Shown piece after piece: positions 1-64,000 of a stretch of 64,000 bases of DNA. This stretch comes from an uncultured Verrucomicrobiae bacterium (GTDB lineage Bacteria; Verrucomicrobiota; Verrucomicrobiia; Chthoniobacterales; Chthoniobacteraceae): the NCBI GenBank assembly GCA_963836755.1, contig CAWIKF010000002.1, positions 1,856,001 through 1,920,000 on the forward strand, in the 5' to 3' direction. Every line of letters begins with the position of its first letter. Within the stretch, counting starts at the first letter, position 1. The notes under the pieces were generated by a model. It was not told the origin of the DNA and made no database searches. It was given only the letters and a program-made list of their open reading frames with translations. The position numbers and the translations under genes were made by a program.

Positions 1-1
1 T

Positions 2-301
2 CCGCTCCGCCAGCTCGCCGACAACGCGGGCCAGGAAGGCGCGCTCATCGTGCAGGAAGTCAAGAAACGCAAAGGCAACGAGGGCTACAACGTCGCCACC
101 GGCGAATACGTGGACCTCGTCAAAGCCGGCGTCGTTGACCCGACCAAGGTCACCCGCAGCGCGTTGCAAAACGCCGCGTCGATCTCCGGCCTGCTCCTCA
201 CCACCGAAGCCATCGTGACCGAACTTCCTGAAAAGGAAAAAGGTCCGGCGATGCCACCGGGCGGCGGCGGCATGGGCGGTATGGGCGGCATGGACTACTA
301 A
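2..301 (+). CDS. groEL: Chaperonin GroEL, 3' end (truncated by window start)
   Basis: [42 protein letters not shown] and GGM-repeat tail. Confidence 0.97.
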
Positions 302-328
302 GTCCGCGCGTCAAAGTTTAACCTCAAC

Positions 329-364
329 AACAGCCGGGCTCGCAAGGGCCCGGCTGTTTCTTTT
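329..364 (+). terminator. Intrinsic terminator after groEL
   Basis: aacagccgggctc-gcaa-gggcccggctgtt hairpin followed by T-rich tract. Confidence 0.85.
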
Positions 365-379
365 GGGCTATGGAAGAGT

Positions 380-640
380 GAGGTTTTCGCTTCCGCTGAC
401 GAGGTTTTCCGCGACAGAAAACCGGTTTTCCGCCGCAGGCACGAGGTTTTCCACGCCGGAGATGGGTATTTTGCGACAGAAAACCTTGTATCCGTCGCGG
501 AAATGAGGTGTTCCGCGTCTCCTGCGAGGTATTCCGGAGCGCCGGGAGGTATTTTGCGACGGAATACCTAGCATCCCTCGCGCGCCACCTCGTCCGCGGA
601 CTGGATTACCCTGTATCCGCCGCAGCCGGGCGGGATTTTT
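380..640. repeat. Degenerate 21-bp tandem array 1 (~12 units)
   Basis: Units start at 380, 401, 422, 443, 464, 484, 505, 526, 546, 567, 588, 609; core GAGGTWTTCC; two units are 20 bp. Confidence 0.8.
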
Positions 641-723
641 CACTCTCTTCCAGAGTAAATGCCTAAGAAACCGACGCTACACCGCCAATCATGGGCAGGG
701 GTGCCGCGGCCACAGTAATTCGC

Positions 724-939
724 TTACCCGAGGCGATAGACGATCCGCGCCTTATTCAGATCGTAAGGCGACATCTCGAGTTTCACCCGGTCGCCGGTGG
801 TGAGGCGGATGAAGCGCTTGCGCATTTTTCCGGAGATGTGGGCGAGGACTTCATGTTTGTTGTCGAGCGCGACCTTGAACATCGTGCCAGCGAGAACGGC
901 GACGATTTTGCCTTCGGTTTCGATTGTTTGTTCAGCCAT
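724..939 (-). CDS. infA: Translation initiation factor IF-1
   Basis: IETEGKIV...[39 protein letters not shown]. Confidence 0.97.
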
Positions 940-964
940 GTAGGAACTGCGGAGTTTTTTGGAG

Positions 965-998
965 AAAAAAAAAGCGAGGCCTGTTGCCAGGCCTCGCT
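965..998 (-). terminator. Intrinsic terminator after the RRM gene
   Basis: 11-bp stem agcgaggcctg/caggcctcgct with a 9-A run on + strand (U-tract on - strand). Confidence 0.85.
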
Positions 999-1010
999 CA
1001 CATTTTTGAC

Positions 1011-1292
1011 TTAGCGGCGTGAACCGGAGAAGGAGCGCGCGGGGCGTTCTTCGCGGGCGCGGGCTTCGTTCACAGTCAGGTTGCGACCGTCGACGGTTTT
1101 GCCGTGGAGGGCGCCGATGGCTGCCTGCCCGGCGGCTGCGTTCGCCATGGTGACAAAGCCGAATCCGCGGGAGCGGCCGGTCATTTTGTCCTGGATGAGC
1201 GCGGTGTCGGAGACATCGCCGAAGGGCGAGAAAAGATCCTGGAGATCGTTCTCAGTGGTGTCGAAGGATAGGTTTCCTACGTATAGTTTCAT
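1011..1292 (-). CDS. RNA-recognition-motif (RRM/Rbp) RNA-binding protein
   Basis: RNP2 LYVGNL and RNP1 RGFGFVTM; start at MKLYVGNL. Confidence 0.95.
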
Positions 1293-1423
1293 TTGGTTTT
1301 TGATATCAGTTTGAATTGGCGAGCTTCTGAAGCTGTTCCCGAGAACCGGGTTTCGAATCACCAATGAGAAAACTCACCTGACGATCTACCACGCTACGAA
1401 CACGAACAATCAACTAAGCGGCG

Positions 1424-1452
1424 AGAGTAAGCGCGCTGGCGGAATTGTGCAA
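1424..1452 (-). promoter_or_regulatory. Putative sigma70 promoter of the RRM gene
   Basis: TTGCAC-N17-TACTCT on - strand. Confidence 0.55.
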
Positions 1453-1586
1453 ACGAAAGTTTTACTTTTCCGGCGATGATGGCGAATCGTGGGGCGGATG
1501 CTCGCGTGCAGTGGCCTTTGCCGAAAGCCGAATCTTTTTCCAAAAAACCGCTTTTTGGCGCAAAAATAAATTGACGCGCGAGCCAG

Positions 1587-1601
1587 TGAGACTGAGTCTC
1601 A
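1587..1601. promoter_or_regulatory. Fur-box-like 7-1-7 operator upstream of the iron permease
   Basis: TGAGACT-G-AGTCTCA perfect palindrome just downstream of TTGACG (1571-1576). Confidence 0.6.
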
Positions 1602-1608
1602 GAAGCGC

Positions 1609-2634
1609 ATGAGTGACATCGCTCTCACCGACGTTTATCGCGAACCGGCAAGGCCCGCGCTCCCGATGCTGCCGAAATGCCTTTTGATTTTCGGGGGATT
1701 GCTCGTGGTATCGCTGCTCATTTGGCAGGGGCTCGCTGCGAAGGGCGCGCCCGATCCGCTCTCGGAGCAATCGAGTAGGTTCTCGGCGACCTTTGACATC
1801 GCGGTGCTGGTTTTTCGCGAGGGACTGGAATGCGTGCTCGTCCTCTCGGCGATCACCGCGAGCATGGTCGGCGCGAACGCCGCTCATAAAAAGCCGGTGG
1901 CCGCGGGCGTCGGCGCGGGATTTCTCGCTACGATCGCGACATGGTTCATCGCGGTGGCGATCATCGCGGATCTGACGCAAAACGTTTCCGCGCTCGACAT
2001 CCAAGCGGCAACGGGGCTGCTCGCGGTCGTTGTTTTGCTCGTGGTGATGAATTGGTTTTTCCACAAAATCTACTGGGGCCGCTGGATTACGCTGCACGGG
2101 AAAAAGAAAAAGTCGCTGCTTAACGAAGCAAATGGATCGCTGATCACGCGCCGGCGTCTTTTCTGGGGACTCGGCTTGCTCGGCTTCAGCGCGTTTTATC
2201 GCGAGGGATTCGAGGTCGTGCTTTTCCTGCAGAGCTATCGCTTGAAAATGGGGAGCTCTGTGGTGCTCGGCGGCGCGGCGATCGGGATGTTCTTTTCCGC
2301 GCTTGTCGCTTTGTTAACGTTTGTTGCCCATCATCGTCTTCCGTATCGGCGGATGCTCGTGCTGACCGGCGTGATGCTCGGGTTCGTATTGATCGTGATG
2401 GTCGGCGAGCAGGCGCAGGAAATGCAGCTCGCGCGATGGATTTCGACGACGCCGATCAAGGCGCTGGCAGATTTCACGCCGAATTGGGCCGGAGTTTGGT
2501 TCTCATTTTTCCCGACAGTCGAGACGATCGCGGCGCAGATTCTTGCGGCGGCGATCGTGATTCTTTCCTACTTCCTCGCGCGGTCGGAAATGCGAAACGC
2601 GCCGGCGCAAGTGGCCGCGCCGATCAATCGCTAA
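1609..2634 (+). CDS. FTR1/EfeU-family iron permease
   Basis: Two REGxE motifs (REGLE, REGFE), multiple TM helices. Confidence 0.9.
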   Translation: MSDIALTDVYREPARPALPMLPKCLLIFGGLLVVSLLIWQGLAAKGAPDPLSEQSSRFSATFDIAVLVFREGLECVLVLSAITASMVGANAAHKKPVAAGVGAGFLATIATWFIAVAIIADLTQNVSALDIQAATGLLAVVVLLVVMNWFFHKIYWGRWITLHGKKKKSLLNEANGSLITRRRLFWGLGLLGFSAFYREGFEVVLFLQSYRLKMGSSVVLGGAAIGMFFSALVALLTFVAHHRLPYRRMLVLTGVMLGFVLIVMVGEQAQEMQLARWISTTPIKALADFTPNWAGVWFSFFPTVETIAAQILAAAIVILSYFLARSEMRNAPAQVAAPINR

Positions 2635-4069
2635 CGACTTTTCCCGCGAGCTGTTCGTAGATCCGCTCGTATTGCTGGGCAGCGTTTGCCCACGAAAAAT
2701 TGCATTCCATCGCGCGAAGCATCAGCGCCTTCCACGCGGCGGAATCGGCGAAAAACTTTTTCGCGCGGCCGATCGCATCCCAAAGCGCCTCGGCGCTGTA
2801 TTCGTAAAATAAAAATCCATTTCCGTCGCCGGTCGTCGGATCGTAATCGGTGATGATCTGGTGCAGCCCGCCGCTGGCGCGCGCAAGCGGGATCGTGCCG
2901 TATTTCAGCGAATACATCGCGGTCAGCCCGCACGGTTCGAAGCGCGACGGGATCAGCGTGATGTCGGCGCCGGCCTCGGCGAGATGGGCGAGTTTGTCGT
3001 CAAAGGCCTTGTGAAATGCGAAGCGGCCCGCATGGCGTTTCGCGGCGACGAAAAAGTCGCGCTCATATTGCGGATCGCCTTCGCCGAGAATGACGAGCCG
3101 CACATCATCGGCGAGCAATCGGTCGAGCAGCGGCAGCAAAATATCGATCCCTTTTTGCTCCGCGAGCCGTGAAACCATCGCGATCACCGGCCCGCGCGGA
3201 TTCGGCTCCAGCGCGCACTCCGCGAGCAGCGCATCGCGACAAACTTTTTTCCCGGCCGGCGCGGACGGCTTGTATTTTTTCGGAATGAATTTGTCGGTCG
3301 CGGGATTCCACGTCGCGTAGTCCGCGCCATTCAAGATGCCGGTGAGCTTCCGCGCATTTTCGCGCACCACGACATCGAGCCCCGCGCCAAATTCCGGCGT
3401 CTGGATTTCGCGCGCATAATGCTCGCTCACCGTCGTGACCGCGTCCGCGTAAAGGATGCCGCCTTTCATGAAATTGAGCTGCCCGTAAAACTCCACGCCC
3501 TTTGCTCCGAAGTAATCGCCCGGCAGATTCGTCAGCCCGAAATCAACGCCCCAGAAACTTCCTTGATACGCAAGATTGTGGATCGTGAGCACCGTGCGAA
3601 ACGGCAGCGCCTGATCGCGCACGAAGACCGGCAGCAGCGCCGTCTGCCAATCATGCATGTGCAAAATATCGGGCGAGGGATTCACGCGCCGCGCGAGTTC
3701 CACGATCGCTTTCGTGAAAAAAATGAAGCGCTCCGCGTTGTCCTCGTAAGCGCGTCCGTCGGTGCCATAGATCGCGCTACGGTCAAAATATTCGTCGCGC
3801 TTCACGAGAAAAACCTGCACGTCATTCGGCGCGAGCGTTTCCAGAATTTCCGTGTCGATGCGGCGGCTGCCGACTTGCACTGTCATTTGGACGCCGGTGT
3901 TTTTGATCTTCAGCGCGCGGTTCTCGCGGATGCTGCGATAAAACGGAAGCACGACGCTCACCTCGTGCCCGCGCTTGTCGAGTTCCGCTGGCAGCGCCTC
4001 GAGCACGTCGCCGAGTCCGCCCGTGCGCGCGAGTGGCGCCATTTCGCTGCTGGCCATCAAAATTTTCAT
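2624..4069 (-). CDS. glgA: Glycogen synthase
   Basis: MKILMASSEMAPLARTGGLGDV, HMHDWQT, TIHNLAYQG, PSRFEPCGL. Confidence 0.95.
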   Translation of the reverse strand: MKILMASSEMAPLARTGGLGDVLEALPAELDKRGHEVSVVLPFYRSIRENRALKIKNTGVQMTVQVGSRRIDTEILETLAPNDVQVFLVKRDEYFDRSAIYGTDGRAYEDNAERFIFFTKAIVELARRVNPSPDILHMHDWQTALLPVFVRDQALPFRTVLTIHNLAYQGSFWGVDFGLTNLPGDYFGAKGVEFYGQLNFMKGGILYADAVTTVSEHYAREIQTPEFGAGLDVVVRENARKLTGILNGADYATWNPATDKFIPKKYKPSAPAGKKVCRDALLAECALEPNPRGPVIAMVSRLAEQKGIDILLPLLDRLLADDVRLVILGEGDPQYERDFFVAAKRHAGRFAFHKAFDDKLAHLAEAGADITLIPSRFEPCGLTAMYSLKYGTIPLARASGGLHQIITDYDPTTGDGNGFLFYEYSAEALWDAIGRAKKFFADSAAWKALMLRAMECNFSWANAAQQYERIYEQLAGKVVSD

Positions 4070-4203
4070 CGCGTGCGCATCAGAACACAGCGGTTTCCCG
4101 CCACGCAAATACAAACGTGGGCCGCAGCCTGCCGGGCCTTTAAATCGCGCTTGTCATCGATTTCTTCATTGCTACATTCCCCAGCCTTCACACGGTTCTC
4201 TGC

Positions 4204-4674
4204 ATGACGCTCGGCAACTTACTCACCGTCGAACAAATCATTCCCGAAATGAAAGCGACGGAACGTTACGCCGCCATTGAGGAGCTCACCGACTTGCTCG
4301 TCGCGCGCGGCCAAGTCGTCGCCGCCGACCGCGACACGGTGCTTCAAGCGCTCCGCGCGCGCGAGGAAACGATGAGCACCGGCATCGGCTTCGGTATCGC
4401 CATTCCGCACGCTTCGTCTGACCGCGTCGGCAAAGTCGTCGCCGCTTTTGGCCGCAGCACCGCCGGCATTGAGTTCGAGTCGCTCGATAATGCGCCGGTA
4501 AAATTCATCGTCCTCTTCATCGTCCCGAAGGACCAGTTCCAAACCCACCTCCGCACGCTCGCTGCCATCGCGAAATTCCTCAACGATCGCACCGTCCGCG
4601 AGCGCCTCGGCACCGCCGCCTCCGCGGCCGAAATCCTCACCATCTTCGAGAGCAACGCACCGGCGCGCGTCTAG
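4204..4674 (+). CDS. ptsN: PTS EIIA (Ntr/fructose-type) domain protein
   Basis: REETMSTGIGFGIAIPHA phospho-His motif. Confidence 0.85.
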   Translation: MTLGNLLTVEQIIPEMKATERYAAIEELTDLLVARGQVVAADRDTVLQALRAREETMSTGIGFGIAIPHASSDRVGKVVAAFGRSTAGIEFESLDNAPVKFIVLFIVPKDQFQTHLRTLAAIAKFLNDRTVRERLGTAASAAEILTIFESNAPARV

Positions 4675-4762
4675 GCGATTCGCCGCGGATCGACTCCCCC
4701 GATGAGTGCAGAACTTTTGCAGTCGCGCCGTCTTTTCATCCATCGGGAAGTGCGTCATTAAA

Positions 4763-6463
4763 ATGGAAACGCTAATTTCCCTCCTCGAGAAAAAGTTGCG
4801 CGACGCGCTCGCCGGCTTCGCGAAAATCGAGCCGCGCGTCACCGCCGCCGCCGACACCCGCTTTGGGGATTACCAGACGAATGTCGCGATGCTCCTCGCG
4901 AAAGAAATGCGCGCCAATCCGCGCCAGATCGCTGCGAAAATCATCGAGCGCATCGACGTCGCCGGACTTTGCGAAAAACCGGAAATCGCCGGCGCCGGGT
5001 TCATCAACTTTCGCCTCACCGGCACGTTGTTAAACACACGTTTGGCCGACCTCGCGCGCGAGCCGATGCTTGGTGTCCCGCGTGCGACGCCGAAAAAAAT
5101 CGTCGCCGATTTCAGCGGTGTAAACATCGCGAAGCCGATGCACGTCGGCCACATTCGCAGCACCATTCTCGGCGACACTTTGGTCCGCATCGCGCGCTTC
5201 CTCGGCCACGAAGTCATCGCCGACAACCATCTCGGCGACTGGGGGACGCAGTTCGGCAAAGTCATCTACGGCTGGAAAAACTTTCGAGACGACGACGCGC
5301 TCGCTGCCGATCCCGTCGAGGAGCTCGTGCGGCTTTATCAGCTCGCGCATTCGCTTTCCGAAAACGACGAAACCATTCTCAACGCCTGCCGCGCGGAGCT
5401 CGTAAAACTGCAAGCCGGCGACGCCGAAAATTCCGCGATTTGGAAAAAATGCGTGGAGCTTTCGTGGCACGAATTCGAGCGAATGTATGAGCTGCTTGAC
5501 GTCCATTTCGACGAGCATTTGGGTGAAAGTTTTTACAACTCGCGGCTCGCGCCATTGGTCGCGAAGCTCGAATCCATCGGCATCGCCGAGCAGAGCGAGG
5601 GCGCCACGTGCGTTTTCTTCCGCGACAATCCCGCGCTCGCCGCCAACCCGTGCCTCATCCGCAAAAGCGACGGCGGGTTTCTTTATGCGACGACCGACCT
5701 CGCGACGATCGAGTATCGCATCGAGCGCTGGTCTCCGGACGAAATCTGGTATGTCGCCGGCGCGCCACAGCAGCTGCACTTCGACCAGGTCTTCGCCGTT
5801 GCGCGGAAGATGGGCGTGACCGCGGCGCTCCGTTTCATCCCATTCGGCAGCATTCTCGGCGAGGACCGGAAGCTGATGAAATCGCGCGGCGGCCGCAACG
5901 TTCAGCTCGGCGCATTGCTCGCGGAGGCGCAGCAACGCGCGTTGTCGATTGTTGAACAAAAGAACACGGCGCTGCCCGATGCGGAGAAAAATGGAATCGC
6001 GCAAATCATCGGCATCGGCGCGGTGAAATACGGCGATCTCTCGCAGGCGCGGATGAGCGATTATGTTTTCGCGTGGGACAAAATGCTCGCGCTGCACGGG
6101 AACACGGCGCCGTATTTGCAGAACGCCTACGTCCGCATCCGCTCGATTTTTCGCAAGCTCGACGCCGCGTGGGAACCGCCGGCTGAGCTCGCGCTTACTG
6201 AGCCCGCCGAGCTCGCGCTCGCAAAAAAAATCCTTCAGTTCGGCGAGACGGTGCCGACGGTGCTCGACGATTTTCGACCGAACATTCTCGCCAGTTATCT
6301 CTACGAACTCGCAAACGTTTTCCACGCCTTTTACGAGGCGTGCCCGGTTTTGAAGGCGGAGGAGCCGGCGCGACAGTCGCGCCTCGCGCTCGCCGATCTC
6401 ACCGCGCGGATCCTCGCGCAGGGGCTCGCGCTTCTCGGCATCGGCGTGCCCGAAAAAATGTAG
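4763..6463 (+). CDS. argS: Arginine--tRNA ligase
   Basis: FGDYQTN, NIAKPMHVGHIRST, HLGDWGTQFG, GNTAPYLQNAYVRI, C-terminal PEKM. Confidence 0.97.
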   Translation: METLISLLEKKLRDALAGFAKIEPRVTAAADTRFGDYQTNVAMLLAKEMRANPRQIAAKIIERIDVAGLCEKPEIAGAGFINFRLTGTLLNTRLADLAREPMLGVPRATPKKIVADFSGVNIAKPMHVGHIRSTILGDTLVRIARFLGHEVIADNHLGDWGTQFGKVIYGWKNFRDDDALAADPVEELVRLYQLAHSLSENDETILNACRAELVKLQAGDAENSAIWKKCVELSWHEFERMYELLDVHFDEHLGESFYNSRLAPLVAKLESIGIAEQSEGATCVFFRDNPALAANPCLIRKSDGGFLYATTDLATIEYRIERWSPDEIWYVAGAPQQLHFDQVFAVARKMGVTAALRFIPFGSILGEDRKLMKSRGGRNVQLGALLAEAQQRALSIVEQKNTALPDAEKNGIAQIIGIGAVKYGDLSQARMSDYVFAWDKMLALHGNTAPYLQNAYVRIRSIFRKLDAAWEPPAELALTEPAELALAKKILQFGETVPTVLDDFRPNILASYLYELANVFHAFYEACPVLKAEEPARQSRLALADLTARILAQGLALLGIGVPEKM

Positions 6464-6496
6464 CGCATCGCGCGTCGCGGGTTACATTGCGGTCCG

Positions 6497-6820
6497 ATGA
6501 ATTCCGCCGAACCGATCAACGTCAACAACGACAGCTTCAACTTTGCCGTCGAAAAATCGCCGATTCCCGTCCTCGTCGATTTCTGGGCCCCGTGGTGCGG
6601 CCCGTGCAAAATGATCGCGCCGGTGCTCGATGAGATCGCCCGCGAACAGGCCGGCGCGGTGCGGATCGCAAAAGTGAACGTTGATGATGAACCGCAGCTC
6701 GCAGCGCGCTTCAACATCCGCTCGATCCCGGCGCTGCTGATTTTCCGCGACGGCGTGGTCAAAGAGACCCTCGTCGGGCTGACGAGCAAGCAGAATCTCC
6801 TCGCAAAACTCGCTGCTTAG
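6497..6820 (+). CDS. trxA: Thioredoxin
   Basis: VDFWAPWCGPCK. Confidence 0.97.
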   Translation: MNSAEPINVNNDSFNFAVEKSPIPVLVDFWAPWCGPCKMIAPVLDEIAREQAGAVRIAKVNVDDEPQLAARFNIRSIPALLIFRDGVVKETLVGLTSKQNLLAKLAA

Positions 6821-6834
6821 CGGCGGGAAAGTCG

Positions 6835-7086
6835 AATCCGGGACGTCCCAAATCAAATTTGGGAGGTTCCAAGTCCAATCCAGGGCGTCCCAAGGCTAAT
6901 CCGGGACTTCCCAGGTCCAATCCGGGCGGTCCCGAGCCGAATCCGGGACGTCCCGGGTTGAATCCGGGAGGTCCCGAGTTCAATCCGGGTGGTCCCGAGT
7001 TGAATCCGGGTCGTCCCGAGTCCAATCCGGGACGAGGAAACTTGCAGCCGGGACGAGGGAGGTCCGGTCCGGGAGCCGAAAATCGG
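6835..7086. repeat. Degenerate 21-bp tandem array 2 (12 units)
   Basis: Consensus AATCCGGGNNGTCCCRAGTYN every 21 bp from 6835; palindromic core CGGGACGTCCCG. Confidence 0.9.
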
Positions 7087-7149
7087 CGCTTTCTGCGCGT
7101 CGAGCGAGACTTTTTCTCTGTTAACGCAGCTTACGGCACCCGTGAGCAG

Positions 7150-7869
7150 CTACTTTTTCTCGTCCGGCGTCTTATTCTGAGACTGGTCCTCGGGCTTTTT
7201 GATGCCGAGCAGTTCCAGGTCGAACAGGAGCACCGAGTTGGGTGCGAGGCCTGAGCCTGGAGGCGGTTGTTCACCGTAGGCGAGATTGGCAGGCACGGCG
7301 AGTTGGTATTTTGATCCGACCGGCATCAGTTGCAGAGCCTCGGTCCAACCGGGGATGACTTCTTTGACGGGAAATTCCGCCGGTTCGTTGCGCTTGTAGG
7401 AGCTGTCGAATTCGTGACCGTCGATGGTCGTGCCGGCGTAGTTGGTGACGACGGTGTCGCTCGGTTTCGGAATCGGGCCTTTGCCTTGCGTCAGCACTTT
7501 ATATTGCAGGCCGCTCGAGGTCGTTTTCCATCCGTCCTTCTTTTTGTTGGCGTCAAGGTAGGCCTCACCGGCGGCTTTGTTTTTGCTGACCTCGGCCTGC
7601 GCCTTTGCGGCCATCTCAGTCGCAAATTGGTGCATGGTCGCCTCCATGTCTTGGTCGGTGAGCCGCGGTTTTGCGCCGCTGATGGCGTCGTTGATTCCGG
7701 CGGCGAGCATCGCGGAATTCACGTCGATTCCCTGGCTCTTCAGTTTCGAGCCGATGTTCATCCCGATCGAGTAGCTGACCTTGTCCTTCTGGTCTTTTGG
7801 CACGTCGTCGGCGTGGAGGGCAGTGGTGGTGAGGAGAGCCGCGCTGGCGGCGGCGATGATTTTGTTCAT
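7150..7869 (-). CDS. FKBP-type peptidyl-prolyl isomerase (FkpA/Mip-like)
   Basis: Signal peptide, KVSYSIG, SGLQYKVL, FDSSYKR, VIPGWTEALQLM. Confidence 0.95.
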   Translation of the reverse strand: MNKIIAAASAALLTTTALHADDVPKDQKDKVSYSIGMNIGSKLKSQGIDVNSAMLAAGINDAISGAKPRLTDQDMEATMHQFATEMAAKAQAEVSKNKAAGEAYLDANKKKDGWKTTSSGLQYKVLTQGKGPIPKPSDTVVTNYAGTTIDGHEFDSSYKRNEPAEFPVKEVIPGWTEALQLMPVGSKYQLAVPANLAYGEQPPPGSGLAPNSVLLFDLELLGIKKPEDQSQNKTPDEKK

Positions 7870-7947
7870 AAGGTAGAATCGCGTTTGTAGTGGAAAATTC
7901 TCGCGAGGCAAATCATTTGGCAAAGGCGAAAACGCAGCGGTGCCGGC

Positions 7948-8907
7948 TCAGCGGCGGCGGCGCGAATCGCTGCCGGTCGGCCTGTCGCCCGGGTATTGCT
8001 TTTGCGTTTTCCAGATGAGGCGCCAAGGCTCGTGTTTCACAGTGTCGCTGAATTGCTCGATGTTGTGGCCAGCTTCCTCGAGCCGCGGGCCCAATGCCGA
8101 CATCGTGCTGTCGAGTTTCTCCGAAGCGTGCCGGAAATTCCGGAGCGAGACTTCGATGTCTTCGTTCTTCGCGAGGTCGGTCGCGATTTTGTCGGCGCTC
8201 TGCAGCGCGCTTTGCAAATGGCTGTCGGGGCCGGTGATCATCTGGAGATTTTCGAGCGTGGCGTGGAGCTGTCCGTTTTTGCCGGAGAGATCGACAAGGT
8301 TCTCGCCAAGCTCGCGGAATTTGACCACGGCGAGGCTGAAGTCCGATTGCGGCGAGGTCATGACTTTCAAGTTATTCGCCGTGCCTTGCAGTTCGACCAT
8401 CGTCTTTTGCGCCTCGGTCGCCACGGGCGTGACGACATTTTTGATCACATCGACGGCGTCGGAAATCGACTGCGCGAAATCCTTCTGGCGCTCGCCGATA
8501 AAGTAAGCGTCGTTTGGCGCGATCTTGCTGCTTTCATCGCCCTCGGCGAAGTCGATCGCTTCCTCACCGAGCAGCGAATACGCGAGCATCCGCACTTTGA
8601 CTTTGCGGAAAATTTGCGCCGAGCGGTCGACGGTCACTTCGACCAGGCATTCGTAATTTTTGAAATTTGCCGGCCGATCCTGCTCGGGCACGGGCGAGCT
8701 GAGCTTCGTGACCTGGCCGATCTTGCGACCGGCGAGCATGACGGGCGCGCCTTGCTTGAGGCCGCCGGCGTTGTCGAAGAAAATGTGATACGTGTTGATC
8801 GGCTTGAAGACGCCGGGCGCGCCGAGCGCGAGCAGCACGGCTGTCAAAATGCCGAGGCTGACGATGACGAGCAGGCCGGTGCGGATTTCTTCTCTACGGA
8901 TTTGCAT
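7948..8907 (-). CDS. mlaD: MlaD/MCE-family substrate-binding protein
   Basis: N-terminal TM, FDNAGGLKQGAPVMLAGRKIGQV MCE motif, helical tail. Confidence 0.85.
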   Translation of the reverse strand: MQIRREEIRTGLLVIVSLGILTAVLLALGAPGVFKPINTYHIFFDNAGGLKQGAPVMLAGRKIGQVTKLSSPVPEQDRPANFKNYECLVEVTVDRSAQIFRKVKVRMLAYSLLGEEAIDFAEGDESSKIAPNDAYFIGERQKDFAQSISDAVDVIKNVVTPVATEAQKTMVELQGTANNLKVMTSPQSDFSLAVVKFRELGENLVDLSGKNGQLHATLENLQMITGPDSHLQSALQSADKIATDLAKNEDIEVSLRNFRHASEKLDSTMSALGPRLEEAGHNIEQFSDTVKHEPWRLIWKTQKQYPGDRPTGSDSRRRR

Positions 8908-8937
8908 CTGGTTTTTTGGCGCGGGCGAAAGGCGTGG

Positions 8938-9714
8938 TCAGTTGGTTTTGTGCTCCATGATCGGGCCGTCGGTTTTTCCTTCCACGAATTGCGCGACCAC
9001 TTCGTTTTGCGAGCGGCGGAATCGCTCGGGGCGGTCCTCGACGATGATTTTGCCTTGATAAAGCATGGCCATCCGGGTGGCGATTTTAAAAGCGCTGTCC
9101 ATCTCGTGCGTGACGATGATGGAGGTGGTGTTCGTTTTTTCGGTCAATGAAATAATCAATTCGTCGATGACCGATGAAATGACTGGGTCGAGGCCTGCGC
9201 TCGGCTCATCGAAAAGAATCAACTCCGGCTCGAGCACGAGCGCGCGCGCGAGGCCGATCCGTTTTTTCATGCCGCCGGAAAGTTCGGCGGGCATTTGATC
9301 GCCGGTCTCTTCCATGCCGACCATGGAGAGCTTTTCCTCCACGATCGCGTCGATTTCCTTGTCGGACTTTGTCGTCAATTCTTCGAGCGGCAGCGCGAGA
9401 TTGTCGTGCACGCTGAGCGAGCTGATGAGCGCGCTGTATTGATAGACCATGCCGATTTTTTGCCGCATGCGGTTGAGCTTCGGCCGGTTCATGCGCGTGA
9501 CTTCGCGGCCTTGGAATTTCACGCTGCCGCGCGTCGGATGCAGGATGCCGAGGATCAAGCGCAGCGTCGTGCTTTTGCCGCTGCCGCTCTGGCCGAGGAT
9601 GACGAGGCGTTCGCGCGGTTGCACGGTGAGGTCGAGGCCGCAGAGGATTCGTTTTTCGCCAAAGCGCAAATCGACGCCCTGCATTTCGACGATCGGGGTT
9701 TCGGGTTCCATCAA
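8938..9714 (-). CDS. mlaF: MlaF-type ABC ATPase
   Basis: GQSGSGKS, LSGGMKKRIGLARAL, DEPSAGLDP. Confidence 0.9.
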   Translation of the reverse strand: MMEPETPIVEMQGVDLRFGEKRILCGLDLTVQPRERLVILGQSGSGKSTTLRLILGILHPTRGSVKFQGREVTRMNRPKLNRMRQKIGMVYQYSALISSLSVHDNLALPLEELTTKSDKEIDAIVEEKLSMVGMEETGDQMPAELSGGMKKRIGLARALVLEPELILFDEPSAGLDPVISSVIDELIISLTEKTNTTSIIVTHEMDSAFKIATRMAMLYQGKIIVEDRPERFRRSQNEVVAQFVEGKTDGPIMEHKTN

Positions 9715-10502
9715 TCGTAAAGCGAGATGAGCACGATATTGGCCAGCGTGTCGATGGCGATGACCACGGTGATCGCCGTGACCACGCTCGAAGTGGTCGA
9801 GTCGCCCACGCCCGCCGCGCCACCGCGGACGGTGAGCCCTTTATAACAAGAGACGAGGCCGATGATGAGGCCGAAGAGAAAACTTTTCACCACGCCCGCG
9901 ATGATGTCGCGCCGCTGAAGCGAGTCGTGGACGAGGTCGATGAAATACGGGTAGGGGATGTTGAATTGCAGCCGCGAGATAAACGCCGCGCCGAGCAGCG
10001 CGGTGAGGTTCGAAAGTGTGACGAGGCAAGGCATCAGCAGAAAAACCGACAGCACGCGCGGCGAAACCAGAAAGCGCAACGGCCCCACCCCCATCGCCTC
10101 GATCGCCTCGACTTCCTCGGCGACCGTCATCGTGCCAAGCTCCGCCGTGTAAGCCGCGCCGATGCGCGCCGCGACCATGATTCCCGTGATCAATGGCCCG
10201 AGCTCGCGCGTAAAGCCGACCGCGACCAATCCCGGCACGAGCCGCTCCGTGCCGAAAGTTTCCAGCTGATAGCCGGTCAAAAGTGCCATCGTCATCCCGA
10301 GAAAAAGTGACACCAGCGCGACGAGCGGGATCGAGCCGACGCCGGCCCGATCCGTCTGCTCGAAAAAAATCGACGCACGAAATGGCATCCGCCCGCGCCG
10401 CATGTGCTCGAGCGTTTCCTCGATCGTCTCGACCAGCAGCCAGACGACGCTGCTCAAATCCTGAAGTGCGCGGCGAACGGGCGCGATGCGATCGAGAATC
10501 AT
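9711..10502 (-). CDS. mlaE: MlaE-type ABC permease
   Basis: RELGPLITGIMVAARIGAAYTAELGTM, GGAAGVGDSTTSSVV. Confidence 0.9.
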   Translation of the reverse strand: MILDRIAPVRRALQDLSSVVWLLVETIEETLEHMRRGRMPFRASIFFEQTDRAGVGSIPLVALVSLFLGMTMALLTGYQLETFGTERLVPGLVAVGFTRELGPLITGIMVAARIGAAYTAELGTMTVAEEVEAIEAMGVGPLRFLVSPRVLSVFLLMPCLVTLSNLTALLGAAFISRLQFNIPYPYFIDLVHDSLQRRDIIAGVVKSFLFGLIIGLVSCYKGLTVRGGAAGVGDSTTSSVVTAITVVIAIDTLANIVLISLYD

Positions 10503-10602
10503 GCGGCGAAACAATCTGACGCAGGCGCGAGCATTGTCGATGCGTTTGCACGGAGCGGAATCATCCCGCTCATTCGATTTTCGGCGGAAGTTTGGCGGTT
10601 CA

Positions 10603-11424
10603 TCATTGCACCTGCACCACCAGCGCCGTCGTGTTGTCGCTGCCCGAGCGCGCGACCGATTCGCGCACGAGATGCGCTGCCGGGTCGGCATCTGCGCGCG
10701 CCATTTCCTCCAGCTGATTGTCGTAAAGCCCGTTGATCAACCCATCCGTGCAGAGCAAAAAAAGATCGCCCGGCTCATACGCGATCGCGCCAACCTGCGG
10801 CTCGACGAACTGATGCCCGGCGCCGAGCGCCTTTTGCAGCACGTTGCGCCGCGGATGCGTGCGCGCTTCGCGTTCGTTGAGCTTTGCGTTGCGAAAAAGC
10901 CAGCCGACGTGCGTGTCATCCTGCGTGACCTGGCGGATCCCGCCCGTGCGCCCCGGCAAAAAATAAATCCTGCTGTCGCCGATGTGGCCAAAATACATCC
11001 AGCCCGGCGCGAACCAGCACAGGCTCAGCGTCGCCCCCATCCCGGTGCACTCCTCGTAACTTTCGCCGAGAAATAAAAGCGCGCGGTGGATCTGGTCGAA
11101 AAGTTCGACGAGCACGTCATCGACGCCGGCGTTGATCCCTGTGACCGCTTGTTTAAACGAACGCGGAAGCAGCCGCGTGATTTTTTCCACCGTGATGCGG
11201 CTTGCAAATTCTCCCGCCAGCGCGCCGCCCATTCCATCGCTCACGGCAAAGACAAAGTCGGCGTCGAGCGTGGATGCGTCGCCGACCTTTCCCAAAAACT
11301 GCACTTCCTCGGCATTGAAGCGGAGGCACAAAAACGAATCCTCGTTGTTGCGCCGAACTTTGCCGCGATCCGTCTGGCCGAACCAGCGGAGCTGCACCGC
11401 GGTTTTATTCGCGGTTTCCATCAT
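10603..11424 (-). CDS. PP2C-family Ser/Thr protein phosphatase
   Basis: TDRGKVRRNNED, VSDGMGG, HIGDSRIY, LCTDGL, DNTT. Confidence 0.93.
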   Translation of the reverse strand: MMETANKTAVQLRWFGQTDRGKVRRNNEDSFLCLRFNAEEVQFLGKVGDASTLDADFVFAVSDGMGGALAGEFASRITVEKITRLLPRSFKQAVTGINAGVDDVLVELFDQIHRALLFLGESYEECTGMGATLSLCWFAPGWMYFGHIGDSRIYFLPGRTGGIRQVTQDDTHVGWLFRNAKLNEREARTHPRRNVLQKALGAGHQFVEPQVGAIAYEPGDLFLLCTDGLINGLYDNQLEEMARADADPAAHLVRESVARSGSDNTTALVVQVQ

Positions 11425-11812
11425 CGGTTTTTTCGAAGCCTGGGAGGATCTCGGCGAATTCAAAATCGATCAGGCAAAAGCGCCCGTCGGATTGCCGATA
11501 CGTCACGTTGCGCAGTTCCGGGTCGTCGTGCTTCACGCCGAAACTCTCGAGCTCGGCAAACAATTCGCGCATCCGGTTTTCATCGAGATGCTCGACGCGG
11601 CTGCCGCAGTTCGTCGTCACAATCCGCAACTGCGACTCATCGCTCTCCAGCAAGCGCGGCACGAAAGGGCAGCCGCATTTTTCCAGATGACGCAGCACAC
11701 GGACTTCGTTTGCGAAACGTTCGGCAGCTTTTGGTCCGCGAAAAGTTTTGAAGACACGGCCGTCAAAACTCAGCCGCACTTTGGCGCGCAGCGTATCTTT
11801 TACGTCATGCAT
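11405..11812 (-). CDS. Minimal protein-kinase-like fold protein (RIO/Bud32/Kdo-like)
   Basis: VFK, FANEVRVL, VPRLL, HDDPELRN, LIDFE. Confidence 0.75.
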   Translation of the reverse strand: MHDVKDTLRAKVRLSFDGRVFKTFRGPKAAERFANEVRVLRHLEKCGCPFVPRLLESDESQLRIVTTNCGSRVEHLDENRMRELFAELESFGVKHDDPELRNVTYRQSDGRFCLIDFEFAEILPGFEKTDDGNRE

Positions 11813-11940
11813 GGAACCAGCAAGATGCATGACTCCGCCGCACGGGCAAGCGGGAGTTGCCGCGTGCGATGGCGGTTTTTGTCAAAGGTGGAGATTGTCT
11901 GCTGAGGTCGCCGGCGATATGCTTCGGAATTCCAATCCCT

Positions 11941-12165
11941 ATGGAACCAACCGAAACTCAAGCGGCAGCTCGCATCGACAGTGCAACCGAACCGAAGGCA
12001 GGCCGGATCAAAGCCGTCGCGTGGCTCGCCGGGGTGACAGCGGTCTTCGCGATTATCGGGATGAGTGATAGTGCCAACCACGTATCGGTGGGGATGGGCA
12101 TCGGTGTCATCGGCGTTTCGGCCATGGTTGCTTACGTCAGTTATCTCATTTTGAAAGTGGCTTGA
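11941..12165 (+). CDS. Small two-TM hypothetical membrane protein
   Basis: ATG start, two hydrophobic helices, fills the intergenic gap. Confidence 0.5.
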   Translation: MEPTETQAAARIDSATEPKAGRIKAVAWLAGVTAVFAIIGMSDSANHVSVGMGIGVIGVSAMVAYVSYLILKVA

Positions 12166-12240
12166 GCGATTGATCGCGGACGACTGGCGAAACGTGCGGG
12201 TTCATTGACAAAGCGCAGTCTCATTTCGATACTGCCAGTG

Positions 12241-12990
12241 ATGAGTTTGGACTTGAATGATCTGCTCCGCGACTGGCCCCACGAACCGGGCCAGATCAAG
12301 GTGCGAAAAGTGGAAGGAACCGATGGCCGGGAGAAGATTCAGCTCCGCATCGACCTCGGGTTGATCCAGATGGAAACCAGCGGGAGACCGGATGGACAAA
12401 GGCCGCACGGCGCGGAGTCGCTGCTGGCCTATCACGTCGCGCGCGCAAAGGAAAAGGAAGCGGCGGGCGAAACCTACACGCTCAGCGCGGAGGATTGCAG
12501 CGAGCTGCAGCAGGAGGGAATCCAGTTTTACCACCGCTACATCGCGCTCTTTCAGCTCAATGATTTTCCGAGCGTGATTCGGGACACGCAGCGCAATCTC
12601 GATTTGTTCAACTTTGTTTGCGACCACGCCGAAAAGGAGGAGCTCGCCGCGAGTTTCGAGCAGTTTCGCCCCTACGTCATCATGATGAACACGCGCGCGA
12701 AGGCTTCCATCGAGCTCGAGCGCGAGGATTACGTCGCGGCCGTGCGGCAGATCGAACGCGGACGGGAAAAAATCGTCGATGTTTACAGCGAACGGAATAC
12801 GCCGGAGATGGTGACGAGCAGCCCGGAGATCGCGTTTCTCGACGAATGGATCGAGGAAGTGCGCGCGAAGCGTCCGCTTTCGAAACTCGAAATCATGCAG
12901 CGCGAAATGGATGCCGCGATCGCAACCGAAGCGTATGAACGCGCGGCGGAATTGCGCGACGCGATCAAGGCGTATCGCAATAAAGAGTGA
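12241..12990 (+). CDS. Conserved hypothetical protein with C-terminal UVR (UvrB/UvrC) motif
   Basis: C-terminal MDAAIATEAYERAAELRDAI; N-terminal IQLRIDLGLIQME..GRPDG. Confidence 0.8.
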   Translation: MSLDLNDLLRDWPHEPGQIKVRKVEGTDGREKIQLRIDLGLIQMETSGRPDGQRPHGAESLLAYHVARAKEKEAAGETYTLSAEDCSELQQEGIQFYHRYIALFQLNDFPSVIRDTQRNLDLFNFVCDHAEKEELAASFEQFRPYVIMMNTRAKASIELEREDYVAAVRQIERGREKIVDVYSERNTPEMVTSSPEIAFLDEWIEEVRAKRPLSKLEIMQREMDAAIATEAYERAAELRDAIKAYRNKE

Positions 12991-13055
12991 GCCTGCCCGC
13001 GCGTATGCGCCGCAGTCAGCATCGGAGTTTTTACTCGATCCGCCTTGCCGCCCGG

Positions 13056-14999
13056 ATGAAAAAAATCGCACGACTCGTGCCGGTTTTCCTGCTCGCCGCG
13101 TGCGGAAATAATCCGCATCCCGCCGCGCTACACACGCAGCGCGCCGACGGATCGCCTTGGGTTGTTTTTTACCGGGCCGTCCCGGAAGACCCGCGCACAC
13201 TCGATCCGCAGGTTTGCTACGACACGCTCAGCAATCTTTTCGTCTCCACGCTTTACGAGAGCATGCTGCAATACGCGCCGTTCCAGACCGAACCTTACGC
13301 GCTCGAGCCGTGCCTCGCTGAGTCAATGCCGGAGCGGACGAAAAATGCGGACGGGACGGAAAGTTATCTATTCAAGATCAAGCGGGGACTCCGTTTCCAT
13401 GACGATCCTTGTTTTACGAATGGCGTCGGTCGTGAAGTTGTCGCGCAGGATATCCTCTACGCGCTCCATCGCATCGCCGACCCGAAGGTGGAATGCCCGG
13501 TGCTCTCGACGCTCGGCAACTATTTGCCCGGGTTGAACGAGGCCTACGAGAACGCACGAAAGACCGGGAAGTTTGATTACGCGCAGCCGCTCGCATGTTG
13601 CGAGTTGATCGACGACCACACTTTTCGCCTGCACCTCAGCCGCGCGTATCCGCAGATTTTGTATTGGTTCGCGATGCCGTTCACCGCGCCGGTTCCTCGC
13701 GAGGCTGTCGACTTTTACGACGGCGCATGGCATGACGGCGTGACGCGTGATCAGTTTAAATTTCATGCCGTCGGCACCGGCGCATTCCAGCAGGCGGAGT
13801 GGAGTCGCGGTCGTTTGATCCGGCTCGTGCGCGACGACCATTATCGCGCCACCGCGTTTCCAGAAAACGGCTGGAAACTAGGGGATGAGACGCACTTTCG
13901 CCCGCTCGCCGGTCACGCGCTGCCGTTCGTCGACGAGGTGCAATTCGCGATCATTCACGAAAGCATACCGGGCTGGCTGCTGTTCCGGCAGGGGTATGAG
14001 GACCGCAGCGGCATCGGCAAAGACGTGTTTCATTCCGTGTTAAATAACGTCCAACAACTGACGCCGGAATATCGCGCCCGCGGCATCCAGCTTTACAAAG
14101 ATGCCGAGCCGACGACGAGCTACGCCGTGTTTAACATGGAGGATCCGGTGCTCGGTAAAAACAAGCCGCTGCGGCAAGCGATCTCGAGCGCTTACGACGA
14201 GCAACTTGCGAACCAGATTTTTTTTAACGGCGTAGACCTTGATGCGCAGCAGCTTTTGCCGCCGGGCGTGATCGGGCATCAGTCGAATTTCGAAAATCCT
14301 TACCGCCAGCACGATCTTCCGCTCGCGCGGCGCTTGATGAAAGACGCCGGATATCCCGATGGCGTCGATGCGCGCACCGGTCAGCAGCTCGAGCTCTCGG
14401 TTGATCTCACGGCCGAAAGCGCCGAGGGCCGCCAGATGGCGGAGTTTGAAAAAAACCAGATCGAGCAGTTGGGCATCCGCGTCAACCTCAATGAGAACAC
14501 GTGGGCGCGCCTGCTCGACAAAATGGAGCACGGGCAATTTCAAATCTACGCCGGCTCCGGCTGGAACGCGGACTATCCCGATCCAGAAAACTTTTTTGCG
14601 CTGTTCTACTCGAAGAATTTTCCGCCGCAGGGTTCAAACAGCGGCCGCTACAACAACCCCGTTTACGATCGGATTTTCGAGCAAATGAGCACGATGGACA
14701 ATGGCCCCGGGCGGTTGCAGTTGATCGCTCAGCTCAACTCGATTCTGGTTGAGGACTGCCCATTTGTGCTCAATGCCCACAGCGTCGTCTTCAGCCTCGC
14801 GCAGCCATGGACACCGCGTGTCACAGAGAACGCGATGTTAAACAACGGCATGAAATACGTGCAGCTTGATCCGCGAATGCGCGTCGCGAAACAGCGCCAG
14901 TGGAACGAGGTAAATTATTTTCCCGCGTGGCTGACGCTTGGTGTCGTGGCCGTCGGCGCGGGCAGCGCGCTCGCGTGGAACAGAAAACGGAATGTTTAG
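13056..14999 (+). CDS. Opp/Dpp-family ABC substrate-binding lipoprotein
   Basis: Lipobox LLAAC, DPRTLDP, VGTGAF, GWNADYPDPENF. Confidence 0.9.
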   Translation: MKKIARLVPVFLLAACGNNPHPAALHTQRADGSPWVVFYRAVPEDPRTLDPQVCYDTLSNLFVSTLYESMLQYAPFQTEPYALEPCLAESMPERTKNADGTESYLFKIKRGLRFHDDPCFTNGVGREVVAQDILYALHRIADPKVECPVLSTLGNYLPGLNEAYENARKTGKFDYAQPLACCELIDDHTFRLHLSRAYPQILYWFAMPFTAPVPREAVDFYDGAWHDGVTRDQFKFHAVGTGAFQQAEWSRGRLIRLVRDDHYRATAFPENGWKLGDETHFRPLAGHALPFVDEVQFAIIHESIPGWLLFRQGYEDRSGIGKDVFHSVLNNVQQLTPEYRARGIQLYKDAEPTTSYAVFNMEDPVLGKNKPLRQAISSAYDEQLANQIFFNGVDLDAQQLLPPGVIGHQSNFENPYRQHDLPLARRLMKDAGYPDGVDARTGQQLELSVDLTAESAEGRQMAEFEKNQIEQLGIRVNLNENTWARLLDKMEHGQFQIYAGSGWNADYPDPENFFALFYSKNFPPQGSNSGRYNNPVYDRIFEQMSTMDNGPGRLQLIAQLNSILVEDCPFVLNAHSVVFSLAQPWTPRVTENAMLNNGMKYVQLDPRMRVAKQRQWNEVNYFPAWLTLGVVAVGAGSALAWNRKRNV

Positions 15000-15966
15000 C
15001 TACCTCATCCGCCGCATTCTTTACATGGTGCCGATCGTGGTCGGGGTGATGGTGATCACGTTCGTGCTTTTTTACGTGGTGCAAAAACCACGCGCGATGG
15101 CGCTGCGCATCCTCGGGCCGAAAGCCTCGCCGCAAGCCGTGGAAAACTGGCTGCACAACCGCGGCTACGACAAACCGGTGTATTTCAACACGCGGCCCGG
15201 CCACAACTTTCTTGATTCACAGTTTTTTAACAACCTGAAAGCACTTGCAGTTTTCGATCTCGGCGTTTCCGACGCCACTGGCGAGCCGGTGCTCGAAATG
15301 TTCAAGCATGGCGCGATCCCTTCGCTCATGATTACGCTGCCGGCTTTCGTGCTTGGTTTTTTTCTCGCGCTCGCTCTTTCGCTCTTCCTGGTTTTCGTCC
15401 GCGATTCACCGATCGACCTCGGCGGCATCATCGCCTGCGTCTGCCTGATGAGCGTGCCGATCATGGTCTACGTAATTTTCGGACAATGGTTGATGGCGAA
15501 TCAGCTCAAATATTTTCCCGCGTTCGGTTTCAACATCGAGGGATTTTCCACGCTGAAGTTTCTCGCGCTTCCTGTCTGCATCATGATCGTGAGCGGCCTC
15601 GGTGTGGACGTGCGGCTTTATCGCTCAATATTTCTCGAGGAAGTGCGCGCGGAATATGTGCGGACGGCGCAAGCGAAAGGCGCGTCGCACGCACGCGTGT
15701 TGCTCGGGCATGTTTTGAAAAACGGGATGATTTCGCTGATCACGCTCGTCGTCGCGTCGCTGCCATTTTTGATCATGGGCACGCTCGTGCTGGAAAGTTT
15801 TTTCGGCATTCCCGGCCTCGGTAATCTCGCGATCAATGCGATTCACACGTCCGATTTTTCCGTCGTCCGTGCCGACGTTTATCTCGGCTCGCTGCTGTAT
15901 CTCCTTGGGTTGTTGCTGACTGATATTTCCTATGCGGCTGTCGATCCGCGCATTCGCTTTGATTAA
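14992..15966 (+). CDS. Opp/Dpp ABC permease (OppB-like)
   Basis: YLIRRIL, EYVRTAQAKG EAA motif, AAVDPRI. Confidence 0.92.
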   Translation: MFSYLIRRILYMVPIVVGVMVITFVLFYVVQKPRAMALRILGPKASPQAVENWLHNRGYDKPVYFNTRPGHNFLDSQFFNNLKALAVFDLGVSDATGEPVLEMFKHGAIPSLMITLPAFVLGFFLALALSLFLVFVRDSPIDLGGIIACVCLMSVPIMVYVIFGQWLMANQLKYFPAFGFNIEGFSTLKFLALPVCIMIVSGLGVDVRLYRSIFLEEVRAEYVRTAQAKGASHARVLLGHVLKNGMISLITLVVASLPFLIMGTLVLESFFGIPGLGNLAINAIHTSDFSVVRADVYLGSLLYLLGLLLTDISYAAVDPRIRFD

Positions 15967-15969
15967 ACA

Positions 15970-16971
15970 ATGAGCATCTGGGTGCAAAACTCGCTCCTCG
16001 CTGGCGTTACGCTATTTTTTGCGATCCTAACTTTTCGCTTCGTGCGCACGGAGCGCTGGAAGCGAGCGTGGAAGCGCCTTCGCAGGCAAAAGCTCGCGTT
16101 GTTGTCGCTCGCGATTATCGGAATTTATCTCCTCGCCGCGATTCTTGATTGCGTCGCGTTGCCTTCGAAAAACTCGGCGCGGCAGATGAGTTTGCTCGAT
16201 TACTTTTTTCGCGGCGTTCCGACGGAGGAGGGTTACAGCGCTCCGCTCGCGAGGCAAGTTTACATGCTGAACAAAACCATTCCGCTGCACGGGCGTCATC
16301 TTCTCGGCACGGATCTGCTCGGAAAAGATGTCTTTTTACAAACGCTAAAAGGTTGCCGCACGGCGCTGCTCGTTGCTGGATTGACGAGCCTTGTTTACAT
16401 TCCGCTCGGCACTTTTCTCGGCATCGCCGCCGGCTATTACCGCGGTTGGGTCGACGATTTGATCCAATACGTCTACAGCACTTTCGCGTCGATTCCCGGC
16501 ATTCTGCTGGTCATCGCGACGCTGCTGATTCTCGGCCGCGGCATTGATCGCACCGCGCTTGCGCTAAGCCTCACAGCGTGGGTTGGAATCTGTCGATTGA
16601 TTCGCGGCGAAACTTTTCGGCAGGCCGCGCGGCCTTACACGGAAGCGGCGCGTGCGCTTGGGCAGCGCGACCTGCGCATCATCGGGCAGCACATTTTGCC
16701 AAACGTTATGCACCTCGTGGTGATCAACTTCGTGCTCGGTTTTTCCGGGCTCGTTCTCGCCGAGGCAATGTTGAGTTATCTCGGCGTCGGCGTGCCAGTC
16801 GGCACTGCGTCGTGGGGTGTGATGCTCGACTCGGGCCGCATGGAATTAAGCCGCGAACCCGTCGTCTGGTGGAATCTCACCGCGGCGACCATGGCAGTTT
16901 TTTTTCTGGTGCTGTCGCTGAATTTGTTTGGCGATGCATTGCAGAAAGCCTTTGATCCGAAAGCCGCATGA
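15970..16971 (+). CDS. Opp/Dpp ABC permease (OppC-like)
   Basis: HLLGTDLLGKD, YTEAARALG, HILPN, LFGDALQKAFDP. Confidence 0.92.
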   Translation: MSIWVQNSLLAGVTLFFAILTFRFVRTERWKRAWKRLRRQKLALLSLAIIGIYLLAAILDCVALPSKNSARQMSLLDYFFRGVPTEEGYSAPLARQVYMLNKTIPLHGRHLLGTDLLGKDVFLQTLKGCRTALLVAGLTSLVYIPLGTFLGIAAGYYRGWVDDLIQYVYSTFASIPGILLVIATLLILGRGIDRTALALSLTAWVGICRLIRGETFRQAARPYTEAARALGQRDLRIIGQHILPNVMHLVVINFVLGFSGLVLAEAMLSYLGVGVPVGTASWGVMLDSGRMELSREPVVWWNLTAATMAVFFLVLSLNLFGDALQKAFDPKAA

Positions 16972-17816
16972 ACGCCGAACCTTTGCTCGCAGTGCGCGAT
17001 CTTTCGATTCGTTTTCGCACGGAAAACGGCGTCGTCGATGCAGTAAAAAATATTTCGTTCAATCTTGAGGCGGGCGAAACTCTGGCGATCGTCGGCGAAA
17101 GCGGCAGCGGAAAAAGTGTAACTGCGCTTTCGCTCACGCGCCTGCTGCCGGAGCCGCCGGCGGAATATCCGTCGGGCGGAATTCTCTGGAAAAATGCGGA
17201 CGTCTTGAAAATGGGCGCGAACGATCTGCGCAAAGTTCGTGGCGGACAAATTGCGTATATTTTTCAGGAGCCTTCCACGTCTTTAAATCCTGTTTATACG
17301 ATCCGGAATCAAATTGCCGAGGCGATCAGGCTGCATCGCCGCGATGTCCGCGACGTCGATGCGGAGATCGTGAAGTGGCTGAATCTCGTCGGCATCGTGG
17401 ATCCGGAAAAGCGGATGCGCGACTATCCGCACCAGCTCAGCGGCGGAATGCAGCAGCGCGCGATGATCGCGATGGCGCTCTCGTGCCAGCCGGATTTGCT
17501 CGTGGCCGACGAGCCGACAACTGCGCTCGATGTAACGATTCAGGCGCAGATTATGGAGCAACTGCGCGAGTTAAAATCAAAACTCTCGATGTCGATTATT
17601 TTGATTACGCACAACTTTGGGATCATCGGCGACATCGCCGACAATGTCGCAGTGATGTTTCGCGGAAGAATTGTCGAATACGGCGCGACCAACTCAGTGC
17701 TAAACAATCCACAACATCCTTATACACGGGCGCTCATTGATTGCATTCCGCGGCTCGGGGCGCGGCGCGAGAGGCTGACAACGATCGATCACGCCGCGCT
17801 GGAAGCCGCGATTTAA
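16968..17816 (+). CDS. Opp/Dpp ABC ATPase (OppD-like)
   Basis: [34 protein letters not shown]. Confidence 0.93.
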
Positions 17817-17819
17817 GCG

Positions 17820-19052
17820 TCAAAGATTGTTTTTGATGATTTGGAAAATCGCGGTGTTGTCCATGAAGGCTTTGAGATCGCGCGCTCCGGGGCCGATGCC
17901 CACACCGATTACGTCCTCGGCAAAGTTCAACGCAGCCGGCGCGTAAACGGCGGCGGGCTCCTTGGTCGCGGAATCTGGCGAGACTTTGGCCACGGCGCCG
18001 TTCGGACCGGAGGACCATGAGATTGCGGGGTAGCCGAATGGATTGATGCCGAGCAGGCCGACGCCGTGATCCTGCCGCAGCGGATAGCCATTCAACGTCA
18101 TGCCGCCAATTCCGCTTTTGCCGACCGCGAGAAGGAGAGTGTTTCCGCCGGAGTATTTCAACGCCGTCGCGATGGCGTGGTCGAATTCCACCGTTTCCGT
18201 GATCGTGTGCTCGCCGTCATTTTGCTCCGCCGCGCGGCTGATGAGTGCTGCATCGACGACGAGCAGATAACCTTTCGGATTCATCTGCAAAAATTGGATT
18301 GCTCGGCGCACCATGTCGGGAAGCGATGGTTGCTGGCTCCCGCTTTGAATCTCCGTGGAATACGGAAGATTTCCCGTCGCGAAAATTCCCACCCGCTGCG
18401 CCGCGGTAAAGATCGGCGCGTTTTCCAGATCAGCTTTTGAGCGAAAAATTTCGCGCCCGGCCTGCTTCATTTCGGTGAGTAAATCGCGGCCATCCTTCCG
18501 CCCTCCGCCGTTGGCCTCTGGCGTAAAATCATGTGCGCCGCCGCCCAGCGCGACATCGAGCCGGGTGCTGTCGGCAAACTGCGCGGCGATGTTTTCGATC
18601 TCATCGCTCTTTGAGGCGTGCGCATAAAATGCAGCGATGCCCGCGTCGGTGAGGCTGCTGTTTGTCACCACGCCGACGGCGCGCCCGCTCGCTTGCGCGA
18701 GTTCGATGATCGTTTTGAGCGGAGTGCCGCGAGGACTCATCGAGACGCTGCGATTATTAACTTTGACGCCAGTGGCGATCGCGCTGGCTGCAGCGGGGGA
18801 ATCGGGCACGGCGAAATCGCCTGCTTGATTTGAGAGCAGCGCGAGATACGGCAGCGACTCGAGTGTGAGTTTGTGGTCCGCGCCGCCCTCGTATAACCGC
18901 GCTGCAGTGAGATTTCCCGCAACGAGGCCGTCGCCGAGGAAGAGGATGATTCCAAAAGGTTTTTGCCGCACCCACTCGTGGAAATACAAAAAGCCGACGC
19001 CGAGAAAAACGAGCAGACAAAACAGCGCGAGCAATTGGTTGCGGAGCTTCAT
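17820..19052 (-). CDS. Alkaline-phosphatase-fold protein, probably catalytically degenerate
   Basis: IILFLGDG, PDS, AIATGVKVNN, DVALGGG, PSLPDM, MDNT; most Zn ligands substituted. Confidence 0.8.
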   Translation of the reverse strand: MKLRNQLLALFCLLVFLGVGFLYFHEWVRQKPFGIILFLGDGLVAGNLTAARLYEGGADHKLTLESLPYLALLSNQAGDFAVPDSPAAASAIATGVKVNNRSVSMSPRGTPLKTIIELAQASGRAVGVVTNSSLTDAGIAAFYAHASKSDEIENIAAQFADSTRLDVALGGGAHDFTPEANGGGRKDGRDLLTEMKQAGREIFRSKADLENAPIFTAAQRVGIFATGNLPYSTEIQSGSQQPSLPDMVRRAIQFLQMNPKGYLLVVDAALISRAAEQNDGEHTITETVEFDHAIATALKYSGGNTLLLAVGKSGIGGMTLNGYPLRQDHGVGLLGINPFGYPAISWSSGPNGAVAKVSPDSATKEPAAVYAPAALNFAEDVIGVGIGPGARDLKAFMDNTAIFQIIKNNL

Positions 19053-19233
19053 GCGACGGCGATGGGATGAAAAAAATTGGTCGCAGGGAAGAGCAAATGT
19101 TCCTCCGTCCGTTCATCGGTCGCGGGGGCACGGCGAGCCATTGAAATCAAAAACACCGGCCTGAGAAAGCGAACCGGCTCCGTGGCACGCAAGCAGCTTA
19201 GAGCATATGGAAATTATAAGAAACCTTCCTTCT

Positions 19234-19809
19234 ATGAAAAAAGCCCTTCTCCTTTTCCTCGCGCTCACTTCAGCTTCACAGCTTTGGGCGAGCATCCCTC
19301 TCGACCTCGGTTCACTCTCCGGCGGCACGCCTTACGATCGCTACATGACTCCGGTCAAGCAGGTCATAACCCATCTCGAAGGCGAGGAAACTTCAATGGC
19401 CCGCGTGCGTGAGCTGATGCATGTCGGCCGCAATTTTCGCTACTCATTTACCGATCCCTACGTCGCTGCGACCCCGCAAAAAACTGCGGAATTGCGTGCT
19501 GGCGATTGCAAAGCGAAGGCGCTCTGGCTGGCCGATCAGATGAACGATGAGTCGGTGCGTTTCGTCATTGGCAAAGCCCGCGCGACTTCGCGCCTAAGCC
19601 ACGCCTGGCTGATGTGGCAGCACGATTCGCGCTGGTATATCCTCGATTGCACCAACAATCGCGAGCCGATTCCGGCCGACCGCATCTCCGCGAGCGAATA
19701 CATCCCATTTTATTCCTACGCGAAGAACGGAACCTATTCGCACCAGGCGACGCAGCTTTACGCCGACTCTGGCGCACACAGGGGCTCAGCGGTTGCTTCT
19801 ACAAAATAG
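19234..19809 (+). CDS. Secreted transglutaminase-like cysteine proteinase (BTLCP-like)
   Basis: Signal peptide; GDCKAKAL...HAWL...ILDC Cys-His-Asp triad. Confidence 0.7.
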   Translation: MKKALLLFLALTSASQLWASIPLDLGSLSGGTPYDRYMTPVKQVITHLEGEETSMARVRELMHVGRNFRYSFTDPYVAATPQKTAELRAGDCKAKALWLADQMNDESVRFVIGKARATSRLSHAWLMWQHDSRWYILDCTNNREPIPADRISASEYIPFYSYAKNGTYSHQATQLYADSGAHRGSAVASTK

Positions 19810-19825
19810 CTTTCATCTGGGCTGA

Positions 19826-20755
19826 CTACAGACGCCTCGGATCGGGTGATCCGGGGCGTTCTGTTTTTTTGGAGGAATCACCCGCAGCGTGAGCGTCAAT
19901 TTCCGGCGCCGCCGCATTCTGCGCGCCAAAGTAGCCGAGCAGATCAGCCAAAGTTCGGCGCAATTTTTTTCGATGCACGATCAGGTCGATGAGCCCGTGC
20001 TCCTCCAAAAATTCCGCAGTCTGAAATCCCGGGGGCAAATCCTGATGCGTGGTTTCGCGCACGACTCGCGGACCGGCGAAGCCGATCATCGCCTTCGGCT
20101 CCGCCAAAATGACGTCGCCAATCGTCGCGAAACTTGCGCTCACGCCGCCGGTCGTCGGATGCGTCAAAACTGAAATGTAAGCGAGCTGCGCCTGCGCATG
20201 AAGCGCAAGCGCGCCGCACGTTTTCGCCATTTGCATCAAACTGAGCGCGCCCTCATACATGCGCGCGCCGCCGCTCGCAGAAATGATGATCACCGGCATG
20301 CGCTCGTGAGTCGCTGTCTCGACGATGCGCGACAGTTTCTCGCCGACGACTGAGCCCATCGTCGCAGCGATGAAGTTAAAGTCCATCACCGCAATAGCGA
20401 TCGCGCAGCCTTCGATTTTTCCCGTGCCGGTGATGACGGCGTCCTTGAGACCGGTTTTTTTTTGGTAACTTTTCAGCCGATCCGTGTAGGTCGCCATGCC
20501 CTTGAATTTCAGCGTGTCCACGGAAACCATGGCGGCGTCATGCTCCTCAAACGTTTCAGGATCCAGCAAATGAGCGATGCGGTCGCGCGCGCTTTGCAAA
20601 AAATGGAAATCGCATTTCGGGCAAACCTGCTGGTTGGCAGCGAGCGCGAGATGATGGATGACTTCTCCGCAGCCGGGACACTTTTGAAAAAGGCCGCCGG
20701 GAAGGTCGCGCTTTTTCGAGTCGGAGTGAAAGTCTGGCTTTTTGAAAATTCCCAT
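19826..20755 (-). CDS. accD: Acetyl-CoA carboxylase carboxyltransferase beta subunit
   Basis: CPGC...CPKC Zn ribbon, SGGARM, SLMQMAKT, PTTGGVSAS, GFAGPRV. Confidence 0.96.
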   Translation of the reverse strand: MGIFKKPDFHSDSKKRDLPGGLFQKCPGCGEVIHHLALAANQQVCPKCDFHFLQSARDRIAHLLDPETFEEHDAAMVSVDTLKFKGMATYTDRLKSYQKKTGLKDAVITGTGKIEGCAIAIAVMDFNFIAATMGSVVGEKLSRIVETATHERMPVIIISASGGARMYEGALSLMQMAKTCGALALHAQAQLAYISVLTHPTTGGVSASFATIGDVILAEPKAMIGFAGPRVVRETTHQDLPPGFQTAEFLEEHGLIDLIVHRKKLRRTLADLLGYFGAQNAAAPEIDAHAAGDSSKKTERPGSPDPRRL

Positions 20756-20763
20756 TTTGCGTT

Positions 20764-21489
20764 TTAGCCGCGCGCGACGGTGATGGCGCGGATCGATGCG
20801 GCACCAGCATTCATGAGGACTCGCGCGCATTCGTCCACGGTCGAGCCAGTTGTCAGGACATCGTCAACAAGAACGAGATGGCGGCCGCTCACGTCGCCAC
20901 TTTCGCTCAATTCGAATGCGTTGCGCAAGTTTTCCATGCGCTCGCTGCGGTCGTGGCGCGTTTGCGTGGTCGTGTAGCGGACGCGCTCGAGGCAGTGGAG
21001 AATCGGCACGCCCGCGCGCGCCGCGACGAGCTCGGCAAGCACTGCGGCTTGGTTAAATTCGCGTTCGCGCTCGCGCAGTTTGTGCAGCGGCACGGGCACA
21101 AAGGCTTCCACGGGAATTGCCGTGATGCGGGCATCATCAAGCGTCTCCATCAGCCAATCCGCGAGCGGATGGCGCAGATGAAACTGGCGCTGATATTTGA
21201 ATCGATGGATCATCTCGCGCACGATTCCGCGGCTGAGAAAACATGAAACCGCGTGGGTAAAATGAAAGCTGCGCCCGGCGCAATTCGCACACGAGAATTC
21301 CTGTTCTATCGCGCCATCGAAACGTTCGGAGCAGGTTTCACAAAACGGCCGTCGGATTCGTCGCGCGCTGCCGCGGCACGGTTCGCATAAATATTCGCCC
21401 GGTGCCAAAGTTGCCGCGCATCGCTCGCAGCGCGCCGGATAAAACAGCGAGGAGAGCGCGTGAACGGATTGTTTAATTAGCGTCAACAT
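20764..21489 (-). CDS. comF: ComF-family phosphoribosyltransferase-domain protein
   Basis: N-terminal Cys pairs, VPVPLH, FNQA, LVDDVLTTGSTV. Confidence 0.88.
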   Translation of the reverse strand: MLTLIKQSVHALSSLFYPARCERCAATLAPGEYLCEPCRGSARRIRRPFCETCSERFDGAIEQEFSCANCAGRSFHFTHAVSCFLSRGIVREMIHRFKYQRQFHLRHPLADWLMETLDDARITAIPVEAFVPVPLHKLREREREFNQAAVLAELVAARAGVPILHCLERVRYTTTQTRHDRSERMENLRNAFELSESGDVSGRHLVLVDDVLTTGSTVDECARVLMNAGAASIRAITVARG

Positions 21490-22369
21490 CGCGCAGCCAG
21501 AACCAGACGACGGCCGCTGTGAGCAGCAGGATGATCACCGGACCGAAACCGACCAGCATGTCCGATCCGAACCACGGCCACGCCTCGCCGGTGCGTTTCG
21601 TCATTTTGCTGAAACTCATCTTGCCGAGAATCCACCCGGCGTGCAGCCCGATCGGCATCCAGAGCGAGCGCGTGCGGACGCGCGCGTAGCCGAGGATCAG
21701 GCCGACGAGAAAAAGAGTGGTCAAACCACCGAGTAAAAGTTGCGGCCGCTCGAACTGCCAGAACGCCTGCGGCACGAGCGCGAGGCCAGACCACCACGAT
21801 ACGTTCGTGGCGGCGACGACGTTTTCGGGAGGCTTCAAAAAATGCACTGCCGCAAAAAGTGCAGCGACGAAAACCATCGAGAATCCATCCGTCGCCGTGC
21901 GCTGCACCACGCCTTGCAGCGCGCCGCGAAACAGCCATTCCTCCATCACCGCCACGACGAACGCCGTCAGCGGCAGCCACGCGATTCGAGTCCACGGCAC
22001 CGCATCCTTTATATAATAGAGGCTCGTGCCGATGAGCGCGCCAGCCAGCAGAATCAGCGACGCCAGCGCGAGGATGAAGCCGAAGAGAAAATGTTTACGC
22101 GCGTGCCGATCGCGCCGCAGGCCGAGGTCTTCGCCGAAATTGCGGATGTGCAAAGAACGCACGAGCGGCCACAGCAGCACGATTGCCGCGACCAAAATTG
22201 CGCGATCGAAAAAGCGCTGGAAATCGGTTTTCGCAAGAAAATCTGCGATCCATCGGGTGCCGATGCCGTGCGAAATTTCGCCCGCACCCCAAAACAGCAA
22301 AGGCGCCAGCAATGCGCCGACGAGCACAGTGCCGACGAAGTAGAGCAAAATTTTCCCGATGTCTTTCAA
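21473..22369 (-). CDS. CPBP/Abi-family intramembrane metalloprotease
   Basis: EEWLFRG, FAAVH, IGLHAGW. Confidence 0.88.
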   Translation of the reverse strand: MKDIGKILLYFVGTVLVGALLAPLLFWGAGEISHGIGTRWIADFLAKTDFQRFFDRAILVAAIVLLWPLVRSLHIRNFGEDLGLRRDRHARKHFLFGFILALASLILLAGALIGTSLYYIKDAVPWTRIAWLPLTAFVVAVMEEWLFRGALQGVVQRTATDGFSMVFVAALFAAVHFLKPPENVVAATNVSWWSGLALVPQAFWQFERPQLLLGGLTTLFLVGLILGYARVRTRSLWMPIGLHAGWILGKMSFSKMTKRTGEAWPWFGSDMLVGFGPVIILLLTAAVVWFWLRDVDAN

Positions 22370-22421
22370 GGCGGCGGATAGTAAAACAGCTGTCGCTCAT
22401 CCGAAAACCGAAATCCGCAAA

Positions 22422-22679
22422 ATGCCAAACGAACACACTTGGAAAGAAAGCACCGCCGACGGCGAGAAACGCGAAGTCCGCGCCGTGAAATTCGGCGGCG
22501 CATGGCGCATTCAATCGAAGCTCAAGGGCGACGACCGCTGGACTTATCACGAGCCGCCGCGCATCGAGGATTTGCGCGAATTGCGCGATCTTCTTTTTCG
22601 CAAATACCAACGCCGACGCGCAACTTATGAGGAGTGGCAGGACATCGATAAAATCGTGCAGCGGCTGGAGCGCGAATGA
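22422..22679 (+). CDS. Conserved hypothetical protein
   Basis: ATG start; stop overlaps the bioA start (ATGA). Confidence 0.7.
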   Translation: MPNEHTWKESTADGEKREVRAVKFGGAWRIQSKLKGDDRWTYHEPPRIEDLRELRDLLFRKYQRRRATYEEWQDIDKIVQRLERE

Positions 22680-23965
22680 ACGACGCGCGCACCGAGGCGC
22701 TCGCGGCGGCGGACAAAAAATTCCTGTGGCATCCATTCACGCAAATGCGCGACTGGTGCGCGGCTGAGCACGATCCGCTCGTGCTTGTGTCAGGCCACGG
22801 CGCACTTTTGCGCGACAGCGCCGGCCGCGAATACATCGACGGCAACTCGTCGATCTGGACGAATCTCCACGGGCACAATCATCCGAAAATCAACGCCGCG
22901 ATCCGCGCGCAACTCGAGGAAGTCGCGCACACCTCGTTTCTCGGTTTCACGAATCCGCGCGCGATCGACCTCGCGCAAGAGCTTGTAAAACTTGTGTCGC
23001 CGGAAACTTTGACGCGCGTATTTTTTTCCGATAACGGCTCCACCGCCATTGAAGTCGCGATCAAAATGGCAGTGCAATATTTCCAACTCCGACGCGAGCC
23101 GCAGCGCTCGCGCTTTATCGCATTCGCCGATGCCTATCATGGCGACACGCTCGGCGCGGCCAGCCTCGGCGGAGTGCCACTTTTTCACCAGCGGTTCGCG
23201 GCGCATTGCTTTCCGGTCGAGCGCGTCGATTGCGTCGCAGCGTTAAACGATACGGAACAGCCTGAAGCGGTCGCCGCCGTTGTGATCGAGCCGCTAATCC
23301 AGGGTGCCGCCGGCATGAAACTTTGGCCGCCGGGGATGCTGGCGGAAGTGCGCGCGTGGTGCGACCGGCACGGCGCGCTCCTCATTTGCGACGAAGTGAT
23401 GACCGGCTTCGGACGCACTGGCGCAATGTTCGCCTGCCAACGCGAAGGCGTTGCGCCCGATTTTCTGGCGTTGGCCAAAGGCTTGAGCGGAGGCTATGTG
23501 CCGCTCGCCGCGACGCTGACGACGTCAAAAATCTTCGGGGCGTTTCTGGGGGACGCGCATAAGACATTTTACTACGGGCACAGCTACGCGGGAAATGCGA
23601 TCGGCTGTGCGGCAGCGCTCGCAAGTCTCGAGATTTTTCGCGAGGAAAAAACGCTCGCGAATTTGCAGCCCAAAATAGCACGGATGCACGACTTGCTGGA
23701 GTCGCTGGCGCAAAACAAAAATGTTCGCGCGGTTCGTCAATGCGGCTTCATCGCAGGAATCGATGTCATCCGCCAGGACGGCGTGGCGTTTGATCCTGTC
23801 GACCAAATCGGCGCGAAAATTTGTGTCGCGGCGCGGCGCCACGGACTGCTCACGCGGCCGATCCGCGACACGCTCGTGCTCATGCCGCCGTATTGCATCG
23901 ACGAGGCGCAATTGCGCCGTGCGGTCTCGGCGCTGGAGGAGGGGATTGTGGAAGTTTGCAACTAA
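22676..23965 (+). CDS. bioA: Adenosylmethionine-8-amino-7-oxononanoate aminotransferase
   Basis: LWHPFTQM, YHGDT, EPLIQGAAGM, DEVMTGFGRTG, LAKGLSGG. Confidence 0.93.
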   Translation: MNDARTEALAAADKKFLWHPFTQMRDWCAAEHDPLVLVSGHGALLRDSAGREYIDGNSSIWTNLHGHNHPKINAAIRAQLEEVAHTSFLGFTNPRAIDLAQELVKLVSPETLTRVFFSDNGSTAIEVAIKMAVQYFQLRREPQRSRFIAFADAYHGDTLGAASLGGVPLFHQRFAAHCFPVERVDCVAALNDTEQPEAVAAVVIEPLIQGAAGMKLWPPGMLAEVRAWCDRHGALLICDEVMTGFGRTGAMFACQREGVAPDFLALAKGLSGGYVPLAATLTTSKIFGAFLGDAHKTFYYGHSYAGNAIGCAAALASLEIFREEKTLANLQPKIARMHDLLESLAQNKNVRAVRQCGFIAGIDVIRQDGVAFDPVDQIGAKICVAARRHGLLTRPIRDTLVLMPPYCIDEAQLRRAVSALEEGIVEVCN

Positions 23966-25191
23966 ACGCGCCGAAACTTTGCCGCGAAAGCGCCGTCGAT
24001 TTCATCGCGAAAAGGAAGCGTCTGCCGCGACTCGACAAATTCCAGCTCTGGAATTTCCCGGTTCACGCGAGCGACGATTTCCTCATTTTCCTCCGGCTCA
24101 ATGCTGCACGTGCTGTAAACAAGAATGCCGCCTTTGTGTAACAATGAGAAAAGCGCCCTCAAAAGCGCAATCTGCTCTCCTTGCATGCGCAAGAACTCTC
24201 CCGGTGAAAGGCGCCAGCGCACATCCACACGGCGACGGATTACGCCCGTGTTGCTGCACGGGGCATCGAGCAGGATGCGGTCAAATTTTTGCGGCAAACC
24301 TTTCGGCGCGCGCAGCCAATCCACCAACTGCGTCCGTGTGTTTTCCACGCCCAGCCGCCGCAGATTATGTTCGAGCCGCCCGAGCCGGCGCGCGGAGGCG
24401 TCGCACGCGAGGATAGAGCCTTCGTTGCGCATCAACTGCGCGAGATAGCTCGTTTTCCCGCCGGGCGCTGCACATGCATCCAGCACGGTTTCGCCCGGCT
24501 GCGGATCGAGCAATTCGCACGCGGCGAGCGTGCTCGGATCCTGCACATAGCAGAGTCCCTGCATGATCCACGGCAGCGGCAATTTTTCCACCCGCAGCAT
24601 CAGCGGATGCTCGAGCGGAGAGGCTTCGGCGCTGCTGAGAAGCTCGCCGCGCGTGACTTTCAGCTCGTTTGTTCGCACGAACATTTCAGCCGGCTCGTTG
24701 TTCCAGACGCAAAGGCGCTCGGTGTTTTTTTCTTCGAAATGTGCGCGCCAGCGGGTCACCAGCGTCTCGGGATGTGAAAAACGGACATCGATCGGAGCGT
24801 TTACAATTTGTTGCGTCAAAGTTTGCTCCTCGCGAATGCTGCGACGCAGGATTGCATTGACCAAAGGCCGCGCGCGACCGGCCAGCTGCACCGTCTCATT
24901 GACCGCTGCGTGATGCGGCACGCGCATGCGAAAAATTTGGTAAAGTCCCAGCCGCAAGACCTGTCGTGCGTCGTTGTCGATGTCGCCCTCGCGCAATTGC
25001 GCGATCAAAAAATCGAGCAGCCGCTTGTTGCGGATGACGCCGTAAAAAAGTTCAGTCAGCAGCGCGCGATCCAGCGGATTGAAAGACGCAGCGTTCAGCA
25101 GCGCATGCAAGATTTCGTCGGCGAACTCGCGGGATTTTTCCCAGCGAGAGAGCGCTTCGAGGCAGGCTACTCGTGGATTTGCACGGTGCAT
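23962..25191 (-). CDS. rsmB: 16S rRNA m5C967 methyltransferase
   Basis: NusB-like N-terminus, LDACAAPGGKT, DAPCS, YSTCS. Confidence 0.9.
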   Translation of the reverse strand: MHRANPRVACLEALSRWEKSREFADEILHALLNAASFNPLDRALLTELFYGVIRNKRLLDFLIAQLREGDIDNDARQVLRLGLYQIFRMRVPHHAAVNETVQLAGRARPLVNAILRRSIREEQTLTQQIVNAPIDVRFSHPETLVTRWRAHFEEKNTERLCVWNNEPAEMFVRTNELKVTRGELLSSAEASPLEHPLMLRVEKLPLPWIMQGLCYVQDPSTLAACELLDPQPGETVLDACAAPGGKTSYLAQLMRNEGSILACDASARRLGRLEHNLRRLGVENTRTQLVDWLRAPKGLPQKFDRILLDAPCSNTGVIRRRVDVRWRLSPGEFLRMQGEQIALLRALFSLLHKGGILVYSTCSIEPEENEEIVARVNREIPELEFVESRQTLPFRDEIDGAFAAKFRRV

Positions 25192-25239
25192 GGCGCGAGT
25201 GTGAAGCTCGCAGAAGCCGCGCGCGTTGCCACTGAAATT

Positions 25240-25521
25240 CTACGCCGGATTCACGCGAACTTTTTCTTTTTGATCGTCGCAGTCGGACTGCAAACGGCGC
25301 AATTCGCTGCGAAGCTGCTGCTCGATTTTTTCCACTTCATCGAACTGCCCGGCCTCGCGTGCTTTCCTGATTTGATCATGCAGAAAAAGTTCGCGCTCCG
25401 CGATGCGTGCCTTGAACGTCGATTCGATTTCCGCGATTTTTTCTTTTTGCGCCGCGCTGATTTTTGCGGTGGGCGATTGCTTTTCGAGCCGTTCCATTGC
25501 GAGTTCGTAAGCGGATTTCAT
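25240..25521 (-). CDS. Conserved small helical hypothetical protein
   Basis: MKSAYELAMERL start, coiled-coil composition. Confidence 0.75.
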   Translation of the reverse strand: MKSAYELAMERLEKQSPTAKISAAQKEKIAEIESTFKARIAERELFLHDQIRKAREAGQFDEVEKIEQQLRSELRRLQSDCDDQKEKVRVNPA

Positions 25522-25583
25522 GAAGAAACCTTTGCCCGTTGCCTTGCCGGATTCAACTTTTAAAAGTAAAGCTTTCGGCCCGC

Positions 25584-26375
25584 ATGATCCGACTTCTTTC
25601 CACCGATTTTGACGGCACGCTCGTCAGCCATTTCGCCCGGCCGCCAGTCGCGCCGGAGCTTTTCACGCTGCTGCGGGAGCTGCAGAAAGATGGCGTCCGC
25701 TGGGCGATCAATACCGGTCGCGAGCTCGATCACATTGTCGCCGGGCTGCAGGAGTTTTCTTTTCCCATTGAGCCCGATTTTGTGCTGACAAGTGAACGCG
25801 ATGTTTTTCGCAAGGTGGCCGCGGGTCAAGGCTGGGAGCCGTTCGGCGACTGGAACGAGCGCTGCGGCCGCGCGCATGATGACCTGTTTGCGCAGGCGCA
25901 GCCGCTGTTGAAACGAATCCTCGATTTTATAAAAAGCGAAACGCGAGCTCAGACGATTTATGAAGGTTCGCGACCTGTCGGATTGATCGCGGAAAATGAA
26001 GTCGAGATGGATCGCATCGTCGCGTTCGTCGAGATCGCGCGCGAAGAGATGCGGGTTTTTTCCTATCAGCGGAACACGGAGTATCTGCGGTTTTGCCATG
26101 CCGATTATTCCAAAGGCGCAGCGCTCGGTGAGTTGGGGCGTCTGCTCGGGATTTCGCGCGATGAAACTTTCGCGGCAGGCGATCATCATAACGACATCCC
26201 GATGCTCGATGGCGTGTTCGCGCGCTGGATTGCATGTCCGTCAAACTCGGCGGATGCCGTGAAAGAAACGGTGCGCGCCGCGAATGGATACGTCGCGCGC
26301 GAGGCAGCGAGTCGGGGCGTCACGGAAGCGCTGCATTATTTTCTAAGCCGTCAAACGCTCGCGGCGACCACGTGA
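25584..26375 (+). CDS. HAD-IIB family hydrolase
   Basis: TDFDGT, NTGR, SKG, GDHHND. Confidence 0.88.
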   Translation: MIRLLSTDFDGTLVSHFARPPVAPELFTLLRELQKDGVRWAINTGRELDHIVAGLQEFSFPIEPDFVLTSERDVFRKVAAGQGWEPFGDWNERCGRAHDDLFAQAQPLLKRILDFIKSETRAQTIYEGSRPVGLIAENEVEMDRIVAFVEIAREEMRVFSYQRNTEYLRFCHADYSKGAALGELGRLLGISRDETFAAGDHHNDIPMLDGVFARWIACPSNSADAVKETVRAANGYVAREAASRGVTEALHYFLSRQTLAATT

Positions 26376-26431
26376 CCAATGGCGGCGGCGTTGACAGGAG
26401 ACGTCGTGTGGGACAGCGTCAGCGATTCATC

Positions 26432-26875
26432 ATGCCGAAGAAATGCGCGAAATATGGCGCCCTCAAATTGCTCGGAAAATCGGTTTCGCAGTATCCGGCG
26501 GCGCCGCTGGCAGCGACCCTTGACACCTTTCCAAATGTGCATGCTCGCCGCGATTATTGGATCCGATTTGACTGCGCGGAGTTTACTTCGATGTGCCCTG
26601 TAACCGGGCAGCCGGACTTTGCAAGGATCACGATTGATTACGTGCCAGAGCGCCTCTGCGTGGAGACAAAGTCCTTGAAGTTCTATTTGGCATCTTATCG
26701 CCAAACGAAAAGCTTCAACGAAGAAATCGTCAATCGGATCCTTGAAGATCTTGTCACCGCGTGTAAGCCACGGCGCGCGTTGGTGCACGGAGCTTTCGCG
26801 GCGCGCGGAGGCATTAGTGTCACTGTGGATGCGGCTTATCCAGATGACCTTTTGAAGACCCAGAGACCTTCGTGA
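26432..26875 (+). CDS. queF: preQ0 reductase (unimodular QueF)
   Basis: EFTSMCPVTGQPDF, ETKSLKFY, RGGI. Confidence 0.92.
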   Translation: MPKKCAKYGALKLLGKSVSQYPAAPLAATLDTFPNVHARRDYWIRFDCAEFTSMCPVTGQPDFARITIDYVPERLCVETKSLKFYLASYRQTKSFNEEIVNRILEDLVTACKPRRALVHGAFAARGGISVTVDAAYPDDLLKTQRPS

Positions 26876-27564
26876 AAAAAGTCGTAGTGCTGCTCAGTGG
26901 CGGACTGGATTCCGTCACAGCCTTGTATGATGCGAAGCAGCGATATGATGTGCTTGCGGCAATCAGCTTCGACTATCACTCGAAGCATAATGACAAGGAA
27001 CTTCCCGAAGCCGCATATCATTGTATGAAACTAAGTATCCCTCATCAAATCATCGCGCTCGGTTTTGTCGGAGACCTTTATAAGTCTGACCTGTTAAAAA
27101 CCGGCGGAAGTATCCCTGATGGGCACTACGAAGAGCCATCGATGAAGGCAACGGTGGTTCCGTTTCGCAATGGAATCATGCTGGCAGTTGCTACGGGTTT
27201 TGCGGAAAGCTGCGGAGCCGATGCGCTGTCGATCGCGGCGCATGCGGGAGACCATGCAATTTATCCCGATTGCCGCGAAACATTCATGAAGGCGATGGCG
27301 GATGCGATAAAGTTTGGGACCTATGCGGAAATCGAACTGTTAAGACCTTTTATTTCCATGACCAAGGCGGAAATAGTTTCGCGTGGGAGCAGCTTGGGCC
27401 TCGACTTTTCGCGCACCTGGTCTTGCTACAAGGGAGGTGATCTCCATTGTGGCACTTGTGGAACCTGTATCGAGCGTCGAGAAGCATTTTTGCTGGCCCG
27501 AATTCCTGATCCGACTGTCTACGAAACTGCCGCGCCTTTGCCGCCAAAGCCCGTAGCATGCTGA
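26872..27564 (+). CDS. queC: 7-cyano-7-deazaguanine synthase
   Basis: LSGGLDS, VPFRN, YPDCR, TWSCY...HCGTCGTC. Confidence 0.95.
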   Translation: MKKVVVLLSGGLDSVTALYDAKQRYDVLAAISFDYHSKHNDKELPEAAYHCMKLSIPHQIIALGFVGDLYKSDLLKTGGSIPDGHYEEPSMKATVVPFRNGIMLAVATGFAESCGADALSIAAHAGDHAIYPDCRETFMKAMADAIKFGTYAEIELLRPFISMTKAEIVSRGSSLGLDFSRTWSCYKGGDLHCGTCGTCIERREAFLLARIPDPTVYETAAPLPPKPVAC

Positions 27565-28253
27565 TCTCAGAGGTTTTTTATTCGATCCAAGGGGAAGGAG
27601 AACTTACTGGAGTGCCGTCCGTGTTCATCCGCACTTCCGGCTGCAATTTGCGCTGCACATGGTGTGACACCAAATACAGTTCGTGGTTTCCGGAAGGAGA
27701 AGACTTATCCATCTCCGAGATCGTCGATCAGGTGGAAACCCATCGAGCGCGGCATTGTGTATTAACTGGCGGTGAGCCGATGATTGCCAAAGGAATCCGT
27801 GAACTTGCGGAACGTTTGCACAAGCTGGGCCTGCACGTCACGATTGAAACAGCTGGAACTTTGATGCCATCAGAAATCGCTTGCGACCTTGCTTCCATAA
27901 GTCCAAAGCTTTCGACTTCGACGCCTGATGAGGCAGAGATCGGCTCAGGTTGGTCCCAGCGCCATGAGGATCGACGGTTGCAACCTGAGGTTTTACGGCA
28001 ATGGATCGATGAATATCCCTACCAACTAAAGTTTGTAGTGAAGGAGCGTCAAGATTTGGTGGAGATACAAGAGCTTCTGAGGCTGATTGATCGACCTATT
28101 CCGGCGGAGAAGATTTTGTTGATGCCGGAAGGGGTTGACCCAGCGAGCTTGCAAGCCCGTAGTGAGTTGCTCGTCGAGCTATGCAAGACGCATGGCTACA
28201 GGTTGTGCACGCGATTGCACATTGACTTGTTTGGGAATAGGAAGGGGACCTGA
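27558..28253 (+). CDS. queE: 7-carboxy-7-deazaguanine synthase (radical SAM)
   Basis: SIQGEG, GCNLRCTWCDT, LTGGEP. Confidence 0.95.
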   Translation: MLISEVFYSIQGEGELTGVPSVFIRTSGCNLRCTWCDTKYSSWFPEGEDLSISEIVDQVETHRARHCVLTGGEPMIAKGIRELAERLHKLGLHVTIETAGTLMPSEIACDLASISPKLSTSTPDEAEIGSGWSQRHEDRRLQPEVLRQWIDEYPYQLKFVVKERQDLVEIQELLRLIDRPIPAEKILLMPEGVDPASLQARSELLVELCKTHGYRLCTRLHIDLFGNRKGT

Positions 28254-28254
28254 C

Positions 28255-28719
28255 ATGCCATTCCGTATCTGCAAAAGTTTTGAGATTGAAAGCGGCCATA
28301 TGCTTTCAAAGCATCCGGAGAAGTGCCGGTTTCCTCATGGGCACACGCGGAAGATCGAGTTCACGTTGGAGGCGGATGAGCTGGATGAAAACGACATGGT
28401 TTGCGACTTCAAGGTCATCAAGGAATTGATGCACGAGTTTTTGGAAAGGTTGGATCATTCGATGTGTGTCAACACGGCCGATCCGAGATACGCGGAATTA
28501 AAAGCAGCCTATGGCGAGCGCATCATTGATTTTCAAAATGTCGATCCGACCACGGAGGTCATGACGAAGCGCATCTTTGATTCCTTCAACCAGAAGCTGG
28601 ATGAATATCGGCAAACTTCGGCAGAATCGTTTCCAGTGCGGGCGAATGTGCGCGTTGTAAAGGTGCGGCTTTGGGAGACGAGTTCCTCCTGGGCGGAATA
28701 TGCCGCAGAGAACTTTTGA
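28255..28719 (+). CDS. queD: 6-carboxytetrahydropterin synthase
   Basis: KCRFPHGH, DFK, LDH, PTTE, LWET. Confidence 0.92.
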   Translation: MPFRICKSFEIESGHMLSKHPEKCRFPHGHTRKIEFTLEADELDENDMVCDFKVIKELMHEFLERLDHSMCVNTADPRYAELKAAYGERIIDFQNVDPTTEVMTKRIFDSFNQKLDEYRQTSAESFPVRANVRVVKVRLWETSSSWAEYAAENF

Positions 28720-28826
28720 TTCGGTGGAAATTTGCCGCCGAAACACGCGCCAAATTTTTTCAAATGCTCGACAACGAAGGCGTTGCGCGGTAGTTTTCGT
28801 CGTCAGTTCCCATCACCCTATTTCTT

Positions 28827-30128
28827 ATGCCTAGATTCAATTACGTTGCGCTCGACGCGCGCGGTCTGGAGTCGGTCGGAATGCTCGAGGCTGGCTCTTC
28901 CAATGATGTAGTAGCTCAGTTGCGGCAAGCGGGTTTTTTCCCGACGAGCGTTGTCGAGGAAGGGAAGGGGCCCAAGCCGGCAAAAGCTCCAAAGGCCGGC
29001 AAGGCGGTCAAAGTGGCAAGCTCGGCGCCGGCGACGAAAAAAGGGGGTATCACTCTCTTCAAAAAATCGACGGTCAAAGGAAAGACGCTGATGATTTTTA
29101 CGCGGCAGCTTGCGACTTTGATCGATGCGGGATTGCCGCTGCTGCGTGGGCTGACGGTGCTTTCAAAGCAGGAAAAAGATTTGGTGCTCAAGGGGACGAT
29201 TAATCACCTCGCGGATGCGGTGCAGGGAGGCAGCACATTTTCCGAAAGTCTCGCGCAGCATCCGAAGATTTTTAACAAGCTTTACATCAACATGGTGAAG
29301 GCCGGGGAACTCGGCGGCGTGCTGGAGCTGGTGTTGAACCGTCTCGCGGAATTCCAGGAAAAGGCGCAGAAGATCAAAAACAAAGTCGTCTCAGCGATGT
29401 TTTATCCGATCATCGTGCTGTTCATCGCGATCGCGATCATGGGATTTCTGCTCGTTTTCATCGTGCCGAAATTCGAGCAGATTTTTCATGACATGCTCGG
29501 CGGAAAACCGCTGCCGGCGATCACGCAGTTCGTCATCAACCTCAGCGATTTTTTCAAGGATCACTACCTCATTGTCTTCGGAATCGTCGCGGCTGTGGTG
29601 ATTTTCTATAAAATGTTTTCGCGCACGACGAACGGGCGCATCATCCTTGATCGCATCAAACTCAAGGCACCGGTCTTTGGCGATTTGATCCGCAAAAGTT
29701 CGGTGTCGCGCTTCACGCGCACGCTCGGCACGCTCGTCACAAGCGGCGTTCCGATTTTGCAGGCGCTGAATATCACGCGCGAAACCGCCGGCAATTCCGT
29801 CATCGCTGACGCCATCATGAAAGTTCATGACAGCGTGAAGGAAGGCGAGTCGATCGTCCATCCGCTTGAGGCGAGCGGCGTTTTCCCGCCGATGGTCATC
29901 AGCATGATCGATGTCGGCGAGGAAACTGGTCAGCTGCCGGAGATGCTTTTGAAAATCGCCGAAGTTTACGACGATGAAGTCGACAATGCCGTCACCGGGC
30001 TCACGTCGCTGTTGGAGCCGATCATGATCGTGTTCCTCGCGGTCGTCGTCGGCACCATCGTCATCGCGCTTTTCATGCCGCTGATCACGATCATCCAGAC
30101 GATGCAAGGCGGCGGAGGCGGAGGTTAG
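28827..30128 (+). CDS. pilC: Type IV pilus/T2SS inner-membrane platform protein (PilC/GspF)
   Basis: FTRQLATLIDAGLPL, MVKAGELGG, GEETGQL, LLEPIMI. Confidence 0.93.
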   Translation: MPRFNYVALDARGLESVGMLEAGSSNDVVAQLRQAGFFPTSVVEEGKGPKPAKAPKAGKAVKVASSAPATKKGGITLFKKSTVKGKTLMIFTRQLATLIDAGLPLLRGLTVLSKQEKDLVLKGTINHLADAVQGGSTFSESLAQHPKIFNKLYINMVKAGELGGVLELVLNRLAEFQEKAQKIKNKVVSAMFYPIIVLFIAIAIMGFLLVFIVPKFEQIFHDMLGGKPLPAITQFVINLSDFFKDHYLIVFGIVAAVVIFYKMFSRTTNGRIILDRIKLKAPVFGDLIRKSSVSRFTRTLGTLVTSGVPILQALNITRETAGNSVIADAIMKVHDSVKEGESIVHPLEASGVFPPMVISMIDVGEETGQLPEMLLKIAEVYDDEVDNAVTGLTSLLEPIMIVFLAVVVGTIVIALFMPLITIIQTMQGGGGGG

Positions 30129-30130
30129 AA

Positions 30131-30859
30131 ATGGTTTTGCGAATTCATCGTCGCAGCGGTTTCACGCTGGTGGAACTGCTGACTGTCATGGCAATCATCG
30201 CCATTCTTGCCGCGCTGACTTTGCAGGTCTCCGGATACGTGCAAAGAAAAGCAGCCTCGGCGCGCGCAGAAGCTGAGATCAAGGCGATGGAAGCTGCGTG
30301 CGAAGCCTACAAATCGGACAATGGAATTTACCCTGGCGGCCCCACGTCGGTAATGACGGTCGGCACCACGAGCATTCCGGCCTTTGTCACCGGTGGCCAA
30401 ACTACTTCCGATGGTAAGCCATCGGCTACCACGTCCCTAGATCCGCGTGTGAGCGGTGATCCCAGCCAGAGCAGCACTCCCTCCTACGCACAGACGAGCC
30501 TTTATCTTTATACACAACTTAGCGGGGACCTCAATGGCGACGGAGCGATCGACAGCAAGGACGCCACCGCCAATGGAGGCACTACACCGAAAAGTTACAT
30601 GGAGTTCAAGCCGAACCAACTCACGCGCGCCACATCCACGAGCGCCATTAGCGCGAGCAATCCTGTCCTTTCCATCCAGGACCCTTGGGGATCAAGCTAT
30701 GGCTATTCGACGGTTGGCGCCACGCAGATCGCGCAGGGAATTACCCAGACGATGGGCTACAATCCGACGTTCGATCTCTGGAGCACCTCCGGCAAAACGA
30801 CCACGCCCGTCCCCGGATCGACGACGGACATTACGCTCCAGTGGATTAAAAACTGGTAA
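30131..30859 (+). CDS. Prepilin-type (pilin/pseudopilin) protein
   Basis: G|FTLVELLTVMAIIAILA class III signal; DPWG and FDLWS GspG-like motifs. Confidence 0.9.
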   Translation: MVLRIHRRSGFTLVELLTVMAIIAILAALTLQVSGYVQRKAASARAEAEIKAMEAACEAYKSDNGIYPGGPTSVMTVGTTSIPAFVTGGQTTSDGKPSATTSLDPRVSGDPSQSSTPSYAQTSLYLYTQLSGDLNGDGAIDSKDATANGGTTPKSYMEFKPNQLTRATSTSAISASNPVLSIQDPWGSSYGYSTVGATQIAQGITQTMGYNPTFDLWSTSGKTTTPVPGSTTDITLQWIKNW

Positions 30860-30877
30860 CTTTTTCCTGAGAAAAAG

Positions 30878-32494
<1,617 letters not shown>

Positions 32495-32638
32495 CTAAAA
32501 AATCGCGGACATTCTGCGCCGCGAAAAAAAACTCGCAAGCCGCATCTGCCGGAAACTTTGACGCCCGTCAGCTCAAGCTGTCAAAGCGCCGCCAATCACC
32601 GCCAGAAACCTCGCATGGCTGGCGAAATTGTGAATCGG

Positions 32639-32962
32639 TTAATGGGTAAAAACCTCGAACAGGAAGTATACGAGGACCCCGAGAATCGCCACGAGGATGG
32701 GAGCGATTAAAATGAAGTCCCACTTCGTGAGACGCTTCACGGGAGTAAACACAAAGCCGCAACTCTCGCACTCGATCCTGCCGTGACGGCTGGAATCGTA
32801 AAGAAGGTATGGAACCAAACCGCCAAACATGAGCATCAGACAACCCGTGCTGTCCTCCTCGATCTCCACAGCATGAAAACCGGAAGTAGAACCGCACTTC
32901 GGACAGGTGGGTGGATAGTAAGTCTCCGATGCGACCGGCCGGCCCGTTCGGGATGAGTTCAT
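32639..32962 (-). CDS. Small membrane Zn-ribbon protein (CPKC...CESC)
   Basis: Two CxxC pairs around a hydrophobic stretch, plus a C-terminal TM helix; start uncertain. Confidence 0.6.
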   Translation of the reverse strand: MNSSRTGRPVASETYYPPTCPKCGSTSGFHAVEIEEDSTGCLMLMFGGLVPYLLYDSSRHGRIECESCGFVFTPVKRLTKWDFILIAPILVAILGVLVYFLFEVFTH

Positions 32963-32963
32963 C

Positions 32964-33347
32964 TCACTGCTTCGCGTAGGGAACAATGACGCAAGTTGCA
33001 TGAACCCCCTGCTGCATCGATTTGCCGCCAAGATACCAGTAGCCGTCGTCACCTATGTAAACACTCACAACCTCGCCGCCGCCTTGGAAGTGACCGGTGA
33101 CGGTAGTGAGGGCACAAAAACCATCCGTCGCGCGAATGAGCCGTTGCGGCGGCTCGCCCTGTTTCCAGGTCGCGAAGCTGACATTGCCTGAAAGCATCCT
33201 GCCTCGGGCCGGTGCGGTCGCAGCTGGCTGGCGTGCGGGAATCGTGGTGCCAGTCGCCGCCCGTGTTGTTGCATGCCGTGAGTCGTGGAGGGACGAACAG
33301 CCTCCCAGAAGAAAAGCGGCCGCTGAGATTAGGTGGATGGATTTCAT
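32964..33347 (-). CDS. Putative lipoprotein
   Basis: Lipobox LLGGC, Ala/Thr linker, small beta-rich C-terminal domain. Confidence 0.7.
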   Translation of the reverse strand: MKSIHLISAAAFLLGGCSSLHDSRHATTRAATGTTIPARQPAATAPARGRMLSGNVSFATWKQGEPPQRLIRATDGFCALTTVTGHFQGGGEVVSVYIGDDGYWYLGGKSMQQGVHATCVIVPYAKQ

Positions 33348-33410
33348 AGCGTTGGCTGAGTCGGCTTCTTGTCACGCCACATCGCAGCGGTCAAGGCTAC
33401 GAGCGTTGAT

Positions 33411-33926
33411 TCACCGTTGTTTCTGCGAAACCATTTGCGGTGTGATGGGGCCGGCAATGATCGTATCGTTCAAATCGCCCCAGAGAAACTCGGAGCCGCT
33501 TTTCACGGGCAGATTGGTCGGCTTCTTTTTCTTTTCTTCTTTTGCGTATTTCTGCCAGCTCATGAATTGCACGGGGGTAAAGTCAGTAACTCCAGGATCG
33601 GGAACGATCTTCAGATCCGTATGCCTGAAGCTGACAACCTTTTGGCCATCGCTGGAAGCGAAGAGAAAATTGAAGTGCCGTCCGTCAGTCTTGTTGCGCA
33701 GCTCCACCACCACGCGATCCCCGACCTTCAATTCGACTTCGGGCGAGCGGCTCTCGCCAAGACCCGCCTTATAAACCTTCTGTCCGTTCACATAAATCGT
33801 GCAGCCATCGTCCACTGAGACGTAAAAGGTGCCTTTGATGGGTGGTTCTTCGGGTCCGCCTGGAAGCTGCGCCCGGCAATGCAGCGTAAGCATGCATAGG
33901 AATAGTGTTAGTTTGATTGGATTCAT
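33411..33926 (-). CDS. Secreted hypothetical protein, beta-sandwich/lectin-like
   Basis: Signal peptide; VSVDDGCTIYVNG motif. Confidence 0.65.
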   Translation of the reverse strand: MNPIKLTLFLCMLTLHCRAQLPGGPEEPPIKGTFYVSVDDGCTIYVNGQKVYKAGLGESRSPEVELKVGDRVVVELRNKTDGRHFNFLFASSDGQKVVSFRHTDLKIVPDPGVTDFTPVQFMSWQKYAKEEKKKKPTNLPVKSGSEFLWGDLNDTIIAGPITPQMVSQKQR

Positions 33927-34226
33927 CTGCTTGTTTTGTCTGGTTTACTAGGTGCTGGAATTGCCAAGGGGAAAAAGATTAAGCTGCAAGCAGCCAGCGG
34001 GACGCGCGGAGCCTTGATAGCTGCAGTGCAGGGTTGCTCTGGTTGCAAGCCGGAGCGGCTGTTTTCGAGGAAAAATCGCGATCGAGACGCCGCGAGACGG
34101 GACTGCCCAGCCTGCGCCCACTCCGCGCGAGACTTTTGCCGCTCACCAACATGGGGGACCACCCAATCGCCGTAACCACTGCGCTCTTCTAAAAGAGGCG
34201 CGCAGCGGGCGTCAAACTTTATGTCA

Positions 34227-34245
34227 ACAAATTGAAACAATTTGT
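34227..34245. promoter_or_regulatory. Operator-like inverted repeat
   Basis: ACAAATTG-AAA-CAATTTGT adjacent to TTGACA on - strand (34222-34227). Confidence 0.5.
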
Positions 34246-34396
34246 GAGACAACGCTAGGTTGGGGAAAATTTCCGCGCGTTGCGGAGGACAATTGGAGAT
34301 TCTTCGCGTTCACGCAACGTTCACGCGAAAAAGTGCACGAGTGGTGCAATCCGGCGCATTTATCAGCTGACGAGAAACGCCGCCTTAAGAAACAAC

Positions 34397-34438
34397 AAAG
34401 CCCGCGAAACCGTCATTCATGCGGCTTCGCGGGCTTTT
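34397..34438 (-). terminator. Terminator-like hairpin downstream of tRNA-fMet
   Basis: aaagcccgcgaa...ttcgcgggcttt inverted repeat with A/T tracts on both sides. Confidence 0.7.
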
Positions 34439-34443
34439 AAGAG

Positions 34444-34520
<77 letters not shown>

Positions 34521-34533
34521 ATTGAAGGACGTG

Positions 34534-34561
34534 AAGATACTCAGGCGCAGCCGAGTGGCAA
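34534..34561 (-). promoter_or_regulatory. Putative sigma70 promoter of tRNA-fMet
   Basis: TTGCCA-N16-TATCTT on - strand. Confidence 0.5.
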
Positions 34562-34598
34562 GCGAAATTTTTACTTCGAGGACAAAGCTTTGCGCGCT

Positions 34599-35090
34599 TC
34601 ACAAGCGCTCCATCTCGCGGAGGAGACATTCCTGCAGAAAGCCGTAAAAATGGATCTGGAAAAGATGAAAGTCCCGCTCCGTGGCGAATGACGGAGGTTC
34701 GTCGCGCGTCAAATCTTCGTCGGTGAAAGCGTGTCTTGCAGCGAGAACGAGACGCGCCTGGTTGAGGCTGCTGAGCCAGTTTTCAAAGTGCGCGCGCGGG
34801 ATGAGGAGGCTGGGCGCCTTCGCCTTGACCGGAGACACTTCGTCAAAGCGGCCAAGGTCGCGCACGACAGTTTGATTCGCTGTTTCGAAAATCGTCCGCA
34901 GCTCCGGCTCCACGTATTCGCGCCATTCCTCGATCGCATGCAAGTCGTCGCCAGGCTTGCTGTAGAGCCGATCACGAGCCGCAGGGCTTTCGCCGGGATT
35001 TGCTTGCACGGGAATTTCGCGAAGCAAATCAACGAGAAAGCTGTCGAGTTTTGCGAGCAGCAATCCCTCTTCCGTGCGCTCAATTTTCAC
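34599..35090 (-). CDS. DUF2017-like protein (clpS-associated)
   Basis: RDRLY, EWREYVEPEL, WLSSLNQARLVL, FYGFLQE; GTG start just after clpS. Confidence 0.7.
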   Translation of the reverse strand: MKIERTEEGLLLAKLDSFLVDLLREIPVQANPGESPAARDRLYSKPGDDLHAIEEWREYVEPELRTIFETANQTVVRDLGRFDEVSPVKAKAPSLLIPRAHFENWLSSLNQARLVLAARHAFTDEDLTRDEPPSFATERDFHLFQIHFYGFLQECLLREMERL

Positions 35091-35095
35091 GGCGG

Positions 35096-35383
35096 CTATG
35101 GACCTTTTTCCAGCGTTGCAAGCAGGAGATAGCCGTGCAATTGCTGGACGTAGAGTTCGGCGCGTTCGCGCACTCCGCTCCAGACGATGGAGCGCCCGCG
35201 CTGATGCACCTCGAGCATGTGGCGCGTGGCGCGCTCGCGCGAATAGCCGAAGATCCGCTGAAACACCATCGTCACGTAGCTCATTAAATTCACCGGATCG
35301 TTGTGCACGACGATATTCCACGGAAGATCGACCGTCTCCTCGGTCTTCTCCGTTTTTTCAATGACTGGAACATCCTGAGCCAT
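35096..35383 (-). CDS. clpS: ATP-dependent Clp protease adaptor ClpS
   Basis: PWNIVVHNDPVNLMSYV...MLEVHQRG. Confidence 0.93.
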   Translation of the reverse strand: MAQDVPVIEKTEKTEETVDLPWNIVVHNDPVNLMSYVTMVFQRIFGYSRERATRHMLEVHQRGRSIVWSGVRERAELYVQQLHGYLLLATLEKGP

Positions 35384-35416
35384 GCGGTTGAAAAATGATG
35401 CGGGCGAAAGCGAAAC

Positions 35417-35851
35417 TCAAGCGGCAGAAACGGGCAAAATCATTTGTAAAACTCTGGTTTGCGCGCGGCGCATGCGCTCGGCGTCGCGGGGTTGCTGGTC
35501 GTCGTGACCGCTGAGGTGCAAAAGCCCGTGGATGATATAAAGACAAAGTTCGCGCTCGACGCTCTGTCGGAATCGCGCCGCGTTTTCGCGAGCAGTGTCG
35601 GCGCCGATCAAAATCTCACCGTGCTCAAAAGTCATGACGTCAGTGGCGCTCGGAATTTTCAGAAACTGCCCGTGAACTTTCGCCATCGCTTCATCCGAAA
35701 TGATCGAGACTTCAATGGCGTGAAGAGCAGTCAAGGGAACATCCGATGCGCTGTTCGCAGCGACTTCCGCGAGCGCCGCGCGCGCTAGTCTTCGGAGCAA
35801 TCGACGGTCAAACTTAACGCGAGCCTGCTGATCGGACACCGTGATCGTCAC
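35417..35851 (-). CDS. ybeY: rRNA maturation endoribonuclease YbeY
   Basis: TDVMTF, GEILI, IHGLLHLSGHDD. Confidence 0.9.
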   Translation of the reverse strand: MTITVSDQQARVKFDRRLLRRLARAALAEVAANSASDVPLTALHAIEVSIISDEAMAKVHGQFLKIPSATDVMTFEHGEILIGADTARENAARFRQSVERELCLYIIHGLLHLSGHDDQQPRDAERMRRAQTRVLQMILPVSAA

Positions 35852-37449
35852 GCTGCGGAAACGGGCGGCGCGGTCTGCGGAGCGCGCGAAGCTTCCGGCG
35901 TGCGCTGGGAAACATTTTCCGCAGGATAGGCGATGCGGCTGTGAAGCATGCTCTGGAGCGTGAAGCGGAAACTTTCGCCGATCATGCGCAGTTCCTTCAG
36001 CGTCAAATTGCATTCATCGAGCTGGCCGTCGAGGATTCGCTTTTCGATGATGTCCCCGATCAATTGCTCGAGACGCGTCGGCGTCACTTTTTCCATGCTG
36101 CGCGACGCGCTTTCGACAGCGTCGGCCAGCGAGATGACACCCGACTCGCGCGTCTGCGGCTTCGGCCCGCTGTAGCGGAAACTTTCCTCGCTCACCTCGG
36201 GAATGTCTTCCTCGCGGATGTTCATGATTTTCCCGCCCTGCCGCGCGTCCTCCTGCTGCTGCAACGCTCGTTTATAAAAGTATGCAACAACCGATGTGCC
36301 GTGATGCTCCTGGATCATGTCGACGATCTGCTGGCTGAGCTTGTGCTTGAGCGCGAGATCGATGCCTTCTTTCACATGGGCGATGATGATCAACGCGCTC
36401 ATCGTCGGCGCGAGCTCGTCGTGCGGATTGTGATCCGGGCTCATGTTTTCGGTAAAATATTCCGGCTTCACGAGCTTGCCGATGTCGTGAAAATATGCGC
36501 ACACGCGGCACATCGTGGCATTCGCGCCGATCGCTTCCGCGGCGGCTTCGGCGAGATTCGCGACCACCAGCGAATGATGATAAGTGCCCGGCGCCTCGAT
36601 GGTGAGGCGCTTGAGCAAAGGATGATTCAAGTCCGCGGCCTCAAGCCACGAAATGTCGGTCGTGATGCCGAAAAGTGTTTCCAAAATCGGCAGCGCGCCG
36701 CCGACGATCATCGCGGTGACGATGCCGCTGCCGATCGCCGCGAGGCTTTGGCCGCCGATCGTTTTCCAATCGATGCCGAGCCCGAGTTCCCACGGGACGA
36801 TGATGAGCCCGAACGTGATCGCGAGCACCCACGTCGCGAGCCCGACGAAGACTCCGGCGCGAATCAACCGGCTGCGCTTGCGCACTTGCAGCGTCACGAA
36901 AACCGCGATGAAACCGCAGATCAAACTCATCACGAGAAACACGGCGTCGATGCCGCGAAACACGACGACCGAGCCCCACAAACTGACGAAGACCGCGGCA
37001 TAAAGCGCCTGATTTTTTCCGAGCAAAACCGACAGCACGAGCGGCGCGAATGCGTATGGAATGAGCAACGGCCCGTATTGCGGGTCGATCGCGCCGGTGC
37101 GCGCGAGCACGAGCACGACCTTCGTGATGGTGAGATGCGTGAGCATGGTGCCGAACATCAGGACGATGCGCGAATTGCTCGCAAAGCTGATCGGATGGTT
37201 GATCCAGAGCTGCGCGAGCGCTGTCATGAAAATCAGCAGCGCGATCAGAAATTTCTCCGCCGGCTGCGGCTGCGTGCCGTAAAAAATCAAAATTCCGAGC
37301 CCGAGAATGAAGAGGAAAAAAATGAGAACTTTGACGAGCATGCCCGTCTCGAGCGCATGAAAAAATTCGCTGCGCGAACGGCGGCGGCGCGTTTTCGTGG
37401 ACGAGAGTCCTTTTTTGATGAGCCGGCGCTTCTCGAAAAAACCAAACAT
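35848..37449 (-). CDS. 7TM-HD(IG) phosphodiesterase (PgpH-like)
   Basis: TM bundle, EAPGTYHHS, YFHDIGK, EHHGT, FRYSGPKP, LADAVESASR. Confidence 0.9.
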   Translation of the reverse strand: MFGFFEKRRLIKKGLSSTKTRRRRSRSEFFHALETGMLVKVLIFFLFILGLGILIFYGTQPQPAEKFLIALLIFMTALAQLWINHPISFASNSRIVLMFGTMLTHLTITKVVLVLARTGAIDPQYGPLLIPYAFAPLVLSVLLGKNQALYAAVFVSLWGSVVVFRGIDAVFLVMSLICGFIAVFVTLQVRKRSRLIRAGVFVGLATWVLAITFGLIIVPWELGLGIDWKTIGGQSLAAIGSGIVTAMIVGGALPILETLFGITTDISWLEAADLNHPLLKRLTIEAPGTYHHSLVVANLAEAAAEAIGANATMCRVCAYFHDIGKLVKPEYFTENMSPDHNPHDELAPTMSALIIIAHVKEGIDLALKHKLSQQIVDMIQEHHGTSVVAYFYKRALQQQEDARQGGKIMNIREEDIPEVSEESFRYSGPKPQTRESGVISLADAVESASRSMEKVTPTRLEQLIGDIIEKRILDGQLDECNLTLKELRMIGESFRFTLQSMLHSRIAYPAENVSQRTPEASRAPQTAPPVSAA

Positions 37450-37453
37450 AAAG

Positions 37454-38437
37454 TTAAACACGCGGCGCGGTCGCTTTTTCACCGCGATAACGTTTGTAAG
37501 CATGCACGATCCGCTGCACCAATTCATGCCGGATCACGTCGCGCTCCTCAAAAAAGATGAAGTCAACGCCGTCCACTTTTTTCAAAGCCTGCATCGCTTC
37601 GATGAGGCCGGAGCGTTTGTTGCTCGGCAAATCGATCTGTGTGTGATCGCCCGTGATCACGCATTTGGAATCGCCGCCGAGCCGCGTGAGAAACATGAAC
37701 ATCTGCTCGGTCGTCGTGTTCTGCGCCTCGTCGAGCACGATGAATGCGCGGTGCAGCGTGCGGCCGCGCATGTAGGCAAGCGGCGCGATTTCGATGATGC
37801 CGCGCTCGACATATTTCTGGACCTCGTCGGCCTCGAGCATGTCGTGCAGCGCATCGTAAAGCGGGCGCAGATACGGGAAAATTTTCTCGTTCAAGTCGCC
37901 GGGCAAAAAGCCGAGCGCCTCGCCCGCCTCGACTGCGGGGCGCGTCAAAATAATGCGCGAAATTTGTTCGCGCTTGAGCGCCGCGACGGCCATCGCCATC
38001 GCGAGATAAGTCTTGCCGGTGCCGGCTGGGCCGACGCCAAAAACCATGTCATGCGTCTGGATGGAACGGATGTAAGCGCGCTGACCATTTGTCTTTGCGA
38101 CGATCGGCGCGCGGCGGGGCGAGACGACGATTTTTGTCTCGATTAATTCGTCCAGACCGCCGCCGTCGCCATCTGCGTCGACGACGGCGCGCAGTGCGTA
38201 ATTGAACTCATCGCGCCGCACTTCGACTCCCTTTTTCCGCGCGGTTTCCAGTTGTTCAAAAACACGTTTCGCGCGACCGATCTGCGCCGGTTCGCCCTCG
38301 AGCCGCAGCCAGCCGTCGCGCGTCGTGACCTTCACTTTCAGTGAATCCTCGAGACTTTTGAGAAGCTTGAGGTCGTTCGCGTAAAGCGCCTGAAGGGCGC
38401 GCGCATTTTCAAACTCGAGCGTTTGCGATTCGGCCAT
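37454..38437 (-). CDS. phoH: PhoH-family ATPase
   Basis: GPAGTGKT, RPAVEAGE, LGFLPG, PLAYMRGRT, DEAQN. Confidence 0.95.
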   Translation of the reverse strand: MAESQTLEFENARALQALYANDLKLLKSLEDSLKVKVTTRDGWLRLEGEPAQIGRAKRVFEQLETARKKGVEVRRDEFNYALRAVVDADGDGGGLDELIETKIVVSPRRAPIVAKTNGQRAYIRSIQTHDMVFGVGPAGTGKTYLAMAMAVAALKREQISRIILTRPAVEAGEALGFLPGDLNEKIFPYLRPLYDALHDMLEADEVQKYVERGIIEIAPLAYMRGRTLHRAFIVLDEAQNTTTEQMFMFLTRLGGDSKCVITGDHTQIDLPSNKRSGLIEAMQALKKVDGVDFIFFEERDVIRHELVQRIVHAYKRYRGEKATAPRV

Positions 38438-38468
38438 TGGGACAGCCGCGGCTATGCGCTGGCGGCGA

Positions 38469-38903
38469 TCATCGAAAGCCGTAAGCCAGCGCCCAGTGCG
38501 TCCGCTCCTGATCGGATTTTTCAATCTCGACGATCAGATAATAGGAGCCGCTGGTTTTCGGAATCACACGCGCCGCGGCCATGTGCTGTTTTTGCCAATG
38601 CTCGACCTCCGCAAGATTGCCGTCGGCGTCGTAAATATGGACGGAAATTTTGGCGTTATCCACATCGGTGCCCATCCAGAACCAATATTCGTTGCCCTTA
38701 AACAACTGATGAATAATCGCTTTCTGCTGTTTGACAGGCAAATCGCCGCCCCAATAATCCTCGCGGACCGTGAAGCCCTCCTTCACATAAGGATCCGCAG
38801 CCTGCAGCGCGAAGGAAAGCGCGTCGTCAATCGTCGCGCCGCCCCGGGTTTGCAAAAGCGCGAAGCAAAGCAGGCCGACGGCAATTTTTGGAAAAAGTTT
38901 CAC
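38469..38903 (-). CDS. Secreted hypothetical protein (PPC-like beta domain)
   Basis: Signal peptide; GNEYWF, IYDADG, SGSYYL. Confidence 0.65.
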   Translation of the reverse strand: MKLFPKIAVGLLCFALLQTRGGATIDDALSFALQAADPYVKEGFTVREDYWGGDLPVKQQKAIIHQLFKGNEYWFWMGTDVDNAKISVHIYDADGNLAEVEHWQKQHMAAARVIPKTSGSYYLIVEIEKSDQERTHWALAYGFR

Positions 38904-38905
38904 GG

Positions 38906-39700
38906 CTATTCGTTTGAGTTGATTGTCTTCACCAGGTCGCCGGTGATCGCGTTGATTTGGTCCACCGATTTTGCGGAAATCACGGAGTTATCCTTGCCGA
39001 TGAGCGGGCGGAGTTCCGGCAGGCGCTGTTCAACGTGCGCGACAGTCGGGTCGCTCTGCAGCCGCGGGCTCATGCTCTTGAGACGGCGGTCGAAGAAATC
39101 GAGCAAGCTCGGCTGGTGTAAAAGTTCCGCGCCATCCTTCGAGTAATTCTTTTTGACGACCTGCGTGAGCGCTTCGGTGCCGCGCAGCCAGCCGCCAAGG
39201 CTGACGAGCTGAGCAAGTTCTTCATCGTGCAGCTCGCTCATTGCTTGTTTTACGTCCGCTAGCGCTCCGTCAAGCTCGCGACGCACGCGCGGCCAATCTT
39301 TTTTGTCGGCAAAATCGATGATCGCTTTGCTGCGCGCGACGACTGCTTTTTCCACGCCGATCGCCTTTGAAAGATTCAGAACGCTCCGCCCGATCTTTTT
39401 CACTTCTTCGCCTTCCTGCGCCTCGACCGCGATGAAACCTTCGGCGATCACGCTGCCGAGCAGGAGCGCAGTCTGCGGGCGAGCGCCCGGCGGCTCAGCT
39501 TTTACGGGCCGCAGAACATCGTGCCAGTTCGGCGAGCCAAGTTTGTCGAGCACGCCGAAGACTTCGCTCGGCACCGGCACGATCACGTCCTCGACCAGCG
39601 TCGCTTGCTGCGGCAGCTTGCCCACGTCGATGTGCTGGGGCGGCTCGGCGGCCAGCAGGCTGCCGGCGGTCGCGATCAAAAGGAATGCTGAATATTTCAT
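38906..39700 (-). CDS. Secreted helical hypothetical protein
   Basis: Signal peptide; PVPSEVF, LGGWL motifs; abuts the next gene. Confidence 0.7.
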   Translation of the reverse strand: MKYSAFLLIATAGSLLAAEPPQHIDVGKLPQQATLVEDVIVPVPSEVFGVLDKLGSPNWHDVLRPVKAEPPGARPQTALLLGSVIAEGFIAVEAQEGEEVKKIGRSVLNLSKAIGVEKAVVARSKAIIDFADKKDWPRVRRELDGALADVKQAMSELHDEELAQLVSLGGWLRGTEALTQVVKKNYSKDGAELLHQPSLLDFFDRRLKSMSPRLQSDPTVAHVEQRLPELRPLIGKDNSVISAKSVDQINAITGDLVKTINSNE

Positions 39701-39916
39701 AAAAAGCCGGACGCGCCGAAGCGTGCCGTAATTGGGGAAGGTAAAATCGATCCTCACAAAGTAAACCTGAGCCCGCACTCAAGCAAAGGGCGTTTTCCGA
39801 TGGCAAGCATCTTTTTGCGCGCAGATGGCCGGGAAATGGGTTGACACCATTCTTGCTTTGATTCGCAATCCGCGCACGCGGCGGCGGTTTCCGCGACGCC
39901 CGCGTCGTCCGTTTGC

Positions 39917-40855
39917 ATGAAATTCGCGCCGCTCGATTTTTCGAAAATCAAAACCTATCCGCTCGCCGATCGCGTCAACAAGGTCGACGCCGAGCACTTC
40001 GCGCAAGTGCACGAAAAGGGAGAAAGTTTCGCGCGATTTCTGGAAAAGTTGCCGCGCTTTTTGGCTGCGAATGATTTTCGGAAAATCGCGCGGGCGATCG
40101 CTGAAGCTGTCCGCAATCAGCGTCCGGTGCTGTTCATGATGGGCGCACATCCGATCAAGTGTGGGCTCAATCCGCTGATAGTGGACATGATCGAGCGGGA
40201 GATTATTTCCGCCGTTGCGTTCAACGGCGCGGGCGCGGTTCATGATTTTGAAACTGCCTACCAAGGTGAGACGAGCGAGGATGTGCAGCGTGGGCTCGAT
40301 GACGGAAGTTTCGGCATGGTGGATGAAACGCCGCGGCTGATGAATGCTGCGCTCGGGGCCGGAGTCGCGCGCGGCGAAGGCGCTGGCGAGGCGCTCGGTC
40401 GCGCGACCGCTGAGGGAAATTTTCCGAGCCGCGAACTCAGTATTTTGCACGCGGGCTTCACGCGCGGCGCGCCGGTCACGGTTCACATCGCGATCGGCAC
40501 CGACATCATTCATCAGCATCCGAGCACTGATGGCGCCGTGCTCGGCGAGGCGAGCTATCGCGATTTCCAGCGCTTCGCCGCCGTGGTCGCGCAGCTCGAG
40601 GGCGGCGTGGTGCTAAACGTCGGGAGCGCCGTCATCATGCCGGAAGTTTTTTTGAAAGCGCTCACGGTCGCGCGCAATCTCGGCCATCGCATCGAAAATT
40701 TCACGACGGCGAACTTTGACATGATCCGCCATTACCGGCCGTCGGAAAATGTGGTGCGACGTCCGACGCATCTGGGCGGCGAGGGCTTCAACATCGTCGG
40801 CCATCACGAGCTGATGCTGCCGCTGCTTTTCGCGGCGGTGACGGAAGCATTATGA
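39917..40855 (+). CDS. Deoxyhypusine-synthase-like fold protein
   Basis: MMGAHPIKCGL, NGAGAVHDFE, TVHIAIGTDIIH, NVGSAVIMPEVFLKA, GHHELM. Confidence 0.7.
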   Translation: MKFAPLDFSKIKTYPLADRVNKVDAEHFAQVHEKGESFARFLEKLPRFLAANDFRKIARAIAEAVRNQRPVLFMMGAHPIKCGLNPLIVDMIEREIISAVAFNGAGAVHDFETAYQGETSEDVQRGLDDGSFGMVDETPRLMNAALGAGVARGEGAGEALGRATAEGNFPSRELSILHAGFTRGAPVTVHIAIGTDIIHQHPSTDGAVLGEASYRDFQRFAAVVAQLEGGVVLNVGSAVIMPEVFLKALTVARNLGHRIENFTTANFDMIRHYRPSENVVRRPTHLGGEGFNIVGHHELMLPLLFAAVTEAL

Positions 40856-41862
40856 ATCGCGCGCGCTTCCAGCAGATCCTCGCGAACTTTGACGCCAAGC
40901 GAATTCTCGTGATCGGCGATTTGATTCTCGACGAATTTGTCTGGGGACGCGTCAGCCGGATTTCGCCCGAAGCGCCGGTGCCGGTCGTTGACGTCGAACG
41001 CGAAACTTACTATCCCGGCGGCGCAGCGAACGTCGCGCGCAACCTGCGGGAATTTTCGCAGAATGTTTCCGTCATGGGCCTCGTCGGCGATGACGCGCCC
41101 GCGGATCATTTGCAAAAATTGCTCGCGGGCGAGGGGATCAATCTCGAAGCGGTGCAGCGGGACGCGGCGCACCAGACGATCGTGAAAACGCGCATCATCG
41201 CGCGCCAGCAGCAGGTCGTCCGCGTCGATCGCGAAAAGAAAACGCGGCTCTCGTCGGTGCAAATGGAGCGCGCTTTGCAGCACCTTGAAATCGTGATGCC
41301 GAAGCTCGACGCGATCGTGCTCGAGGATTACGGCAAAGGGCTCATCGTCCAGGAATTTGCTGACGCGATCACGCAGCTCGCGCGGCGTGCCGGCAAAATT
41401 CTCGCCGTCGATCCGAACCCGCAGAACGTCCTGCAATGGCGCGGCACGACCGTCATGAAGCCAAACCTTTCCGAAGCCTTCGCCGCTGCGGGCCAGCCGC
41501 ATTCCGAACCGACCGAGCCGATTTCGAGCGACGAGCATCTTTTGCGCGTTGGCGAAAGTTTGTTAAACAAATGGCAACCAGAAAATCTTCTGCTCACGCT
41601 CGGCGAGCACGGCATGCTTTTGTTCCAACCGGGCGAAAAGCCTTTCCACACGCCGACGCGCGCGCGCGAAGTTTTCGACGTTTCCGGCGCGGGCGACACG
41701 GCGATCGCACTTTTCACGCTCGCTTTGTGCGCCGGCGCGACACCGGCAGAGGCTGCCGAAATTTCCAATCACGCGAGCGGAATCGTCGTCGGCAAACTCG
41801 GCACCGCGATCGTGACGCACGCGGAATTGTCCGCGAGCTTCGCACAACACGCCGATGCCTGA
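40852..41862 (+). CDS. rfaE1: D-glycero-beta-D-manno-heptose-7-phosphate kinase (RfaE domain I)
   Basis: RISPEAPVPV, GGAANVA, DYGKG, DVSGAGDT, VGKLGTA. Confidence 0.92.
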   Translation: MNRARFQQILANFDAKRILVIGDLILDEFVWGRVSRISPEAPVPVVDVERETYYPGGAANVARNLREFSQNVSVMGLVGDDAPADHLQKLLAGEGINLEAVQRDAAHQTIVKTRIIARQQQVVRVDREKKTRLSSVQMERALQHLEIVMPKLDAIVLEDYGKGLIVQEFADAITQLARRAGKILAVDPNPQNVLQWRGTTVMKPNLSEAFAAAGQPHSEPTEPISSDEHLLRVGESLLNKWQPENLLLTLGEHGMLLFQPGEKPFHTPTRAREVFDVSGAGDTAIALFTLALCAGATPAEAAEISNHASGIVVGKLGTAIVTHAELSASFAQHADA

Positions 41863-42382
41863 CGCAGCAGTTTTTTTTGACCGCGACGGGACGCTGATGG
41901 AGGAGGTCGATTACTGCGGCGATCCCGACAAAGTCCGCGTGCTGCCCGGCGCAGCCGATGCGCTCGATGCGCTCCACGCTGCCGGTTTTAAAAACGTGAT
42001 CATCACGAACCAAAGCGGCGTCGCGCGCGGCTTCATCACGCACGCGCAATATCATTCCGTCAACGAAGCGTTGCTCGCTCGAATCGGTGCGGGCAAAATT
42101 GACGCCGTTTATTTTTGCCCCGATTTTTCCGAGCGTCGCAAGCCGTCGCCCGCGATGGTTCTGGAAGCAGCGGACGATCTCGACCTCGATCTCGCGCGCT
42201 CCTTTTTCATCGGCGACAAAACTAGCGACATCGAGTGCGGGCGCGCCGCGGGCGTTCGCACGATTCTCGTCGAGACCGGCTACGGAAAAGCGCAATCGGA
42301 CGCGCGACCGGATTTCATCGCGAAAAATCTCGCCGACGCCGCACGCCACATTCTCGCGCAGACTCATGCCCAGCGCGCCTGA
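41855..42382 (+). CDS. gmhB: Heptose 1,7-bisphosphate phosphatase
   Basis: FDRDGT, ITNQSG, RKPSP, IGDKTSD. Confidence 0.9.
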   Translation: MPDAAVFFDRDGTLMEEVDYCGDPDKVRVLPGAADALDALHAAGFKNVIITNQSGVARGFITHAQYHSVNEALLARIGAGKIDAVYFCPDFSERRKPSPAMVLEAADDLDLDLARSFFIGDKTSDIECGRAAGVRTILVETGYGKAQSDARPDFIAKNLADAARHILAQTHAQRA

Positions 42383-43121
42383 AAAAGTTGCGGCCATTCT
42401 GCCAGCGCGCTGGGGCTCGACGCGATTTCCCGGCAAACCGCTCCACATCATCGCCGGCAAACCTTTACTCCAACACGTTTGGGAACGCTGCCTCCGCGCT
42501 CGCCGCCTCGCGCGCATCCTCATCGCCACGGACGACCACCGCATCGCGGACGCCGCGCGCGACTTTGGCGCCGAGGTTGTGATGACATCGGCGCGCCACC
42601 GCAGCGGCACGGATCGGGTCGCCGAAGCTGCGCGCAGGCTGCGCGGCATTTCGCATATTATAAATGTGCAGGGCGACGAACCGCTCATCGACCCGCGCCT
42701 CATCGATCGCATCGCCGACCTCCTTCTCGGCGAAAAGCCGGAGATGATTACAGCCGCAAATCTTTTTCCAACAGACGAACCACTCGATAATCCGAATGTA
42801 GTCAAAGTTGTCCTCGATCGTGATGGGAACGCGCTCTATTTCTCGCGCAGCCCGATCCCGCACGATCGCGACCGCGCGGACAAAGTTCGACATTACCGGC
42901 ATCAGGGAATTTACGGTTACTCCGCGAAATTCTTGCAGCGCTTCGTCGACTGGAAACCGACGCCGCTCGAATGCGCGGAGCAGCTCGAGCAACTTCGTGC
43001 GCTCGAGCATGGCGTGAAAATTCGTGTCCTGGTGACGAAGCACAGCAGCGCTGGCATCGACACTCCGGCCGATGCGGAACGGCTGGAAGCGCTGCTCCGT
43101 TGCGCGAGCGGGAACAAGTAA
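42366..43121 (+). CDS. kdsB: CMP-Kdo synthetase
   Basis: PARWGSTRFPGKPL, SGTDR, NVQGDEP, YFSRSPIP, EQLRAL. Confidence 0.96.
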   Translation: MPSAPEKVAAILPARWGSTRFPGKPLHIIAGKPLLQHVWERCLRARRLARILIATDDHRIADAARDFGAEVVMTSARHRSGTDRVAEAARRLRGISHIINVQGDEPLIDPRLIDRIADLLLGEKPEMITAANLFPTDEPLDNPNVVKVVLDRDGNALYFSRSPIPHDRDRADKVRHYRHQGIYGYSAKFLQRFVDWKPTPLECAEQLEQLRALEHGVKIRVLVTKHSSAGIDTPADAERLEALLRCASGNK

Positions 43122-43264
43122 AAGTCTGCCGGCGAAAGTTTTTCTCCGCCTCGCCGGGTGCGATTGGGCGCAGAGTTTGAACACCGGCCGCGCAGCGCTT
43201 GTTTAAATATTTTGTAAAACGGCGGTGACGAATCGCGCGTGGTCGTGCATCTTTTCCCGGCCGA

Positions 43265-46200
43265 ATGCGCAAATCTATTTCCTCGATGGAAAAACCGGAG
43301 CTTCTCGATGAGCGTGGATTCCACCGGGTGTTGCGCCGGGCGACGGTCGCGCTGTCGCTGGCCTTGAGCTTGCCGACGCTGGCGCTGCTCTCGCTGGTTT
43401 TGATCCTGCTGCACGCGGGCGAGCGCGTGAATCACACCGACGAGGTGATCGCGCAGGCGAACGTGCTCAATCAGCTTTTAGTCGAGATGCAGACGAGCTT
43501 CCGCGGCTATCGGCTCTCGAATGACGAGAGTTATCTCAAGCTTTTCGCGCAGGACCGGAGTTCGTTTATTCCGGCTGCGAACGGGCTCTCGATGCTGGTG
43601 GCGGACAATCCTCCCCAACTCGCGCAGGTGGCGAGATTCCGAGACGAGGCGAATGCGTGGTTCGCTTTCGTCGATGACGAGCTCGCGAAGGTGCGCGGAA
43701 ACGAGGCGCTGGTGCACAACCCGGAATTTCTGAAACGAGGCGTGCCGATTTTTAACACAGCGCAAACGCGCATGGATCAAATCGTCATCGAAGAGCGCAG
43801 GCTGCGGGCCTTGCGCGACAAGAATTTGGATGGCGTCGTCAATGCGCTGCTGTGGACGCTCGGCCTCGTCGCGCTCGCTGGAATTCCCGCGCTGGCGTTT
43901 GGGCTGCGGCGGCTGTTGCTGCGAGTGAGCGCGTCTTACCAAGCGAGCGTCGATGCGGCCGAGCTGCGCGCGCGCGAGCTGCGCGTGACGCTGAGCTCGA
44001 TCGGCGACGCGGTGGTCGCGACGGACGCGGAGGGGAAAGTTACTTTTTTAAATCCGGCTGCGGAGGGATTGATGGGATGGTCAAACGCGGAGGCAACAGG
44101 CCGGCCGCTGTCGGAAGTTTTCGACATCTTCAATCAGACGACGCGTGTGCCGGTGGAAAATCCGGTCGCGCGGGTGTTGCGGAAAAATGTCGTTGTCGGC
44201 CTCGCGAATCATACGGTGCTCCGCGCGCGGGACGGCCGCGAAGTGCCGATCGAGGATTCGGCGGCGCCAATCCGCAGCGACCGCGGCGAAGTGCTCGGCG
44301 TCATTCTTGTTTTTCACGATGTCACGGAAAGGCGCGAGATCGAGCGGAAGCTGCACGAGGGCGCGCTCCTTTCGACGCTGCGCGCAGATGTCGCGGGGCA
44401 ATTCGATCTCGGCAGTCCGCTCGACAAGACGCTGCAAGGTTGTTGCGAAATTCTGGTGCGGCATCTCGATGTGGCATTCGCGCGCATCTGGACGCTCGAT
44501 GCGGAGGGCGAGACCCTTATTTTAAAAGCGAGCGCCGGCCTCTACACGCATCTTGACGGGCCGCACGCGCGCGTGCCGGTGGGAAAATTTAAAATCGGCC
44601 GCATCGCGCAAAACCGTCAGCCGCATTTGACGAACGACGTGGCGCACGATCCGAACATCAGTGATCCGGAGTGGGCGCGGCGCGAGGGGATGGTGGCCTT
44701 TGCCGGTTACCCGCTGCTCGTCGAGGGGCGGCTGGCGGGTGTGCTGGCGGTTTTCGCGCGACACACATTGTCGGACGCGGTGCTGGGCGACCTCGCGCCG
44801 ATCTCGGATGCAATCGCGCAACACATCGAGCGCAAGCGCGCCGAGGCTGCGCTGCACGCGAACGAAGTTTTGAAAACCGCCGTTCTCGACACTTCGCTCG
44901 ACGGTTTCATCCTGATGAATCACGAGGGCCGCATCCAGGACTGGAACGCAGCGGCGGAGCGGATCTTCGGCGCGACGCGAGCGGAGGTCGCCGGAGAATT
45001 TCTCAGCGAAACGATCGTGCCGGAAAATTTGCGCGAGGCGCATCAGCGTGGATTGGCGCGCTACCTCGCCACGCGCGAGGGGCAGATTCTCGGGCGCCGT
45101 CTGGAGCTTCCGGCGCTGCGTGCGGATGGGAAGGAGTTCCCGTGCGAGCTTTCCATCACGCACATCCCCGGCACCGAGCCGCCGCTTTTCGCCGGCTACG
45201 TGCGCGACATCACCGACCGGAAGGAAAATGAAATGGCGCTTCGCGCGGCGACTGAGCAGGCCGAGGCCGCGGCGCGGGCGGTGGCCGAATCGGCGGACCG
45301 CTTCCGCCTCCTCTCGGAAGTCGTCTCGCTGCAAGTCTGGACCGCGCGGCCCGATGGTGAACTCGATTTTACCAACACCGAATGCCGCGCGTATTTCGGC
45401 GTCGTCGCCGACGAGGAGATTCTCGGGAACGGGTGGACGCAATTCGTGCATCCCGACGATCTGCCGACGGTGGCGGAGATGTGGCAAAAGTGTCTCCCGA
45501 CCGGCGACAGCTACGAGGTGGAATTTCGGCTGCGCGATCGCGACGGCGTCTATCGCTGGTTCCTTGGCCGCGCCGAGGCGATGCGGGACGGCGACGGCCG
45601 CATCGCGAAATGGTTCGGCACGAACACCGACATCCACGATCTCAAAATGGCGCAGGGGGAAGCGGAGCGGGCCAGTCGCGCGAAAGATGATTTCCTCGCC
45701 GTCCTCTCCCACGAGCTGCGCACGCCTTTGACGCCGGTTTTGCTCACGGCCGCCGCGCTGCGCGAGGACGACCGCCTGCCTCTCGACGTGCGCGAACAGC
45801 TCGGCATGATGGAACGCAACATCGGCCTTGAGGCGCGTCTCATCGATGATTTGCTCGACCTCACGCGCATCGCAAAGGGGAAACTGCCGCTGCGCCAGCA
45901 GCTCTGCGATACGCACTCGCTCATCGGGCTCGCGATCGAGATCGTGCGCGACGAAGCGCAAACGAAAGGGATTTTTCTCGACCGAAGATTCGATGCCCAG
46001 CACAGCGGGCTCTTCGTCGACCCCTCGCGCTTGCAGCAGGTGATGTGGAATTTGCTGCGCAACGCCGTCAAATTCACCCCGCGAGGCGGACGCGTCACGA
46101 TTCGCACGCGCGACCTTCAGCGTGAAGACGGCGCGGAATGGCTTTCGATCGAAGTGCGCGACTCCGGCATCGGGATCGAACCCGATGCCCTCGAGCGAAT

Positions 46201-46822
46201 CTTCCAGCCATTCGAGCAGGCGCAATTGACCGGCGACCACCGCTTCGGCGGCATCGGCCTTGGCCTCGCCATCGCGCGAGCCATCGTCGATTTGCACGGC
46301 GGCACCATCCGCGCCGAAAGCGAAGGGGCGGACCGCGGCTCGGTTTTCATCGTGACACTCCCCGGCGCAACCACGCCGCCGGCCGGAATCGAGCTGCCGG
46401 ACACTGCCGATCTCTTTTTGCACGGTATCGCTCCAGCCGAGCCCGCGCCCGCGATGCCGTCGCTGCGCTTGATGCTCGTCGAGGATCACGAGGCGACGCT
46501 GCAAGTGCTCACCCGACTGCTCACCCGCGCGGGGCATCAAGTTTTCACCAGCAATTCCGTGGCGGGCGCGCTCGCTGTGGCGGCTACGAAAAAAATCGAC
46601 CTCGTCATCAGCGACCTCGGCCTGCCCGATGGCACCGGCAACGATCTGATGGAGCAGCTTCGCGACCGGCATCAATTGAGCGGCATCGCCCTGACCGGCT
46701 ATGGAATGGAAGAAGATCTGGAGCGCTCGCGGCAGGCGGGATTTTTCACCCATCTCATCAAGCCGGTCGACTTTAACCAGCTCCGCCGCGCCGTCGCGGC
46801 ATTCAGAGTCGATCGGGAGTGA
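43265..46822 (+). CDS. Hybrid sensor histidine kinase (CHASE3-PAS-GAF-PAS-PAS-HisKA-HATPase-REC)
   Basis: Two TMs flanking a CHASE3-like region; SHELRTPL, NAVKFT, DSGIG, GIGLGL; receiver SDLGLPDGTG/KP. Confidence 0.93.
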   Translation: MRKSISSMEKPELLDERGFHRVLRRATVALSLALSLPTLALLSLVLILLHAGERVNHTDEVIAQANVLNQLLVEMQTSFRGYRLSNDESYLKLFAQDRSSFIPAANGLSMLVADNPPQLAQVARFRDEANAWFAFVDDELAKVRGNEALVHNPEFLKRGVPIFNTAQTRMDQIVIEERRLRALRDKNLDGVVNALLWTLGLVALAGIPALAFGLRRLLLRVSASYQASVDAAELRARELRVTLSSIGDAVVATDAEGKVTFLNPAAEGLMGWSNAEATGRPLSEVFDIFNQTTRVPVENPVARVLRKNVVVGLANHTVLRARDGREVPIEDSAAPIRSDRGEVLGVILVFHDVTERREIERKLHEGALLSTLRADVAGQFDLGSPLDKTLQGCCEILVRHLDVAFARIWTLDAEGETLILKASAGLYTHLDGPHARVPVGKFKIGRIAQNRQPHLTNDVAHDPNISDPEWARREGMVAFAGYPLLVEGRLAGVLAVFARHTLSDAVLGDLAPISDAIAQHIERKRAEAALHANEVLKTAVLDTSLDGFILMNHEGRIQDWNAAAERIFGATRAEVAGEFLSETIVPENLREAHQRGLARYLATREGQILGRRLELPALRADGKEFPCELSITHIPGTEPPLFAGYVRDITDRKENEMALRAATEQAEAAARAVAESADRFRLLSEVVSLQVWTARPDGELDFTNTECRAYFGVVADEEILGNGWTQFVHPDDLPTVAEMWQKCLPTGDSYEVEFRLRDRDGVYRWFLGRAEAMRDGDGRIAKWFGTNTDIHDLKMAQGEAERASRAKDDFLAVLSHELRTPLTPVLLTAAALREDDRLPLDVREQLGMMERNIGLEARLIDDLLDLTRIAKGKLPLRQQLCDTHSLIGLAIEIVRDEAQTKGIFLDRRFDAQHSGLFVDPSRLQQVMWNLLRNAVKFTPRGGRVTIRTRDLQREDGAEWLSIEVRDSGIGIEPDALERIFQPFEQAQLTGDHRFGGIGLGLAIARAIVDLHGGTIRAESEGADRGSVFIVTLPGATTPPAGIELPDTADLFLHGIAPAEPAPAMPSLRLMLVEDHEATLQVLTRLLTRAGHQVFTSNSVAGALAVAATKKIDLVISDLGLPDGTGNDLMEQLRDRHQLSGIALTGYGMEEDLERSRQAGFFTHLIKPVDFNQLRRAVAAFRVDRE

Positions 46823-46900
46823 CGCGCTCGACGGACTTTCGTCGGCGATCCCAAACCTTCGGGCTTCCTACGCAGGGCTTCGCACGCCCGAAATAATTCG

Positions 46901-47608
46901 CTATCCGCGGACCAGCACCGTCTGGATCCCACTCGGCTGGCCCACCGGCGTGTCCTTCGCACAAGCCTGACCCTGGATTTCCCACTCCTCCGGCTGGCCG
47001 GGCGTGGTGATCGGGATGTGCAGCGACGCTGGCGTCGCCATGAACCGGCCGAGATTGATCCATGTGCCCGTGCCCGCTTTGCGCCCATGAAACTCCATCG
47101 CGGCAACATTGCCGCCGGCCTTGCGAAATTTCGCGCTCACCGTCGCTGTGGCCGTGCAGGTCACGCCGCTGACCACCGCGACGTAGCTGGCGGGATCAAA
47201 GCCGCTGCCCGTTCCTTCAGTCCGCAGCGTATTCCCCTGCACTTCGGGATTGTAGCTTGTCGAGCTTTTCACCGCCTGCACCCATTTTTCGCGGCGCGCC
47301 TCGATCCCGCCGAGCACTGCGTCGGGCGAGGTCGGCAACGTCGGCATCGCGGGAAAGACCGGCGCGGCCCCGTCAATTGCCCCGTCGAGATACGCGTGGA
47401 TGTAGCCGGTGATGCTCATCACGAACCCGGCGTAGATATTCGGCAACGTGCGGTAGAGATAGACCGCCATGGCGGCATCGGCGAGGATCGAGGTGATCTG
47501 CGCGGCGGGAATTCCGCAGGCCGCGAGCGTGGTCCCGTTATCGGAGATGATGTTGGCCCACCATTCAGCGCGGCCGTCGTTGGTTTGTGGATAGTAGCGG
47601 TTTGCCAT
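46901..47608 (-). CDS. Uncharacterised protein: helical N-terminus plus FN3/Ig-like C-terminus
   Basis: MANRYYP start after an A-rich leader; C-terminal beta pattern ...PEEWEIQG...VGQPS. Confidence 0.75.
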   Translation of the reverse strand: MANRYYPQTNDGRAEWWANIISDNGTTLAACGIPAAQITSILADAAMAVYLYRTLPNIYAGFVMSITGYIHAYLDGAIDGAAPVFPAMPTLPTSPDAVLGGIEARREKWVQAVKSSTSYNPEVQGNTLRTEGTGSGFDPASYVAVVSGVTCTATATVSAKFRKAGGNVAAMEFHGRKAGTGTWINLGRFMATPASLHIPITTPGQPEEWEIQGQACAKDTPVGQPSGIQTVLVRG

Positions 47609-47697
47609 AGCTTGTTTTTGTTGGGTTGGAGCCGTCCCACCATGGGGCGGCTTTGGACGGATTCTGATCTTCGGCCGAGCGTTGTCGAAATATTTAG

Positions 47698-47715
47698 TGT
47701 TACGATTTCGTAACA
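47698..47715. promoter_or_regulatory. Perfect 8-2-8 operator-like palindrome
   Basis: TGTTACGA-TT-TCGTAACA, 90 bp upstream of the 46901-47608 gene. Confidence 0.6.
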
Positions 47716-47757
47716 AACGCCCGGCGCTTCCCGCCCGCCAGCGTCAGTCCAGGCCGA

Positions 47758-48008
47758 AAAATCCAAGGAGTGCCGGCGAAAATCCCAGGATTGGCGGCAA
47801 AAATCCTAGACTGGACGCCGAAAATCCTACGCTGGACGGCAAAAATCCCGCGTTGCTTCGCGAAAATCCTAGGTTGGCGGCAAAAATCCTAGGATGGATG
47901 CAGAAAATCCCAGGATGAATTGAGAAAATCCTGGGATGGATCGAGAAAATCCTAGGACTGGCGGCGAAAATCCCAGGTTGGAAGGAGAAAATCCCAGGAT
48001 TTTCGCGG
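47758..48008. repeat. Degenerate 21-bp tandem array 3 (12 units)
   Basis: AAAATCCYAGG core at 47758, 47779, 47800, 47821, 47842, 47863, 47883, 47904, 47925, 47946, 47967, 47988; one unit is 20 bp. Confidence 0.92.
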
Positions 48009-48310
48009 CCAGTCCTGCGCATTTCCTCTGTAGAGCGGTCGCGAAATCCATTTTGTGACCCTTGGGATGAGGCCGGTTCCCACCGGAAGAGGGCCACGGA
48101 GTCTGTTCCATCGAGATGCGGCTCACCGGGTTCCATAGCCCCAGTCCCACCCGAGCCAGCGCACTCCGTTGGCCCGAAAACCTAGGATTCCGACGACCCA
48201 TTCGCGAATAGTCACAATAAAAACACAAAACGACACACGAAACTGATGGAATTATTATTTGACCCCACTATTTTACCGCAGCCGAAAGGCTCCTCCACCT
48301 CCAAAACCAA

Positions 48311-50563
48311 ATGAAATACAAGCAATCCTTCGCACTCAAGCTCCGCAACCGTTTCCCCATCGTCGCCGCCACGGCCACTTTGCTCGCCGTCCACTCCGCG
48401 CAGGCGATCGCCCCGACAAACACTGAGGACGACGTCATCAATGGTCAGACGGATTTGACGCTGGATGCCACATACACCGGCGGCCTGCCCGGGACTTCGA
48501 GCGATGTCACCTTTACGGCGCAGTCATACAATCCGGCGACCTTCACTGTTCCTACAGATCTCAGCATCGGCACGCTGAATGACCTGGCCACGAACTCCCT
48601 GACCATACAAGCCGGCGCGGGTAATACGAGCACGCTGACTCTCAATGGTGGCTCCAATACAGTGGGCGCCGACCCAGCCGATCTGATTTATGTAAAAAAC
48701 AACGTCGCCTTTACCGTCGGCACCACGGGCACCACAAATGGCACGCTCAAACTGTTTTTGGCAAACGGAGGCAACATCGATATCGCTGCCAATACGACCA
48801 CGATCAACTCCGTCATCTCCGACAACGGCGGCGGCTTTACAAAGACCGGCGCCGGAACGCTCAAGTTGACTGCAGCGAATACCTACACAGGCGCGACCGC
48901 GATCAACGTCGGCACCCTGAACCTGACCGGCAGCATTCTCAACAGTGCCGTCACCGTGAACACTGGTGCTACTCTTTTATTTACCAGCAACAATAACGAG
49001 AGCGCCTTCGTCACGGGAGGCATTGCCGGGCAGGGCGGAGTAACTTTCAACTACGGTAATCCGAGCAGTGTTTTTACCTTGAATGAAGCCAACACCTACA
49101 CAGGCACGACGACTTTCCAGAGTCGTGGCGTGGTTAAGGCCAACGTAGCCACGGTTTATAGTGGAGGCGCGCCCGTCAGTGGCGCGCTTGGCGTGAACTC
49201 GATGCTGAGCTTTGTCAATGGTTCCTCGGGCGAGACCGTTATCCTCAATGGAAAAAGCCAGCAGGTCGGTGCGCTGATTGGCGGCCAAAGCGGAAATGGC
49301 ATCGTGCTTAACGGTGCAAACTTAACGATCGGCGGTGCTGATGAGAGTGGCTCGTTTTCGGGCCAAATCACTGGCGGCCTGATTCCCGGGGGTGCGACCG
49401 GGACGCACTATAACGGTCTTGGCAGTAGCGCGAATGTAGGCGGGAATCTTATCAAGATTGGCTCGGGCGTTCAGACTCTGACTAATTCGAACTTCTACGT
49501 CGGATCGACGACGATCAGCGGTGGCACCCTCTCAATCAGCAGTATCGCCGATGGCGGCTTTGCGACGACCTTGACCTCAACCACTGCGTCAGGTGGAACG
49601 GTGCTGAACGTGGCAGATCCTACCGGCATCACCGCCGGCCAGAACGTCGTGGGGTCGGGAGGTATTCAAGGCCAGAAAGTTTCTTCCGTCTCAGGCAACG
49701 CGGTTACTTTGAACGGGGGCCTCACGGATCAAGCGGCAAATAGTGGCACAGCTGTCTACTTCGGAACTGGAAACGGCCTCGGTATTTCCACGAACGCGGC
49801 ATCGAACCTCGTCCTCGACGGCGGCACCCTGCAATACAAGGGCACCACGGTCGGCAGCACGGATCGTCTCTTTCAGATCGGCCAAAGCGGCGACGCAGGC
49901 GCGGTAACCGCCACGATCGATTCATCCAGCACTTCCAGCACGAACACGCTCAGCTTCACCAACACAGGCGCGGTGACATACGGAAACATTGGTCAGGCCG
50001 ATAACCTGACTTTAACCGGCAGCAACACGGGAGCTAACACGTTAGCTCCGAGCATCGGTGACAACGGCGCCGGCGCAGTTAGCGTGGCGAAGACCGGCGT
50101 CGGTTCCTGGACGGTCACCAACACGAACACCTACACGGGTGGAACCACCGTATCGCTCGGCAATCTTTCAACTAGCTCCACCGGCACTCTGGGAAATGGA
50201 AACGTTGCGGTCGCGGATACCGCCGGGACGGTTCTGACCTTGCAGAACACCGCGTCGATCGGCAGTTCGGCGATCCTCAGCTTCGGCACGAATTCCGTGA
50301 TCAACATGAACTTTACCGGCGATGATACGCTCGCGGGGATCACTGACACGACCACCTCGCAGATGATCACACCCGGCACTTACACCGCAGCGCAACTCGA
50401 CAGCTTCTTCGGCGTCAGCTCCTTCGCGACCAGCAATGGCGATCCGACGTCCGCAACGTTCACAGTTGTCCCCGAGCCCGGCACATGGGCGATGCTGCTC
50501 GGTGGCTTCGGCACATTGGTCGTCTTCCAGCGCGCGCGCCGGCGGAAATCGCTTCTCGCGTAG
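48311..50563 (+). CDS. PEP-CTERM surface protein with autotransporter-associated beta-strand repeats
   Basis: Signal peptide, KTGAGTLKLTAANTYTGAT-type repeats, VPEPGTW-TM-RARRRK tail. Confidence 0.92.
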   Translation: MKYKQSFALKLRNRFPIVAATATLLAVHSAQAIAPTNTEDDVINGQTDLTLDATYTGGLPGTSSDVTFTAQSYNPATFTVPTDLSIGTLNDLATNSLTIQAGAGNTSTLTLNGGSNTVGADPADLIYVKNNVAFTVGTTGTTNGTLKLFLANGGNIDIAANTTTINSVISDNGGGFTKTGAGTLKLTAANTYTGATAINVGTLNLTGSILNSAVTVNTGATLLFTSNNNESAFVTGGIAGQGGVTFNYGNPSSVFTLNEANTYTGTTTFQSRGVVKANVATVYSGGAPVSGALGVNSMLSFVNGSSGETVILNGKSQQVGALIGGQSGNGIVLNGANLTIGGADESGSFSGQITGGLIPGGATGTHYNGLGSSANVGGNLIKIGSGVQTLTNSNFYVGSTTISGGTLSISSIADGGFATTLTSTTASGGTVLNVADPTGITAGQNVVGSGGIQGQKVSSVSGNAVTLNGGLTDQAANSGTAVYFGTGNGLGISTNAASNLVLDGGTLQYKGTTVGSTDRLFQIGQSGDAGAVTATIDSSSTSSTNTLSFTNTGAVTYGNIGQADNLTLTGSNTGANTLAPSIGDNGAGAVSVAKTGVGSWTVTNTNTYTGGTTVSLGNLSTSSTGTLGNGNVAVADTAGTVLTLQNTASIGSSAILSFGTNSVINMNFTGDDTLAGITDTTTSQMITPGTYTAAQLDSFFGVSSFATSNGDPTSATFTVVPEPGTWAMLLGGFGTLVVFQRARRRKSLLA

Positions 50564-50700
50564 AAGAAGCACGTCGCGGGAAACGTCGGAAACCTCTCCG
50601 TCGCCACTGGCGTCAAAGTAGAGGCTGCGCCCTGATTGGCATCACGCCGATCATTCGCGATTGGCGCAGGTAGAATCGCTTTCCTGGCGACTCCCTCGTC

Positions 50701-53289
50701 TTACTCGGAAAAAGTCGTCTCGCCGATGGTGAGATCGTCGATCCCGATCCAATGCTGCCCCTGTGGCGCGCTAATGGGGAAGCTGACTTTCGTTTCCTCG
50801 TCGCGGCCGAGCGTGACCGGCTTCGTGGCTGAAACTTTGCCGTCGAGCAGCAGGTTCACCGCAGTTTTTCCAGCAAGACTTCCTTCGTTGCGAATCGTCA
50901 CTTCGACGCTTTTGTTCTTCGAATTGCCGGAGGGGAGCAGGCGCAGGTTGCGATAGACGAAGACCGGGTGGTAGGGGGCCTTGATGAGGCCGGTGATGGT
51001 GTTGTTGCCGCCGTAGTAGTGCCAGAGCCAGCCGTCGTGGATGATGGTCTGGCCAGGGAAAACGGAGCCGTTGGTGAAAGTCGCCTCGTTCAAGTCGCCG
51101 GTGGGCGCGTCGCCGTAGTAGTCGGGCAGGTAGGGGAGGTCGCCGCGCGAGAGGACTTTGGTCGGGTCGCTTCCGCTCAAGATGTCTTCCACATTGGTGC
51201 AAAGGCGGTTGCCGGAGATGCGGTCTTTGCCGTTGACCTTGGTGCCGGCCTGGGTTTCCACCCGCAGATTGTGATCGGCATCGACGAAGATGTCGCCCGC
51301 GCATTCGTGGCCATCGCACCAGCGGTCGGGTTTCCCAGTGTAATCGGCGGTGCCCATTTTGACCCAGTCGTGAAGATCGTTCGAGAGATAGATGCCGCCT
51401 TCCTCGATGGCTGCGAGGTAGCGGTATTTTTGTCCATTGAAAGCAAACTCGGGGATCTGCTGCTCGTTGTGAGTGTCGATCATACCGCCGATCTTTCCTT
51501 TCACTGGCAGATCCCACGGCTCGGAGTAATGGATGCCGTCTTCGCTGCTGGCCATGAGTTCGTGAACGGGGGATTTGGTGCTATAGCGCTCGAGGAAATA
51601 CAGATTCGTTCCCGCAGGCTGGAGCAGGTCGGGGTCTTCCTCGCTGTCGCGCCCCGGAATCTTTTTGATGATCGGGTTGTGCTCATCCTTGGTCCAATGG
51701 ACGCCGTCGGTGCTGGTGGCCACACCGAGTTCGCTGTCGGGACCGCCATTGGGCGGCGCCGGGATCGGGTTGCCGCGGTAAACCATATACCAGTGGTTGC
51801 CTTTCACGATGACGGCGTTATTCAAAACGCCGCGCGAATCCCAACTGCCGGGCGGGCCGGGGCGCATCACGATTTGATTGGTATCAATGTCCCACGGGTA
51901 GGCTTTGCGATTGATCCGCCGGTAGGCGAGCTGCTGAAAATGCGCTTTGCCTTGGTTCACCGCCAGCATCGGATGATCCGGCAGGTTGACATCGGAGAGG
52001 TCTCGCAAGGTGACAAGGTTGCCGCCATCGACATCCATCAACGTTGCCATGACCGCGCAGGAACGGCGGGACCATGCCAGCTTTAACTGATACGCGACGC
52101 CCGGCTTCAGCGCGGCGGGAGACGATGCGATCTGCCAGAGATAGGCGCCATCCTGCGTGCGGCTCTCCTTCCATGCGGGGAGTTGATAAGCCTTCGGCGT
52201 GATCGCCAAGATGGAGTAACTTTTCACGATTCGCTCGAGGTTCAGCGTCCCACTGGCGGCATCGATCGTGGCGCGGATGCAGGTGCCGTCGGCGTCCGTG
52301 AAGCCGGCCGAGGCAGAGCTGGTCGCGTCGTCGAGCGTGACCATTGTCGAGACCTCGCCTTCGCTCACACCGAGGCTGACGTTCTTCACGTAAGCCGAGG
52401 AATTCGGCGCTCCCGCGAGCGACTTTTTTCCATCGGTAGAGTCCGCGGAGGCCACCCCATGGTTGACGTAGTTTGAGAGATCACCGGCGTCAAAGTTGTC
52501 GCTGTAATCGCGATCGGGATAAGGCGCAGGCGGGCCGGCCGTGAAGCGAAAGCAATTCGAGCGCTGCTTTTCTTTCTTCGGCCCTTCAGCGACCACATAC
52601 CAGTGATGCTCGCCCGCGCCCGGATTTTTCACTTCGAGAAAAGTCTTCTTTGTCGGCGATTGCGGAGCGTCGTCGAGATAGACGGTGTAGTTAACGTCCT
52701 TCCCGAGGCTGGTCCATTGCAGGACCGGATTTCCCTCCTCAAAACATGCGCCGTTCGGGGCGACGAGGCGGAAACCTTCATCGCTGGTCAAGTCGATGGC
52801 GTTAAACTCCATGGCGTATCCCTGGCTTTGCGAGTTCTTCCCTTCCACCTGCAAACGAAGGATTGCCTTGCCCGCTTTCAGGAAAGTGCAGTTGCCAAAG
52901 TCGAGCGTCCGCGGCGAGCGAGACGCGGCGAACAAGTCCTGCGCCTCCCCTTGCTTCACTCCATCAACGAACGCCTGGACTTTTGCGGAGGAATTGCCGG
53001 CAAACGCCTGCACCGTGAGTTTGTAAGTTCCCGCTTCGGGAATCTGGAGCACGTATTCCACCCATTGGCCGACGGCGAAGGTCCCGTAAAAATGGGAGTC
53101 GAAGCCGGGCTCACCGAAGTGGAGCCAGTTCAAGTTTGGCGGGAAGGAACGTGAGACCAGTTCTTCGGATTTAAAATCGAGCGAAGCGCCCGCAGCAGAA
53201 GTCGCGGAAACGCCGTTGGGCAAACCGCCCAGCGAAAGTAACAGCGCCGTTCCTACCGGAAGAAAAAGCGCATGTGAAAGAAGCTTCAC
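50701..53289 (-). CDS. Secreted multidomain glycoside hydrolase (CBM6/35-like, Ig-like, GH43/130-clan beta-propeller, CARDB-like)
   Basis: GQWVEYVL..AGTYKL, PGSWDSRGVLN, WYMVYRG, ATSTDGVHW, EDP, WHYYGG, VTIRNEG. Confidence 0.7.
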   Translation of the reverse strand: MKLLSHALFLPVGTALLLSLGGLPNGVSATSAAGASLDFKSEELVSRSFPPNLNWLHFGEPGFDSHFYGTFAVGQWVEYVLQIPEAGTYKLTVQAFAGNSSAKVQAFVDGVKQGEAQDLFAASRSPRTLDFGNCTFLKAGKAILRLQVEGKNSQSQGYAMEFNAIDLTSDEGFRLVAPNGACFEEGNPVLQWTSLGKDVNYTVYLDDAPQSPTKKTFLEVKNPGAGEHHWYVVAEGPKKEKQRSNCFRFTAGPPAPYPDRDYSDNFDAGDLSNYVNHGVASADSTDGKKSLAGAPNSSAYVKNVSLGVSEGEVSTMVTLDDATSSASAGFTDADGTCIRATIDAASGTLNLERIVKSYSILAITPKAYQLPAWKESRTQDGAYLWQIASSPAALKPGVAYQLKLAWSRRSCAVMATLMDVDGGNLVTLRDLSDVNLPDHPMLAVNQGKAHFQQLAYRRINRKAYPWDIDTNQIVMRPGPPGSWDSRGVLNNAVIVKGNHWYMVYRGNPIPAPPNGGPDSELGVATSTDGVHWTKDEHNPIIKKIPGRDSEEDPDLLQPAGTNLYFLERYSTKSPVHELMASSEDGIHYSEPWDLPVKGKIGGMIDTHNEQQIPEFAFNGQKYRYLAAIEEGGIYLSNDLHDWVKMGTADYTGKPDRWCDGHECAGDIFVDADHNLRVETQAGTKVNGKDRISGNRLCTNVEDILSGSDPTKVLSRGDLPYLPDYYGDAPTGDLNEATFTNGSVFPGQTIIHDGWLWHYYGGNNTITGLIKAPYHPVFVYRNLRLLPSGNSKNKSVEVTIRNEGSLAGKTAVNLLLDGKVSATKPVTLGRDEETKVSFPISAPQGQHWIGIDDLTIGETTFSE

Positions 53290-53340
53290 CGATGTGTATT
53301 GAGTAAAAGTTTGGGCGACAGTTCCCGAAGCTTTACCGCG

Positions 53341-54588
53341 TCACTTCACCGGTGCGTTCGCCAGCCCGACAAACCGGTCCCCGGCGCCATAGTAGAGATA
53401 CCATTGGCCATCGCGCTGGATGATGCAGTTGGTCCAGAGACAATTTTTGTTTTGCCCGCTTTCGTAGGGTTCGCGCGGCTTCATGATGCAATCGTCGAGT
53501 TTGCCGGTCGTCGTGGTAAGGTCGTTCTTGTTAATCAGCATCTCGGAGATGGCGTAAAACCATTTGCCTTTGCCGTTCAAGGTGCCGGCGATGAAAAGGA
53601 CGATGTTGTCAGGATTGGCCGACGAGGAGTCGATCACGGCCACGCAAGGTTCGTAGGGACCGCCCCAGCCCGGGGGAAGTTTGACGCCGCTGAGGTTCAC
53701 CGTCGGCGTCCAAGTGAGCATGTCGTCCGAGTAGCTGATCTTGAAGTTGCCGTTGCCGCAATACATGACGTATTTGCCGTTGACCTTCACCGGCGTCCCG
53801 TTTGGATCGGAGAGCACAGCGGCATTCTTCGTCCCGCTCACCACCGAGCCGAGCTTCTTCCAGTGAATCGCATCGGGCGAAGTCGCTTCGCAGATAGCCA
53901 TGTGCCTGTTGAGGTCGTTGCCGGTGTAGAAGGCGTAATAGGTATCGCCGAGCTTAAAAAGCCGCGCGTCCTCGGCGCCATAATTTTTCTCGTTCGGCCC
54001 CGTCTTGTCGATGACCGGGTCCGGCTTGCTCTCAAAGGTCACGCCATCCGTGCTCTCTGCGTAGCCTTCGGTGGAGGGCCAGCTCCTGTCCTGCGCGCGG
54101 TAGAGCATGTGAAACTTCCCATCGGCATAGACCACACCGGGATTGAAAGCATTCTTCGACTCCCAAGTCGTGCCTTGGGGACTGAGAATCGGATTTTTTC
54201 CATAACGAACGAACGGGCCGATGGCCCACGCCGGCCAACTTTCCGGAGGATCGACCGTGAACGCAGAAGGGCTGGAAGAAACCGCATCGCCGCTGGCAGG
54301 GATGGCTTTGATGGACCAATGATGCACACCCGGCGCGAGCGGAGTCGTGAGTGCGTAATTCAAGACCGGCCCCGCGGCTCCCTTGGTCTCGCCTACTTTA
54401 GCGTCATCGACATAGACCTCGTAGTTTTTTGAGCCAGGAATTTCTTTCCAGAACAACAAAGGTTTGGCGACCGGGAAATGATCGTCATTTTTAGGCGAGC
54501 AAAGTTCCAAAGTCGCCGGAGCTGCCTCAAGCCGGAAAGCAGTGAGAGCCAGGAGAAGAACGGTGGTGAAGCTGAGCTTGTTTTTCAT
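53341..54588 (-). CDS. Secreted GH130-like glycosidase/phosphorylase with an N-terminal Ig/FN3-like domain
   Basis: NPILSP, FNPGV, MLYRAQD, GAEDARL, YYAFYTG, WYLYYGAGD. Confidence 0.8.
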   Translation of the reverse strand: MKNKLSFTTVLLLALTAFRLEAAPATLELCSPKNDDHFPVAKPLLFWKEIPGSKNYEVYVDDAKVGETKGAAGPVLNYALTTPLAPGVHHWSIKAIPASGDAVSSSPSAFTVDPPESWPAWAIGPFVRYGKNPILSPQGTTWESKNAFNPGVVYADGKFHMLYRAQDRSWPSTEGYAESTDGVTFESKPDPVIDKTGPNEKNYGAEDARLFKLGDTYYAFYTGNDLNRHMAICEATSPDAIHWKKLGSVVSGTKNAAVLSDPNGTPVKVNGKYVMYCGNGNFKISYSDDMLTWTPTVNLSGVKLPPGWGGPYEPCVAVIDSSSANPDNIVLFIAGTLNGKGKWFYAISEMLINKNDLTTTTGKLDDCIMKPREPYESGQNKNCLWTNCIIQRDGQWYLYYGAGDRFVGLANAPVK

Positions 54589-54763
54589 AAGGGGAGCAAA
54601 GTTTCTATTTCGATCGGAACCGGAGATTTAGTTTCCCCGCGAAATGGGAAGCAAGTTTTTTCAAAAATGTTTTCACGCTACTTCGCTTGCAAACCCACTT
54701 GTCGGCGATTCCGGTTCGTGCATAGTAGCTGCCCTACGCAACGCCGCACGCGTAGCGCAATTC

Positions 54764-54836
54764 GCACCGTTAGCTCAACTGGCAGAGCACGTGACTCTTA
54801 ATCACTAGGTTGAAGGTTCGATTCCTTCACGGTGCA
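54764..54836 (+). tRNA. tRNA-Lys (CTT), CCA not encoded
   Basis: GCACCGT/ACGGTGC acceptor stem, anticodon loop CTCTTAA, GGTTCGATTCC T-arm. Confidence 0.93.
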
Positions 54837-54840
54837 CATC

Positions 54841-54877
54841 ATCGGCTGCCGATGGCTTGAGGCGCCGCCGATTTTTT
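54841..54877 (+). terminator. Terminator-like hairpin after tRNA-Lys
   Basis: atcggc...gccgat stem followed by a T run. Confidence 0.5.
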
Positions 54878-54880
54878 GCG

Positions 54881-55288
54881 TCAGCTTTTGTCGATGCTGT
54901 ATTTGCCGGGCCCGATGACGACAAGGCTCGCAAAGACAATCGCCAGCTCAATGGGACGCGAAGCCACGCTCTGAAAATCTTTCTTTTCTTTTAGCATTTT
55001 CGTGGAGGCGACGAGCATGGTGATCGTCAGCAGAATGCACGCGGGGCGAAAAAAAAGACCGAGAATGAGAAAGATGCCGCCAAAGCATTCCGAGAACGCC
55101 GCCATGAAGCCCCACACTTTCGGGTAGCCGTGGATGCCGACAAAGTTGATCGCCTTTCCGAGCACTGCCCAGCCTGCCGGTCCGCTCATGATTTTCGGCG
55201 CGCCGTGGATGATGAACATGATGCCGAGGCCGATGCGAAGAAAAAGCAGCGCGCCTTCGCGGTAGCGGTTGAGAAAGCTCAGGATCAT
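54881..55288 (-). CDS. DoxX-family membrane protein
   Basis: LRIGLGIMFIIHGAPK, ECFGG, GPGKYSID. Confidence 0.9.
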   Translation of the reverse strand: MILSFLNRYREGALLFLRIGLGIMFIIHGAPKIMSGPAGWAVLGKAINFVGIHGYPKVWGFMAAFSECFGGIFLILGLFFRPACILLTITMLVASTKMLKEKKDFQSVASRPIELAIVFASLVVIGPGKYSIDKS

Positions 55289-55507
55289 GCGCGCGAAGCT
55301 ATTTCCCGCGCCGGTAATTGCCAATTTGAAAATCAGTAGCGCGGCGAATTTTCGGGAGCAAAATGCTGCTGCAGTGGATGAAGGCAACGTTGCGAAAAAA
55401 TATGAACGCAATGGCAATTCCAGCTATTGCCGGAAGCCTCTGCGCGAGCCAAAAAGAAACGGCATGAATCGCTTGCCAGAATCGAAAAAACTGACAGCCT
55501 GCCGCCG

Positions 55508-56335
55508 ATGAAAACTTCTTTGACTCTCACGGTTGCCGGTGTGGCCTTGGTCGCCGGCGTGTTCACCTCCACATTTTCCGCTCCCGCTTTTGCCGAAGAT
55601 GCTCCTGCCGAAAAGGCGCAGGTGCTTTTGGACAAAGTGAAAAAAAGTCAGCTCGATCGGCAGCTCGCGGAGAAGCAGACGACGATCGATCGTCTGCACG
55701 AAGATCTCGATCACAACAAAAAGGACGCGGAAAGTTTGCAGCAGACGATCGACGCGACGGCAAATCTCATCAACGACAGCACGAAGCATTACGAAGAATT
55801 GAGCGCCGAGCGCCGCCGCTTGCAGCACGACCTCAATCTCACCATCGCCCGCATCGACGCCGAGACGCAGCGCCTCGACGGCTTGCGCAACCTCAGCACC
55901 GCGCAAGGCAAATCGCTGAGCGCGCTCAATCGCCACATCGAGGAAATCGACGTCCGCAGCCAGCTTCATACAGCGGAGATGAAGGCGATGGCCGACGGCA
56001 AGCTGCAAGCCGGCGAAGAAATTGACGACAAAAAGCATCCCGACCTGATGAAGCTCCGCAAGGAACTCTACACGTCCGAGGCGAAGACGGAGTCGGAGGA
56101 AAAGGCGGCGCGCATCGCGATGAAAGCCGCTGCTTCCAAAGTTCAGGCCGCCGACATGGCGGCAGCGCGCGTGCAAAAACTTTCCGCGGAAGTTGCATCC
56201 GAGGAAACGGGTTCCGGTGCGAAACCTGTCACCGCGAAGGCTGTGCCAAAATCTTCAAACTCGCTCGCGCCGATCGGTGAAAAATTGCCGCCGAAAACTT
56301 TGGCGAAGCCCAGCGCGACGCCGACGAAACATTGA
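55508..56335 (+). CDS. Secreted coiled-coil hypothetical protein
   Basis: Signal peptide ending AFA, long heptad region, Pro/Lys tail. Confidence 0.7.
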   Translation: MKTSLTLTVAGVALVAGVFTSTFSAPAFAEDAPAEKAQVLLDKVKKSQLDRQLAEKQTTIDRLHEDLDHNKKDAESLQQTIDATANLINDSTKHYEELSAERRRLQHDLNLTIARIDAETQRLDGLRNLSTAQGKSLSALNRHIEEIDVRSQLHTAEMKAMADGKLQAGEEIDDKKHPDLMKLRKELYTSEAKTESEEKAARIAMKAAASKVQAADMAAARVQKLSAEVASEETGSGAKPVTAKAVPKSSNSLAPIGEKLPPKTLAKPSATPTKH

Positions 56336-56350
56336 CGCGCTGCGCTGCGC

Positions 56351-57631
56351 CTAAAATTCCTCGATCGTCAATTTGATGTCGTCGAGCTTGTGCAGCAGCA
56401 GATCGTGGTCGGCCAGAAATTCATCGCGCGTCGCAAGCGTCTTGAATTTTACCTTCGGTTTCTCCTGCGCCATTTCATCGCCGTAGAGAATCGCGATGCG
56501 CGCGCCGATTTGCTCCGCGGTCTGAAACTGTTTGCCGACCTTTGCGGGCGCCAGCGAGAAATCGACGCGGAACCCGAGCTCGCGCAGACGCTGCGCATCC
56601 GATAGCGCGACGATGCGAAATTCCTCCTTCGCGATGACGAGATAAATCTGCGCGCTCGGCCGCTGCGAGATCCAGCGCTGCATTTTTTCCAGCGCGTGCG
56701 GCGTCTCGTCAATCAGTTCGCCCAGAACGACGTCGCCCATTCCGAAACCGAGCGCGGGGAGCGCCGTTTTACCGTCGCTCATGTCGCGCAGCAGATTGTC
56801 GTAGCGTCCGCCGCCGGCGAGCGCGCGGAGATTTTTACCGCAATCGAAAACCTCAAAAACCAGGCCTGTATAATAAGCAAGACCGCGGACGATCAGCGGA
56901 TCGAGTTTGTAAAAACGCCTCAAGCCGCGCGCATCGAGCTCTGCCGACAGTTCGTTAAACTTCTTAAAATTCTCGCCGGGATTTTCAATAAACCCGCGGA
57001 CGCTCTCGATGCTCAGTCCGAACGCCTCCAACTTTTTCGCCGTCTCTTGCGGCGACTCGCGTTCCATTTTGTCGATGATCTGCAAAAACTCCGGCGCGCG
57101 CGCCGAGGCGATATTTTTCGCGGCGAGAAAAGCCAGCCACGCATCGCGGTCGCTCACGCGCACGACGAAATCTTTTTCCGTGAATCCAAAGCTGCGCAGC
57201 ACATCGATCATCAGCGCGATCATCTCTGCATCGGCAGCGACGCCTGGCTCGCCGATGATGTCGCAGTTGAGCTGGAAAAACTCGCGCAGCCGACCGCGCT
57301 GCTGTTTTTCGTAGCGGAAACATTGCGGCATCGCGAACCACTTCAGCGGCTTTTTGAAATCGCGTTCGCGCGCCGCGACCATCCGCGCGAGCGTCGGCGT
57401 CATCTCCGGGCGCAACGCGACGGCGCGTTCACCTTTATCGACAAAGTTGAACAACTGTTTCACGATCTCGGTGCCGCTTTTTTTGCGGTAAAGTTCCTCG
57501 TTTTCCAAAACCGGCCCGTCATATTCGACGAAACCATAGCGGCGGCAGACCTCGCGCCAATGGGTTAGAATGTAGTAGCGGCGCACGCACTCATCGGGGA
57601 AAAAATCGCGGAAACCGGGAAGGATTTGCAT
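56351..57631 (-). CDS. hisS: Histidine--tRNA ligase
   Basis: LRPEMT, FRYEKQQRGRLREFFQ, RGLAYYTG, GGGRYD. Confidence 0.96.
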   Translation of the reverse strand: MQILPGFRDFFPDECVRRYYILTHWREVCRRYGFVEYDGPVLENEELYRKKSGTEIVKQLFNFVDKGERAVALRPEMTPTLARMVAARERDFKKPLKWFAMPQCFRYEKQQRGRLREFFQLNCDIIGEPGVAADAEMIALMIDVLRSFGFTEKDFVVRVSDRDAWLAFLAAKNIASARAPEFLQIIDKMERESPQETAKKLEAFGLSIESVRGFIENPGENFKKFNELSAELDARGLRRFYKLDPLIVRGLAYYTGLVFEVFDCGKNLRALAGGGRYDNLLRDMSDGKTALPALGFGMGDVVLGELIDETPHALEKMQRWISQRPSAQIYLVIAKEEFRIVALSDAQRLRELGFRVDFSLAPAKVGKQFQTAEQIGARIAILYGDEMAQEKPKVKFKTLATRDEFLADHDLLLHKLDDIKLTIEEF

Positions 57632-57733
57632 GGGTTGGAGGCAAAGATCAATGCGAATGGAGCAACGATAGTCGAGCAAATCATCGCGCGGTTCCATGTT
57701 TCTTCGATGCGCATCCGCAGCTAATTTTTACGC

Positions 57734-58786
57734 GTGCTCACCGATCTTTCGCTCCGGAACTTTCGCTGCTTTCATGCGCTCGCGTGCGAGTTCGCGCCAG
57801 GGATGAATGTATTCGTCGGGCCAAACGCGCAGGGGAAGTCGTCGCTGCTGGAAGCCGTCTGCGTGCTGCTGCGGCTGCAATCGCCGCGCATCGCAAAGCT
57901 CGGCCACGCGATCCGGCACGAGCAGCGCGGTTTCGTGCTCGACGGATATTTCGCGCAGCGGCACATGCAGTTTTATTTTTCCCGCGAGCGGAAAAAACTT
58001 GCTCTCGATTCCGTGGAGCAAAAGTCCGCGCGGCAATATCTCGAGGTCGCGTCGGTGGTGCATTTTTCAAACGCGGACATCGAGATCGTGCGCGGCGCGG
58101 CCGAGCAGCGGCGGCGTTTCATGGATTTTGTCGCCGCGCAGATGGACGGCAGCTATCGCAAAAGATTGCGCGATTATGAGCGCGCACTGCGTTCGCGGAA
58201 CTTTTTGCTGAAAGCCGCGCGGCAAAATTGGCGCGAAATCTCCGCGTTCGATCGACCGCTGGTCGAAGCAGGCGATTATGTGACTGCGGTGCGCCGACGG
58301 CTGGCGACGGAGCTGGAGCCTCACGCGGCGGCAGCGCAATCGGGAATTACGAGCCAAAACGAAACATTGACGCTCCGTTACACGAGCGGCAGCGCAGAAA
58401 ATTTCGCCGATGAACTGGAAAAGACGCGCGACGAGGATTCGCGTCTTCGCCAGACAAATTGCGGTCCACATCGTGACGAACTTTTCTTCACGCTGAACGG
58501 CGTCGGCGCGGAAATCGCGAGCGAAGGGCAGCAGCGCTCGATCGTGCTTTCGCTCAAGCTCGCGCAAACGCGTTTGCTCGCTTTGAAAACCGGTGCGCAG
58601 CCGCTTCTTCTGCTTGACGATATTTTCGGCGAGCTTGATCCGGCGCGGCGCAACGCGCTTTTCGCGAGCCTGCCGCCGGACGCGCAGCAGCTCGTGACGA
58701 CGACGCATCTCGATTGGATGCGGCCGCTGCCTCAGGTGAGGATTTACGATATAAACGCTGGGAAAGTCCGACTGCGCGACGCGTGA
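57734..58786 (+). CDS. recF: DNA replication/repair protein RecF
   Basis: GPNAQGKS, RRRFMD, GPHRD, SEGQQR, LLLDDIFGELD. Confidence 0.93.
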   Translation: MLTDLSLRNFRCFHALACEFAPGMNVFVGPNAQGKSSLLEAVCVLLRLQSPRIAKLGHAIRHEQRGFVLDGYFAQRHMQFYFSRERKKLALDSVEQKSARQYLEVASVVHFSNADIEIVRGAAEQRRRFMDFVAAQMDGSYRKRLRDYERALRSRNFLLKAARQNWREISAFDRPLVEAGDYVTAVRRRLATELEPHAAAAQSGITSQNETLTLRYTSGSAENFADELEKTRDEDSRLRQTNCGPHRDELFFTLNGVGAEIASEGQQRSIVLSLKLAQTRLLALKTGAQPLLLLDDIFGELDPARRNALFASLPPDAQQLVTTTHLDWMRPLPQVRIYDINAGKVRLRDA

Positions 58787-58788
58787 AT

Positions 58789-59901
58789 TCAGCAGCAATG
58801 CGACTTTGACGCACTGCCGCTTTTTCGATGAACGAAAACGAGCCATGCGCCAAAAGCGATCGCGACGAAGTTGAGCCACGTCGTGTAATTCCACAAGAAT
58901 CCCGCATGCATCATCGCCGCCGAAGCTTGATGCGGTGCGGGCGCGAGGCCGATCGATGTAAAAAGTAAATCGACGACCATGCTGGCGATCACCATCGAAA
59001 GATACAGGACGAGCGCGAGATACGCGGCGAGTTTTGTGCCATAATATTTCCGATAAGCGGACAGCAGCGGCAGCACGAGCAGATCGCCATAAATGAACGC
59101 GATGACGCCGCCGAAGCCGATGCCCGATGACCATAGCAAAGCGGCGAGGGGAATGTTGCCGACGGAACAAACGAAGGACGCAAGCGCGATGAGCGGGCCG
59201 ATTGAAGCGTTTCCGATGAGCCGCAGCGGCGACGGGTTTTGTGTGTCGAAAAGTGCCTTCCACCAATCGTGAGGCACGAGCACCATCAGAAATCCTGCGA
59301 TCACAACGCCGAGGAGGATTTCTTTCCAGAGCATCGAAACATCCATGAAAAATGCATCGGCGATCCGCGACCAAACTTTGATTCCAGTGCCCATTCCATC
59401 GTCCTTGTGAGCATGTTCGCCGTGGTCATGCTGATGGCAGCCGCCGCCGTTTTCGCTGCCGCGTTTGCGCGCCGCGTCGACCAACTTTTGCGGGAGCGTG
59501 ATCGCCATGATGATCCACATGACGCCGATTAAAACGAACGCGCCCACAAATTCCGCGAGCACGAAACGCCAGCCCATCAGCATCCAGAGCACGAGTCCGA
59601 GCTCGGCCACGAGATTGGTCGAGGCAAACATGAACGCGACGGATGGAATGAATGCCGCGCCTTTTTTAAACGCTGTGTTCGCCGTGGCCGACGCTGCGTA
59701 GGAGCAGGACGAGCTCGCGGCGCCGAGTGCAGTGGCGAGGCCGATCTCGCGCCAGCCGGCGCGGCCAAACCATTCCGCCATTTTTTCTTTGCTCACGAAA
59801 ACCTGCATCGCGGCGGAAATCGTGAAGCCGAAGACGAGCGCCCAAAGCATTTCCCAAAGCATCGCGGCCGCGAAATACAAACTCTGCCAAAGCCATTGCA
59901 T
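58789..59901 (-). CDS. DUF318/ArsP-family permease with a His-rich loop
   Basis: SSSCSY and FVCSVG motifs, CHQHDHGEHAH loop, C-terminal HCC. Confidence 0.82.
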   Translation of the reverse strand: MQWLWQSLYFAAAMLWEMLWALVFGFTISAAMQVFVSKEKMAEWFGRAGWREIGLATALGAASSSCSYAASATANTAFKKGAAFIPSVAFMFASTNLVAELGLVLWMLMGWRFVLAEFVGAFVLIGVMWIIMAITLPQKLVDAARKRGSENGGGCHQHDHGEHAHKDDGMGTGIKVWSRIADAFFMDVSMLWKEILLGVVIAGFLMVLVPHDWWKALFDTQNPSPLRLIGNASIGPLIALASFVCSVGNIPLAALLWSSGIGFGGVIAFIYGDLLVLPLLSAYRKYYGTKLAAYLALVLYLSMVIASMVVDLLFTSIGLAPAPHQASAAMMHAGFLWNYTTWLNFVAIAFGAWLVFVHRKSGSASKSHCC

Positions 59902-59937
59902 GTGAAAATCTTCGATCCGCGCGGGGAATATGCGCGG

Positions 59938-61230
59938 CTAAAGTTGCCAGACAGTTTCGCCGGCGACAATCGTCCGAACGGCGCGGCCTTTGACCTGCCA
60001 GCCATCGAACGGCGTGTTGCGCGAGCGCGACGCAAACTTTGTTTTGTCCACAGTCCATTCCAATTGCGGATCGATCAGCGTGACGTCGGCGATTGCGCCG
60101 GGTGAAAGCGTGCCGCGATCGAGCTTCAGCAAACGCGCGGGCTCGATCGTGAGCAGCGCGACGAGGCGCGGCAGATCGATGGCGCGCCTCTTGTGCACAA
60201 GGATGTCGATGAAAAGTCCGAGCTCCGTCTCGAGCCCGACGATGCCGAACGGCGCCATGTCGAACTCGACTTCTTTTTCATAATCGCAATGCGGCGCGTG
60301 GTCGCTGGCGAGGATCGTAATCGTGCCGTCGGCGATGCCGGCGATGAGCGCATCGATGTCCCCGGCCGTGCGCAGCGGCGGATTCATTTTAAAATTTGTG
60401 TCAAAAGCGCGGATCGATTCGTCAGTCAGCGCGATGTGATGCGGACAAACTTCGCCGGAAATTTTGACGCCACGCGCTCGCGCTTCGCGCAAAATGCGCA
60501 CGCTGCCGGCGGCACTGAGATGCTGGCAATGCACAGTTGTCTCACAAAGCTCAGCAAGCTGTGCATTGCGCGCGACGATCACTTCCTCGCCGAGAGATGG
60601 CCAGCCGGGAAGACCGAGTAACGCCGACCAATAGCCCTCATGCATCACGCCTTTGCCGACGAGATTGTAGTCCTGGCAATGGTCCATGATCGGCAGCTCA
60701 AACATGCGCGCGTATTCGAGCGCGCGGCGCATCACCTCATGATTTTGGACGCAATGCCCGTCGTCAGTCAGCGCAACGACGCCCGCGCGATGCATCGCGC
60801 CAATCGGAGCGAGTTCTTCGCCGGCGAGGCTTTTTGTGATCGCGCCGCTTGGAAAAATGTTCACGCATGCTTCGCGAGCCGCGCGATCTTTTACCGATGT
60901 GACGACGCTTGCGTTGTCGATGGCTGGCGAGGTGTTTGGCATGCAGACGACGCTTGTAAAACCGCCCGCCGCCGCCGCGCGCGCGCCGGTCGCGATTGTT
61001 TCCTTCGATGTCTGGCCGGGCTCGCGCAGGTGAACGTGGATGTCGATCAGGCCTGGGGAAACTGTCAGCCCCGTCGCATCGATGACCTCAATTTGCTCGT
61101 CGTGCTTTCGTTCCTTTCCATCGAGATCGATTTTTTCGACGCGGCCGTCGCACAAATAAATGTCGCCGACGCGGTTGAGCGCATTCGCCGGATCGATGAT
61201 GTGGCCGTTGGTGATGAGCGTCCTTTTCAT
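59938..61230 (-). CDS. pyrC: Dihydroorotase
   Basis: [27 protein letters not shown]. Confidence 0.95.
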
Positions 61231-62162
61231 GCAGCGATGCGTTCGCCTCCGGCGCACAAATAAAGGACGGCCATGCGGACGGCGAGACCGTTGGTGACTT
61301 GATCGAGGATGACGCTGCGCGCGCTGTCGGCGATGTCGCTGTCGATCTCGACGCCGCGATTGATCGGGCCGGGATGCATGATGAGCGCATCGGGCTTCAG
61401 CTTTTGCGCACGCTCGCGCGTGAGGCCGAAGAGTGCGGTGTATTCGCCGATGCCGGGAAAATATTCCTTCCGCTGGCGCTCGTGCTGGATGCGCAAAAGA
61501 TTCACGACATCGACTTCCTCGAGCACGTCGTCGATTCGGTGCGTGACTCGCACACCCATTTGTTCAAACACACGCGGAACAAGCGTGCTGGGGCCGACGA
61601 GCGTGACGCGCGCGCCGAGTTTCAACAGCGCCCAAATGTTCGAGCGGGCGACGCGGCTGAATAAAATGTCGCCGATGATCGCGATGTGCAGACCGGCGAT
61701 CTCGCCGCGCTTTTCGCGAATGGTAAAAACGTCGAGCAGCGCCTGCGTGGGATGCTCGTGCGCACCGTCGCCGGCGTTGATGATGCTCGCGCCGAGCCGG
61801 TCTGCGAGGAACTTCGGAGCGCCGGCGGAGCTGTGGCGCAGCACGATGATGTCCGCGTGATTAGCCTCGAGAATTTTTGCCGTGTCCTTGAGCGATTCGC
61901 CCTTCGTGAGGCTGGTCGTGCTGGCGGAAATATTGATGACATCGGCGCTGAGACGGATTGCTGCGATCTCGAAAGAGGTGCGCGTTCGCGTGCTGGGCTC
62001 GACGAAAAAGTTCACCAGCGTCTTGCCGCGAAGTGCGGGAACCTTTTTAATTTCGCGCACGCCGACTTGCTTAAATGCAGCGGCGGTATCGAGAATCGTA
62101 TTGATTTCGCTCGCGCTAAGCTCCTCGATTCCCAGCAGATCTTTTCGTGACCAGTCGCTCAT
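61227..62162 (-). CDS. pyrB: Aspartate carbamoyltransferase catalytic subunit
   Basis: [26 protein letters not shown]. Confidence 0.97.
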
Positions 62163-62713
62163 ACGCGCTCCATCCAGACGGAATCTTCGACGCCATCCAC
62201 AGCATTAAAACGAACGTAAACACGTTGCGAAGCCGCGGTCGGTAAATTTTTCCCCACGTAATCGGCGCGAATTGGCAATTCGCGATGGCCGCGGTCGACA
62301 AGCACCGCAAACTGAATGCGCGCCGGCCGTCCGAATGAGGCGATCGCATCCATCGCGGCGCGACATGTGCGACCCGAAAATAAAACGTCGTCGACGAGAA
62401 TGATCGTGCGGCCGTCGAGCTGAAGCGGGAGTTGCGAAACCTCGACCGGCGACAACTTTTTTCGCAACCGCAGATCGTCGCGATGCATCGAGACATCGAT
62501 CATGCCGAGCTCAACCGGCGCTTTCTCGATCTGCTCAATATTTGCCGCAAGGCGGCGGGCCACCTCGACGCCGCGCGACGGAATTCCGGCGAGGGCGATT
62601 TTCGCCAGCTCTGGATTGCGCTCGATGATCTCGTGCGCGATACGGCGCAGCGCCCTGTCGATGGCAGGGGCGTCGAGGATGAGCTGCGCGGTGGGTGAGG
62701 GTGGGTTTGGCAT
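62159..62713 (-). CDS. pyrR: Bifunctional pyr regulator/uracil phosphoribosyltransferase
   Basis: [38 protein letters not shown]. Confidence 0.95.
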
Positions 62714-62761
62714 GTCCTTCGCGATCTCGCGGGATCGCGTTAAAGGAAAGCGCGCCGGCAA

Positions 62762-62977
62762 CTAGCCGGAGTTCGCCTGTTTTTGGCGTTTGTCGCGCCA
62801 GGCGGAGCGGAATTTCACGATCCAGTCGAGGAGCGCTTTTTCGAAGCCGATATCCTGCCCGGCCTTCTCGCTTTCGAGCCACTTGTGCTTCAGGATTTCC
62901 TCCCGCTCGGCCAAAAATTCCTTATAAAGCACGGAATTCTTGACGAGATCGGAGTTCTCCGTGTTGGGAATTTCCAT
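62762..62977 (-). CDS. Small DUF4032-like protein
   Basis: EILKHKWLESEKAGQDIGFEKALLDW motif. Confidence 0.75.
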   Translation of the reverse strand: MEIPNTENSDLVKNSVLYKEFLAEREEILKHKWLESEKAGQDIGFEKALLDWIVKFRSAWRDKRQKQANSG

Positions 62978-63085
62978 TAAGGCAGTAACTTTCAAAAGAT
63001 TTGGGAATGCGTCAACACCTTTGCGTGTGTGGCGCGGCTGGCGGGGTGGGAAGAAGGAATAACGGTCGTTTAAGTTCACGTCAAT

Positions 63086-64000
63086 CTAAAGGGGAAGTGT
63101 CGCGCGCAGATGTGCCGCTACTTTTGCGAAAGCCTCGCTCGCCGCGTTGTCGCGGTCAATGGCGACGATCGGCTCACCGCGGTCGCCGGCTTCGCGGGTG
63201 GAAATGTCGATCGGGATTTGCGCGAGCAGCGGCACGCCGAGGCGCTGCGCCTCTTTTTCACCGCCGCCGCTGCCGAAAATATCGTAGCGCGTCTTGTCGC
63301 TCGGGCAGAGAAAGTAGCTCATGTTTTCGACGAGGCCCAATACGGCCACGTTGACTTTTTCGAACATCGTTGCGGCTTTGCGCGCATCGATGAGCGCGAC
63401 CTCCTGCGGTGTCGTGACGATGATTGCGCCGGCGAGTGCGACTGTCTGAACGATCGTTAACTGAATGTCGCCAGTGCCCGGCGGCAGATCGAGCACGAGA
63501 AAATCGAGTTCGCCCCATTCGACCTGACGCAAAAATTGTTGCGTGTAGCGCGTCACCATTGGTCCGCGCAAGATCGCGGGCGCGGCGTCGTCCAGCAAAA
63601 ATCCCATCGACATCAGCTTGAGACGATACCGCTCGATGGGAATGATGATGTTCTCTTCCGTAGCGTGTGGCCGCTCATCGCTGCCAAACATGAGCGCGAT
63701 GCTCGGGCCGTAAATGTCGCAATCACACAGCCCGACCCGCGCGCCGCTCTGCTCGAGCGCGAGCGCGAGATTGGCCGCGACGGTCGATTTGCCGACGCCG
63801 CCTTTGCCGCTGGCAATAGCGATGACGTGTTTGACCCCCGCGATTGCTGTTGCTCCGACGCCGGCAGCTTGGGGCGGCGCCTGCACGTCGATCAGCACAC
63901 GGACCTCGCCAATTCCCGAGAGGCTGCGCAGTGCGGCTTCGCTTTCGCTTTTGATCGACTGCGGGATCTTCGGATCGCTCGCCGCGAGCGCGAGCTGCAC
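63086..64000 (-). CDS. mrp: Mrp/ApbC Fe-S cluster carrier ATPase (5' end outside window)
   Basis: SGKGGVGKST, DIYGPS, DLPPGTGD, VTTPQ, ENMS. Confidence 0.95.
   Translation of the reverse strand: MQLALAASDPKIPQSIKSESEAALRSLSGIGEVRVLIDVQAPPQAAGVGATAIAGVKHVIAIASGKGGVGKSTVAANLALALEQSGARVGLCDCDIYGPSIALMFGSDERPHATEENIIIPIERYRLKLMSMGFLLDDAAPAILRGPMVTRYTQQFLRQVEWGELDFLVLDLPPGTGDIQLTIVQTVALAGAIIVTTPQEVALIDARKAATMFEKVNVAVLGLVENMSYFLCPSDKTRYDIFGSGGGEKEAQRLGVPLLAQIPIDISTREAGDRGEPIVAIDRDNAASEAFAKVAAHLRATLPL

What the first reader, a model, noticed from the sequence alone, without database searches (positions are those of the whole stretch)
380..48008. Three intergenic arrays of about 12 x 21-bp palindromic units: a possible shared, undescribed element class
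Seen: three arrays (380-640, 6835-7086, 47758-48008) share a 21-bp period, ~12 units, ~250 bp length, a conserved ~10-15-bp core with a variable remainder, and dyad symmetry (GGTTTTC-N7-GAAAACC; CGGGACGTCCCG; ATCCTAGGAT), yet their consensus sequences differ. Arrays 1 and 3 contain 20-bp units that break any frame. Established: 21 bp is two B-DNA helical turns, so sites would lie on one face of the helix as in iteron-type arrays. Inference: the same architecture with different sequence suggests a common generating mechanism or function (phased protein-binding or DNA-bending platform, structured RNA, or scar of a mobile gene-plus-array cassette) rather than random slippage.
Basis: partly seen in the sequence, partly recalled or inferred. 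Interest (0 to 1): 0.8.

Follow-up and report, generated by a model that had tools for sequence, protein, structure and literature searches.

The report
Spreading helically phased 21-bp DNA arrays
The three repeats are 3 of about 70 short arrays in this genome that keep a two-helical-turn (21-base) spacing while their sequence changes freely; they sit either just upstream of an unstudied protein family, predicted to form dimers, or alone, even inside essential genes, and are likely protein-binding DNA platforms that get copied to new places by a still unknown route.

Summary
Real, and much larger than the window. The genome holds 71 arrays (median 12 units). Pitch is 21 or 20 bp, almost never 22, so it follows helix geometry, not codons. 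26 lie upstream of diverse cytoplasmic helical-bundle (±FN3) genes (array 3), 2 downstream of small helical genes, 37 alone between genes (arrays 1, 2), 6 in frame inside conserved genes. Orthologous sites in relatives are empty or carry other inserts, so arrays arrive at new sites. Unrelated arrays share an end motif, TCTACAGAGTAAA, found at all three window arrays; it predicted arrays at 7 of 7 sites in a sister genome. Elsewhere in the family it lies by tRNA ends and integrases and resembles an IHF site. Paralogous cassettes keep leader and promoter but rewrite the units. The partner protein is predicted to dimerise; no nuclease or recombinase fold was found. Dyad symmetry is weak. No TIR/TSD excess, Rep gene or RT. 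The scan noted the gene-plus-array rule before in other genomes; the census, solo and in-frame copies and shared leader are added here. Not found in print; BrickBuilt is closest. DNA binding and the mobility route are untested.

The parts
379..627 (.). Array 1: about 12 degenerate 20/21-bp units between the groEL terminator and the 3' end of infA; solo, no sequence relative elsewhere in the genome
   Evidence: site empty in G001 and G002
647..659 (+). Shared end motif at array 1 (CTTCCAGAGTAAA), pointing away from the array
   Evidence: PWM score 20.9
6833..7084 (.). Array 2: about 12 units, begins 12 bp after the trxA stop; solo; relatives at C2:1028639 (gene-linked) and C2:578505 (solo)
   Evidence: reassembled in a short-read contig
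7112..7124 (-). Shared end motif at array 2 (variant TTAACAGAGAAAA), pointing into the array
   Evidence: PWM score 18.1
46901..47608 (-). Partner gene, 235 aa: N-terminal long helices plus C-terminal FN3 fold; no Pfam/NCBIfam family; predicted homodimer
47661..47688 (-). Promoter-like site between array 3 and the partner gene, conserved in the paralogous cassette at C1:228723
   Evidence: consensus match only
47757..48007 (.). Array 3: 12 units (one of 20 bp), ending 150 bp upstream of the partner gene; solo relatives at C2:350694, C2:1587415, C2:751672, C2:708619
48008..48070 (-). Leader of array 3 with the shared motif (TCTACAGAGGAAA, 48022-48034); similar leader in the paralogous cassette and in solo arrays

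Best explanation
Each array is one copy of a dispersed non-coding DNA module, a short leader plus about 12 units at a 20.5-21 bp pitch, that likely serves as a one-face loading platform for the helical-bundle protein encoded next to about a third of the copies (predicted to be a dimer), likely helped by a host IHF-like bending protein at the leader motif, and that is likely copied to new sites without the gene by an unidentified route. SHOWN: census, pitch, gene linkage, leader motif, empty orthologous sites, in-frame copies, unit turnover between conserved flanks. PREDICTED: fold and dimer. INFERRED: DNA binding by the partner, identity of the motif as an IHF-type site, wrapping of about 250 bp, autoregulation of the partner gene from an upstream platform, and shape- rather than sequence-specific readout (because units of 75%-identical partners are unrelated). 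Solo copies would be non-autonomous offspring tolerated after stop codons, between genes and in surface loops of proteins.
For: Pitch: single steps 249 of 21 bp, 13 of 20, 1 of 22, 1 of 24; double steps 68 of 42, 33 of 41, none of 43: bounded at 10.25-10.5 bp per turn and not a multiple of 3. Size is narrow: median 11.7 units, quartiles 10.4-14. Gene link: 26 of 71 arrays upstream of helical(±FN3) genes; 15 of 18 homologue loci in other genomes have a 21/42 array within 800 bp upstream, including 3 of 3 Acidobacteriota loci. Ten of 15 k-mer families mix gene-linked and solo members. Leader: CAGAGTAAA flanks 14 arrays and occurs 18 times in the genome; in G001 7 of 7 exact motif hits have an array starting 35-55 bp away, some gene-linked and some solo, sharing leader and tail but with three different interior units. 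Motif resembles the IHF consensus WATCAANNNNTTR (PMC5224486, passage), lies within 20 bp of a tRNA/tmRNA end in 6 of 30 and beside a tyrosine integrase in 5 of 30 family loci; the genome has two HU/IHF genes, one nearer IHF than HU. Arrival at new sites: AlaRS, IspG, NrdJ, ValRS and LeuRS loops are 30-110 residues shorter in some relatives, and G002 has different 21-bp arrays in the same AlaRS and LeuRS loops; groEL-infA and an ABC gene pair are empty in relatives. Dimer model: score 0.75, best of 3 controls 0.00, runs agree in at least 96% of contacts, pLDDT at least 85; the mark was reached by 20 of 30 solved homodimers and 1 of 23 monomers.
Against: No known DNA-binding fold: the C-terminal domain is FN3 (Z about 10.9, rmsd 2.3, 90 aligned) and an all-helical partner gives only generic bundle matches (best Z 9.6). 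The motif is found at only 24 of 73 arrays, with a matrix trained on these sites, at 1 of 3 hits in G002 and at 5 of 51 hits outside the genus, so it is neither universal nor array-specific; its orientation towards the gene varies. It differs from the E. coli IHF consensus. Unit sequence does not track partner sequence (9 of 21 matches for 75%-identical proteins; random pairs 9.6). No mobilising enzyme is tied to the arrays and no TSD/TIR excess was seen. The same protein loops take up 7-bp repeats and unrelated inserts in other relatives, so uptake may be a general lineage trait.
Confidence: 0.5

Rival explanations
1. Selfish gene-plus-array element in the manner of RAYT/REPIN: the partner protein itself (or with a host enzyme) amplifies and inserts arrays, so the 21-bp pitch is the ruler of a copying reaction and not of a regulatory complex.
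For: Families pair one gene-linked array with solo copies; at least 24 partner genes or fragments in one 3.2-Mb genome with patchy distribution; defined leader and tail; IHF-like site as in att sites and CRISPR leaders (10.1101/2023.05.26.542337, passages); weak structural likeness of an all-helical partner to four-helix-bundle/Avd proteins (Z 7.6-8.6).
Against: No catalytic fold and no invariant residue across 127 homologues; the Avd-like Z values are within the generic range for bundles; no RT found; family not found on plasmids, phages or viral contigs.
Confidence: 0.2
2. Minisatellite-bearing MITEs like BrickBuilt, moved by an ordinary transposase in trans; the gene link reflects their origin as the upstream region of that gene family.
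For: Leader-repeats-tail architecture, intergenic dispersal and about 250 bp size match BrickBuilt (PMC4596501, abstract and passages); one Y1 transposase and 8 tyrosine recombinases above cut-off are in the genome.
Against: No excess of flanking direct or inverted repeats in 48 solo arrays (approximate boundaries); at least 15 unrelated families with one pitch; BrickBuilt is a single 23-nt family with TIRs matching ISPg elements and is always intergenic.
Confidence: 0.15
3. Sequence-specific autoregulatory operators of the partner genes; solo arrays are relics left after gene loss or passive captures during break repair, with no mobility of their own.
For: Array lies upstream of a conserved promoter-like site; several arrays have truncated or frameshifted partner genes; the same loops capture unrelated DNA.
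Against: 35 of 37 solo intergenic arrays had no partner remnant nearby among the fragments found with 24 queries; six in-frame copies in conserved genes cannot be simple relics; units are unrelated between close paralogues.
Confidence: 0.12
4. The arrays are translated heptad-repeat peptides or structured RNAs.
For: 21 bp is 7 codons; slightly more open frames than column-shuffled arrays (2.45 vs 1.74); six are translated inside genes.
Against: 46 of the scored steps are 20 or 41 bp; 8 of 71 arrays have no open frame; no Rfam or Pfam/NCBIfam match; peptide sequences are unrelated.
Confidence: 0.03

Closest known systems
BrickBuilt minisatellite MITE of Porphyromonas gingivalis (PMC4596501; abstract and passages seen)
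   Same: Dispersed leader-tandem repeat-tail element of a few hundred bp, many copies per genome
   Different: One 23-nt sequence family with TIRs like ISPg1/9 and always intergenic; here many unrelated families at a fixed 20.5-21 pitch, no TIR/TSD excess, in-frame copies, and a partner gene family
Plasmid iteron arrays with IHF site (PMC4980987; passages seen)
   Same: Phased direct repeats on one helix face, cooperative binding sensitive to half-turn shifts, nearby IHF site
   Different: Iterons number 2-7, are sequence-specific and go with a winged-helix Rep and an origin; here about 12 degenerate units, 71 chromosomal copies, no Rep fold
REP/REPIN/BIME with RAYT (PMC3733652 passages; RAREFAN listing; BIME-IHF link recalled)
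   Same: Non-autonomous repeats dispersed after genes and sometimes inside them, with a dedicated gene next to some copies
   Different: Units are not conserved GTAG/CGTC stem-loops, dyad symmetry is weak, the partner is not an HUH nuclease
Rickettsia palindromic elements (recalled; only listings seen)
   Same: Non-coding repeats inserted in frame into loops of conserved proteins
   Different: RPEs are single palindromes of one sequence family, not phased tandem arrays with a partner gene
CRISPR leader/att-site scaffolds folded by IHF (PMC5224486, 10.1101/2023.05.26.542337; passages seen)
   Same: Leader with an IHF-type site next to a repeat array
   Different: No unique spacers between identical repeats, no integrase tied to the arrays

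Membership tests
MITE (BrickBuilt type) | Terminal inverted repeats | tested here: not met
   Longest flank inverted repeat mean 6.08 vs 6.10 in cross-array controls, 48 solo arrays; boundaries approximate
MITE (BrickBuilt type) | Target-site duplication | tested here: inconclusive
   No excess of flanking direct repeats (5.94 vs 6.08), but no near-identical empty sites were available; one 7-bp direct repeat brackets the NrdJ insert
MITE (BrickBuilt type) | Multiple dispersed non-coding copies with leader and tail | tested here: met
Plasmid iterons | Adjacent winged-helix Rep initiator | tested here: not met
   Partner folds as helices plus FN3 with no Pfam/NCBIfam Rep match; no match on plasmids
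Plasmid iterons | Repeats phased at whole helical turns | tested here: met
Plasmid iterons | Origin activity | not testable with these tools
   needs a replication assay
REP/REPIN/BIME | Conserved short stem-loop unit tagged GTAG/CGTC | tested here: not met
   Units unrelated between families; dyad symmetry in 12 of 71
REP/REPIN/BIME | HUH/Y1 transposase flanked by the repeats | tested here: not met
   One real Y1 gene in the genome, about 2.7 kb from the nearest array; partner genes have no Y1 match
CRISPR array | Identical repeats separated by unique spacers | tested here: not met
   Contiguous degenerate 21-mers; no Rfam CRISPR match in the window
IHF binding site (for the leader motif) | Match to WATCAANNNNTTR | tested here: inconclusive
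   TCWA-CAGA-GTA aligns with TCAA-NNNN-TTR but deviates
IHF binding site (for the leader motif) | Occurrence at att-type sites | tested here: met
   6 of 30 loci within 20 bp of a tRNA/tmRNA end, 5 of 30 beside an integrase; no matched background was run
IHF binding site (for the leader motif) | Binding and bending by the host IHF-like protein | not testable with these tools
   needs EMSA
Four-helix-bundle/Avd proteins (for all-helical partners) | Shared fold and family profile | tested here: inconclusive
   Z 7.6-8.6 over about 100 residues, tied with unrelated bundles; no Pfam/NCBIfam hit

The most novel reading that the evidence does not exclude
An undescribed class of selfish or architectural element in which a dimeric helical-bundle protein and a host IHF-like factor assemble on a sequence-free, helically ruled 250-bp DNA platform and drive its copying across the chromosome, seeding 7-residue repeat insertions into essential proteins: a mobile element defined by DNA geometry, with no known transposase, recombinase or reverse transcriptase of its own.
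Probability: 0.25. Interest if true: 0.92.

Novelty: categorically new. Interest (0 to 1): 0.74.

Why it matters
A large unannotated protein superfamily (1,507 clusters at 50% identity for one branch alone) gets a testable ligand: DNA with a 21-bp pitch. A repeat whose period and copy number are conserved across phyla while its sequence is not points to a geometric constraint rarely seen in bacteria, and the bias to 20 over 22 bp is what wrapping on a protein surface would predict (own knowledge). The solo copies cover about 0.55% of this genome and create heptad insertions in tRNA synthetases, IspG and ribonucleotide reductase, a source of new protein sequence and of gene-calling errors. The leader motif also offers a candidate IHF-type consensus for this Verrucomicrobiota family.

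Tried and rejected
Pfam/NCBIfam scans of the partner gene, array ORFs and 18-19 paralogous partners gave only weak fn3 hits in 3. The motif as a -10 box (TACTCT) was considered: it points at the partner start in some cassettes but away in others and no -35 at fixed spacing was seen; left open, not preferred. A CRISPR-like polarity of unit identity was not seen; GC rises away from the leader in 21 of 28 arrays, unexplained. trxA and FKBP are not adjacent in G001/G002, so array 2 has no exact empty site; their trxA loci carry no array. ahcY-rny and pyrH sites were not syntenic enough to use. No RNA holder was listed, so expression is untested. Searches of metagenome and viral contigs with the single protein confirmed no locus; none in plasmids or phages. 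No RT found with PF00078 in a 96%-complete genome. Foldseek gave no match for the all-helical partner; the helical domain of the window protein was not folded alone, so its fold is barely tested. Two CheR coiled coils and four low-complexity coding stretches were dropped from the census; two weaker period-41 arrays beside partner remnants (near C2:1340600 and C2:2122300) were seen later and not counted.
Full report
Observation. The three arrays are in the sequence as described: 379-627, 6833-7084 and 47757-48007, each about 12 units. Array 1 is the weakest but exceeds all 2000 shuffles. The quoted palindromes occur once each, and only 12 of 71 array consensuses in the genome are more dyad-symmetric than shuffles at p<0.05, so symmetry is not defining. 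Array 2 is reproduced base for base by a short-read contig. Homologue names place the organism in the Verrucomicrobiota.

Census. In the 3.18-Mb genome a lag scan finds 55 regions at period 21 against at most 5 for any period other than 41/42; 55 of 61 TRF arrays of at least 100 bp have period 20, 21, 41, 42 or 84. A looser scan gave 104 candidates against 10 in a codon-shuffled control; 77 were kept, four low-complexity coding stretches and two CheR coiled coils were dropped, leaving 71. Median size is 11.7 units. Scored steps are 249 of 21 bp, 13 of 20, one each of 22 and 24; double steps are 68 of 42 and 33 of 41, none of 43. The pitch is thus held between 20.5 and 21 bp, two turns of B-DNA or slightly less, and is not a codon rule.

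Context. Using my own gene calls and assignment by inspection plus homology, 26 arrays lie upstream of an intact or broken gene of a diverse set of 200-350-aa helical proteins with or without a C-terminal FN3 domain, 2 lie downstream of a related pair of 160-170-aa helical genes, 37 are alone between genes and 6 are in frame inside AlaRS, LeuRS, ValRS, IspG, NrdJ and an AcrB-like gene. Array 3 is gene-linked; arrays 1 and 2 are solo. 22 of 54 array ends that face a gene's 3' end lie within 50 bp of it, against 4 of 76 ends that face a 5' end. By shared 10-mers, 43 of 73 arrays form 15 families; 10 families mix gene-linked and solo members.

The partner gene. The window protein has no Pfam or NCBIfam family. 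Its model (pLDDT 90.7) shows long N-terminal helices and a beta-sandwich that matches FN3 domains. A profile finds 1,507 clusters; several are mis-called with translated arrays as N-terminal extensions. It is patchy: 11 of 61 relatives and 4 of 151 genomes across the phylum (G000 included). 15 of 18 homologue loci in other genomes have a 21/42-bp array upstream, including 3 of 3 Acidobacteriota loci; a sixteenth has one next to a stronger 7-bp repeat; two have none. Two copies fold as a confident dimer through the long helix: 0.75 against a best control of 0.00, contacts agreeing in at least 96%, pLDDT at least 85; 20 of 30 solved homodimers and 1 of 23 monomers reach the mark. An all-helical partner gives only generic bundle matches, among them four-helix-bundle/Avd proteins at Z 7.6-8.6. 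Partners 75% identical have unrelated units (9 of 21; random pairs 9.6), while their leader, first palindromic unit and promoter-like region align: the interior is rewritten in place.

Shared leader. CAGAGTAAA occurs 18 times in the genome and flanks 14 arrays. A matrix trained on those sites scores 24 of 73 arrays, all three window arrays among them, against 1.3% of 470 control intervals (circular in part). Downstream of the motif an A-tract at +27 to +30 and a T-tract at +38 to +42 lead into the array. As an independent test, 7 of 7 exact hits in G001 have an array beginning 35-55 bp away, but only 1 of 3 in G002. The G001 copies share leader and tail, carry three different interior units, and include gene-linked and solo copies. 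Across 151 family genomes the motif far outnumbers its reversed control but only 5 of 51 examined hits outside the genus have such arrays; 6 of 30 lie within 20 bp of a tRNA or tmRNA end, 5 of 30 beside an integrase, and others sit in different repeat families. It resembles the IHF consensus (PMC5224486), and the genome has two HU/IHF genes, one closer to IHF. I infer a host bending-protein site co-opted by the arrays, as in att sites, iteron origins and CRISPR leaders.

Arrival at new sites. The groEL-infA interval in G001 and G002 has no array. An ABC gene pair is 306 bp apart here, 43 bp in G008 and 123 bp in G006, where a 7-bp repeat element sits instead. In five of the six interrupted genes the loop was compared in three to five relatives each (three loci failed to parse; AcrB not compared): each has short alleles 30-110 residues shorter, G002 carries different 21-bp arrays in the same AlaRS and LeuRS loops, and other relatives carry 7-bp repeats or unrelated inserts. 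The arrays therefore arrive without their gene, though these loops accept many kinds of DNA. No TIR or TSD excess was found, no RT, one Y1 transposase and eight tyrosine recombinases above cut-off, one of them adjacent to an array. The route is unknown.

Model. Best: a leader-plus-array module read by geometry, loaded by partner dimers on one helix face with an IHF-like bend at one end, acting upstream of the partner's promoter, and shedding non-autonomous copies (0.5). Rivals: the partner drives copying (0.2), ordinary MITEs (0.15), operators plus relics (0.12), peptide or RNA (0.03).

Known systems. BrickBuilt is closest in architecture but has one 23-nt family and TIRs. Iterons, REP/REPIN and CRISPR each fail a defining test. 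Nine paper searches found no description of this class; papers were seen as listings, abstracts or passages only, and no supplements were read. Earlier scan notes reported the gene-plus-array rule, a solo cassette and IHF-centred phased modules in other genomes; I re-tested the first rule here and it holds.

Noticed in passing
L081-L083, L109-L112, L119, L101, L095 (relatives' AlaRS, ValRS, LeuRS, NrdJ, IspG loops): The same protein loops are hotspots for unrelated in-frame inserts: 7-bp tandem repeats, 60-75-residue foreign segments, and in G001 AlaRS a stretch that looks like a sigma-70 region 4 (recognised by eye, not scanned).
   Followed up: partly
G000:C2:266400-266700 (L071): ValRS changes frame shortly after the array-bearing loop; assembly error or real frameshift not resolved.
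   Followed up: no
L159-L172 (G008) and L173-L178 (G120): Two other dispersed repeat families built around the same motif: in G008 14 copies with 10-11-bp phased T-rich repeats on both sides, in G120 copies with a 9-bp direct repeat upstream.
   Followed up: partly
G000:C1:273917-274130 and C1:616131-616340: Two arrays share a 180-bp, 96%-identical downstream flank containing a long palindrome, but are followed by different partner families.
   Followed up: no
G000:C2:764656-766003: An integron-integrase-like tyrosine recombinase gene ends 32 bp from a period-41 array and its partner gene.
   Followed up: no
window 48311-50563; G000:C2:641465 and C2:709161: Three related large exported proteins (the window one ends in a PEP-CTERM-like tail, by eye) each start a few hundred bases from an array; the window one and C2:709161 share their N-terminus and their arrays share the leader.
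   Followed up: no
G000:C1:161195 and C2:1046063: A pair of homologous 160-170-aa helical genes has the 21-bp array downstream, not upstream.
   Followed up: partly
window 40023-40064: Two to three degenerate copies of a 21-mer, too short for the census.
   Followed up: no
L134, L156, L157: The motif lies directly before the 5' end of a tRNA-Met(cat) gene, followed by short direct repeats and an integrase gene: a likely att site at the tRNA 5' end.
   Followed up: partly
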